From positions 1-35,143 of the forward strand of contig JALJEE010000053.1 in NCBI GenBank assembly GCA_023231475.1: a DNA stretch of 35,143 nt. The letters are read 5' to 3'. Origin of the DNA: Seison nebaliae (lineage: Eukaryota). Positions 1 through 35,143 of the stretch are shown here, one piece after another. The number at the start of each line of letters is the position of its first letter. Position 1 is the stretch's first letter. The notes below the pieces were generated by a model. It saw nothing but the letters and a program-made list of their open reading frames with translations. It ran no database searches and was not told the origin of the DNA. A program made the position numbers and the translations under genes.

Positions 1-560
1 TTTGTCCATCCCGCCACATCTTCGTCAGTTCCACCAGAACCATTTTTCTGCTTCAGATTTGCGAAGTTCCGATGTTTACCTGAATCCTTTTTTTGACTAA
101 CGGCATCTTTTTTTAAAAATTGTTCAGAGATAGTATTCGACCTCTTAATCTCTTTTTTTTCTTTTCTTCTTTCTAATCTGTTTCTTTCTCTTATCGATCT
201 GATGACGATTGACAGGTATGTTTTGAATCGGATCAGCAGATTGTTTGTTAGTTGACAGATCAACCATTATGACTTCAGGGTTTTCTTTACCCATACACTC
301 ACTACTACTCCGAACGTTATTAGTTTGGCGGATCATTACAAGCTACGCCATTACCTCCTCCAATGACCGTTCAGAGGCCGCGATCCTTTCAACGGTCGAC
401 TGGACGAGCATCAACAATATTATTATTTACTATTAATATTTTCCGTAATAGTATCCATTCGATCTACTAGTGACGCCAGTTGAGCCTCAATTAACTCCTC
501 AGCAGTAACACCCCAGGTTTTTAATCTCTTCGCAGCTCGGGGGATTTATATCAACTTTTA
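1..560 (-). pseudogene. Decayed coding remnant, possibly ORF1/gag-like of a non-LTR retroelement (runs off window start)
   Basis: Protein-like reading RAAKRLKTWGVTAEELIEAQLASLVDRMD / VQSTVERIAASERSLEEVMA*LVMIRQ...RKKKRKK / KRSNTISEQFLKKD...DEDVAGWT is broken by stops and two frameshifts. Coiled-coil then basic composition. Family assignment is a guess. Confidence 0.3.
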
Positions 561-676
561 AATCGACGAAATAAAAATCCAAAAATTCACATTTGTTCTG
601 TACCACATTTCAGGTTTTTTTTAAAGATGGAAGGAAACGTTTATTATAAAATAAATAGATCTAGTATAGAAAATGT

Positions 677-1601
677 CTATTTCGTGAAGTTCTCATATAA
701 GTGAGTTTTCACTCCATAGTAATGAGTGCCAGCACCAATTATGACGAACAAGTGCCAGATGGCATGAGCGAACGGTATATAACCGTCAAGTTTGAAGAAG
801 ATGATACCGACAAGATAAGCCAATCCGCCAAATGACAATTCGAAAAGACCGGTGGTATAATTGATATGACTCTGAGAATGGAATGGAGTGAATGTTTATG
901 GAATTTGAGAGAGATAATATAAAACCAAATTAATTATTGAAATTGATGGTAATAATCCCACGAAAATGTAGAGGACAGTTTCCAACCATTTATATCTGTC
1001 GAATGGTTTATATAAAATTGAATTTAATTTTTGAATTTTCTAATGAATTTTAACTTTTCGTGAAAAATATATTGATAGGTGGTACCAGATATGGCACCGA
1101 ACCAGATGATGATGACAACACTTATATTGAAAGAGGAAGAGGTATCATTGGTCAACGTTAACCATGGAGTATAAGAGGCGGCAATGAAGATGTAGATCAT
1201 TGTACGATCTAAGTAATGGAAACATTGCTTAAATGGACAATATGTAGAACTTGAAAAAGATGGATTATGATTTTAATTCCGTCGAAAAAATCATTTCAAA
1301 CTTGGCGTTTAATGAGAATAGGTGGAATATGGACGATATGCAAAAGAGAGATATGAGAGCACTTCCATAAATAAGAGTATTGATCCAATGTAAACGAGTC
1401 GTTCCCAATTGGAAGAGTTGTATGATCTCACAAATAACGAAAGGAATAACAATCTAGGAAATTAAATGGAATTAAATTCTACACATTCTCATTATCAATT
1501 CCAACGGAATGCGTCAACAAATTAGCCCAATGTTCGTAGATGGTGGGGACATATGCTGTCATATTCGTTCCAGGTATATTTTTCCAACGTCTCCCGCACA
1601 T
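677..1601 (-). CDS. MMD: Monocyte-to-macrophage differentiation factor (PAQR/HlyIII family 7TM protein), 5 exons, about 235 aa; absent from the ORF track
   Basis: Exons 1601-1506, 1453-1302, 1249-1055, 995-926, 871-677 (708 nt) joined by GT-AG introns of 52, 52, 59 and 54 nt. Motifs [46 protein letters not shown] and [19 protein letters not shown] match the MMD/PAQR family. Confidence 0.93.
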
Positions 1602-2024
1602 AATTCCCTCTTTTACTTCTCAATGAAACAATGCCATCTTTTTCGATCGTCTAATCAGATTGGATTGATTTGAAAATTTTTCGGACGATATTAATCGAGG
1701 AGAAATGGAAATTGATAAATAATTTGGATTTTGTTCAATAATTTCTTTCGTATAAATGAGAGCTTAGCGATCACACAAAAATTGTGGATGATTTCATAGA
1801 TCGATAAGAAATGGAAAAATTTAATTTAATTTCTTTCCAATTCTTTCCATATAAAACAAAATTGAGAGAAATGAAAGTAGAAAAAATTGAAAAATTTTTC
1901 TTTACAAAACGAAATTAATAGAAATGAATTTGAAGAAAAATATTCACAAATACTTTCTTTTCCATCAACGCAAAATGAGAGAACAATTAATATAATTGAA
2001 AATTGGAAGAGATTCGATTGGTTT

Positions 2025-4214
2025 TTATTGTTCGATACATCGCCACAATTTCCTTTTGATATTGAGAATGAATTCATGACAAGAAAGATCACGGACATAT
2101 TGACTAAATGAAAAATGATGATGGAAATAGAAATGAGATAAACTAACAGATAATTCAATTGTTTATTCTTCTTATACTCATATTTCTGGAATAGTGCGCG
2201 AATGGCTATCAACTCATGATAATATTCCATTCCTTCGCACACATCCGTCCATAATTTCTCCATTATCTCATGGAATTTATCCGTCCTCTCATTGAAATAG
2301 AATAGTTGAAGTAGGAATTCATAAGTCATACCGAACACCATATCTTTATTCGCTTCTTCACATGTATCCTGAATAAACTGGTGAGAGAGAATGATAAATG
2401 AAAAATTAGAGGAGATGAAATTGTGGAAATTAACCTGCATCATTTTAATGGCATCTTCGTCATTTTTAATGAATTTGTGAAACATTTCTCGTAATGTGAC
2501 TGGATCGACGGGTAACTCTTTATATTCCACCTGTCATCACCATCATCATCACAAGTTAAAAATGGAAAAATAAAGAATTAGTAAACTTGGCTCGTTTCGT
2601 GATAAGGAGATTTCATACCGAGACCATGAAATATGTTATTCGATACGACATCTTTACGTCGGTATTCGAAGAAACGTTTGGCAGATGGAAGTCGAAATGT
2701 TGTCGTACCATCATCATTCGCGTCAAGAAACTAAGAAATGGAATGAAATTTGGATCAAAATGAAAGAGAAACATTTGTCATATATTTCTCCTTCTGAACA
2801 AATTCCATTAATTTTTTCTGGAAATAAATCGAATCGTTGTTAGTCAATTCGGGCAATTTTATCTTTTCCTGTTTCATTATTTTTCCCATTTGTCCGTCCA
2901 ATTCACGATCATATAAATACCAACTACAAATTAAACATTTAATATATTTTGGAAATTAATCGAATTAACATAAATGCACGAAAATGATCATTTGCCACAT
3001 AATTGAATTGTTCATCACAATTCCGTTTCTTTTCCACAATAATCGGTTCTTCCGATGGAGTATCACTGAAAACGATGAAAATATGAATGAATATCAATAT
3101 GAATAATAAATAGTACCGAAAACAAGCGAAGCTTCCCATATTGGTGAGGGGAATATTTTTATTATCTTTTCCCAGACAATCTTTCCCATAAATCATCGTC
3201 GTTTGTACATTGGGATCATCGAATGGTAATCGACAGAAATTGAATAAATGGAATTCATTCACAGCCAAAAAAACGAGTTCTTTTGCTTTCTGCATTTCTC
3301 GATCAATGAATTCCATCAACGCAAACGGTCCCACCAACATTATATCTAAATCGATCAGCGCAACTAAATTGAGGAGAATCACTTGAAATTCCATTTGAAT
3401 AATTAACGTAACGTGTCGGTTTCTTTGGTCGAAGGAATTTACAAAACTTATAAAATTTAACCATTTCCCAAGGAACATTCACATGACCATGAAAACCGTA
3501 TAAGAGAATGATATTCTCTTCCAACGACGTTCCCATCGGAATGACTTGTCTGTTGGCCACACCAGAATTCTCATACTCCGTACTGACTTTATGCCAGAAA
3601 CGTTTCCTTTTCCCTTTGGCATGACAAATATCCCATTCTTCTTCTGGAACATCGTTCAGATTGATCTTCTTCCTCCTCCTTGACGTCTTTTGCGACGGTT
3701 TCATTACCGTTTTCTTCGATTTATTTTCAATTTGATTTTTCTTCGATTTTCTCTCCACCACTTTTTTCGCTGGCGTTTTCTTTACAGTTTTCACCGATTT
3801 TGAATTGCTTTTCACAACTTTTTTCTTTAGACGTTTCGATGCTCGTTCTGATGGCAATCGATCTTTAGCCGTTCCATTATTCTTTCGAATAATTTCTATG
3901 ATACTTTTCGGTTCCATCGAACCGGTTTGGATACGAGTTCGAGAAGAAACACTAGTAATGGTTTTTGTGGAGTTAGTTGACGGGTTAGTTTCCTCCACAT
4001 TTTCTACTTTAATTTTCTTTATCATTTCATTCGGTGTATCAGTAACGATGGGAATAGTATGGTGATTATGATCATTTTCACAACAACTTTCCTCTTTAGG
4101 TACCTTTACTATATTGTCACCATCAGGATGAGGCATTAATTTCAAACGATAATCTTCTGGAAGGAGATTGGGATCGATGAAATCGTCCGGATATTTAAAC
4201 TCTTCCTCCACCAT
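2025..4214 (-). CDS. Uncharacterised protein, 8 exons, about 614 aa; Lys-rich region then a possible divergent PWWP-like domain and a helical C-terminus
   Basis: Introns 3364-3412, 3066-3116, 2924-2969, 2731-2772, 2531-2586, 2378-2434 and 2104-2147 (all GT-AG, 42-57 nt) give one open 1845-nt CDS. This joins track ORFs 3303..4223, 2939..3478 and 1826..2530. Confidence 0.75.
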
Positions 4215-4461
4215 AACTCTCACAACACACGGAAATAGAGAGAGAGAAGAATAAGAGAAGAGAAGAAATATTTCTAATCGGAAAGGAAAAAATGAAATGA
4301 AATTGCAATTGAAATAATCCTACGTCGTTCTTTATATGTCGAGAAAGGAGTAATGTTGTTTGTACAGAAAAAAGAAACGCGCAAAAAATAAAAATTAAAA
4401 GCAATTTTTTGAATTATTATTTCTCTTGTAAGATACATAGGTGAAAGCGTGTAACGAATAA

Positions 4462-4497
4462 GGAGAGAGAGAGAGAAAGAGAGAGAGAGAGGGAGAA
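4462..4497. repeat. (GA)n microsatellite, imperfect
   Basis: ggagagagagagagaaagagagagagagagggagaa read directly. Confidence 0.9.
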
Positions 4498-4522
4498 ATT
4501 TCAATCAGACACGTGTATCTAT

Positions 4523-6114
4523 TCAATATTTGAACTTGAATGGAAATGGGATTTCAGTCTGATTTTCATTTGTTAATATTAAATTTTTTTTCCGAAACAT
4601 CAATTGGTAAATTTGTTGGAGACGAATGACTGAGAGGACGGAGAGTTTAGTCAGAATGAAATCGAACGATTGAGAGAATCGGTCACGGAACATTTGAGCC
4701 ATCTCGTCGATGAGTTGGGAGCGAAAATCCAATTCTGATTTTTGTCCCATCAATCGCTTCACATGTTCGACATCGGTACGATGGAAAGATTGAATGAAAA
4801 TGAATAAAACAATCATATCGAATAGACATAATTGTCCATCATTGATCTTCGTTATCCGATACGATTTGAGATGAGACGAACAATCGGACAGTATTTTCTC
4901 GTATTGTTCTCGAAACTCCTTTTGACAATTTCTGATGATTGGAGAGAAATCGTCATCGAATCGATTGATTCTCGTCCCATGAGACAATTGATCGATATGT
5001 TGAATTAAAGGAATGTCATCCATTTGATAACGAAGGAAAATGAATGAAATGTAAACGATCTGCTCCAACTGATCACAGAACATGAAAGTAAAAAAATTTA
5101 ATTCTTCCTCGTCCAATTTCTGTTTCTTTTCGATCTTTTTCGGATTTCTTATCAATAGTCTCGTGAATTTAGTTTCTCCCACAATTCGTCTATCCGTCAA
5201 TTTGAGGAAAGAAATATAATTGTCTAATCTCATCACGTAAATACTGTCGGTTGTATCTCGTGCACTTTTCATCGCCAGTGCACAACTTCGAATAAGATGG
5301 AACATTTTTCCAATTAGTTCTCTCACTTCCACTCTCAATCTCTTCCAACTGGTCCGATATTGGAAATGTTCCGACTCACAACCGGTCGAAGTGGCGATGG
5401 ATAATTGTCGTTTAAATAAATCGAATAACGTCATTCGACTGGTAAATGGATCGGTGTTTGATCCACTTAAATTATCATCTACATTCGATCCTTCGAACAA
5501 TTTTCTTTCTCTTATTTCACCTTCTAAATTATTCTCTTCATTCTCCATCGTCTTCTCCACATTTATCCCATAAAAATCGTCGTGAGTTGTCGATGAACGA
5601 TTTGAACTGATATTACTATTAGTCGTTGAATCGATGGATTTATTATCATTATCATTATCATCATCATCATCTTCTTCTTCTTCTTCTTCTTCTTCATCAT
5701 CTTCATCATCCTTATCATCGTCATGATCTTCTATTGTGATAACTTCATTATCATTCACAGTCGTCGAACTGACTATCATTTGAGATTCATCCTTTCTCAT
5801 TTCATCTTCCAATTCCGATTCAGTTCTCGTCGAATCATTTTCTTGAAGATCCGATTCATTTTCCATTTTGAATTTTTTCCATCGTTTCCGCCACGAACGT
5901 TTATCGCCGACAGATAATTTCCTTTTTTTCCGTCGTCTTTTCACCTTCTTATCCACCAGACCTTACTCCCTCAATGATAAATGAGAATTGGGAGAATTGG
6001 AAATGAACTTGCTGTTAATATTTCGTGTTCGTTCTTCTCGTTCAACCAGTCGTCACACGAAGACGGTCCCACACGAAGTTTCCGTTTCAGTTTCTCCAAA
6101 AACAATTTTCGCAT
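4523..6114 (-). CDS. Uncharacterised protein with a basic NLS-like segment, a long Asp/Glu tract and a helical C-terminal domain
   Basis: Open frame 5956-4523. A 47-nt GT-AG intron (5962-6008) would join it in frame to an ATG at 6114 (514 aa). An internal start at MENESD is the alternative, so the 5' end is uncertain. Confidence 0.7.
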
Positions 6115-7065
6115 CGTCCATTGTTGAAATCGATAAATGACACTCTTTACAAGAGTGTGAGTGAAATGGGAAGAATGAAACTAAACTGCACTTTGTGATA
6201 ATTGATCAGTTATGTCATCGATCGATGGATCATGTGTCAACTCGCAAAAAACGATCATATAATTTAGCAACTAAACGGAAATTGGGGAGAATATGTAAAT
6301 GGAGAATGGTTAAACCCAATCACATGTCAATTGAGACAAATGCTCTCCAATCAACGTTATACAATGATCATCTTCCGGATTTCGATTATTTAAAAGAATT
6401 GCAAAACTTTTAATGAAAAAAAAAACGAATAAATTGCGAGGAAGAAAAGGAAATGTGCAACCGATTACGAATTAGAGTACTCTTCAACTCTTTCACCAAT
6501 GTCTCCATATGTCGAACGTTCAGAAAAACATCAACGCTAAACATTTTAAATTATCAGCAAACTCATTCTCTCATCAAATTCCCATTAGAACATAAGGGAA
6601 CTAATCGAATTATTTCAAAATGGCCAACAATTCCTTCAATCTCATCTTTTCCAATAATCACAAAAATTACTCACATTTTATCTCACCTTTTCACTTCCCT
6701 TATCCTTATTCGCCATTTCTCTAAAACTTACAATGATAATTAGAATATGAAATAAATTATAGAATATAATTTTCGATTTGTATCGAAATTACGTCAATTC
6801 AAAGTCAATAAACATTCGATAATTGTAATGCACTCACAAATGAGAATGAATGTGGAAAAAACTAATAAACGTGCATCATTTTAAGACATGATTGAGAATG
6901 TGAATTAAGAGTTGTTTGAAAAAAAATTTTACTCAAAAACTTTTTTTTTCGATATTCCAAAACTTTCAATTGTGAGCTGTCCTTTGAGGAATGGCGTGAT
7001 AAATTTTAAGTGAAATATTTAAAGATAAAAAGAAATTTAGAAATTTAGAAAATTCGTTTTTTAGA

Positions 7066-7710
7066 ATGACTGATAATAAGAAGGAAATTATTCTCTATAG
7101 TTATTGGAGGAGTTCGGCCTCGTGGCGAGTTCGTTTAGCATTGGCCCTGAAGAATATTCCTTACGAATATCGTTCCGTACATCTAGTGAAGGATGGAGGA
7201 GAGCAACATGGAGAGGAATATAAATCATTAAATCCGATGGAACAAGTACCAACGATGATTATCGACGATATGACGTTGACTCAATCGTTGGCGATCATTG
7301 ATTATTTAGAAGAGACGAGAGATGGTCCGTCGTTATATCCAAAGAATAAAAAGGATCGAGCACTGACGATGATGATAAGTGAAATCATCAATTCCGGTAC
7401 ACAACCATTACAGAATTTGACGATTCTCAAAACGATGGATGAAAAGAAAAGGAAAGTGTGGGCGAAGGATGTGATCGGGAAAGGATTATATTCTTGTGAA
7501 GAAATCATGAAGAAATGTTCGGGAAAGTTTTCCGTCGGAAATCAATTCTCTCTCGCTGATTGTTGTCTCATTCCGCAAGTGTATAATGCGTTACGTTTCG
7601 ATGTAGACATGAACCGATTTCCAACCATCACAAAAGTGATGAGTCAATTGAAGTCTCTACCAATTTATGCGATTGCTTCTCCAGATAGTCAGTCCGATGC
7701 TCCGAACTAA
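7066..7710 (+). CDS. GSTZ1: Glutathione S-transferase zeta / maleylacetoacetate isomerase, intronless, 214 aa
   Basis: LYSYWRSSASWRVRLALALK (zeta SSA/SSC motif), LNPMEQVP, TQSLAIIDYLEE, SGTQPLQNL, LADCCLIPQVYNA. Confidence 0.96.
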   Translation: MTDNKKEIILYSYWRSSASWRVRLALALKNIPYEYRSVHLVKDGGEQHGEEYKSLNPMEQVPTMIIDDMTLTQSLAIIDYLEETRDGPSLYPKNKKDRALTMMISEIINSGTQPLQNLTILKTMDEKKRKVWAKDVIGKGLYSCEEIMKKCSGKFSVGNQFSLADCCLIPQVYNALRFDVDMNRFPTITKVMSQLKSLPIYAIASPDSQSDAPN

Positions 7711-8246
7711 TCGACGATTTGTCGTCGATCGAATCCTCTTCACTTCTATTCCATTTCTCCGAATTATTATTATTATTATTATTATTCGTATTAGTTGACG
7801 TTTGCAATTCCATTAATCGATTAGCTTCAATTCTCAAATCCGATTTCTTCGTTTGATGATTCACTAAACTATATTTATTCTTATAACTATTGGGCGAAAG
7901 AAAGTGAGAAAGGATCGATCGAAATAAAAATTCAAATAAATTTTTAACATGTTGAGACGTTTAGTGATTTTTGGTAATATGGAATTCTTGAAGATGTTTT
8001 GAGAAATTAAATAATCGAAATTCTTTTTTCTAGTACTACGCTCGTTCTCTTCGCAAAATAATGATCTAGATTGAACGATGATCTTTCTCAGCAAAGTCGA
8101 ACGTTGGAAAAAGAGGGAAACTTTATACGATTGATTCGATCGTTTTCGACATACATTTCCTCCTTCGCTTTCTTCAACGTCTTCTCGTCCATTTTAGTCG
8201 TTCTACTTTTCTCCTTTTTATCCATAATCCTACCAATCTTCACCAT
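7628..8246 (-). CDS. Orphan basic protein, 3 exons, about 166 aa, with a poly-Asn tract
   Basis: Introns 8066-8121 (56 nt) and 7887-7948 (62 nt), both GTT...TAG, join three short track ORFs into one 501-nt CDS. No family recognised. Confidence 0.6.
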
Positions 8247-8681
8247 TGATCGATAATAATATTGTTCTGGAATCAAATCGATCACAAGAAGATTCAGGTC
8301 GCCGAAAAACGAAGGAGAAATTCAAATTTTGCTTTTTTCAGTATTCTAATTTTTCTAATTAAAATTTCTCCTTTCTGATTTTGCGCTTACCAAAATTTTC
8401 AATCTCTTCAATTTATACAAAATTTCCATACATTGTTTATTCCGTATGGGGACGGTTGTGATAATGATTTACATAAGGAGAATTTCCCTTTTGTTTCCAC
8501 CATCATTTCAGAAAAAAAAACGAAATATTTTTAAATTAAAATTAAACAATTTATCAATCGAATGATCTATATTGTTGTTGTTTATAGATGAAAATAGTCT
8601 TCGCTCATTTCATTTCAATTAAAAAAAAAAAGAGAAAAAAAGATTAAATGTTTATGAAATGTGTAAATGTTTTCGTGAATT

Positions 8682-9636
8682 TTATTCGATGGCATCGCCT
8701 CCTTTTTCCGCAATGAAATTGATTCGTTGTCGGACTAATCGTTGACATTCCTGACAAATGTCCTGACATGAAGTATGTTGTGTACAATGGAGAGTAGAGG
8801 TATCGGTAGCGTCGAAATCTTCGTCTGTCATTTCTGAACCGATACCGGGCAATTGTCGAATTAAACGAAATTTCTCACAAGCAATTCTCAATTTGCGACG
8901 AATCGATTCCAATACCGCCTCCAAATGACGAGAACGAGCTAGTAAGAAGGAATTTTTCGTTCCATTATCCAACTCGTTATATCGTTGATGAGTAAGTAAG
9001 GTAGATGTGTTGATCGAATGTTTCATATGTTCACAACAACGACGAATAACGTCAGGAAAATTATAGTTTTGTCCAATTAATAAGTTGTTGATACTTCCAC
9101 GTTGAGTCATGAGAAATTGACGACATCGTTTCGTCAACTCACTCATCTGATACTCGTCAGATAACTGCAATAATAGAGTGACGTTCTCATCTTGGAATGT
9201 TGGAGGGAAGAAGAAAAAGATGAATAGAATTTAATAATAATTAGAAATGACACAATTTCTCGTCCAACCAAATGAGGAATAAATTAAAGTGAAACAAACA
9301 GGAAATCATTGAAAACAAAATCAAATTCACAATATTCGTTCTCATACCTGAAATCTCTTTATTTGGTGGATAAATAACTTGTAGTAATTCGGAAACGTCA
9401 GAGAACCGTTTCTCCGAAATCGTCACTACATTCGACGATTTCTCCAGGAAATCGGCTTCGAACATTCGCTGAAAAACTGGCGACCACAACGACAAAATGG
9501 ATCGATGACAATGTAATTGTTTCCCCTCCACCACCAACTGTACATCAGTGAACGGTAATTGCTCATCAAAATTAATCAACTGTTTCTTCACCTCATTATT
9601 CGCGTCGGATGAAACGGTTTTCGAATTATTACTCAT
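8682..9636 (-). CDS. BTB/POZ domain protein (invertebrate BTB-MATH/bath-like type), 2 exons
   Basis: FTDVQLVVEGKQLHCHRSILSLWSPVFQRMFEADFLE BTB motif. Intron 9191-9347 (GTATGA...AAG, 157 nt) restores IYPPNKEISDENVTLLLQLSDEYQM. Confidence 0.9.
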
Positions 9637-9943
9637 TCTTTCTCAACAACAACAACAACGGAAAAAAAGTTGATTCTTTGAATACTCTACAATGATTTTC
9701 TGGATATTACGGAAATTATATGGAATAAACATCAGTCATCATTCCCTCGTTCTTTCACTTCATATGTTGTATGAGGAAAATGATTTGAATTATTTATCCT
9801 CTTGAACTTTAAGCATCAAACTTTTAACAAAATTTTATGTATGAAAAATTTTGGGCAAACGACTAACAATGTAAGCTTAAATATTTGTTACGTGGATGAA
9901 TATGATATTGAAATTGATTTTATAGTTTCTTCTTTAATTTTTC

Positions 9944-10008
9944 AAGAAAAAATATTATAAAAATGAATTGAAGAAAAAATATTATAAAAATGAATTAAAG
10001 AAAAAATA
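9944..10008. repeat. 27-bp tandem duplication, about 2.4 copies
   Basis: aagaaaaaatattataaaaatgaatt(g/a) twice plus a partial third copy. Confidence 0.85.
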
Positions 10009-10074
10009 GATAAAAACTCCAAAAAAAATATATTTTCATTAAAAATTTAAAAATTAATTTAAAAATAAATATGA

Positions 10075-10785
10075 AAATGGCTTGTTGGAGAATACTAGGA
10101 AATAATACTAGCCCCGTTCGACAGTAGTAGACATTGTTTTCCTGAACAATTTGTGAGAGTACGGTGTGATGAGTCGATGTTCGTCCATCACTCTAATTTA
10201 CCCGGTAACATGATGACATTCAATTTTCCATCGTGCTTCATCAACATTAAGGACTGAATTAGAAGATAAATGGGTTGCATGTTATTCAAAATAAATTTAA
10301 TGAGGCTTATCTGACGATACGTCTTCCGATCGGCTGTTAACACTTTCCCATATAATTATTTTTAGTCTTTCATGCTTACACGAATAGATCCATTCAATCC
10401 TACGAAAGAAACTAATAAATTCTCAACATACTATTGTTTTCCTTCGAATTCTTCGGAAATCTTTCTTTCTCTACAAACAAATCCGACGGAATTGTCAAAG
10501 AAAAATCGATAAGCAATCTTATTACTAAATATTTGATTGGAATATTGTCATAGAGTAAAGGTCAAATTCAAATTAATTTCATTTATCATATATTATTATT
10601 CGCATGCATCAATAAATGTTTGATCGATTTCGAAAGATATAGTTTCTTTATGGGAAACATCATTCCAAATTAAATGTGCCTCTATCAAAAAACCTCTTCT
10701 TTACCACTCTAAAATACCCGACCATTTACCTTGCAATTTGATTTCTTCTTCTTGCCGAACATTTTCTTTACACAATTTTTTCCAT
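10075..10785 (-). pseudogene. Possible decayed coding sequence of unknown family
   Basis: About 230 codons read protein-like (WKKLCKENVRQEEEIKLQGKWSGILEW*RRGFLIEAHLIWND...) with scattered stops. Confidence 0.25.
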
Positions 10786-13700
10786 TAGGAAATTTTAGAG
10801 AATTTTTACTATTAAAAAAAAGTTGAAATTTCAATTAACACCATCTAAAGAACAGGAACGTCACAGACTGATTATAGGTATAGAGTGATGAACATTTTTT
10901 CAATATTTTTCTCAAACTTTCTACCATGAACTAGAAGATGGAGAAAGAGGTTTGGACCTCTGCCCCTTCAACTATTACTGAAATAAGTGATTCGGAAAAA
11001 TTGTCATTTTAGAATGATTAATCTCTTTTCGTGAATGTTTTTGGAAGACTTGAATTTATGAAAAGATAAGAGAGCCAATAATAAAGAATAAGTAAGATTT
11101 ATTGTTAACATTTGACTGGTGGTGTCAGTTGTCATTCAGACTCATTGTCATTTTGTATGGCGACAACATTTACAATATGATATCTAATTTGAACAATATG
11201 ATTATAGTTTTTGAGGAGTGGAAACGTAAGAGGAAAAATCGTTTTTATTTTTGTTAATGTTTATAGATATGTTGGGCGAATTCATGTATCTGTTACACAG
11301 TAATCTTAAGATGACTTTGATTTAGGTGGAGAATTGTTCGTTCATTGAGTTACGTTCCAATTGATTGAGAAAAATGAATGGGAGTAGGGATTGAATGGAA
11401 TGAAGGAGGGAGAAAGAAGTATAAGTGAAACAAATTAGGAAATCGACGTAAATTGTTCATGGACATAAAAATTTGTTCTTACTCAAATCGACTAACTGAT
11501 TTCAATTGAATTTTCAGAAGTTAATGTTGATTATTGTTTGAAATTGTCCTTCACATACTTCTTATCTTAATAGTCACTATAGTAACTTACTAAATAAGGG
11601 GTGAGAAGTATCTTGATGTATCAATTCGTTAGCGGAAGTTCAATTAATTTCATTGAAACAAGTGAATGTATTGGAAAGATTTCACCTATAATTTCCGTTC
11701 GATAAATGAGCGGCATTCTCAAGGCTCTTTCGCAGACATCTATTCCGATGATCGTTACTTGTTATCAGCCGAGTGAAAAGTGTTTAGGGAGAAAAGTGAG
11801 TTTCTTTTCCATTTTTCATTTTCACCTTCCTTATCTCAAATCCAAGTAGCGACATGGTCAAATTTAACGATACTATCAATTAAACGTCGATGATGCAACA
11901 TCAATCTGTCGTTCGATTATGCACATAACACATTCCATATCTATGTCTGATAAGATGCCTTATAAATCGCTCTTTTATTGATGTTTCATTAGTCATCACG
12001 ATTCCTTCATTAATTCTCCTTCCATCCATCCACTTTTATGGAAAAGAAGTTTTCATAACTAATTTCTCCTTTGAAATATCGAAACATCAACATTTCTCCT
12101 TTCTAATTCGCCTCTTTCATATAGAAGGAAATTCTTTTCTAAATCATCATACTCACCTCCTAATCTTTCAGGTCTGTTCTCGACATTGTTGAGTCAACAA
12201 ATGATTGCATAATCATGTTGCGGTGCAATCACGACTAATCAATGTTATTTCGTCGAAAACTTCTTCTACCATCAATTGTACTTTCTTAGTTGATAAGATA
12301 TTTCTCAACAAATCATTCCAATATGGTTTTTTCACTTTACTTAAATTATATTGTTAATAAGACTGTTTAAATGAAAAATGGGAGAGGGGAATGAAAATTT
12401 TGGAGAAAAAATAAAATTTTGGAAAAAAGATTGAAGGAAAGTTGAAATGAATTGATAGCGACTATGTTACATATGAGTCGCGGGCAAATTTCTAGGTGAA
12501 AACAAAGAAATATAAAAGAAACCGAATAACAACAAAATTTTAATTATTATAGTTATATGTGATCGGTTCTGCTACTTTTCCCGTTCTCATTTCGAATGTT
12601 CGGAACATGTTTCTTACTTTTTCATCTTTCGAACCTTCGTCGCTGCCAATTCCATTGGGAGATTGCCAAATGATTTTTTCTCTTTCGTTTTAACTTCCTT
12701 CAAATATTTTCTCCAATTTCTTATGTTACTCACAAAAGATATCTTGCTATTCTTCTCAGAAATTCTTCAACATCATATTTACCGAGTGGCACCTCTATTC
12801 CGTATAAAAATCAAATTCGTCATTTCAAATGGAGGATACAAAAGATGTTGACGTATTTCTTCATTACACTATTCTTTTCCAAGAACAATATTCCTCCAAA
12901 GAAAGACAGTTAGTTTTTCGGCAAAAGTTTCGCCTCAACATTTCAACCGATTAATATCAATTCAGAACTTCTCCATGAGAAACACATCGATTCGAATCGG
13001 GACATTTCCCATATAAATTTCATCGTTAACCATCATTTTTCCCTTCCCAAAATAATGTGTCGTTGTGAGATTTTATCTTTAACTTCTAATGAAATGTTGT
13101 TTATCAATCATCTGACAGGTCGATATTCAGATGATCTAAATAATCTAATTCTACAATTGTATAATACTAATTCGATAACATTCGATTAATTTTACAGAAA
13201 ACCATCAAATTTCTTATTTATCATCTAAATATAATTTCTCGGAAATACCAACAGTGATATCAAAAAGTTTATCTACGTGAAAATCTCAAGTCGATTAAAG
13301 AGCGAAAAAAGCTTTCCATATTTTTCTAATAGAAATTGCATTACATTCTTAAATTATCATCAATGAATTAAGATGATTGATTTTCTTCCAATTATCATAC
13401 TGAATTGGGAAGAAGAATAATATATTATTCGTTTGGTCTTTTTTTCTCGAACGAAGTAATTGATACCATAAAATGGAACATAAACGGATATGGATAGATG
13501 TTTAAAGGACATAGAAGTTTACGATATATTCGATTATCGTTTTGTTAGTTAATTTGTGTTGGTGAGTTGAAGATCGTTTAATTCGTAAAGGGTAAATATT
13601 AATTAAGGAATGAATAAATGTAAATTTATTGGTGAGTCAATAAAATATCATAATGACAGCAGATGATATTAGGCCTTAGATATTAGGTATTAGATGATAT

Positions 13701-13960
13701 TGTTCGGCAATGAACAAAAAAAAGTAAGTTATTTCGTCAATTTTTAATGATATTACGTGATAGAGTTGTGATATAGCGAATGATGAAGGTGAGAGTATTG
13801 AAATATTAGTATTTGATTGGAATGATATGGATGAATCAGTGAACGAATGAATAAATGGAAAAACATTGCAATTTACGTATATTTACATCATAATATTTAG
13901 CTCCTAATTCGATATGATATAACACAATTATATGTCCTTTATTCACATGTTCGACAGTAA

Positions 13961-14016
13961 ATAGATAGATAGGTAGGTAGATGGATAGGTAGATAGATAG
14001 ATAGATAGATAGATAG
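13961..14016. repeat. (GATA)n/(GGTA)n tetranucleotide microsatellite
   Basis: atagatagataggtaggtagatggataggtagatagatagatagatagatagatag. Confidence 0.9.
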
Positions 14017-16913
14017 TCAACTTGCTATTGTATTCCATGTGTCATCCATGAAGTTCGGGCACTCTATTAGGAGCTTATCATGCATTTTTTCCGACTCACT
14101 CATTTTATTTCCGTCATCATCTTCCCCACATCGATCCATGTAAACAATGTTTATCTATCTCTTCCATCAATCCATTTATTCCATTTGATTTTTTCCATTC
14201 GACTTTCCCCCGACACAATTGGACGACAATTCAATCCGTTCCTACTGATCATCTTCTAACGATTAATCACTCCATTTTTATTCTTACTTCTTTTCATTCC
14301 TCATCATATCCATTTCGATCAGACGTCTCTCGCAAATCATCTCATCTCATTGAGAAGAAGAACCAATCATACATTGATATCACCAAGTATAATATGATTT
14401 CGAGGGATAGTTGTCGGACGATGGTGCAGGTATCAACAAATCTCCTCTTTCTTCACTTAATCGACAAACGTATATATATACATACTCCTTAGAACTTCTC
14501 CATAATAACATCTTAACACGAACGAGATTCACTCCAACATTCTCTTTCTGAACGACAGAAACCTTTTACTGTTATGTAACATGATATTTGGAGAGTACTT
14601 TATCGATTAACTTTTCCTCATTAATTTCAAAATGGTTAATCATAATGATTATTTTTATTAAACCTTCCTCGGTCGCATTGGAGCGGAGAACTATAATTCA
14701 CGAAACTTCCATAAACACATCTCATTTTAACCTTCTATCTCCGAGCACAAATATTGATAATCGAATGTCATACGTATAACCATTTTGAATATCTTTATGT
14801 TTGTTATGAGAGGAGAAAAAATGTTCCAATAGCAAAATCACTCGACGAGAAACCAATTTGATAAACTCGATTAATTCACTTCTCCAGAAATCATCATACA
14901 CAAATATTAAGTTTTTATCGGCACAAATGAAGAGTAGATGTCTGGCGAGGAAGTAGCACGAATACTTTTCTCTCAAATTCGAAAAGAAATGGATGCACAT
15001 AAACATTTATTAAAGATAATTATGTGTCTATTTCATGAGAATCATGAGGTCATTTGTGAAAGTAATTCGATGAGAAAACTTCCAATTAAAATCGACGAAT
15101 TTCTTTTCGTAATGAAAAGGAGAAAAATTCCAATTATGTAACAGTTCTCAAATGAAATTCTTAGACATCTATTTATTATTCTCATGAAATTCATTTCTTT
15201 CACCAATTTGTTTTCCAGTAAATGTTTATTACAGAAAAAATTGAATTTATTCTGTTGTTCCCCAAATAATTTCCCGTTTGATCATTGATGAACTAAAGTA
15301 TTAATAATTGTTAAGATTATTTGAGGTCGATAATGTTGAAAGTATAAAACAATTTGAAATTGTCTATTATATTTTATTAACGAAAAACTTTCGGTATTTC
15401 CATTTTTTTTATTAAATACACCGTCATCATAAACGGCCTCACTGGTTCTATGGAGTATCCCATTGATTAATCGATGAGTTGAATGAAATTCTAATTTGGT
15501 GTGTACAGGATGTCTATTCGGTTTGATGGTTTGTGAAAATGGTTTTCGGAGTGAATTGAATGCGGGGAAATAAGTTAATGGGGGAAAGATTTGGTTAATG
15601 GAAATGGCAATTGATTTGTGGAAGAATGGTGAAGTAGATTAATGGTATCCGTTCGACTGATTGATTAGTATGAGATTGAATGAAGTTTGCGATTTGATAG
15701 GAATTATGGGAGAAAAAAAGTTTGCGCGAGTAATTGGGGGAAGAGTTGTTGCATAAAAGATGAAGTGCTGATGTGAGTAGTAGAAATGTCTCGAAGAATT
15801 CGTTCTTACGTTAACTATTCGTCATCATCAATTATTCAAGAAGGAACAATTCAATAATGTTGTCATATTCGCTCATCAATTACAGAATTCATTAATAATT
15901 ATTCTGCAATAAAATATGGAAAATATGAAGATAAGTATCAGAGAATGCTCTATATCTGTTATATCTCCATTTTTTATGAATTGTTATTCTTTCCTATATA
16001 TGTCTCTTCATACGTACGATTAACCGATGATATCGATGGTGTGAGATATGTAAATCGTTGTTCGAGATATAAATGGTGGGGAATGCGTAATATGATAGAA
16101 TTGGAAGTAGAATGAATGGAAATTCATTGTCTCGATTTCACAATACTCGTCTATTCTTTAATACTAATCACATATATCAACAGACGGATCATATGTAATT
16201 TTTATTGTCAATTACATCATTTTAATTAGACATGTGATGAAGGTGCGTACTCGGTGCATACTCGGTGCATAGATGTGATGTCGAGTAGACGTATAATGAT
16301 TGGAGAAAGGAAGATGGGAAATATTAAATGGAGAAAAGGACAATGAATAAAATGGAAATCAAATATCTTAATTTGATTTATAGAGATTATTGAAAAGTTA
16401 TGATGATTCAACTTAAGATACATTCTTATGTTTATCTCCAGAATTAAGTCGATAATTATTGGTAGTATGATTGATCAGATTGAACAATGTGAGCATGATG
16501 ATTGAACAATCGTCATTTACGAGAGATTTCCAAACGGGACTCATTACAATTCCGCGCCATGTATCATCAAAAAACAGACTGAATGGAATGTGGAATAGAA
16601 TAATCGAACGAGTGTTTTCCATGTAATTGTAAGTTCATTGAATGTCAGAATAGTGCTTCCTTCATATTTTCTCGATTTAATATGATATAACAGGAGAAAG
16701 ATTCCCGTCAACTATTCTTAACATTTTCCATTTCCTCAATAATTCTCCAGAAATAAATAAAGAATTGGCTACTAGTAAGATTAATAGATGAAGAGTCCCA
16801 TCCAAAACTTACTAGCTAACTCCTTTAAGTAATTTGCCATTAATTTCTCTCGTTAACTCATTTTCGTTCGCAGTATATAAACTTCGGTTTTCTCATAAAA
16901 ACAAATGAGTCTA

Positions 16914-17670
16914 GGACATTTGCCAGACGAATCGCTTATTAGATAAATGGACATTTGGATGACGGGACTTTTTGGTTAATGGACATTTGTTAGGTCAACC
17001 GCTTGGCATGTACTGCGCATACACAATACAGTTATGTTATATATTTTTGATATTTTCTTTTTTTGACATTAGAATTAAACCTTATTATTATTCATCAAAG
17101 GATTATTATCATTAGAAGTAAAATTTTAATTAAAATTTAAATCGTTTAGATTTTAAAAGATATATTTATTTTATGATTGGTACTTTAAAAAACTAATCAA
17201 ATGGTCGCTTTAAGGTATATATTAGGTATACAAATACCTAATACCTAATACCTAATTTTAAACTATTCTAATTCTCATGGAGAAAGTTCTACCGTAGATT
17301 AGATTTAGATCGAAGATTTCTAGTTTTTGGATCAAAAACTAATTTATCGGCACTGGATCCATTAAAAATATTTAAACTATATTTTAAAATACGGTAAATA
17401 ATTTTAAATACGTAAAAAATACGATAGTTATATTTTATTGAATCAAAAAATTAAAATTAAATTGAAATTAAGATTTTATTTTAATTGATACTAATCCTTT
17501 GAGCAATAATAATGCGGTTTAATTTTTAGGTCAAAAAAACAAATTATGAAAAATATAGAACATAACTGTACCATCTATATGCAATAGATCTACCAACTGT
17601 CCGTCAACCAAACAGCCGTTTTACCAAATAGTCTCGTCCTCCAAATGGTTCGTTTACCTAATGTCGTTTC
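16914..17670. mobile_element. Old non-autonomous foldback/MITE-like element with long degenerate inverted arms and GGACATTTG-like sub-repeats
   Basis: About 16947-17165 is the reverse complement of about 17430-17663 (tacagttatgtt / aacataactgta; tcaaaggattattatc / gatactaatcctttga). Outer ends carry ~16-bp sub-repeats. Confidence 0.75.
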
Positions 17671-18200
17671 TTCAAAAGAAATAATTTATTTGTAATTTAA
17701 TAGCAATCAATTTAATAATCGTCTTCTTAAGATAATTAATTATTATGAAGAATCACTTTTATTATAAAGTTGTCCAATTTCATCCCAAATAGTACTCCCC
17801 AATAACTGATGGCGATCGGTAAGCATATTGATAAATATCTCAGTTTTTAATTAACTCTTCTCTAAATTATAAGGAAAGAATCAACATTATTGTAAATAAG
17901 ACATTCTTCTTTCAAAGTTAAATAGAAAATATACAATAAGTTTACAAATGTACAATAAATTTTTAGAATGCTTGTAGAACTTTCTGGTAGAAAGATTAAA
18001 ATGAACAAGGATATTGGGCAATATTACTGGAATTATATTTCCGTAACAAGAAAAAAATGTTAGCTATATGTGAAGTTCCACATGTCTCACTCGTTCATCG
18101 GAGAAAGAAGAAGAGGAAGAAGGAAATTTAACTTAAAGACTTTGAGCATTTACTGATGAACTTCTATTTTCCCAAAAGTTTCTAACAGATCAGTTCGATT

Positions 18201-19759
18201 GGGGGACAGATCGTAACCCTATATCAAAATTTTGCAGCGGACAGTTCTCAGCCTAGTTTTTTATACTTCCGGACAGTTCTCAACCTTCTATTAATTTTTC
18301 GAACAGTTCTCAACCTTTTATTAAGTTTTCGGACAGTTCTCAACTTTTTTTCTCAATTTCGGACAGTTATCAACCTGTTTTTTCTATTTTCGGACAGTTC
18401 TCAACCTTTTGAAAAAAAAGGACAGTTCTCAACCTCCAAACATAATGAAAATTAAACTGAAAAAATAATAACCGTACATAAAAATCCTCCAGAGGACCGT
18501 TATTAACTCATAATCAGGACAGTTCTATACTTAGTTTGGTTTTACATGTCATGTCAGCCACATTATATAATTTATTGGTTTATCTGAAACAATAATTCCC
18601 AGTTAAAGATTAAGAAAGAAATTTAAGCCATCCAATTAATACGTAAATAGAATTCTATTTGGCACAACTAATCGTATTATAAATATTATACAATATATTG
18701 ACATTGCATTGACATATATTGCAATAAATTTGATTATTGCTGCTAATATTGTTATTTTTTAAATCTTCAACATTAAACTACCAAAAAAAATGTTCAATTT
18801 TGAAGATGACGAAGAATGGAGGAGATATCTACCACCAAATGAATTCCTGCCTCGGGAAATATTATCAACAGTACTTCCAACATCTGCACCATCTTCAACT
18901 ACTTCATTTCAACCATTTTCAACCACATTGACAGTCATCATCAGAACCAGGATGAATTCCTCGGACCTAAACAGATCCTAACGGAATCCCAAACAACTCA
19001 ACAAAACAATCTAATAGAGGGGAAAAATTACGGTCCATCAAAATTTAGGCAGATTTTTCCATTGAACCGTCCATCATTGATAATTTTCGAAAATTCGTTG
19101 GTAAAATGTTTCAAATGTGAAAAATTGCAAATGAATCTTTTTCGGAAAGGCGAAAGAAAAAGAGTATCCGAAAGGTGGAAGATGAGAAACTGAAAAGATT
19201 AGTAATTAATTCGACCTAAGAAATGTATGTTCTTTTTTTATTGAAATCGATAACATATTTTGTGAAAGTCTCGAGCAATAAATAACAATCTTCTTAATTT
19301 TTCATTTGAACAATTTAAAATGCTAAAAAGAGTTATTATATAAATTCCTATAATTATGACTTAATAGTTTTCCTCTTGCGAATTTACAGTTTCAGTGTGT
19401 TTTGAAGTTGAGAACTGTCCCTTTTCCTCAAAAGTTTGAGAACTAATTATGAGTTAATAACGGTCCTCTGGAGGATGTTTATGTACGGTTATTATTTTTC
19501 CAGTTAATATTTCATTATGTTTGGAGGTTGAGAACTGTCCGTTTTTTCTCAAAAGGTTGAGAACTGTCCGAAAATAGAAAAAGCAAGTTGAGAACTGTCC
19601 GAAATTGAGAAAAAAAAGTTAAGAACTGTCCGAAAACTTAATAGAAGGTTGAGAACTGTCTGGAAGTATAAAAAACTTGGTTGAGAAATGTCCGATTTTT
19701 GGGTTGAGAACTGTCCGCTGCAAAATTTTTATATAGGATTACGATATGTCCGGTTACCC
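18201..19759 (+). mobile_element. Internally deleted DNA transposon with ~320-350 bp sub-repeated TIRs, Mutator/Phantom-like, carrying transposase-like remnants
   Basis: 18204-18522 is an inverted copy of about 19407-19751, built of GGACAGTTCTCAACC units at ~30-bp period plus a shared unique block (aaatcctccagaggaccgttattaactcataat). Internal fragments NNLIEGKN...KFRQIFPLNRPSLIIF and RKVEDEKLKRLV resemble the MULE transposase C-terminus. Confidence 0.85.
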
Positions 19760-19954
19760 TTTCACTCTATAGAGTAATCTTTCTCTAGAAAAACCTATGA
19801 ACTGTATAAAGTGACTTAAATATTATGTCTTAAACTTAAAAAAGCATTGAAAAACTAAGAAGAAAACTAACATTGTAAGTTTAGATCTGTTGAGAGTTAT
19901 CATCGATTTGGTTTTCTTTCTTCTCAAATAAATGAGAACTTTAAAATTCATTAA

Positions 19955-20165
19955 CAACTGTCCTATGTAGGATTTTTATGACCGTTAATATTTTTCCAGT
20001 TCAATTTTGGTATGTTTTGAGGTTGAGAACTATCCGAAATGAGAAAAAACAGGTTGAAAACTGTCCAAAATTGAGAAAAGAAAAGGTTGAGAACTGTCAT
20101 ATTTTTGGGTTGAGTACTGTCCTCTACAAAATTTTTATACAGGGTTTCAATCTGTCGGGTTACCA
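19955..20165. mobile_element. Solo, more diverged right TIR of the same transposon family
   Basis: GGTTGAGAACTGTCC-like units ending caaaatttttatacagggtttcaatctgtcgggttacc, similar to 19721-19758. Confidence 0.8.
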
Positions 20166-20648
20166 ACTAATCGAATAACCGATAATCGTTATATTACTTG
20201 TTAGCACAAGATAATACTATATTATGTGCATAAAGAACTGGAAATGAATTATTGTTGATTGAGAATGAAAAATTATTTAAGAAAATTAGTAGTTAAGAAA
20301 ATAAGAAAATTTAATATCTCTTTTTATGTTAATTTATATTTAAAATTGGAGAGAATGCAATTCAAGAATTCATAAGACCAATTCGTAATATGTTTCTACA
20401 GATTCGTCAAAAAACTTATGCCGAAATTATGTTGAATTATAGAAAGTTAATAGAAAAGACAATTAAAAATTTTCCCTATTTTACAATTAATAAAAATTGG
20501 GTGAATTTGTGATTTCGCAAATCTGTTAATTTCAAATAACAAATTATAAGAAGACTATAAATAAGTGAAGAAATGTTTCGAAAGTTTAATTCGATTCTTT
20601 CAATTGTAAACGAAATATAGTTTAATCCCAATCATTCGGGAAACATTT

Positions 20649-20957
20649 ATGGATCAGTCAAGTTCTTTCCGTACCTCTTCCACAACCAATTCAGTAGACT
20701 GGAAACGAACAAGTCCTCTGTCGAAACGAGAACTGAAATGGGAGAAAATACAGAGAAAACACGAAATGAACAATCGGCCATATATGTACAACAACCGAAA
20801 ACCAGTAACTTCCACAGCTCGAATGCTTAGCAAAGAATGGGGAAATTATAATTATTTCCAACGGAAGCAATCTCAAATCTATGAAGAATTTTTAGGAAAA
20901 TTTACGAATTTCGTGGACCGAATTCGTCCGGTACGTTCGAAATATAAAAAATTATAA
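20649..20957 (+). CDS. Small basic orphan protein, 102 aa
   Basis: ATG-to-TAA ORF with coding-like composition between AT-rich flanks, with aataaa downstream near 21052. No family recognised. Confidence 0.5.
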   Translation: MDQSSSFRTSSTTNSVDWKRTSPLSKRELKWEKIQRKHEMNNRPYMYNNRKPVTSTARMLSKEWGNYNYFQRKQSQIYEEFLGKFTNFVDRIRPVRSKYKKL

Positions 20958-21087
20958 ATTTCTCTAATTTTATTTCAGTTTATTCGAAAGATTTTTCCTT
21001 TTAAAGTTTAAAACAATTTTACAGTTTTAATTCAGATTGAAATTTTGGTTCAATAAAAATATTGTGCGCAATGGAAAGAATTATTTG

Positions 21088-22188
21088 TTATGTTGATTGA
21101 ATGTGATGAGATATATGAGATTGTTCTGCGATAGGTGAAATGTTTTTCGAAAGTAGAACAGTTTCTCGAAATTGAGTAGATGCCAAAAGATAATAAAAGA
21201 ATCGAATTGAATGAAGAATAATAAAGAATGGTCGTAAGATGGATAGAATGATGATATCGTTCGCTTTCGATTGATTGATGGAGAAAGCGAATAAATAAAT
21301 ATCGACAGGTAAAGCGAATAGAAGGAAGTTAAAACTCATTACAAGAAGAATAATGGAAATTTTTCGAATAAATTTCGATTTTTTTTCACATTGAATATTA
21401 TTGATAGAATTTGAGTTGTTGTCTTGTGTAACTTTATTGAGTGAGGATAGATAGACAGTAATAATGATTGATGTAACAACCATGAAGGAACTAGGTCCGA
21501 GAGAATAAAGAATTGTATGAAGAAGAGAATGGACATTAAAAAAATATTTTCTCCATCCATCATTAGTGAATTGACAAAGTTGTGGATTTGAAGAAAATTG
21601 ATAAACGAAATGTAAAGGAATAACGCTGATTAAAGAGATGATGGCTAAAGTGATACAAATCACATGAGTATAGAATGAGCCTTTGAATCTTCCATGATTG
21701 AATGAGCGAAGAATATTGAGAGCACAACTGGATGATTTGTGGAATAATCTTTTAGCACAATTCGTTTCATTCTCCAGTGATTGTCGACAATTATGAAGTA
21801 ATTTACTTTGATGTGCACTAGTAATGACTAGACATTGATGAAGACAACTTGTACATAAGATGAAGGAACTCCATTGTAGGGCGAAATAGCGAAATGTTCG
21901 TTTAGTTTGACATAGAAATTCATTTCCGCTACTAATGTCAACGTCGAGAATTGATGCTAACGTAAAATTGATACCACAACCAAAAAGAACGAGTAAATCG
22001 GCGAGACTTAGCCAAGCGAAATAAATAAATGTTGGAGATCGAAATCGTTTCTTGTAAATGTTGAGAAGGAATATAACGATAGAAATGGCATTTAACGGTA
22101 TGCCAATTAGAACTATAATTCCGATGATATAATTATAAGATATTCTTTCGATTTGACGTGCAAATTGGATATGGGAAACCATCGTCAT
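21088..22188 (-). CDS. Rhodopsin-family (class A) GPCR, FMRFamide-receptor-like/invertebrate peptide or chemoreceptor type, intronless, 366 aa
   Basis: Seven hydrophobic segments. TM1 GIPLN, TM2 FAWLSLADLLVL, Cys at top of TM3 (FLCQ), TM6 FLLFALP, TM7/H8 RFFYYLLASTQFR. Confidence 0.9.
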   Translation of the reverse strand: MTMVSHIQFARQIERISYNYIIGIIVLIGIPLNAISIVIFLLNIYKKRFRSPTFIYFAWLSLADLLVLFGCGINFTLASILDVDISSGNEFLCQTKRTFRYFALQWSSFILCTSCLHQCLVITSAHQSKLLHNCRQSLENETNCAKRLFHKSSSCALNILRSFNHGRFKGSFYTHVICITLAIISLISVIPLHFVYQFSSNPQLCQFTNDGWRKYFFNVHSLLHTILYSLGPSSFMVVTSIIITVYLSSLNKVTQDNNSNSINNIQCEKKSKFIRKISIILLVMSFNFLLFALPVDIYLFAFSINQSKANDIIILSILRPFFIILHSIRFFYYLLASTQFRETVLLSKNISPIAEQSHISHHIQST

Positions 22189-22817
22189 GGCTAGGAATGT
22201 GAAGAAATAATATTTTTAATTTTTCATAAACAATACGGGATGAATTAGATAAATCAAATTAGCAAGTCAATGTGAAGGAAATTAGAGTGTTTTTGTCAGA
22301 AAATTTACATCTGGAAATTTCTGTAGGATTTGTAAGAAATTCGAATTATGTGGAATGAAGAAGGATTTCTTCTCTCCTTACATCCATTCGATTTGTCAAG
22401 AGATTCATGATCAATTCATTTCATTCGAATGAACGAAAGATTAATAATTAATTGAAGTGGAAGAATGGGATGATGAATTTGAATAATTCGATGAAGGAAT
22501 TCGTTTTCTAAATGAAATTTTTATTTGAATTGAAATTGATGAATAAACTGAAGAGGAGAAAGAAAGTTGTATGAACGTAATGAAATTAATTAAAACTTTC
22601 AATCATAGTCGTAAAATTAGTATTTGCATAAGAAGAGGAAGAATAAATAAGAAAATATAATGAAATAGGAAAGGAATGTTGCATGATTAATAAAAAAGAT
22701 TGAGATGGGATGATTCACAAATGATCTTTGCACAAGATTAAAGAAATGAAATTGTGAAGGGACAAACAGATAGATCATTACCAGGGAATTTATATTTTAT
22801 TAGGAATATATCGGAAA

Positions 22818-25800
22818 TTAAATAATCTTCCCATTCTTTATCGGAGTAAAAAGTTTCGTTCGTAAATTGTTTTTCACTTCGTTGAACGTACGAGATAAAG
22901 GAGTCGTATTTGGACCAATTCGATTATTTGAATTTCTTACCGAATTATTCATTCCTAATAATTCTCGCGTATCATCCTCCTCATTAATCAGATGTTGTTT
23001 GTCCTCTTCGAAATCGTTGGATGATGATAATAATTGAATTTCTTCATTTCGATTCAACGAGAAACTACGACCGATTTTCGATAATCGATTATTCGACGTA
23101 TCAACTTGATCCATAAATTTTCCTTTTGCATTCGAATGACGTTTTCGTTTCTTCTCCTTCTTATTCAGGAATGAATGATGAATATCACCAGGATCTGTTT
23201 CCATATCGGTGGCAGGATCAAATAAATTATTTCGATTTCCTTCACAATTATTATTTGAATTATTCACATTATAACTATTTCGATTTTTAATAATGCGAAG
23301 AAGAAGACCTTCATTATTATCGTTGTCATGATAATGACCGTTCTTTCTTTTCATTTTATCGAACTGATATCTCTCCTTCTTCATATTGGAACGAATAAGT
23401 AATCGACGAAGACATCGTTGTAAACGACGAAGACAACAACGTGAGACGAAAATGAAGAATAAAAGAAATGAGAATAAAATGAAGAAAAAAGATGATAATG
23501 CCACATAAAAAATACTCCAATCACAATTCTCTTCATATAAAATATTTCTTCTCAACCATGATGACATCCAATAAGTGCCACAAATACAAACATGTGTCAA
23601 CGGTTCACAATAACCGTGATTGGAGCATTGATTCGAACAAGTTGATGATCGGATATCGAATAATAATAAAGACTTCCTCGTTTTATCATTAGTTCGATTC
23701 ATAAAGAAATTCATTTCATTATAATCCATTGTACGGAAAGTATCGATCAAACGTTGTTCCACTATATCACTTTTCATTTGACGCCATTTTCTTCTGACTG
23801 ATTTCGAACTTTTCAAACGTTCCCACACAATTAATCGAACTTGAATGAGACAACCGTGTAATGAACAAACTCCACGACGTTGAGTCAACGAATTCAATTT
23901 GAGACTATGTTGATCATCTTCTGGTGAGAGATCATGAAGATCTCCTTTGATTCGACGATCCACTACCATCGTCTCATTCAACAAAATATCAATCTCATCA
24001 TGATGATCAATTTTTCGTTGTGTTTCATTCAACTTCCCATAATGATAATGAAGAGCGACTGATCCACTCATTTGTAACGAATTGTCATTATATGGAATGG
24101 GCGAATTATAAGAGTACCAAGGCCAAGCCCAATTTTGAGATTTAAATAAACCTAATTGACTTGGAGCTAATACTCGCTTCCGTCCTAACATGTCCAATTT
24201 GAGTAGTTGACGATAAATAATATCTTTAATTTGAAATCGATAATATTTCTTCTCATTATCCGATTTGGTTTGATCGAGTAATTTTTTTAATCGTCGAACT
24301 AATGCCAATAATTCTCCATATGTCATCAGATCTCTTTCTTCCGATTTACTCCATAGAAGTAATTCTAATTCATTCTTCATTTCAACCATCTTATCAATTT
24401 CAACTAAACATTCATCACTCGCTGATAAATCGTCGGAATCGGTTACCGTTAAACGGAAACGATATGATCCTGATGGAATCATTTTCAGATTAACATAAGC
24501 GAGTGAATCATTCTGATTTTGGATTATTGGGAAAACTGAAGAATCATGAACATTCTCCCAATAATACTCTTTCGATGTCAACGATTCGTCAGATGTTAAT
24601 TCACCGTCCAAAAATAGGACGGTATCGTCCGTATTATTAATTTTTGTTAATTTCTCCAATTTCATTTTCGTTTGTTTCGATTCTTTCAATAATCGAAGAG
24701 ATGTATAACATCGAACTTCTACTTCTGGTGCGTAATTTTTCGCTTTGATAAGACTGAGATGTAATTTCGATGAGAGAATAATCGGTGATGATAATTCTGA
24801 TGATGAATCGATTTTATTCGAATCTTCATCAATTGACAAACTGTCAATATAACTTTTATGATCAACATTACTCAACGAATCGATAGAAAAGATAATTTCA
24901 AATTCATATTCCCCAACATACAACGAAGAGATGTTTGTGATAAATGAAGTCGGTCGATCGATAACGGCGATCGATCCATATAATTGTTTCCATTCAACTG
25001 ACGATGTAATTTCAATGAGTGACGGAGCTGATAATTTCTCCGCATCAACTGACACACTCAAACCATTGAAATTTCTATAGACGGGAATTGTTGTATTAGT
25101 TTGAATGGAAATATCATTTGAATTTTCCACTTCAATTGTTTGATAGAAAATTTGTGTTTTGTTCATCATCGAATGATCAAGTGAATGCCAAATGACTGTA
25201 AGATTACTATTGGGATAAATGACAGGTCTCGTCTTCTTCCACCAATGAGGATTCTCTCGAGGTGAAACGATACGTAATTCATATGTCTGTGTATCGATTT
25301 GATCGGCACCATCAGTGACGGTTAAATTAACGGAGAATTTTCCTGGTTGTAAATTCTTCAATTTCAAAATTGAAGTATGACTTCCTTCGATATCGATACT
25401 ATGTGAATCATCTTTCGAATTCAGTTTCCAATCATATCTCACAATGGCTTTATCGTCAGTCGAGGAATTTCCATAAAGGAAAACCGTTTCTTTCGGTAAT
25501 TGAACGATCATTGGACCTGTTATAACAGCGACCGGTTTCAAATCTTTCTCTTTGAAAACTTCGAATTGGACGCGACTTGAATTAGTGTAACCGATTTTAT
25601 TAGTAACGGATAATTCGAAGATATATGATCCTTGAATCATTTGATCGATTTCGATGAATTTTGAAGAGAAATCTTTCGATTTGATTTGTTTCACCATATT
25701 CTCATGATCTTTCAAATTGGGCACATCAGTCAATTTGAGAAATTTCCATTTATATGCCGTAATTCCAAAATCACATTTACTTCCTGACGCATCTAAAACG

Positions 25801-27164
25801 AGTTTAGCTGGGGCGAATAATTCTTTTGTTGACAATTGAATGATAGGTAAAGGGAGAACTTTCGATCGATTATAAATTAATAAAGTCACTCCAGTTTCTA
25901 ATATAATATTATTAGTTGGTGAATGCCATTTTAATTGAAATTTTTCTTCTCCTTCTTTATTGGGAGTACTAATTTTGAGATGGAGAAGATTGGTAATATT
26001 TATTTTGATGTTACTCGTTTGATTGAGAATAGAGAGTGTAAAATGTCGAAGATTCATTTCATCAACATCCAAATTCCTCTTATATAAATGATGGAAAATG
26101 GTGAAACTGATAAGTTTCGTATCATTCTTTGCCATATGTCTCTCTTGTTCTGAACTCACCATAAATATTTGATTGGATTCAATCGAGAAGAATTTCAAGA
26201 GATTTTCATCCTCAATACAATACGATTCATTTTTCGATGGCGTTCTCATATAAGTCAATCCCATTTGACATCCACAATATCCAGTTTTCGTCATATCATT
26301 AGCGAAGATACATCGATGAAAATCATAATGACAATTTGTATCATATTTCACGTTATTTTTATTCTTCACATTATTATTGTTGATGGCATCATTTTCTGGT
26401 GAATCGATGGCATTCTCTTGGAGAATGGAACAAATCATCGTTTGTGGTTGATATTGACAAATGTGATCAGATTGAAATTGTTTCCGAAATCGTTTCAATT
26501 CCTCAACATTTTCCAATTGAAGGAGATTTGATAATGGGGAATTAGTGGGAAGAAATTCTTCTTCGAATGTCAATAAATCTGGTAAATAATATTTTTTACA
26601 GATACACATATTTAACGATTTCTTACCATCATGAAATGGTTCACATTGTTCATTGGGACGTTTCGAACAAGTTCCATTACATTCACTTTCTTTCACTTCC
26701 AATAATTTTTTCAATCGATCAACATTTGTCGAGTGATGAATAAATGATGTTCGATCAAACGCCATCACTTTTTCTACACTTCGAATTACAATTAAATAAT
26801 TCTTTCCTTCATTTATCTCATCAACATGTTTCACGAGATTCTCTTTTCCATTTTTCGCCGAACACGATCCATCACTAATACAATTGATGAATGTACATCG
26901 ATTCTTCTTCCCGTTCCATTTGATGGTTTGACACGTGTCTTCCGATCCACAACATTCATTCAAACATTGACTTAACGTATAATTTTTTTTCGTTATCTTC
27001 TCTCCACTTTCCTCCCATTTCGTTTCACCATTTTCATAGAATTTTGGGATACAACCTTTCTCTATTTCAACTTTATTGATGACGAGAGAATGAATAAATA
27101 CGATGTTGACCAGAGCGACCAAAAATGGGACGGCCACAGCTACTTTGGTAGATGAACGACTCAT
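22818..27164 (-). CDS. KIAA0319L: KIAA0319-like / AAV-receptor family type I membrane protein, single 1448-aa ORF
   Basis: Signal peptide, Cys-rich MANEC-like region (CLNECC...C...W...C...C), PKD repeats (IVQLPKETVFLYGNSSTDDKAIVRYDW; GSYRFRLTVTD), EGF-like CSNHGYCEPLTHVCICGTYWM...ENCDWSIFYV, TM helix and cytoplasmic tail. Confidence 0.9.
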   Translation of the reverse strand: MSRSSTKVAVAVPFLVALVNIVFIHSLVINKVEIEKGCIPKFYENGETKWEESGEKITKKNYTLSQCLNECCGSEDTCQTIKWNGKKNRCTFINCISDGSCSAKNGKENLVKHVDEINEGKNYLIVIRSVEKVMAFDRTSFIHHSTNVDRLKKLLEVKESECNGTCSKRPNEQCEPFHDGKKSLNMCICKKYYLPDLLTFEEEFLPTNSPLSNLLQLENVEELKRFRKQFQSDHICQYQPQTMICSILQENAIDSPENDAINNNNVKNKNNVKYDTNCHYDFHRCIFANDMTKTGYCGCQMGLTYMRTPSKNESYCIEDENLLKFFSIESNQIFMVSSEQERHMAKNDTKLISFTIFHHLYKRNLDVDEMNLRHFTLSILNQTSNIKINITNLLHLKISTPNKEGEEKFQLKWHSPTNNIILETGVTLLIYNRSKVLPLPIIQLSTKELFAPAKLVLDASGSKCDFGITAYKWKFLKLTDVPNLKDHENMVKQIKSKDFSSKFIEIDQMIQGSYIFELSVTNKIGYTNSSRVQFEVFKEKDLKPVAVITGPMIVQLPKETVFLYGNSSTDDKAIVRYDWKLNSKDDSHSIDIEGSHTSILKLKNLQPGKFSVNLTVTDGADQIDTQTYELRIVSPRENPHWWKKTRPVIYPNSNLTVIWHSLDHSMMNKTQIFYQTIEVENSNDISIQTNTTIPVYRNFNGLSVSVDAEKLSAPSLIEITSSVEWKQLYGSIAVIDRPTSFITNISSLYVGEYEFEIIFSIDSLSNVDHKSYIDSLSIDEDSNKIDSSSELSSPIILSSKLHLSLIKAKNYAPEVEVRCYTSLRLLKESKQTKMKLEKLTKINNTDDTVLFLDGELTSDESLTSKEYYWENVHDSSVFPIIQNQNDSLAYVNLKMIPSGSYRFRLTVTDSDDLSASDECLVEIDKMVEMKNELELLLWSKSEERDLMTYGELLALVRRLKKLLDQTKSDNEKKYYRFQIKDIIYRQLLKLDMLGRKRVLAPSQLGLFKSQNWAWPWYSYNSPIPYNDNSLQMSGSVALHYHYGKLNETQRKIDHHDEIDILLNETMVVDRRIKGDLHDLSPEDDQHSLKLNSLTQRRGVCSLHGCLIQVRLIVWERLKSSKSVRRKWRQMKSDIVEQRLIDTFRTMDYNEMNFFMNRTNDKTRKSLLLFDIRSSTCSNQCSNHGYCEPLTHVCICGTYWMSSWLRRNILYEENCDWSIFYVALSSFFFILFSFLLFFIFVSRCCLRRLQRCLRRLLIRSNMKKERYQFDKMKRKNGHYHDNDNNEGLLLRIIKNRNSYNVNNSNNNCEGNRNNLFDPATDMETDPGDIHHSFLNKKEKKRKRHSNAKGKFMDQVDTSNNRLSKIGRSFSLNRNEEIQLLSSSNDFEEDKQHLINEEDDTRELLGMNNSVRNSNNRIGPNTTPLSRTFNEVKNNLRTKLFTPIKNGKII

Positions 27165-27634
27165 AATTGAGAAGGTTGGAAAAGATGTTTTTGGTTGAAT
27201 TGGAAAATATTCTTTTTGATTCTATTTTTCATTCATTTATTTTATTACTCATATACATGTATATGGATGGATGAATTAATTGAGAAAGAAATTTCCACAG
27301 TTGTTGTGTTTTTTCTTTATTTTTTTTATTCACTTCACCTTCCCTCAGATTGGGACGTATGTGGAGATGTTTGTGAATGAAAAATTCATAAAATTTATCA
27401 CTGCACGTAGCACAAACTTCTTTGATATGTTTAACAATTCTCCATTAACATTGGTCCTTCACTTCTCCAAATTTCTTCTTTTTCTTTTTTTCTCAATTTC
27501 TCATCAATTTCCTTTCCCATTAAATATATGGCTATTCTCAATTTATTTCTCACTAAATTCTTCTCACAATTATCAATTAAATTTCAAAAATTTATTTTAT
27601 AACAAATCAAGAAAGAATTAGAGGATAAATCAGA

Positions 27635-28603
27635 ATGAATTCAGTACAGAAACATGAACGATATCGTATTATGCAAAATACAAGTGCTTGTACGAATCAT
27701 GTCCAACATGTTCGTAGTTTGTTGGGCGAGAAGTTTTTGGAGCGAGCGAAAATCATTTCTCAAACTCTCGTTGAAGTGAACGAATCGAAAAATCCGAAAA
27801 AAATCGCCTTATTAACAGATCTGTTAAGTGATTTGAAAAAGACGATTGTCCGTACAGATTTAAGTGGATTGATCGGAATGTGTGATACACTTTTCAAACG
27901 TGATCCATTCGATCAATCTTATGCGAATCTTTTCCATTTCTCTTGTTCGAAGAATGATGTTGTTGATCATGAGAAGACGATGTCACTCTTATGGCAAAGT
28001 GAGATATTGGCGGGGAGGAATAAACCGAAAAAATATTACAATAATTTCTATAATAATTATCCGACATTTGATGCGAATGGAGAACGAAGTAATTTTCAAC
28101 ATTTCGGAATGAAAAATAGAAAAATTGAATTAGATCGATTGGAGTCGATGAATTTACCACCGAATCTTGTTCGAATGGATTTCTTGAAAGATTGTTCCAA
28201 AGAGAATTATATCCTTCAATTTAATATTTGCGATTTGATTGTCATTAATTTCCATGTGAATAAAATGGTCATTTATCAGACGACTGTCGATCCCATTTTA
28301 ACAAAAGAACAAGCTCGAATGAGAAATCATGTCAATCAACCACCAACTCAATCATTCTTTAATGATTCAGTCAATCATCATTCATCTAGTCAACGTTTAG
28401 AAATGATTCTACATGGAGCACTTCGTAATACGGCTGATCCAAATGAATATATCATGAACGTCATTACATATTGTAACAGAAATTTGAGAAGTATTCAAGT
28501 CTGTCCCAAATGTGGTCAATTAGTGAATAAAGGAGAAGTGATAGAAGCACATCGTTTTAACGATATCCCAAATTGCCACGAAGGATGTCGACATTTATTA
28601 TAA
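27635..28603 (+). CDS. MED27: Mediator of RNA polymerase II transcription subunit 27 (divergent), intronless, 322 aa
   Basis: Length, helical N-terminus and C-terminal zinc motif CPKCGQLV...HEGCR match the MED27 CxxCG...HxxCR end. Confidence 0.7.
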   Translation: MNSVQKHERYRIMQNTSACTNHVQHVRSLLGEKFLERAKIISQTLVEVNESKNPKKIALLTDLLSDLKKTIVRTDLSGLIGMCDTLFKRDPFDQSYANLFHFSCSKNDVVDHEKTMSLLWQSEILAGRNKPKKYYNNFYNNYPTFDANGERSNFQHFGMKNRKIELDRLESMNLPPNLVRMDFLKDCSKENYILQFNICDLIVINFHVNKMVIYQTTVDPILTKEQARMRNHVNQPPTQSFFNDSVNHHSSSQRLEMILHGALRNTADPNEYIMNVITYCNRNLRSIQVCPKCGQLVNKGEVIEAHRFNDIPNCHEGCRHLL

Positions 28604-28791
28604 TGATTTTAAAACATTCATCAATAATCAATAATCATCTGATTAAATTACATTAATTTTATTGACAATTGTAAATATTTTTTAAAATTTAAATTAATTA
28701 AATAAATTTAAAATAAAAATTTGATAAATTGGATTTGATTTTAAAAAAAAAATGATTATTTTAAAATTTCATATATTCCCCCAACAAACAA

Positions 28792-31700
28792 TTAAACAAC
28801 GGCTCTAGTTTTCAATAATTTATTTCGGAATAATTTCTTCCGAATTCCAAAAATAAAAATTTCGGCGAGTACGATACAAATACCGATACCCAGACCAACA
28901 ACCACCATCATGAACACTTCTGCCATATTTCTGATTCCCAGAGTGGCAGCACTCGCTTCCGATACGCCAGATTGTCGTCGAGGACAAGTGGCTTCAATTT
29001 GATTATTATTTTGAGTTTTCTTCTTTAACTGTCTCATTTTTAGCCAGTCGATATGAGAAATGACATATTTGGCATAACTTTGAATTATTTGATTTTTTTC
29101 TGATGTGAAATTTTCTGATGAGAATGAATTGGTTGATGTATGATCAAATATATTCGATCCACCAAATAAATTCCATGCGAAAAGAATGATATTTTGAATG
29201 GTGGAGAGACTATCAACATTTTTCTCTTGGATTTCCAGTTTGTTTTTATAGAAATAATTCTTTTTCTTTTCATCTTCATCATCCTCATTATCATTACTAT
29301 GGATTGGTTCATGTTGTAAGAGAATCCATTTATTATCCAAATCTTCGATGAATCCTTCTTCGTGAACGATCAAAATTTGTTTTGAAATAATCGACGCCCA
29401 GAGACTACCTTTCTTTACTCCGAAGCCCAAACTACTCCGACCAAACAAGTCACCGACTGTTACTAATTCACACGATTTAGCCGCTTCATATTCCAATCGA
29501 CTTGAATGCCAAATAAATGCTTTCAATTGTCTTTTAAATTTTAAGTAGAAACATTTTAAAAATTCTTTAAAAATTCGGAATTTTCAAATAAAAATGAACC
29601 CACTCAACACGTCTTTTATGGCGTTTTTCGGATTATTATAATTATATTTCGACATCAGTCGACACATTGTCGACAATTCAACTTGTTGTTTGAAATATTT
29701 GTCAACTGATGAATCTTTGATTGTTGCAATTCGGAATTCATCTTGTGGATTTCTCAACTGAAAAAAATGGAAATGAAATTGATGAATGAAAAGAGAAAGA
29801 AATGACGAAGGAAAGTTTCGGCGATGACGAGAAAAAGTTAAAACAATTGAATGAAATTAAGAATAATGAATGATTGAAATTATAAAATTCTTCATTTGGT
29901 TTCATCGAAAACATAAGGACAATATATTAGTTTGAAACTGTGATAAGCTTTCATCAAAAATTATAAGATTTATTCAAAAAGAATTCATCCACAAGAATTA
30001 TTCATGTTCTCTTCAGGAATACCATCACGAAGAGAATAATGTACAAAACGTAATCGAGAAAATACCCATGATGATAGTAGCACTAACAGAACATTTCTCC
30101 CAATGAGATAAACATTCAGTTAATTTCCCATAATTTGATTATTCTCAACTTCTTGAAAGTTGGAGAAAACAATAATGTGAAGGTGAGAGAAGTGGACGGT
30201 TATCGTTACGCAGATGTACAAGATGGAAGGAGATAATAAGAAATAATAGAAATCATAATAGCAAAAGAAAATGAGATTATTCGATACCTTTTGCCCGTGG
30301 ATGATTAATGTCTAATTTGAAAAGAAGATGGACAATTGTTGGAAAGAAAAAGAAAATGTTTAAATGTTTCTAAAGAAGAACTAATATTTTATCACTACTC
30401 TTCATCATTCCAAGCTAAATTACTGGAAACTTATTGAGAATTTCCTTTCTACAACTTATACAATTCTCTCTCATTCAAAAATCATTTCACGAGGTTCTTT
30501 TTAGAAGACTATCCAATATCATACTAACTCGCACGTCATCTATGCCAGAAATGGACGCTTCAGGTTGATCTAACACTAAGAACGCGGCCAAGTTAGCAGT
30601 GTAAGAAGAGACGACAATCATTGAGAATCCAGCCCAAACTATCCCCAAAATACGTCCAGAAAACGACGTTGGTCTCACTAGAGAAATAATCGAAAATTTT
30701 TTTAAATTTAAAGTTTAACAATCGCCAATTCCACTGCCGAGTAAGACGCCCCAAGTGAACCAATGTGAGTTGAGGAATGAGACATCGTTGGAAGAATCTT
30801 CATGATATTTTCGAACAAATTCATGATCCACTTTATTTTGAACCGTTTTCTCATCCATCATCAACATACTTCCTTCATTCTTTAACTTATCGATCAATTC
30901 CTTCAAATTCTCTAATGACGGTTCTTTTTTCATGAAACTTTTTTTCCGTAATTTTTTCGAAATTGTCGGTGAGAATCGATCTAATAAATATAAAGTGGCT
31001 GCTATCACTTCAACACTCAACAACACAACGAGCCATAATCGATATTGGAAAGGTTGGAGGAATGACGTTAAACTCGAATCTTTTTCTTTCTAACAATTTG
31101 TTTAAATAAATATAAATTGTCTTTATAGAAAAAGGAAAATAAATTAGAGAAGAAAGAAGAACTTTCTTCATCAACAATATCATTCCATGATATTTGAATG
31201 GTTTAGTAAAATCGATGACAGCTGATCTTTCGGCATTGATGGGTAATGGTGCGATAATCAGATCGGCTTGTTTCGAAAGAACTTCACCGACCATTCCTAT
31301 TTAAATATCTCGTAAAAGTTGAAAAGAAAGAGAATGAAAACCATTCCAGGATTTAGTGGTGAGATTATAATCACCATAATTATTATCAGCAACCAGATGT
31401 AATTCGAAAGAGAAATTTAATTTACTCTCTAATCGATAGAGGAGATCGATACAATAACCGAAACAACAATAATCGACAATTCCATTAGTGGTTAATTGTG
31501 GACAATAAGCTTCCCGAATATAGTTCGATTTATTTCTTCTACAATTTTTTCCTTTTCTTTTAAAAATGAAAGGAATCTCGTCAATCGTCACAATTAATAG
31601 ATGTGAATCGACTTTCACCCCTTTCGGCAATGCATATGAGCCACCCGGCCACATCAATTTCTCATGTTGGAATAATGTCAATCGACTTCCATACGACATT

Positions 31701-33332
31701 TTCATTGTCTCCTATTCGAAATTATTGATCAAAATCAAATTGATAGCTCACCAAAAAAACATTAAGAAATATTCAAAAATGATAAATACCGAAACAAATG
31801 ACAAATTCAAAAACAAATAATTAACTAACAAGAATAATCATAAGTTGTAAGTTCTATATAAATGAGAAGACAAACATCCACAAAGACAAGAAGAAGCACG
31901 ATTTTTGAGGAAGCGCATTTAAAGTTACCTCGACATTACTCTAGAAAAGGTTGGGCATACAAGTAAGGGAGGTGAAAAGGAAGGGAAGGGAATGAAAAGA
32001 AAGAGAATGAGAAAATGAACGAGAATTTTGAATCCATGCACTGCCTTATACTCTCCCACCACATTCAGCACATTGTGTTTCATATTCAACAATTGATATT
32101 TGAACAAATTAGTGGGAGTATAAACGAGATTTTTTAAATTCCTTCAAACAACAAAATTCGAATGAGAATTCTAATAGAAATGAACTTGATCAAATTTTTT
32201 CCCGTGGTAAATTTGATGAATGTTCCCGCGCTACATTCGTCCACAGGAAAATTTTCCTTTCTCAATGGTCGTTTCAATTGAGTGATGGCAACTTCGATAT
32301 ATGTCTGGAAATTTCACGATTTTTTATCATGGTTTTTTCGTGAATAAATGAGAGAACTTTATAAACGAAATTTAAGACACTGATTAAATCGACATTATTG
32401 AATGGTTTCGATTTCCATAAATCGAACGGTCGAAGAAATGGTTCGTCGATTATGGTTCGAAAACCGATAGTTCCATCAGGTGGAATGGATGGATGTTGAG
32501 CATTTAGAGCTTCTTCGTTGACGATCCAAAGGAAACCGATTTCAAATAAACCCATTTCTTTCGCTGATTTGAAAATATATCCAGCATCATGTTGACTAAT
32601 ATTGAAGATGAATGAAAATAATTTGAAGAGAAAGTGAAGAAGAAACTTCGCATAAAATAAAATGACTCGAGGTTCATATTCATTCAAATATTTCAAATCA
32701 TCTTTATATGATTTCTTTCCACTCTCATAAATGAGAACATGTTCGATACGATAATCAAAAACGTCAATGAGAGTTCTCAAATAATCTAAATGTAATTGAC
32801 CTTCGCCATCCGAACTGGTGAGGAAGACAAGACGACGATATTGAACTCGTTCAATTAAGGCTAGCCATGCCTCCGTCACATGTGCGAACGATGGTACAAG
32901 ATGGATAGTTGCAGGAAATAAATTATAATTATGCAACATTGTCGTACGAGTATTAAAATCGATGAGTGGAATATCATAATTAGTAGCGAGATAATAAAAT
33001 GCCGTTTTTATTAAAACATTCACTTCTCGAATGAAGACGTCATTAGATGTGGCGTCAATGAAAAGGAAAGATCGACGTATTTTTTGTTGTTGACAGAGAT
33101 CGTGAATTAATTGGAATGCATGATTATCTCGATAATCATCGATGAGATAGAAAGTTGCATTGAATTTCAAATTTTCCAAAATTCTCTTTATTTCCGTTCG
33201 TTGAACGACATCACTGAGAATGGTGATATGTTCGAATGAATTGCCATTTTCTAACAATTTTATCCGATTGTTCGATGAGACATTTATTATGGAATTGAAG
33301 AGAAGAAAAAGAAAAATTTGAAGAACTCTCAT
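28792..33332 (-). CDS. GRIN1: NMDA receptor GluN1-like subunit, 11 exons, about 1031 aa, atypical at key residues
   Basis: Introns 32596-32646, 32305-32357, 32142-32185, 31941-32020, 31712-31928, 31297-31341, 31090-31162, 30678-30719, 29758-30528 and 29531-29599 give an open 3096-nt CDS. Motifs [59 protein letters not shown] and [13 protein letters not shown] are GluN1-type. Confidence 0.95.
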
Positions 33333-33425
33333 CTGGAAATTGGTCTAAATTAGAAAAAAAAATATTAATTAAAAAATAAATTTTTATAATTTTTTTTTAT
33401 TCAAATAATTTTCCCACAAATATTT
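33333..33425 (-). promoter_or_regulatory. 93-bp spacer containing a poly(A) signal, an AU/U-rich tract and a splice-acceptor-like site abutting the GluN1 ATG
   Basis: On the minus strand: AATAAA at 33401-33396, then TTTTTTTCTAATTTAGACCAATTTCCAG|ATG. Confidence 0.55.
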
Positions 33426-34142
33426 TTAATCTTTTCTCAAATCCATTTTCTCTTGTTTCATTCCATCTTTCGTTATGATATTGATCAATAAAGAATCACC
33501 AGTATGAATATCTCGTTCTGTGGCGGAAACAAATACGTCTTTAATTAGAGCAAGTCCTTTCTCAATGCTAATTGGTTTCTTCTCCTCACCAATCTGATTC
33601 TTCATTCCGATCTGATTATCCAATAACGGTTGCAATAATGAAGAGGATGAACCGGCAGCACGATATTCTTCTCGTTCATATGAACCAACTGGATCATAAC
33701 TATAAATCGCTCCTTTTCCATCTTTATCAATTCCTGCTAAAATATTATAAGTGTAATATGGGAAGAATCGTCGAGAATAGAGCATTGTGGAGAGCATGGC
33801 AGCTGTCGCATGAACTTTCATCGGATGATGATGTAAAGATTCATAAATTTGATGACGTGCTTCCAATTGTTTCGTTAATGCCAATACATCACCATGGAAA
33901 CCGACACATCCTAATAATGTCTCTTTCGTCATCTTGTAAACATGAGGACAATTTCTATTATGTATCGAATAATATTCACTCAATCTCGTATCACTCGCTA
34001 TCAGTGCGAAATCATCACCAGCTATTCCTAATACCGTCCCACCATGGAACGAATATGGAGACCAATAATGATGTTGGTTAATACGATCCAATGCAACTAA
34101 ATCAGAAGATTGTTCGTTTTTTCGTTCGAGAAAATCCAACAT
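33426..34142 (-). CDS. PSMB1: Proteasome subunit beta type-1 (beta6), intronless
   Basis: [68 protein letters not shown]-terminal LRKD. First ATG at 34142. Confidence 0.97.
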
Positions 34143-34659
34143 TTTCAAATAGGCAAATTATTAATAAAATTTCGGGTTAAGCTTTCTTCTAGTTGTTGTT
34201 GGGAAAAATTTGAATTTTAATGTCTTTTTTTCTCAATAATTTTTATATATGAAAATTCTCTATTATCCATCCGCCAATCCAACTAATAGTAAGAGGAATA
34301 ATTCTTGAGAAATTATCAGTTGAAATAATGTTATTAATAATAAACGAAATTACTGTTATTCTAATTAGTTTTTTTCTTCTAACTTCTCAAGAAACTCATT
34401 TTGTATATATTATGCGCATGTTAAGTGATTATCTTATTAATAAATATGGAACGAGCAAAGCGAAAAATTCGTTTTAACTCGGAGACAAAGATGCAATAGT
34501 TAGTTTTATTATTCTTTCAGAAATAATTTCAAACTTGTTCAGAATAATAATTTTATTAATCAAAACAAATTAATTGGATTGTTGTTCAAAGTTTTTAATA
34601 TAATTAATTTTCCCAATATTATTATTATTTATTATTAATAAAATTCCCGCCGGGATAAA

Positions 34660-35143
34660 GAAGAAAAAAGAAAAAAAGTTTTGATTATCGCCGACATCAA
34701 TTAAGCGTTGTAACTCCGCAAGAGATAAGCGATCTATTGGCAGAGATGATATCGGGTCGTATGACGAAATGAATTGTTAAAGATCATCGAGATGAATATT
34801 ATGAGGTAATTCATAATAACTGATAGGGTGAGAAAAGATGGATTTGGAATGAAAGTAATATGTGTTCGAAATATATGATAAGTGGAATTCGATGTCGGAA
34901 GTTTTGCCGATAAGAGAGAGGACTTGACGACAAAAGAGAATTGGAAATGGAAGTAGATCGACAGTGGCAAAAGTAGCGAACGATTGCATCTATGAAAACA
35001 GTAAACTATCCTCCTAATGAGCCGATTGTAAGCCAAATCTTTTGACAGAAATGAACGATGTGAGCAAAAAAATATAGTCTCAAGAGAGTAAAGTGGTAGT
35101 ACCAGACTTCTGAGAATAGATAGACGAATTTTTAACGGAATAA
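34660..35143 (+). pseudogene. Possible decayed coding/TE remnant
   Basis: Composition shifts to coding-like. One frame reads DYRRHQLSVVTPQEISDLLAEMISGRMTK*IVKDHRDEYYE...DDKRELEMEVDRQWQK* with many stops. Confidence 0.2.

Follow-up and report, generated by a model that had tools for sequence, protein, structure and literature searches.

Introns on a contig of Seison nebaliae start overwhelmingly with GTT. Among the 27 donors (5′ splice sites) collected from the window – the whole stretch of DNA analysed here, 35,143 nucleotides of one contig with five intron-bearing genes – 24 read GTT and three GTA, while none reads GTC or GTG (95% interval for GTT 71–98%). Usual animal introns start with GTA or GTG, and to our knowledge a purine at the third intron position (+3) is treated as near-universal among animals. 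The GTT excess at Seison donors is confirmed as real and, because 24 of the 27 introns start in this way, the Seison splicing machinery likely reads the third intron letter differently. Judging from sequence, we put at roughly 45% the probability that its major spliceosome keeps the normal register but prefers U at +3, a change in U1 being the likeliest cause.

The donor set combines 26 donors from deposited gene models, whose method of making is not given, with one called by hand in a BTB gene. Deposited proteins were placed on the window by exact, unique matches, in a mapping that also permitted GC and AT donors and AC acceptors; the region 10000–17000, in which no usable gene was found, was left out. 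The initial annotation, built on 25 introns inferred by hand (22 GTT, three GTA), had described GTT as dominant, with four of four donors in MMD and nine of ten in GluN1. The larger set bears this out: MMD again has four of four, GluN1 ten GTT and one GTA among 11 distinct donors over three isoforms, the HPF1-domain gene six GTT and one GTA among seven, and SNEBB_009572 four of four. The scarcity of G at +5 and −1 reported there (5/25 and 7/25) likewise holds (6/27 and 9/27), as does the tendency of introns above 100 nt to keep +5 G (3/5 at 100 nt or longer versus 3/22 shorter ones); the two long introns that combine GTT with +5 G start GTTAGT.

All introns lie on the reverse strand (a slash marks the exon/intron boundary). 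In MMD (HlyIII family, SNEBB_009570), the deposited model has intron 1 at 1454..1505 (52 nt, TCC/GTTGGA), intron 2 at 1250..1301 (52 nt, CAA/GTTTGA), intron 3 at 996..1054 (59 nt, AAA/GTTAAA; also covered by the reading-frame check described below) and intron 4 at 872..925 (54 nt, TTG/GTTTTA). An aligner blind to the +3 letter, run with non-Seison homologues as references (five runs), recovered the first of these with four of five references and the others with all five.

For the gene at 2028–4214, Pfam indicates HPF1 (PF10228) rather than SUZ12. Its introns, all in the deposited model, comprise intron 1 (3364..3412, 49 nt, CAC/GTTACG), where the hand call equals model P0027; the GTA intron 2 (3066..3116, 51 nt, TCG/GTACTA), in frame and stop-free; intron 3 (2924..2969, 46 nt, TAT/GTTAAT), with a sole frame-compatible donor; intron 4 (2731..2772, 42 nt, AAT/GTTTCT), where the frame leaves GTT options only; intron 5 (2531..2586, 56 nt, CAA/GTTTAC), in the frame check; intron 6 (2378..2434, 57 nt, CAG/GTTAAT), in frame and stop-free; and intron 7 (2104..2147, 44 nt, TCT/GTTAGT). 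SNEBB_009572 (deposited model P0026) has intron 1 at 6407..6461 (55 nt, TCG/GTTGCA), intron 2 at 6271..6315 (45 nt, TGG/GTTTAA; sole frame-compatible donor), intron 3 at 6145..6186 (42 nt, GCA/GTTTAG) and intron 4 at 5962..6008 (47 nt, CAA/GTTCAT; frame check). A canonical-looking AAG/GTGAGA lies upstream of its start. The hand-called BTB intron (9191..9347, 157 nt, CAG/GTATGA, a GTA donor) separates two Pfam BTB halves with an open junction.

The GluN1 gene (SNEBB_009579), also from deposited models, carries six GTT introns at ancestral positions: 32596..32646 (51 nt, GAA/GTTTCT), 32142..32185 (44 nt, CAA/GTTCAT; sole frame-compatible donor), 31090..31162 (73 nt, AAA/GTTCTT; frame check), 30678..30719 (42 nt, ATT/GTTAAA), 29758..30528 (771 nt, CGA/GTTAGT; 217 nt, ending at 30312, if a second 24-nt exon is included) and 29531..29599 (69 nt, TGG/GTTCAT). 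The +3-blind alignment recovered all but the second of these with five of five references, and did the same for the intron at 31297..31341 (45 nt, ATG/GTTTTC), where the comparison loci have no intron. At the position of 30678..30719, −1 is T in Seison and G in 41/41 other calls. The remaining introns are 32305..32357 (53 nt, AAA/GTTCTC), in a poorly conserved region where homology does not fix the donor; 31854..32020 (167 nt, CTC/GTTCAT; 309 nt, ending at 31712, if a 24-nt exon is skipped); 31712..31829, after that cassette exon (118 nt, CTT/GTTAGT); and, following the second 24-nt cassette exon, the GTA intron 29758..30287 (530 nt, AAG/GTATCG; isoform P0025). The +3-blind aligner also made two in-frame calls, one GTT and one GTA (5/5 runs), that the deposited models lack, and gave unstable GTG and GTA calls across the poorly conserved stretch 32380–31709.

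That a genome-trained gene finder, or the restriction to five genes on one contig, has inflated GTT is highly improbable. Such an artefact could find room in the weight of models of unstated method, in the HPF1-domain gene and SNEBB_009572 – neither with a usable homologue outside Seison – and in the canonical-looking site upstream of the latter. Against it, all ten donors that non-Seison homologues fix under the +3-blind alignment are GTT, the same aligner yields ordinary donors on other animals' loci, and the four multi-intron genes all agree. In 9 of 19 obligatory short introns, moreover, GTT is alone among frame-compatible GT donors, and five of those nine have no GC option either.

The initial annotation had called for a correction for intron T content, and the excess survives it. 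T makes up 45.7% of Seison intron bodies (binomial P=5e-6 for 24/27), and within introns T follows T at 50% (P=2.5e-5); it follows 32/75 intron-internal GT dinucleotides and 23/64 of the unused GT that lie no more than 40 nt from a donor (Fisher P=2.6e-6). Plain T content as the cause of GTT is thus rejected, 24/27 lying far above a background of 46–50%.

A subtler form of the compositional argument is the main rival to the preferred reading, though rather unlikely. The code might simply have relaxed, losing its preference for A and excluding only C and G at +3 (0/27 versus 35%, P=9e-6), while T-rich, TA-avoiding introns supply the T; the snRNAs would stay canonical, and introns that are short and G-poor would be recognised by cross-intron definition. 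Within intron bodies a T is followed by T in 50% and by A in 15% of cases, a T share of 0.77 of T plus A with which 24/27 is compatible (P=0.105); TA avoidance is general (GTA 11% of Val and CTA 15% of Leu codons), +4 and +6 to +10 lie close to background, and the part of a study of human sites available to us shows U–pseudouridine contacts with U1 for +4 (PMC4856993). Under the same T-or-A rule, however, 21/22 GTT among short introns gives P=0.03, and the ratio after GT gives P=0.006; −1 G is kept at all GTA donors (P=0.029). Losing both the G option and the A preference would be a change too: the bdelloid-like loci described next, at a similar T:A ratio (0.72), have 20 T among 94.

For comparison we used, as outgroup, 19 bdelloid-like GluN1 loci from metagenomes, closest to Rotaria (105 donors), together with other animal GluN1 loci (147 donor calls for the +3 count). 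The bdelloid-like introns resemble those of Seison in being short (median 54 nt), T-rich (44% of bodies) and at shared positions, and their +5 G (50/105) is weaker than in other animals. They differ at +3, which is A in 74, T in 20, G in 8 and C in 3 (Fisher 2e-11 versus Seison), in a stronger acceptor T tract (−5 T 81/105 versus 12/27) and in the compensation of their GTT donors, of which 19/20 have −1 G or +5 G. In the other animals +3 T amounts to 17/147. The GTT excess, missing from both sets, therefore looks lineage-specific, as the initial annotation had proposed. Some homologous positions are already GTT-rich in relatives (8/13 and 3/5 bdelloid-like; 3/3 in L045, L070 and L073, possibly further rotifers, whose tree positions are close to Seison), which counts against the preferred reading; with GTT at 20/105 bdelloid-like donors and 3/13 in those three, GTT as a shared rotifer trait is not supported in the loci compared.

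The compensation rule seen in other animals is inverted in Seison. GTT donors lacking both −1 G and +5 G number 13/24 there versus 1/37 in other animals (P=4e-6), and −1 G accompanies 3/3 GTA versus 6/24 GTT donors (P=0.029), just three GTA donors carrying the argument on the Seison side. Across all donors, neither G is present in 13/27 in Seison, 20/105 in the bdelloid-like set and 3/134 other calls. On both counts – a +3 purine in just 3/27 donors, neither G in 13/27 – the Seison set departs from the canonical animal donor.

In other respects these are ordinary major-class introns. All 27 run from GT to AG and none has RTATCC, the U12 donor motif, so that they fit U2-type introns and U12-type introns can be set aside. 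They are short (22/27 at 42–73 nt) and G-poor, and what sets true GTT donors apart from GTT sites that go unused is a downstream tract poor in G and rich in pyrimidines. The earlier suggestion that tiny introns are defined by length and pyrimidine content is partly supported, but these features alone do not explain a +3 with 89% T and no C or G. A scan of the introns for branch points (YTRAY, TNAY) gave matches at scattered distances with no fixed position. Mobile, introner-like introns were rejected (best of 231 pairwise scores 29, mean shuffled maximum 29.7), and the sharing of 6/10 examined GluN1 intron positions with other animals counts against introner gain. Because six GTT introns occupy ancestral positions, old introns appear to have been recoded.

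The register in which U1 would meet these donors can be judged from the flanking letters. Canonical U1 pairing one base deeper, so that +3 U replaces the invariant +2 U while GTA donors keep the normal register, would account for the near-fixed +3 U, the low −1 G and its presence at every GTA donor. Such pairing exists in human genes, as the accessible part of PMC4856993 describes; +5 A (11/24, P=0.04) and the 67 matches to the shifted register, where 56 are expected (P=0.04), lean the same way, and GCA/GTTTAGTTT at 6186, in SNEBB_009572 intron 3, fits and is the best candidate. We nonetheless consider a shift very unlikely: the key +6 G is at background (2/24, P=0.70), −1 A (10/24, P=0.27) and −2 C (4/24) are not enriched, and the normal register fits better. 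GTT donors keep a weak canonical-register signal (−3 C, −2 A, +5 purine), with 72 matches outside +1 to +3 versus 54 expected (P=0.002). The consensus is approximately (C)(A)N/GUUN(R)U, in which −1 G and +5 G are both relaxed. Like the Seison donors, the human sites start with GUU and pair poorly with canonical U1; in human genes they are rare exceptions, whereas in Seison GUU is the rule.

It is also improbable that U1 is canonical and +3 U is selected later, by a U–G contact with the ACAGA box at the U6 hand-over or by an altered Prp8, SNRNP27K, Luc7 or U1C surface. The portions consulted of two sources lend this some substance, in that GUUUGU could pair better with unchanged U6 ACAGA (10.1101/2022.06.08.495308) and donor commitment falls mainly at the U5/U6 hand-over (PMC11732430), and +5 is a purine in 16/24 GTT donors versus 37% (P=0.003). 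Yet +5 G, the main U6 pair, occurs in only 5/24, and other animals, expected to have an unchanged U6 as well, disfavour +3 U.

Under the preferred reading, in which the register is normal and U is favoured at +3, U1 is predicted to have acquired an A opposite that position (ACUUAC to ACUAAC). The additional pair would let −1 and +5 drift, GTA would be a weaker variant dependent on −1 G, and the leftover specificity may come from cross-intron definition of bodies of 42–73 nt, G-poor and pyrimidine-rich; a U1 protein, or the U6/Prp8 hand-over, could be an alternative seat of the same preference. Pairing with canonical U1 is poor, averaging 5.6 pairs in Seison versus 6.9 and 7.6 in the comparison sets, and rises to 6.4 with A at U1 position 6, a value fitted to the same data and so not independent. 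Coding-sequence counts do not show GTT as the stronger donor, because AGGTT (2 versus 9.1) and AGGTA (2 versus 6.1) are both low and GTA (110 versus 159) is more depleted than GTT (263 versus 280). A scan of the window against Rfam gave no RNA family match at E up to 1. Against a U1 change counts the observation, in the part available of Roy and Bowser (10.1101/2022.06.08.495308), that most lineages with atypical donors retain canonical U1. A fuller version – A opposite +3 in U1, GUU strong and GUA weak, thousands of ancestral introns rewritten, the rest of the donor degenerated and microexon alternative splicing kept – is possible but distinctly tentative.

Altered reading of the third intron letter is known so far mainly from amoebae. 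In Entamoeba, as far as the same source extends, the donor GUUUGU goes with a co-evolved U1 ACAAAC. The two systems share a dominant +3 U, major-type GT–AG ends, short introns and a host-associated life, but in Entamoeba a single hexamer, in which +4 U and +5 G are fixed, makes up 88–90% of donors, whereas those of Seison vary (commonest hexamer 4/27, +4 T 10/27, +5 G 6/27). Seison is, moreover, an animal with cassette microexons in its deposited isoforms. Among animals, the copepod Eurytemora affinis also has deviant donors noticed in glutamate receptor genes; its GA and GG donors, in the part of the report at hand (PMC5714493), alter +2 in about 12% of introns, while Seison keeps GT and alters +3 in most. 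Animal 5′ splice sites have been divided into two classes, AG//GUNNN and NN//GURAG (PMC11732430, consulted in part). Seison agrees with this scheme in its GT..AG ends, in the rarity of −1 G and +5 G together (1/27) and in GTA donors of the −1 G class, and departs from it in the 13/27 with neither. Our literature search, mostly outside subscription journals and excluding logos in figures or databases, found no paper about splice signals in Seison and none describing an animal in which GTT donors dominate; the accessible parts of PMC8351084 (with two supplements), PMC10125929, PMC11347168 and PMC10639083 held no Seison donor data.

Here, then, donors have lost the +3 purine, and half of them lie outside both recognised classes. 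Standard animal donor models in gene finders would mis-score the Seison genome. Were the code merely relaxed, these would still be very low-information animal donors, though less surprising ones. The change in Entamoeba, so far as the source consulted goes, came with strict, uniform signals, and that in Seison with loose ones. With the bdelloid-like loci as an ordinary outgroup of the same intron sizes and positions, Seison is a natural setting in which to test how a splice code can change in introns that are already present, and whether the +3 letter is set by U1, by U6 or by proteins.

The genes of Seison nebaliae, a seisonid of Rotifera/Syndermata that lives on crustaceans, are described as compact (PMC8351084). 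The window holds introns in MMD (SNEBB_009570, four introns), SNEBB_009572 (four), an HPF1-domain gene (2028–4214, minus strand; seven, all of them identical to those read by hand) and GluN1 (SNEBB_009579, with 11 distinct donors across three isoforms) – the deposited proteins of which mapped exactly, with a single solution each – and in a BTB gene, whose one intron was called by hand. Among the resulting 27 donors, the third intron base (+3) is T in 24 and A in three, and never C or G, closely matching the 22 GTT and three GTA donors from which the initial annotation had proposed a GTT excess. Position +5 is G in six and the last exon base (−1) is G in nine; 22 of the 27 introns measure 42–73 nt, and the acceptors are loose as well (T 13, A 7 and C 7 at their position −3).

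The pattern also appears without the deposited models. When a spliced aligner blind to anything beyond GT/GC..AG was given five non-Seison references per gene, it recovered six GluN1 donors in 5/5 runs; of the four MMD donors that it placed, three came up in 5/5 runs and one in 4/5. All ten of these donors, set by non-Seison homologues, are GTT. This tally excludes two extra in-frame calls at sites coding in the deposited models (30938, GTT; 29297, GTA), as well as calls in the weakly conserved stretch 32380–31709 that were unstable, had low margins and included some GTG and GTA. The reading frame alone requires 19 of the 22 short introns; in nine of these 19, every GT within 45 nt that could serve as donor is a GTT, and five of the nine also lack a GC option.

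T content alone does not account for the excess. Seison intron bodies contain 45.7% T, 27.3% A, 17.2% C and 9.8% G, and T at +3 in 24/27 donors exceeds body T (P=5e-6), the correction called for in the initial annotation, as well as a 50% expectation (P=2.5e-5) and the unused GT sites within 40 nt (T in 23/64; P=2.6e-6). Positions +4 and +6 to +10 lie near background, and +5 is poor in T (5/27, P=0.006). One composition model, a relaxed code that rivals an active preference for T and restricts +3 to A or U in the proportions found after T in introns, survives: at that ratio (0.77), 24/27 gives P=0.105, but the value drops to 0.03 for short introns alone and to 0.006 with the ratio after GT.

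For comparison, we kept the best 80 of 169 metagenome GluN1 loci and called introns in 70 with the same aligner, dropping calls that were duplicates or had a margin under 10. This left 105/187 calls for the 19 loci nearest to Rotaria (bdelloid-like) and 147/221 for 51 others. When 25 short or frameshifted loci are omitted from the 80, a tree of the remaining 55 places the Rotaria-nearest loci in one clade (support 1.0), which also contains two long-branched fragments tallied as ‘other’ (L041, L042), and loci L045, L070 and L073 adjoin Seison. Bdelloid-like introns (median 54 nt, 44% T) have A 74, T 20, G 8 and C 3 at +3, and the others A 86, G 34, T 17 and C 10. The Seison distribution is distinct from each (P=2e-11 and P=2e-15); the comparison calls come from one gene and are not independent, because homologous introns recur. 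GC-AG introns (GCAAGA) were called at L017, L018 and L026.

Of the ten GluN1 intron positions examined in Seison, six are common to other animals in column and phase. All six have GTT in Seison, against 25/158 calls at the same positions elsewhere, from which near-identical loci were only partly removed. Bdelloid-like loci are often GTT at two of the six (8/13, 3/5) and never at three (0/9, 0/12, 0/9); at one, L045, L070 and L073 are GTT in 3/3. The Seison introns are also no more similar to one another than shuffled sequences are; together with the shared positions, this rejects a burst of mobile introns, and these GTT donors are therefore a recoding of old introns. At the ancestral phase-1 junction at 30719 (minus strand), 41/41 other calls have −1 G in a Gly codon, where Seison has T and Leu.

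In other animals GTT is a weak donor variant: −1 G or +5 G is present in 36/37 GTT donors, whereas 23/160 GTA donors lack both. In Seison, 13/24 GTT donors have neither (P=4e-6), and −1 G accompanies 3/3 GTA versus 6/24 GTT donors (P=0.029). This inverted compensation, its GTA side comprising three sites, is the best evidence that U replaces A at +3.

Further cues accompany the true donors. Measured against 50 unused GTT sites, a control set with many exonic members, true GTT donors are poorer in G (1.0 versus 3.0) and richer in pyrimidines over +7 to +25. With the acceptor held fixed and intron length confined to 40–75 nt, 9/22 introns have no rival GT and 16/22 no rival GTT; depletion from coding sequence did not separate GTT from GTA. 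Four of the 27 donors begin GTTCATTT. Across the window's short introns CATT is enriched over dinucleotide shuffles (31 versus 18.9; the highest-ranking word in a post hoc test of 256), as are ATTC and TCTC, and could be a candidate intronic enhancer word; bdelloid-like introns favour TATT and TGTT.

Elsewhere in the window, five single-ORF genes point to intron loss: a KIAA0319-like PKD protein (22821–27221, minus strand; 1467 codons), a proteasome subunit (33429–34157, minus), a glutathione S-transferase (7003–7707, plus), a GPCR-like ORF so labelled by eye (21091–22215, minus) and a 324-codon ORF for which no Pfam match passed the cut-off (27629–28600, plus). The HPF1-domain product (614 residues) carries that domain C-terminal to a long lysine-rich N-terminal region. 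Deposited GluN1 isoforms include two 24-nt cassette exons (31830–31853 and 30288–30311, both minus), the second adding eight residues where five homologues are gap-free. A candidate upstream exon of SNEBB_009572 (6716–6646, minus), absent from the deposited model, ends AAG|GTGAGA before a 41-nt intron – a canonical donor, if real – and no frame joining it to the gene was found. An element at 18204–19751, in which long inverted arms, made of repeats about 30 nt long, flank an unclassified core, and which has a partial extra copy to 20164, resembles a foldback or MITE-type DNA transposon; another inverted pair lies at 17008–17140/17457–17589. Long coding-like stretches broken by in-frame stops at 10000–17000 (minus), 13 pieces of which gave zero Pfam matches, are possibly decayed genes or elements.

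Seison introns remain GT..AG and, in six GluN1 cases, sit at ancestral positions; their donors, with U dominant at +3 and weak −1 and +5, contrast with those of relatives. We infer that U is actively preferred at +3 and would predict for this a U1 with A opposite that position; such a variant, picked to fit the data, raises the pairing count from 5.6 to 6.4, equalling bdelloid-like donors on the same variant. An Rfam search of the window gave zero matches. Entamoeba offers a described precedent, with a GUUUGU donor in 88–90% of introns and U1 ACAAAC (10.1101/2022.06.08.495308), yet the same source describes an unaltered U1 where +4 is atypical, in yeasts, Thecamonas and Micromonas, and +3 U might instead be selected at the U6 or protein level (a rival drawn from PMC11732430). 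Another rival, a shifted register at GTT donors (compare PMC4856993), finds some signal in the +1-shifted alignment (67 matches versus 56 expected, P=0.04), with +6 G in just 2/24, while the normal U1 register outside +1 to +3 gives 72 versus 54 (P=0.002), with −3 C in 9/24; both tests use crude backgrounds and P values uncorrected for multiple testing. In a literature search that did not reach figure or database logos and subscription journals, no paper addressed the splice signals of Seison or an animal in which GTT donors predominate. The GTT donor code on this Seison contig is real and looks lineage-specific, and its machinery a prediction.

Follow-up and report, generated by a model that had tools for sequence, protein, structure and literature searches.

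Loss of both amine-binding side chains of the glycine site in a natural GluN1-class NMDA receptor subunit of the rotifer Seison nebaliae

Introduction

Co-agonism by glycine or D-serine and block by Mg define NMDA receptors, and the residues responsible hardly vary across the sets that we examined, which range from nematodes and flatworms to vertebrates. Does a GluN1 subunit in which such residues have changed still respond to glycine, and if it does not, how could its receptor work? The question is raised by a gene of Seison nebaliae, a seisonid rotifer reported to live on Nebalia crustaceans (PMC8351084), that lies in a window of 35,143 nt, the whole stretch of contig JALJEE010000053.1 analysed here. 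The initial annotation of this window had proposed that two codons replace both GluN1 residues that bind the amino group of glycine in an otherwise intact gene, and that the subunit is not gated by glycine or D-serine, being either ligand-independent or tuned to a ligand without an amine, such as a carboxylic acid.

Results

The locus encodes a complete GluN1-class subunit

The product of the gene (P0001, 1035 aa, labelled “hypothetical protein” of Seison nebaliae at its source) corresponds to an open frame of 1035 codons, matches the Pfam domains ANF_receptor, Lig_chan-Glu_bd and Lig_chan, and has the GluN1 architecture ATD-S1-M1-M2-M3-S2-M4 with the SYTANLAAF motif. Its fold as predicted by AlphaFold (mean pLDDT 71.9, below 50 in the pore region) is best matched by GluN1 chains in a Foldseek comparison. 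Three isoforms are annotated, two of which carry a cassette exon of their own (Table 1), and each of them has the proline and histidine as well as the pore glycine described below. Such 24-nt micro-exon isoforms hint at a transcript-based annotation and are thus an indirect sign, not proof, of expression.

Two long insertions and a short tail set the protein apart. The ∼105-codon insertion is open in the coding frame only (probability of an open frame by chance 7.5e-5) and is modelled by AlphaFold as helices of low pLDDT; alternatively, these 315 nt may be spliced out of the mRNA. It lies between the two cysteines of the C744/C798 redox pair, both of which are present by alignment, and their disulfide is putative. 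The C0 calmodulin-binding segment is absent from the tail, and PF10562 was not matched in a Pfam scan; two other rotifer proteins that were scanned also lack a match to PF10562, but they have kept longer tails.

Of the neighbouring genes in the window, the proteasome gene ends less than 100 bases upstream of the GluN1 start on the same strand, a very compact spacing. We take the gene with K319L-like PKD domains to resemble KIAA0319-family proteins, and the glutathione S-transferase is presumably zeta-like by motif.

Table 1. Features of the GluN1-class gene and of its neighbours in the window. Residue names of the form T518 refer to GluN1 positions, those of the form Pro538 to the Seison protein.
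Feature	Position	Strand	Details
GluN1-class NMDA receptor subunit gene	28792-33332	minus	10-11 coding exons; 1027-1035 aa; annotated isoforms P0001, P0297, P0298
24-nt cassette exon	31830-31853	minus	in isoform P0001 only
24-nt cassette exon, start of S2	30288-30311	minus	in isoform P0298 only
Glu441 (GAG), Q405 position	31577-31579	minus	upper-lobe residue opposite position 732; alignment
Pro538 (CCC), T518 position	31241-31243	minus	motif APLPINAER; codon reading and PDB alignment
Arg543 (AGA), R523 position	31226-31228	minus	kept; alignment
His556 (CAT), Q536 hinge position	31187-31189	minus	alignment
∼46-codon insertion	30798-30935	minus	cytoplasmic M1-M2 loop, in place of the conserved GRFK segment; alignment
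Gly682 (GGC), pore N-site (N616)	30736-30738	minus	WGVLLGSG, then GIGDLRP in place of GIGEGTP; alignment
Ser754 (TCA), S688 position	29707-29709	minus	kept, motif KDSSVD; relatives Ala or Ser; alignment
His798 (CAT), D732 position	29506-29508	minus	within [13 protein letters not shown] / [14 protein letters not shown]; codon reading and PDB alignment
∼105-codon in-frame insertion	28993-29307	minus	extracellular, from the last S2 helix to the C798-equivalent cysteine, before M4; alignment
Cytoplasmic tail	28792-28866	minus	very short, ∼23 residues after M4; relatives median 100, rotifers 73-107
Proteasome beta-subunit gene	33426-34157	minus	intronless; PF00227
ORF convergent on the GluN1 3′ end	27629-28603	plus	324 codons; Pfam unmatched; cysteine-rich CxxC-type motif at its end
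Gene with K319L-like PKD domains	22818-27164	minus	intronless; 1448 codons
ORF with several hydrophobic stretches	21088-22215	minus	intronless; 375 codons; looks like a divergent seven-transmembrane receptor; no Pfam match at 0.001
Glutathione S-transferase	7003-7710	plus	Pfam
BTB-like gene	8682-9642	minus	judged by eye

Two of six glycine contacts are replaced

In PDB searches, each of the two exons had GluN1 as its top match, with the proline aligned to residue 518 and the histidine to residue 732 (for example in the full-length chain 7saa_A, 500-544 and 725-793). The codons, the PDB alignment and all four sequencing runs described below thus agree on T518P and D732H, as initially proposed. 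The other four members of the glycine-contact set P516, T518, R523, S688, W731 and D732 are kept, as is the aromatic residue at 484 (F/Y484); Y703C is also present.

In the GluN1-glycine structure, the carboxylate is reported to be bound by R523, by the S688 hydroxyl and by the backbone NH groups of both T518 and S688, and the amine by the backbone carbonyl of P516, by T518 and by D732 (10.1101/2024.02.02.578575). Since a proline at 518 lacks both the side-chain hydroxyl and the backbone NH, one contact is lost at each end of the ligand, and the amine contact of P516 stays. The description of T518 and D732 as the amine binders therefore holds for their side chains, but it leaves out the retained P516 carbonyl as a third contact and the part of the T518 NH in carboxylate binding. 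Similarly, R523 and S688, cited as an intact carboxylate site, are indeed both present, but S688 says little, since among the matches listed this column holds 70 Ala and 60 Ser in the 130 other sequences with a residue there. The glutamate at position 405 is the common invertebrate state, found in 40/67 others.

The substitutions are without parallel among the sequences compared

Our comparison set comprised 134 other GluN1-like sequences, taken from the 23 matches of one search and the best 120 of 832 matches of another. Among these listed matches, position 518 is Thr in 127/127 sequences with a residue there, position 732 is Asp in 131, Glu in 2 and Gly in 1 of the 134, and the named monogonont and bdelloid copies all keep Thr518 and Asp732; at position 536, His also occurs in 3 bdelloid copies among 128 others. 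A search of a further 1.84 billion proteins, clustered at 50% identity, gave 148 new rows, of which 5 were excluded as too long or unaligned. Neither Pro518 nor His732 was found in the 143 distant representatives that were aligned; a few of them carry Glu at 732 or, at 518, Ser or Val.

Within the ligand-binding domain, the Seison protein deviates at 6/76 near-invariant columns, and two of these six correspond to the side chains that bind the amine (for both amine-binding columns being among the six, hypergeometric p = 0.005, in a test picked post hoc; p = 0.047 for at least two changes among five invariant contact columns). Over the whole protein, which forms a long branch, 23/184 near-invariant columns are altered, compared to 13 in Brachionus, and from M1 to M3 the count is 11/72.

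Milder changes at the same positions occur elsewhere. Four GluN1-like representatives, P0143 (Palaemon carinicauda), P0162, P0226 and P0231, have Glu at 732 (AFIWESSR), a change that is reported to lower glycine potency more than 1,000-fold in rat GluN1 (10.1101/2023.08.03.551817). P0025, a GluN1-like protein of Lingula anatina, combines D732E with N616S and is thus another spiralian GluN1 drifting at both sites; it also has a duplicated S1 segment, which may be an annotation error. The ENA proteins P0181, P0299 and P0300 represent a GluN1 fragment without S2 that has Val at 518 and forms a long branch close to the rotifer clade. One set of bdelloid GluN1 copies (P0090, P0141, P0083 and P0051) carries Q536H, and Adineta ricciae also has N616S, so that milder changes are seen there at two sites altered in Seison.

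A literature search, with most subscription journals outside its reach, found no account of a Seison glutamate receptor or of D732H, T518P, Asp732His or N616G, and Thr518Pro matched, by listing, just a paper on snake colour. A natural GluN1 with T518P and D732H has therefore no earlier description that this search could find.

The pore and the hinge are altered as well

The initial annotation overlooked N616G, Q536H, A645S and the ∼23-residue tail. Among the matches listed, the N616 column holds Asn in 128 and Ser in 2 of 130 others, whereas Seison has Gly. Position 645 is Ala in 67/67 others, and the Ser of Seison is the state of AMPA/kainate-type rows. Asn616 is reported to belong to a Ca/Mg cage (PMC13246513), N598G to alter Mg potency, and double N-to-G mutants possibly to let Mg permeate (PMC2645549, PMC12733198). 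Several protostome/lophotrochozoan GluN2-type representatives, e.g., P0197 from a clam, also have Gly at the N-site, so that the Seison receptor may lack the Asn cage entirely if its GluN2 is alike.

The subunit is a GluN1 by descent

All best sequence matches of the subunit, among those listed, are GluN1. An alignment with GluN1 orthologs and an iGluR tree, as called for initially, place it inside the GluN1 clade relative to GluN2 and GluN3 (SH-aLRT 99; LG+C20 quick tree, 33 rows, four trait columns removed). With the N-terminal domain included and trait columns removed, it is sister to monogonont and bdelloid GluN1 with a support of 95 (18 rows), and with 42 rows a clade with the other rotifer GluN1, inside which one unnamed row falls, has a support of 99. 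From S1-M4 alone the rotifer grouping is not recovered. All of these are quick trees in which Seison sits on a long branch, and their rows cover iGluRs other than IRs. Without the N-terminal domain, Seison joined the deviant Lingula GluN1 (D732E, N616S) with SH-aLRT 87-99; we rejected this grouping as long-branch attraction, because it vanishes when more columns are used. GluN3 rows are separate from Seison in the S1-M4 trees, and Gly at the N-site is all that the two have in common. Thus, the sequence comparisons identify the protein as a GluN1 by descent, orthologous to other rotifer GluN1.

In line with this, Seison shares the domain order, SYTANLAAF, R523, W731, P516, C744/C798, KPFKY and VELSTM with GluN1 of rotifers, molluscs and vertebrates, and is 45-52% identical to most of the GluN1 matches listed over residues 400-860. 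Unlike other GluN1, it combines T518P, D732H, N616G, A645S and Y703C with the loss of GRFK and EGTP, two long insertions and the ∼23-residue tail. It thus lacks residues that define a glycine-gated, Mg-blocked GluN1 and should be kept apart from the canonical ones.

Neither the best 120 of 832 matches nor the 23 matches of the other search included another Seison GluN1, and the 20 representatives identified by name include no Seison gene beyond the three isoforms of this one.

Sequencing runs support the codons and indicate purifying selection

In 4/4 public DNA runs, one contig spans the whole stretch 29330-31720 with 0 differing letters and 0 gaps, so that the codons are real in the DNA. The four runs represent at most two samples, one of them maybe the source of the window itself, and all records are contigs; they therefore exclude an assembly slip and do not stand for independent populations. 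Over the same stretch, none of the four runs contains a near-identical paralog at full depth.

All four runs contain a low-depth second copy (depth 2-6 versus 14-28 for the main contig) that is ∼85-90% identical over the exons and has the same intron positions with different intron lengths. Since Seison nebaliae has been reported as two strains (PMC8351084), the copy likely represents a second strain or a close relative, two strains being the simplest reading. Its 40 listed differences fall in 39 codons, 39/39 of which are synonymous compared to 20% expected for random point changes; 59 more differences are unlisted, and the 85% threshold favours conserved pieces. The exclusively synonymous listed changes indicate purifying selection rather than decay. 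Listed third-position differences flank but spare the proline codon, which in two runs lies more than 50 letters from the end of the piece, so that the second copy would keep Pro538, and difference counts in overlapping pieces suggest that it keeps His556 too. It stops short of His798 and has 3 unlisted differences in the 31 bases around Gly682. The gene is thus intact and under purifying selection, in agreement with its initial description as otherwise intact.

Discussion

Glycine gating has probably been lost

The functional reading of these substitutions leans on mutants of rat GluN1. D732A, S, E and N are reported to lower glycine potency 1,000-10,000-fold, Q536H lowers it 50-fold, and Q536 is energetically coupled to D732; D732L and D732F activate GluN1 constitutively, and the receptor then opens with glutamate as its sole agonist, also when R523K is added; D732Y and D732W give no current (10.1101/2023.08.03.551817). 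By analogy, a pocket with T518P, D732H and Q536H should be unable to hold glycine or D-serine at micromolar levels, and we consider it very probable that gating at such concentrations has been lost in the Seison subunit. The corresponding initial claim, that glycine and D-serine do not gate it at normal concentrations, is well supported by these mutants and by purifying selection.

How such a subunit might work is less certain. A GluN1/GluN2 channel would fall silent if its GluN1 could not take up a ligand and were not pre-activated either. SYTANLAAF and the remainder of the protein are nevertheless conserved, which suggests a channel in use, and the ligand-binding domain is therefore probably pre-set in an active-like state. 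The ring of His798 could fill the place of the ammonium group of the agonist and pair with Glu441 across the cleft, much as Leu or Phe at 732 pre-activates rat GluN1, and N616G would widen the selectivity filter. In shedding co-agonism, Mg block and calmodulin feedback, the receptor would become a plain glutamate-gated cation channel. The most far-reaching reading, which we regard as nearly an even call, is that this is the first natural GluN1 without co-agonism. A built-in histidine would replace the agonist amine, and with the pore Asn and calmodulin tail lost, the only NMDA receptor of the animal would no longer detect coincidence but act as a cation channel gated by glutamate alone and possibly tuned by protons; as a fallback within this reading, GluN1 would be retuned to an amine-free metabolite. 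That the subunit is specifically ligand-independent in a glutamate-only, weakly Mg-blocked receptor, like rat D732L/F, is our preferred mechanism, though a tentative proposal somewhat short of an even call.

Precedents bear on pre-activation from both sides. Like Seison, the engineered rat GluN1 D732L and D732F of Seljeset et al. carry a non-acidic bulky residue at 732, but Leu and Phe are hydrophobic and assayed, whereas the histidine is polar, natural and accompanied by T518P and Q536H; polar A, S, N and E merely cut potency, and His is no demonstrated activator (10.1101/2023.08.03.551817). In addition, R523, W731, F/Y484 and P516 are all kept as though a ligand were still bound, and the whole protein sits on a long branch. 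A natural and conserved loss of the carboxylate is likewise seen in Trichoplax AKDF19383, a ligand-inhibited leak channel that is constitutively active with Tyr at the 732 position; this is, however, a homomeric AKDF receptor, whereas the Seison protein is an NMDA receptor subunit. In a survey of 204 genes, a large hydrophobic residue at 732 is named only for AKDF19383 and a cnidarian-specific GluN, and the same authors call the prediction of constitutive activity from residue 732 tenuous (10.1101/2023.08.03.551817). Ligand effects are also described as hard to predict, working amino-acid receptors with a non-polar residue at the T518 equivalent being known (PMC13648236).

Alternative explanations

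The pocket might still hold glycine or a similar small amino acid at millimolar levels only, with Glu441 substituting for the lost aspartate alongside Arg543 and the carbonyl of Pro536. The subunit would then either sense glycine where its surroundings are rich in it or be saturated under such conditions; glycine serves marine invertebrates as an osmolyte. The kept R523, P516, W731 and aromatic residue at 484 would suit such a site, as would the Glu at the Q405 position, since the equivalent E413 of GluN2 is reported to touch the ligand, and rat D732E, N and K still respond to glycine, with EC50 values ∼1,500-6,700-fold higher for E and N (10.1101/2024.02.02.578575). We nevertheless find it rather unlikely, as three potency-cutting changes (T518P, Q536H and D732H) add up, the proline costs both a side-chain and a backbone contact, and the histidine ring would crowd or repel the ammonium group. 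An amine-free, anionic ligand would suit the exchange of an acid for a base and the alteration of both amine-binding side chains: Arg543, Ser754 and His798 could form a small anion pocket, kept small by W731, for a carboxylic or hydroxy acid, and GluN1 would act as a metabolite co-sensor. Insect acid-sensing ionotropic receptors, with which the initial annotation compared the subunit, keep the arginine and lack the amine-binding residues. The Seison protein, in contrast, keeps its N-terminal domain and falls inside GluN1, and the proline removes the carboxylate-binding backbone NH at 518. Moreover, R523 is reported to be conserved in 97% of iGluRs (10.1101/2023.08.03.551817) and its loss to block surface delivery (10.1101/2024.02.02.578575), so that retention of Arg543 requires no ligand. 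We therefore regard this reading, also in its insect-receptor form, as unlikely, and of the two options first put forward, ligand independence is the better one, for which the D732L/F mutants provide an engineered precedent, although His is not among the substitutions that the source is known to cover.

Alternatively, the subunit could be structural and ligand-dead, with a GluN3-like or other partner gating alone in a non-desensitising channel, or with a complex that signals without ion flux. Mutation of F484 and T518 is reported to abolish glycine binding to rat GluN1 and to free GluN1/GluN3 currents that are Mg-insensitive and poorly Ca-permeable, and GluN1(F484A,T518L)/GluN3 resembles the Seison case in a glycine site disabled via 518, in Gly at one N-site and in a Mg-insensitive pore, which for Seison is a prediction (PMC10125900). 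GluN3A (P0240) indeed has Gly at the N-site like the Seison subunit. The rat receptor is, however, engineered, vertebrate and dependent on a GluN3 partner, which for Seison would be hypothetical; no rotifer or protostome GluN3 was found by name, and the best 120 of 1363 matches to a hemichordate GluN3 are all from deuterostomes, a result silent on Seison itself. A ligand-dead subunit is in our view quite unlikely. The gene might also be a divergent duplicate, a neofunctionalised or modulatory paralog of a canonical GluN1 elsewhere in the genome, which would be compatible with the other mechanisms. Bdelloids do have several GluN1 copies, some with Q536H or N616S, and the Lingula grouping obtained without the N-terminal domain would fit a divergent copy. 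That grouping is lost with more columns, as long-branch attraction predicts, and with neither a further Seison protein in the two sets of matches nor a full-depth paralog in the runs, a duplicate appears very unlikely. Barely credible is an artefact or decay, that is, a sequencing error, RNA editing back to Thr and Asp, or relaxed selection in a reduced epizoic animal. Seison nebaliae is reported to have lost many genes (PMC8351084), but the four identical runs, the open 1035-codon frame, the retained proline and the 39 synonymous and 0 non-synonymous listed codon differences all argue against it. Known RNA editing is A-to-I or C-to-U and makes neither C-to-A nor C-to-G, the changes that restoration of Thr and Asp needs.

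Significance

By analogy with the rat mutants, a receptor containing the Seison GluN1 likely no longer needs a glycine co-agonist, and it would then offer a case from nature in which to examine why the requirement persists in other animals. As a natural, selected GluN1 that has dropped defining residues together, the subunit lends itself to the question of whether an animal can do without co-agonism, which is directly testable in oocytes. It also bears on the coupling of cleft and gate through position 732, and on what becomes of the synaptic plasticity machinery when the nervous system is reduced, here in an epizoic lineage that neighbours the parasitic acanthocephalans.

Follow-up and report, generated by a model that had tools for sequence, protein, structure and literature searches.

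The window analyzed in the present study is a 35,143-nucleotide stretch of DNA from Seison nebaliae, a seisonid rotifer. It contains a gene of the GluN1 (NMDA1) class on the minus strand, and the exon carrying the pore codon described below was 100% identical to the NCBI protein SNEBB_009579 of this species. When the protein (P0010) was mapped on the window, its coding exons extended from 33332 to 28795, every intron was GT-AG, and no stops or frameshifts were detected across the 10 exons. Two more isoforms were present, each with one additional micro-exon of 8 amino acids. A six-frame profile search of the window did not reveal a second M2, S1, or S2 exon (best other M2 match, E=0.065).

28792..33332, minus strand: GluN1 (NMDA1-class) gene; 10 coding exons, P0010 of 1027 aa, SNEBB_009579
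31830..31853, minus strand: micro-exon of isoform P0001; 24 nt, flanked by AG/GT
30288..30311, minus strand: micro-exon of isoform P0011; 24 nt, at the M3-S2 boundary, flanked by AG/GT

For this gene, 482 words were sampled, and their share was 1.00 in five sequencing runs from two studies. This share is weak and indirect evidence on any single codon because rounding leaves room for approximately two missing words and the assembly may itself derive from one set of these runs.

Directly upstream lies a proteasome subunit gene (33426-34157, minus strand), the stop of which precedes the GluN1 start codon by approximately 94 nt. Pfam matches identified a glutathione S-transferase gene (7003-7710, plus strand), a BTB-domain gene with two ORFs (8682-9642, minus strand), and a haemolysin-III-related membrane protein (677-1453, minus strand). 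A single ORF of 1467 aa (22818-27221, minus strand) contains PKD domains resembling those of K319L, with a hydrophobic segment toward its end. The long ORFs at 21088-22215 (minus strand), 27629-28603 (plus strand), 4523-5962 (minus strand), and 3303-4319 (minus strand) had no Pfam match at E<=0.001; the first of these has the look of a seven-helix receptor, as judged by eye.

Pfam recognized ANF_receptor, Lig_chan-Glu_bd, and Lig_chan in the Seison protein, which is the full iGluR architecture (ATD-S1-M1-M2-M3-S2-M4). Helices M1, M2, M3, and M4 were present in the AlphaFold model (pLDDT 76, pTM 0.65), and all 37 fold matches listed were NMDA-receptor entries, as were the best matches by sequence. 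In a maximum likelihood tree (IQ-TREE; 33 chosen sequences, 375 columns), Seison was placed within GluN1, apart from GluN2, GluN3, and AKDF, with a UFBoot value of 100. A Seison-Lingula clade appeared in FastTree, was absent from the IQ-TREE tree, and was rejected.

Glycine at the N-site of the pore

Read on the minus strand, 30762-30721 encodes [14 protein letters not shown]. In a phmmer alignment with solved structures, the Gly of Seison was opposite the Asn of GluN1 GVLLNSGIGE, which is residue 616 by numbered GluN1. The Gly codon is located 15 nt inside exon 7. In the AlphaFold model of P0010, this Gly is residue 674, just past the M2 helix (661-672), which ends two residues before it.

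30736..30738, minus strand: Gly codon GGC at the pore N-site (GluN1 N616), with Ser at N+1; from the translation and structure alignment
30529..30762, minus strand: M2 loop and M3, interrupted near 30720-30677 by a short intron; gate motif SYTANLAAF kept

The replacement of the pore Asn by Gly, as claimed in the original prediction, was confirmed by the translation, the intact gene, and the alignment to GluN1 N616. The argument that AAC to GGC requires two substitutions, making a single-base error unlikely, also held with respect to the two base changes. The substitutions in Seison M2-M3 were E621D, G622L (at the junction codon), R625T, A629G, M634I, A640S, and A645S.

We surveyed 343 fetched proteins, from which two Seison isoforms were excluded and five were too poorly covered; 232 GluN1-like proteins and 104 other iGluRs remained. 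Gly was found at the N-site in none of the 231 other GluN1-like proteins (Asn 219, Ser 3, gap 9); this and the other rarity figures given below are counts of records and not of independent lineages because isoforms and numerous bird and insect entries make the set redundant. The Ser cases were Lingula and two bdelloid paralogues. Long-branch GluN1s besides Seison (0.45-0.76 versus 0.54 in Seison) retained N616 and an acidic residue at 732. Therefore, the loss of N616 would not be predicted from a fast rate by itself.

N616 of GluN1 was reported to line an Asn cage and join the water networks of both Mg2+ sites (excerpt of PMC13246513). Rat GluN1 N598G is the same mutant as N616G. Excerpts of two reviews describe a weaker internal Mg2+ block in this mutant (PMC12733198) and a lower potency of Mg2+ with a wider pore of 0.7 nm instead of 0.55 nm (PMC2645549), which supports the reduced Mg2+ block that had been predicted for Seison. 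The latter review also raises the possibility that Mg2+ permeates double Gly mutants formed with GluN2A, and in the fly, a GluN1 N-site mutant by itself was reported to abolish the Mg2+ block (excerpt of 10.1101/542498). By analogy with these mutants, it is well founded to expect a weaker Mg2+ block from the N-site Gly of Seison GluN1. The direction of a change in Ca2+ flux is not given by a wider pore, which need not pass less Ca2+. Blocker tests are an unclean read-out of the N-site Gly because the potency of memantine was reported to be the same in rat GluN1 N598G (PMC2645549, in part).

The N-site of a protostome GluN2-type clade (n=17) was Gly in 13 members, Ser in 2, Gln in 1, and a gap in 1, so that none of the 16 covered had Asn; 2 of the 17 members are named, and tardigrade and millipede proteins are included. 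If the partner of Seison GluN1 is of this type, the filter would lack any Asn. In this clade, which contains P0188 and P0170, N/N+1 was commonly Gly-Ala (Gly 13/17, Ala 14/17), and the T518 equivalent was often Lys.

The glycine-binding site and other departures from GluN1

In the available text of PMC12199545, glycine is bound through its amino group by P516, T518, and D732 and through its carboxyl group by R523, S688, and the backbone NH of T518. Two residues that hold the amino group were replaced in Seison GluN1: T518 by Pro and D732 by His.

31241..31243, minus strand: Pro codon CCC at T518; eliminates the hydroxyl and the backbone NH through which this position contacts glycine (contacts from PMC12199545, in part); in 0/231 others
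31226..31228, minus strand: Arg codon AGA, R523 retained; binds the ligand carboxylate
31187..31189, minus strand: His codon CAT at Q536, which is coupled to D732 in rat GluN1; 13/231 others also His
29707..29709, minus strand: Ser codon TCA, S688 retained; from the mapping on the window
29506..29508, minus strand: His codon CAT in place of D732, a residue that binds the amine of glycine and governs gating; in 0/231 others

Position 518 of the other GluN1-like proteins was Thr in 215, Ser in 6, Val in 1, and a gap in 9, while position 732 was Asp in 203, Glu in 5, Gly in 1, and a gap in 22. Glu732 was present in the GluN1-like proteins P0134, P0156, P0208, and P0209; the two named ones are from decapod crustaceans. 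Four of the six pocket residues (P516, T518, R523, S688, W731, and D732) were retained in Seison, namely, P516, R523, S688, and W731. Q536H was rejected as a novelty of Seison, given the 13 other proteins with His, and His536 co-occurs with a normal Asp732 in other GluN1s.

The effects of single mutations in rat GluN1 are described in the available parts of two sources. The EC50 of glycine was approximately 640 uM in T518A and rose approximately 35,000-fold in D732A (PMC12199545). D732L and D732F made GluN1 constitutive, such that glutamate alone opened the channel, whereas most D732 substitutions merely reduced potency; Q536H had a 50-fold cost, and a Trichoplax receptor with a natural Tyr at 732 was a constitutive leak channel (10.1101/2023.08.03.551817). 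Since single 518 and 732 mutants already impair the rat response to glycine, classic glycine gating by Seison GluN1 is unlikely by analogy. Judged from its sequence, the Seison protein is a GluN1 orthologue by descent and not a canonical glycine-binding GluN1.

D732H and T518P are not mentioned in the available text of either source, and the accessible part of PMC13648236 mentions neither rotifers nor D732. No study joining Seison with a glutamate receptor was found in the literature covered, which did not extend to subscription journals. Among the matches listed, none concerned rotifer or acanthocephalan NMDA receptors by title. We conclude that Seison GluN1 is a real and new variant of GluN1.

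Seison also departed from the GluN1 norm elsewhere. It deviated at 30 of 185 near-invariant columns (155 matched the consensus), 19 of these changes being radical; the next highest count among 121 sequences was 19. Five enrichment tests were performed post hoc and none survived correction: the pocket (3/6 columns changed versus 27/179 elsewhere) was marginal at p=0.055, with p=0.015 for radical changes; residues 616-629 gave p=0.04; and M2-M3 as a whole was not enriched (p=0.33). Three regions differed in length.

30763..30969, minus strand: enlarged cytoplasmic M1-M2 loop; 69 aa versus 23-36 in five compared GluN1s
28987..29319, minus strand: S2-M4 linker insertion of approximately 100 aa with an open frame; follows the end of S2 and precedes C798
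28795..28851, minus strand: short cytoplasmic tail, with 19 aa beyond the post-M4 motif; the six GluN1s used for comparison have 72-130 aa

The disulfide cysteines C744 (29472-29470) and C798 (28986-28984) were retained. In an atlas look-up, all leads for the S2-M4 insert were under 0.9, and none assigned it to a family. Its M2-like look was attributed to chance, as 336 of 1000 shuffles reached an equal or better score. It is unlikely to be a retained intron because, given its composition, a run of 100 codons free of stops would arise with a probability of 1.3e-4. The C0 calmodulin-binding region was missing from the tail. PF10562 was below the threshold in Seison, as it also was in Brachionus, the long tail of which has a C0-like stretch.

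Predicted function and rival explanations

We tentatively favor an explanation that falls somewhat short of an even chance: Seison GluN1 may act as a scaffold subunit of a GluN1/GluN2 channel that opens on glutamate alone and has little voltage-dependent Mg2+ block. The N-site Gly would remove Asn side chains that help to hold hydrated Mg2+, and the filter would widen. With the usual protostome GluN2 partner (Gly, Ser, or Gln at the N-site), the filter would have zero Asn, and Mg2+ may permeate. Pro518 and His732 would strip away most contacts to the amino group of glycine, such that glycine gating would be lost. In the last and weakest step, the ligand domain would rest in a permissive state, as that of rat D732L and D732F does. 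The substitutions, their rarity, and the intact gene favor this explanation; the sequence also shows the GluN1 identity, the retention of the M3 gate and of both disulfide cysteines, and the loss of the C0 tail. However, R523 and S688 are kept and would be needless in a ligand-free subunit, although R523A was reported to lower surface expression and block trafficking (PMC12199545, in part). Moreover, Seison deviates at more of the near-invariant columns than any other sequence, and the enrichment in the pocket is only marginal. In rat GluN1, D732Y and D732W gave no current (excerpt of 10.1101/2023.08.03.551817), and D732A reduced surface expression by approximately 90% (PMC12199545, in part). 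In mammals, the external Mg2+ block is set mainly by GluN2 (PMC12733198, in part), which also counts against this explanation.

The unusually high number of deviations is what would be expected if the protein were drifting under relaxed selection, with NMDA signaling being lost, or were a non-gating modifier, with a normal GluN1 encoded elsewhere. The two large inserts and the short tail agree with relaxed selection, as does the reported loss of many genes in Seison: in the published assembly, 36.5% of BUSCO genes are missing (PMC8351084, in part). Two bdelloid Asn-to-Ser cases sit in a second paralogue clade, which also counts in favor. However, the 10 exons are free of stops and frameshifts, and the M3 gate, R523, W731, and C744/C798 are kept. 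No second Seison GluN1 was seen among the best 120 of 769 matches, the best 120 of 886 matches (rotifer-weighted profile), or the 23 named members of 150 representatives, and duplicated BUSCO genes make up only 0.3% in the published assembly. Seison GluN1 may be single copy, which would also fit the favored explanation. Among the named rows of the same best 120 of 769 and best 120 of 886 matches, there was also no GluN1 from an acanthocephalan or a second seisonid. We regard relaxed selection or a modulatory copy as rather unlikely.

A re-tuned co-agonist site would account for the distribution of changes in the pocket: the amine-side T518 and D732 and the coupled Q536 are changed, whereas the carboxylate-side R523 and S688, along with P516, W731, and aromatic 484, are kept. 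The site may then bind a small amine-free carboxylate, such as acetate or lactate, or it may be gated by protons or a metal acting on the two His residues, with a weak Mg2+ block as before. Acid-sensing insect IRs retain the same Arg; however, the analogy is loose, as IR75a also retains Asp/Glu (PMC7882480, in part). Only a few residues make up this pattern (post hoc, p=0.015-0.055), and the presence of His536 beside a normal Asp732 in other GluN1s weakens it further. A re-tuned site is unlikely on this balance.

Even less probable is a channel that is still gated by glycine, with only the pore change, the subject of the original prediction, being of consequence. Gating would then occur with a very low affinity under high ambient glycine, and marine invertebrates contain much free glycine. 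R523, S688, and W731 are kept, and Glu405, which is present in most invertebrates, could partly substitute for D732; the 405 column of the 231-protein survey was set aside because an indel shifts its numbering. However, single changes at 518 or 732 were reported to cost hundreds- to ten-thousands-fold in potency, and Pro518 additionally loses the backbone NH. We consider this quite unlikely.

An assembly or consensus error is very improbable: although T518P and D732H are each one base off the consensus codon, the change from Asn to GGC takes two bases, three separate exons are affected with no frameshifts, the 482 sampled words had a share of 1.00 in the five runs from two studies, and neither A-to-I nor C-to-U editing offers a route from GGC, CCC, and CAT to Asn, Thr, and Asp.

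A bolder form of the glutamate-gated explanation is also conceivable, albeit doubtful. In this form, the only GluN1 of Seison would have shed both halves of coincidence detection together with Ca2+/calmodulin feedback. The product would be a natural, Asn-free, and Mg2+-permeable channel, gated by glutamate alone or together with a co-agonist other than an amino acid (a small carboxylate or protons) acting where glycine once bound. NMDA receptors are defined by two properties, the Mg2+ block and the need for glycine, and the residues responsible for both are almost invariant in GluN1. If this form is true, an animal can keep an NMDA receptor yet drop coincidence detection, with N616, T518, D732, and the C0 tail lost together. 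D732H and T518P are two natural substitutions at a site that switches GluN1 between silent, glycine-gated, and constitutive states. This significance extends to one little-studied species.

Comparison with known receptors

Seison GluN1 shares with the GluN1 class (rat GluN1, fly dNR1, and Brachionus and bdelloid GluN1) the domain order, the clade, the M3 gate, R523/S688/W731, C744-C798, and Ser at N+1. In contrast to this class, it alone has N616G, T518P, and D732H (0/231 others), with a longer M1-M2 loop, an S2-M4 insert of approximately 100 aa, and no C0 tail. Natural losses of the N-site Asn also occur in Lingula GluN1 (P0016) and the bdelloid P0079 and P0132, all with Ser, and Lingula adds D732E. 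However, these residues are milder, T518 is kept, and no kinship with Seison is supported. The Ser N-site and Glu732 of Lingula anatina P0016 represent an independent, milder version of the same double change; in this record, the S1 segment is duplicated, which is likely an annotation artefact. The bdelloid rotifers (P0079, P0132, P0064, and P0055) have two GluN1 paralogue clades, and the second, from Adineta ricciae and A. vaga, has a Ser N-site and His536.

Vertebrate GluN3A has Gly at the N-site, as originally claimed, and a low Mg2+ block (PMC12005412, in part). GluN3 is a class of its own (PMC6307864, in part). The claim of convergence with GluN3 was not supported. Seison belongs to the GluN1 clade (UFBoot 100) and has Gly-Ser with His732, whereas in all four GluN3-like sequences with an N-site Gly, this residue is followed by Arg at N+1, and Asp occupies the 732 equivalent in each of the nine GluN3-clade sequences. 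Furthermore, GluN3A is activated by glycine and pairs with an Asn-bearing GluN1. The likeness is weakened further by the protostome GluN2-type clade, in which Gly is usual at the N-site (13/17). Overall, the original prediction was supported on the N616 equivalence and the weaker Mg2+ block, was not supported on GluN3 convergence, and overlooked both Pro518 and His732.

Engineered rat GluN1 N598G carries the identical pore substitution; however, it is a laboratory mutant with an Asn-bearing GluN2A partner and an intact glycine site. Rat GluN1 D732L/F and Trichoplax AKDF19383 (Tyr732) resemble Seison in lacking a carboxylate at 732 and were reported as precedents for ligand-independent activity. 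These residues are hydrophobic, in contrast to His, and AKDF19383 is a homomeric receptor of the AKDF type. The resemblance between Seison and GluN3 is confined to one residue, and the engineered GluN1 mutants are the closer analogues.

What the first reader, a model, noticed from the sequence alone, without database searches (positions are those of the whole stretch)
33333..33425. PSMB1-GluN1 spacer looks like an operon intercistronic region resolved by trans-splicing
Seen: same-strand genes only 93 bp apart. The spacer has AATAAA 24 nt after the PSMB1 stop, an AU/U-rich tract, a branch-like CTAAT and TTTCCAG directly before the GluN1 ATG, with little room for a promoter and only one GT. Known: nematode, tunicate and flatworm operons have short spacers of this layout, and SL trans-splicing occurs in rotifers. 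Inference: a housekeeping proteasome gene co-transcribed with a neural receptor, which would imply broad expression or post-transcriptional control.
Basis: partly seen in the sequence, partly recalled or inferred. Interest (0 to 1): 0.7.

Follow-up and report, generated by a model that had tools for sequence, protein, structure and literature searches.

The report
Possible two-gene operon in Seison rotifer
In the rotifer relative Seison nebaliae, a proteasome gene ends only 93 bases before a glutamate-receptor gene whose start is preceded by a strong splice-acceptor-like site, which likely but unprovenly means that both genes are copied as one RNA and cut apart by leader splicing, a process not yet reported in this group in the papers searched.

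Summary
The intronless PSMB1 gene stops 93 bp before the ATG of GluN1, a protein that NCBI lists under Seison nebaliae. Only one spacer feature clearly beats chance: the acceptor TTTCCAG directly at the ATG outscores all 23 frame-checked acceptors of the window (shuffle p 0.0002-0.004; 0 of 451 control ATGs). Introns here start GTT (20 of 23) or GTA, never GTG, so the spacer's single GT is a poor donor. AATAAA is chance-level, and CTAAT is not this organism's branch motif. [quoted passage not shown] Bdelloids, close relatives, use SL; a monogonont does not; Seison is untested. No RNA data were available. Rivals stay open: a TATAAAA at -56 allows a promoter in the spacer, donor-like sites inside PSMB1 allow cis-splicing, other gene starts show no general acceptor excess, and chaetognath operons avoid neural genes. 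The scan earlier noted a similar unproven operon in a bdelloid, and GTT donors in protists. If true, this is a new member of a known kind.

The parts
33426..34142 (-). PSMB1 (proteasome beta type-1), intronless, 238 aa; upstream gene of the pair
   Evidence: Pfam PF00227; exact protein in the collection, 56-68% identity to the 119 other listed relatives; conserved C-terminus
33333..33425 (-). 93-nt spacer, 13% G+C, no ATG, no stable fold
   Evidence: folding z +1.09 (region 33310-33440)
33412..33417 (-). only GT of the spacer (GTG type); poor donor in this species; would give an 85-nt intron
   Evidence: score -1.8, below all 23 frame-checked donors; GTG in 0 of 23 donors
33396..33401 (-). AATAAA, candidate poly(A) signal of PSMB1; chance-level
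33382..33388 (-). TATAAAA 56 nt before the GluN1 ATG, candidate TATA box; chance-level
33345..33353 (-). CTAAT and the TTTAG secondary acceptor (score 4.2, average for the species)
33333..33341 (-). AATTTCCAG, strong acceptor-like site abutting the ATG; the same 9-mer ends GluN1 intron 2
28792..33332 (-). GluN1 (NMDA receptor subunit 1) gene, annotated SNEBB_009579, 1035 aa, 10 introns in isoform P0121, hydrophobic N-terminus like a signal peptide
33530..34140 (-). donor-like GTT/GTA sites inside PSMB1 (33530, 33536 weak; 33652, 33685, 34140 strong) that could reach the acceptor by cis-splicing

Best explanation
PSMB1 and GluN1 lie head to tail 93 bases apart and are likely transcribed as one precursor from the PSMB1 promoter, which would be cut and polyadenylated just after the AATAAA while a spliced leader would be joined to the acceptor at the GluN1 start codon. 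Shown: the spacing, both gene ends, the strength and position of the acceptor, and the lack of a species-type donor in the spacer. Inferred: use of the AATAAA, read-through transcription, existence of an SL RNA in Seison, and use of this acceptor in trans. The remaining 35-55 nt between cleavage site and acceptor would act as a donor-less outron. The leader would supply the cap and almost the whole 5' UTR of GluN1.
For: (1) 93 bp is the shortest of 4 tandem stop-to-ATG distances measured; the others are 308, 423 and 629. (2) The acceptor scores 7.4 against -2.4 to 6.9 for 23 real acceptors (leave-one-out). Shuffle p 0.0002-0.004. Control ATGs reach that score in 0 of 451 cases within 5 nt and 1 of 451 within 15 nt. 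(3) 18 of 25 intron forms are 42-73 nt, and the spacer has no GT at that distance; its only GT is of a type used by 0 of 23 donors. (4) The ATG is the true start, so the acceptor is not that of a missed coding exon. (5) Bdelloids trans-splice one 23-nt leader to over 50% of transcripts (PMC1925144 passages), and Seisonidea are grouped with bdelloids in Hemirotifera (PMC12256650 passage). (6) Chaetognath operons are defined by gaps under 250 bp and include proteasome subunits (PMC12460157 passages).
Against: (1) No leader, precursor or SL RNA gene was seen. The bdelloid leader has no match in the window and Rfam finds nothing, but only 35 kb were searchable. (2) Gene starts in the window show no general excess of acceptors: score 3 or more within 40 nt at 7 of 11 genes, against 56% of 451 control ATGs; only 2 of 11 have a strong one (whose training set included 4 unverified introns). 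(3) The second strong case, the GPCR-like gene, has a GTT 41 nt upstream of its acceptor, so acceptor-before-ATG may be an ordinary 5' UTR intron in this genome (that donor is weak, 1.8). The same AATTTCCAG+ATG occurs again at 22311 in non-coding DNA. (4) A TATAAAA at -56 and strong donor-like sites in PSMB1 support the rivals. (5) The genome is compact throughout: convergent gaps of 130 and 188 bp; about 44-46 Mb (PMC8351084). A compact annelid has no operons (10.1101/2020.05.07.078311). (6) Brachionus lacks a leader, and chaetognath operons are depleted of nervous-system genes. (7) The site model rests on 23 introns, and the locus was picked for its look.
Confidence: 0.45

Rival explanations
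1. GluN1 has its own small promoter in the spacer, overlapping the PSMB1 3' end. The TATAAAA at -56 would place the start about 25 nt before the ATG. The acceptor-like site would be unspliced 5' UTR and incidental.
For: TATAAAA at -56; PSMB1 also has TATAWAW at -107/-105, while 6 of the other 7 starts tested have none within 300 nt. Brachionus 5' UTRs average 52 nt and are AT-rich. Dimorphilus shows compaction without operons. A neural receptor usually needs its own control (general knowledge).
Against: TATAAAA is expected in 17-20% of shuffles. It does not explain an acceptor stronger than all 23 real ones exactly at the ATG. It overlaps the likely PSMB1 cleavage zone.
Confidence: 0.23
2. The acceptor is used in cis. 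A non-coding first exon, starting at a promoter inside PSMB1 or at the shared PSMB1 promoter, splices over the PSMB1 3' part (198-353 nt) or over the whole PSMB1 reading frame (808 nt, from a GTT that overlaps the PSMB1 ATG) to the GluN1 ATG.
For: Donor-like sites at 33652 (6.8), 33685 (6.8) and 34140 (5.6) score like real donors. 7 of 25 intron forms exceed 100 nt, up to 771. Candidate 5' UTR introns precede the GPCR-like gene. It explains the strong acceptor without any SL system.
Against: There are 57 GT sites upstream, so some good scores are expected. The transcript would have to ignore the PSMB1 poly(A) site. The four GT sites of PSMB1 within 260 nt score 1.8 or less. All 3 annotated isoforms begin at the ATG, which says nothing on UTR exons.
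Confidence: 0.18
3. GluN1 is trans-spliced but not co-transcribed: a promoter inside PSMB1 or at the start of the spacer makes an outron-bearing single-gene RNA that receives the leader.
For: Same acceptor evidence as the best explanation. Internal promoters that create outrons are described for flatworms and tunicates (PMC12582326 passages). It keeps neural-specific control.
Against: It needs both an SL system and a hidden promoter; neither was seen.
Confidence: 0.1
4. An unprocessed or cis-spliced read-through RNA carries both reading frames, and GluN1 is made by re-initiation (for example after removal of the 85-nt GTG intron, which would delete the AATAAA).
For: The spacer has no ATG. The GTG-to-CAG distance of 85 nt is a possible intron size.
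Against: GTG donors: 0 of 23; score -1.8. Re-initiation after a 238-codon frame is inefficient in animals (general knowledge).
Confidence: 0.04

Closest known systems
SL-resolved operons of Oikopleura dioica and Ciona intestinalis (PMC7986045, passages)
   Same: Co-oriented unrelated genes with a very short gap; the predicted cleavage-to-acceptor gap here (about 35-55 nt) fits the O. dioica 60-bp cut-off.
   Different: Those are shown by SL reads; Ciona gaps are mostly about 1 bp. Here no leader is known.
Chaetognath operons (Paraspadella gotoi, PMC12460157; Spadella, PMC2481426; passages)
   Same: Same superphylum; gaps under 250 bp; proteasome subunits occur in operons.
   Different: Nervous-system and signalling genes are depleted from those operons, whereas the downstream gene here is an NMDA receptor subunit.
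C. elegans SL2-type operons (PMC1657053, passages)
   Same: Order of poly(A) signal, U-rich tract and acceptor next to the ATG.
   Different: The roughly 100 bp (89-838 in other nematodes) is measured from the poly(A) site to the acceptor; here AATAAA ends 63 nt before the acceptor, so the '93 bp looks like 100 bp' likeness is not like for like.
Bdelloid rotifer SL trans-splicing (via PMC1925144, PMC3795323, PMC2481426; the primary paper was not held)
   Same: Closest relatives with a known leader.
   Different: Operons were listed as not determined for rotifers in PMC2481426; the leader has not been looked for in Seison in the papers searched; the monogonont Brachionus lacks it.
Compact genome without operons, Dimorphilus gyrociliatus (10.1101/2020.05.07.078311, passages)
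   Same: Small genome, short introns and intergenic regions.
   Different: It was tested and has no leaders; its UTRs are not shortened, so it does not show that a 93-bp tandem gap works without trans-splicing.

Membership tests
SL-resolved animal operon | Co-oriented genes with a very short gap | tested here: met
   93 bp stop to ATG; shortest of 4 tandem gaps measured
SL-resolved animal operon | Splice acceptor upstream of the downstream reading frame | tested here: met
   Score above all 23 real acceptors; p 0.0002-0.004; use of the site not shown
SL-resolved animal operon | No usable cis donor for that acceptor | tested here: inconclusive
   None of species type in the spacer; strong donor-like sites 320-808 nt upstream in PSMB1
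SL-resolved animal operon | Poly(A) site of the upstream gene inside the gap | tested here: inconclusive
   AATAAA present but chance-level; only 3 of 12 genes have AATAAA within 50 nt of the stop
SL-resolved animal operon | Non-genomic leader on the downstream mRNA | not testable with these tools
   No RNA reads were available to lay
SL-resolved animal operon | SL RNA gene in the genome | not testable with these tools
   No whole genome held; none in the 35-kb window
SL-resolved animal operon | One promoter and a two-gene precursor; no start site in the gap | not testable with these tools
   Needs CAGE, RT-PCR or long reads; a chance-level TATAAAA lies at -56
SL-resolved animal operon | Gene order and short gap kept in relatives | tested here: inconclusive
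   No relative locus found in metagenome contigs: 0 of 42 pattern matches confirmed
GluN1 / NMDA receptor subunit 1 | ANF-receptor, ligand-binding and channel domains with best solved-structure matches to GluN1 | tested here: met
   (all 60 shown matches are NMDA receptor chains, nearly all named NMDA 1)
Proteasome beta type-1 (PSMB1) | Proteasome domain and best hits named beta type-1 | tested here: met

The most novel reading that the evidence does not exclude
Seison nebaliae runs nematode/tunicate-style operons resolved by a spliced leader, and here places an NMDA receptor subunit behind a housekeeping proteasome gene, so that neural expression must be set after transcription. Its spliceosome also reads an unusual animal donor (GTT in 20 of 23 introns), which is what makes the GTT-free spacer a working outron. 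This would extend trans-splicing to Seisonidea and suggest it is ancestral to bdelloids, seisonids and acanthocephalans.
Probability: 0.4. Interest if true: 0.68.

Novelty: new member of a known kind. Interest (0 to 1): 0.45.

Why it matters
SL trans-splicing is patchy in Gnathifera: present in bdelloids and chaetognaths, not found in Brachionus ESTs, and not addressed for seisonids or acanthocephalans in the papers searched. A confirmed operon in Seison would fix the pattern of gain and loss and tie it to the smallest genome reported for the group. A neural receptor in an operon would run against the depletion seen in chaetognaths. The test is cheap, because mRNA-seq of this species is described in PMC8351084. 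If a rival holds, this is a promoter or UTR exon squeezed into a neighbour gene, a compact-genome curiosity.

Tried and rejected
No whole genome is held. Run search: no RNA holder listed; this is no evidence on expression. Laying 4 runs on 29000-33352: all are assembled contigs, X1 marked 'probably DNA'; no listed piece spans the stretch, no listed joint matches any of the 10 GluN1 introns, and no loose end was listed at the ATG (68 loose ends and 59 pieces were not shown). This says nothing for or against a leader. Metagenome scan with GluN1: 0 of 42 matches confirmed, so no synteny test. Rfam: 0 matches at E 1 or less. Bdelloid leader: 0 matches in the window with 3 mismatches. Spacer folding is no better than shuffles. 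'Branch-like CTAAT' rejected as evidence: 0 of 23 introns have CTRAY in the last 40 nt. 'Only one GT' is weak by itself: 3 of 12 gene 3' flanks have at most one GT in 93 nt. A window-wide excess of acceptors before start codons was tested and not found. My first gene A intron model was out of frame and was corrected. 4 gene D introns and 1 gene E intron could not be frame-checked and were dropped from the final site model. The binomial test used a wrong count (21 of 24) and was redone as 20 of 23. A representatives search with the GPCR-like protein was still queued and gave no result. No clear gene was found upstream of PSMB1 within the window. Literature: searches showed no paper on SL or operons in Seisonidea or Acanthocephala, on GTT donors in rotifers, or on an NMDA receptor in an operon (judged from listings and the passages named). 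The library lacks most subscription papers, and the primary bdelloid paper is not held. No supplements were read; those of PMC8351084 may bear on transcript ends.

Full report
What is there. The window is one AT-rich contig with closely packed genes. The protein search named the downstream gene as SNEBB_009579 of Seison nebaliae, 100% identical and on a contig of the window's length; a neighbouring GSTZ1 is SNEBB_009573. On the minus strand, PSMB1 runs 34142-33426 without introns, and its last residues match its relatives. GluN1 runs 33332-28792 with 10 introns in isoform P0121. Its first exon aligns in register with NMDA1 chains (residue 110 against 105) and begins with a hydrophobic stretch. 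All 3 annotated isoforms start at this ATG.

Which motifs beat chance. The spacer is 87% A+T, so most motifs are cheap. In 5,000 shuffles AATAAA appears in 39-50% (18-23% at positions 10-45), and at most one GT in 10%. Only 3 of 12 genes have AATAAA within 50 nt of the stop, and two other 3' flanks are just as AT-rich. CTRAY is absent from the last 40 nt of all 23 checked introns, so CTAAT is not a branch motif of this species. The acceptor is different. I built a site model from 23 introns whose reading frames close (11 donors and 11 acceptors from annotated GluN1 isoforms; 12 introns inferred by me in three other genes), leaving out the intron that shares the spacer's last nine bases. The spacer acceptor scores 7.4; real acceptors score -2.4 to 6.9. 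Shuffles reach it in 0.02% (within 5 nt of the ATG) to 0.4% (within 40 nt), and 0 of 451 and 1 of 451 control ATGs reach it within 5 and 15 nt. With the larger first training set the p values were 0.003-0.015. Allowing for 11 gene starts, the result stays modestly significant, but the training set is small.

Donors. Introns here start GTT in 20 of 23 cases, GTA in 3 and GTG in none; GTT makes up 41% of all GT on that strand (p 7e-6; 10 of 11 for annotated donors alone). 18 of 25 intron forms are 42-73 nt. The spacer has no GT at that distance from the acceptor. Its one GT is GTG, 85 nt away, and scores below all real donors. So an ordinary short 5' UTR intron cannot end here. Longer ones could: good donor-like sites lie 320, 353 and 808 nt upstream within PSMB1, and 7 of 25 intron forms exceed 100 nt. 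With 57 GT sites upstream, some such scores are expected by chance.

Context against a general SL pattern. Tandem stop-to-ATG gaps are 93, 308, 423 and 629 bp, convergent gaps 130 and 188, and one divergent gap 470 (genes with uncertain starts were left out). Of 11 gene starts, only GluN1 and a GPCR-like gene have a strong acceptor at the ATG; moderate sites are no more common than at control ATGs (7 of 11 against 56%). The GPCR-like acceptor has a GTT 41 nt upstream, about normal intron size, and a second AATTTCCAG lies 123 nt before its ATG with a GTA about 70 nt further up. Both donors score low (1.8 and 0.15), so this gene may have cis 5' UTR introns or may be a second trans-splice target. 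The spacer also holds TATAAAA at -56, which would suit a start about 25 nt before the ATG, though it is chance-level.

What is known (passages seen through term look-ups, not whole texts). Bdelloids trans-splice a 23-nt leader to over half of their transcripts, while Brachionus plicatilis ESTs showed none (PMC1925144; leader table in PMC3795323). Seisonidea are placed with Acanthocephala, and these two with bdelloids (PMC12256650; the preprint 10.64898/2026.06.08.730799 supports the first link). The S. nebaliae genome paper gives about 46 Mb, compact genes and two lineages, and contains 'operon' 0 times and 'splic' once (PMC8351084). Chaetognath operons (gap under 250 bp) include proteasome subunits and are depleted of nervous-system genes (PMC12460157). 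Nematode gaps are about 100 bp from poly(A) site to acceptor (PMC1657053); O. dioica uses a 60-bp cut-off and Ciona about 1 bp (PMC7986045). Here AATAAA ends 63 nt before the acceptor; with cleavage 10-30 nt after the hexamer (general knowledge) the gap would be 35-55 nt, tunicate-like. Dimorphilus shows compaction without operons. Flatworm and tunicate acceptors can be shared between cis- and trans-splicing and fed by internal promoters (PMC12582326).

How it most likely works. Inferred: transcription from the PSMB1 promoter runs through the spacer; cleavage after AATAAA frees PSMB1 mRNA; the short donor-less remainder is replaced by a capped leader at the CAG before the GluN1 ATG (0.45). Rivals: own promoter in the spacer (0.23), cis-splicing from an exon within or before PSMB1 (0.18), leader splicing from an internal promoter (0.10), two-frame mRNA (0.04). 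These odds are my judgement. They start from roughly even odds that Seison has a leader, are raised by the short gap and the unpaired strong acceptor, and are lowered by the lack of a window-wide signal and by the neural nature of the gene.

Verdict. The feature is real and suggestive but not diagnostic. It works like an SL-type intercistronic region on sequence grounds; membership cannot be claimed because the defining RNA features were not testable. If true it is a new member of a known kind, in a lineage where the process is not reported in my searches. Earlier notes of this scan describe a similar unproven cluster in a bdelloid and GTT donors in protists; I did not test them and do not count them as support. 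Interest 0.45.

Noticed in passing
window 872-32646, minus strand (GluN1, MMD-like, BTB and gene A introns): Intron donors are GTT in 20 of 23 frame-checked cases (10 of 11 annotated), GTA in 3, GTG in none, with no fixed bases at +4/+5 and no CTRAY branch motif. This departs from the usual animal GTRAG and recalls Entamoeba GUUUGU with its altered U1 (10.1101/2022.06.08.495308, passages), though it is far less rigid. No report for rotifers was seen in the listing. It may be more interesting than the spacer.
   Followed up: partly
window 22188-22381, minus strand: A GPCR-like single-ORF gene (no Pfam hit) has two strong acceptor-like sites upstream (22191 and 22311) with weak donors 41 and about 71 nt away: either 5' UTR introns or further trans-splice sites.
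   Followed up: partly
window 7628-7710: The end of the GSTZ1 reading frame (plus strand, stop at 7710) overlaps by about 83 bp a coding-like minus-strand frame that stops at 7628. The annotated GSTZ1 protein is cut to 155 aa against 214 aa for the open frame.
   Followed up: no
window 30717-31093: Low-depth contigs about 90% identical to GluN1 exons occur in runs X1, X2 and X4. They may be a second lineage of the species or a paralogue; a full contig would allow a conservation test of the spacer.
   Followed up: no
window 31712-32020 and 29758-30528: Annotated GluN1 isoforms differ by two 24-nt micro-exons (31853-31830 and 30311-30288).
   Followed up: no
window 22818-27164, minus strand: A 1448-aa intronless KIAA0319-like PKD-domain protein; several genes here are intronless (PSMB1, GSTZ1, this one) beside intron-rich ones.
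   Followed up: no
window about 18230-18560 and 19410-20130: Arrays of a short repeat (GGACAGTTCTCAAC-like) in opposite orientation, as at the two ends of a non-autonomous transposon, in a gene-poor stretch 10300-20500 (seen; no repeat tool was run).
   Followed up: no
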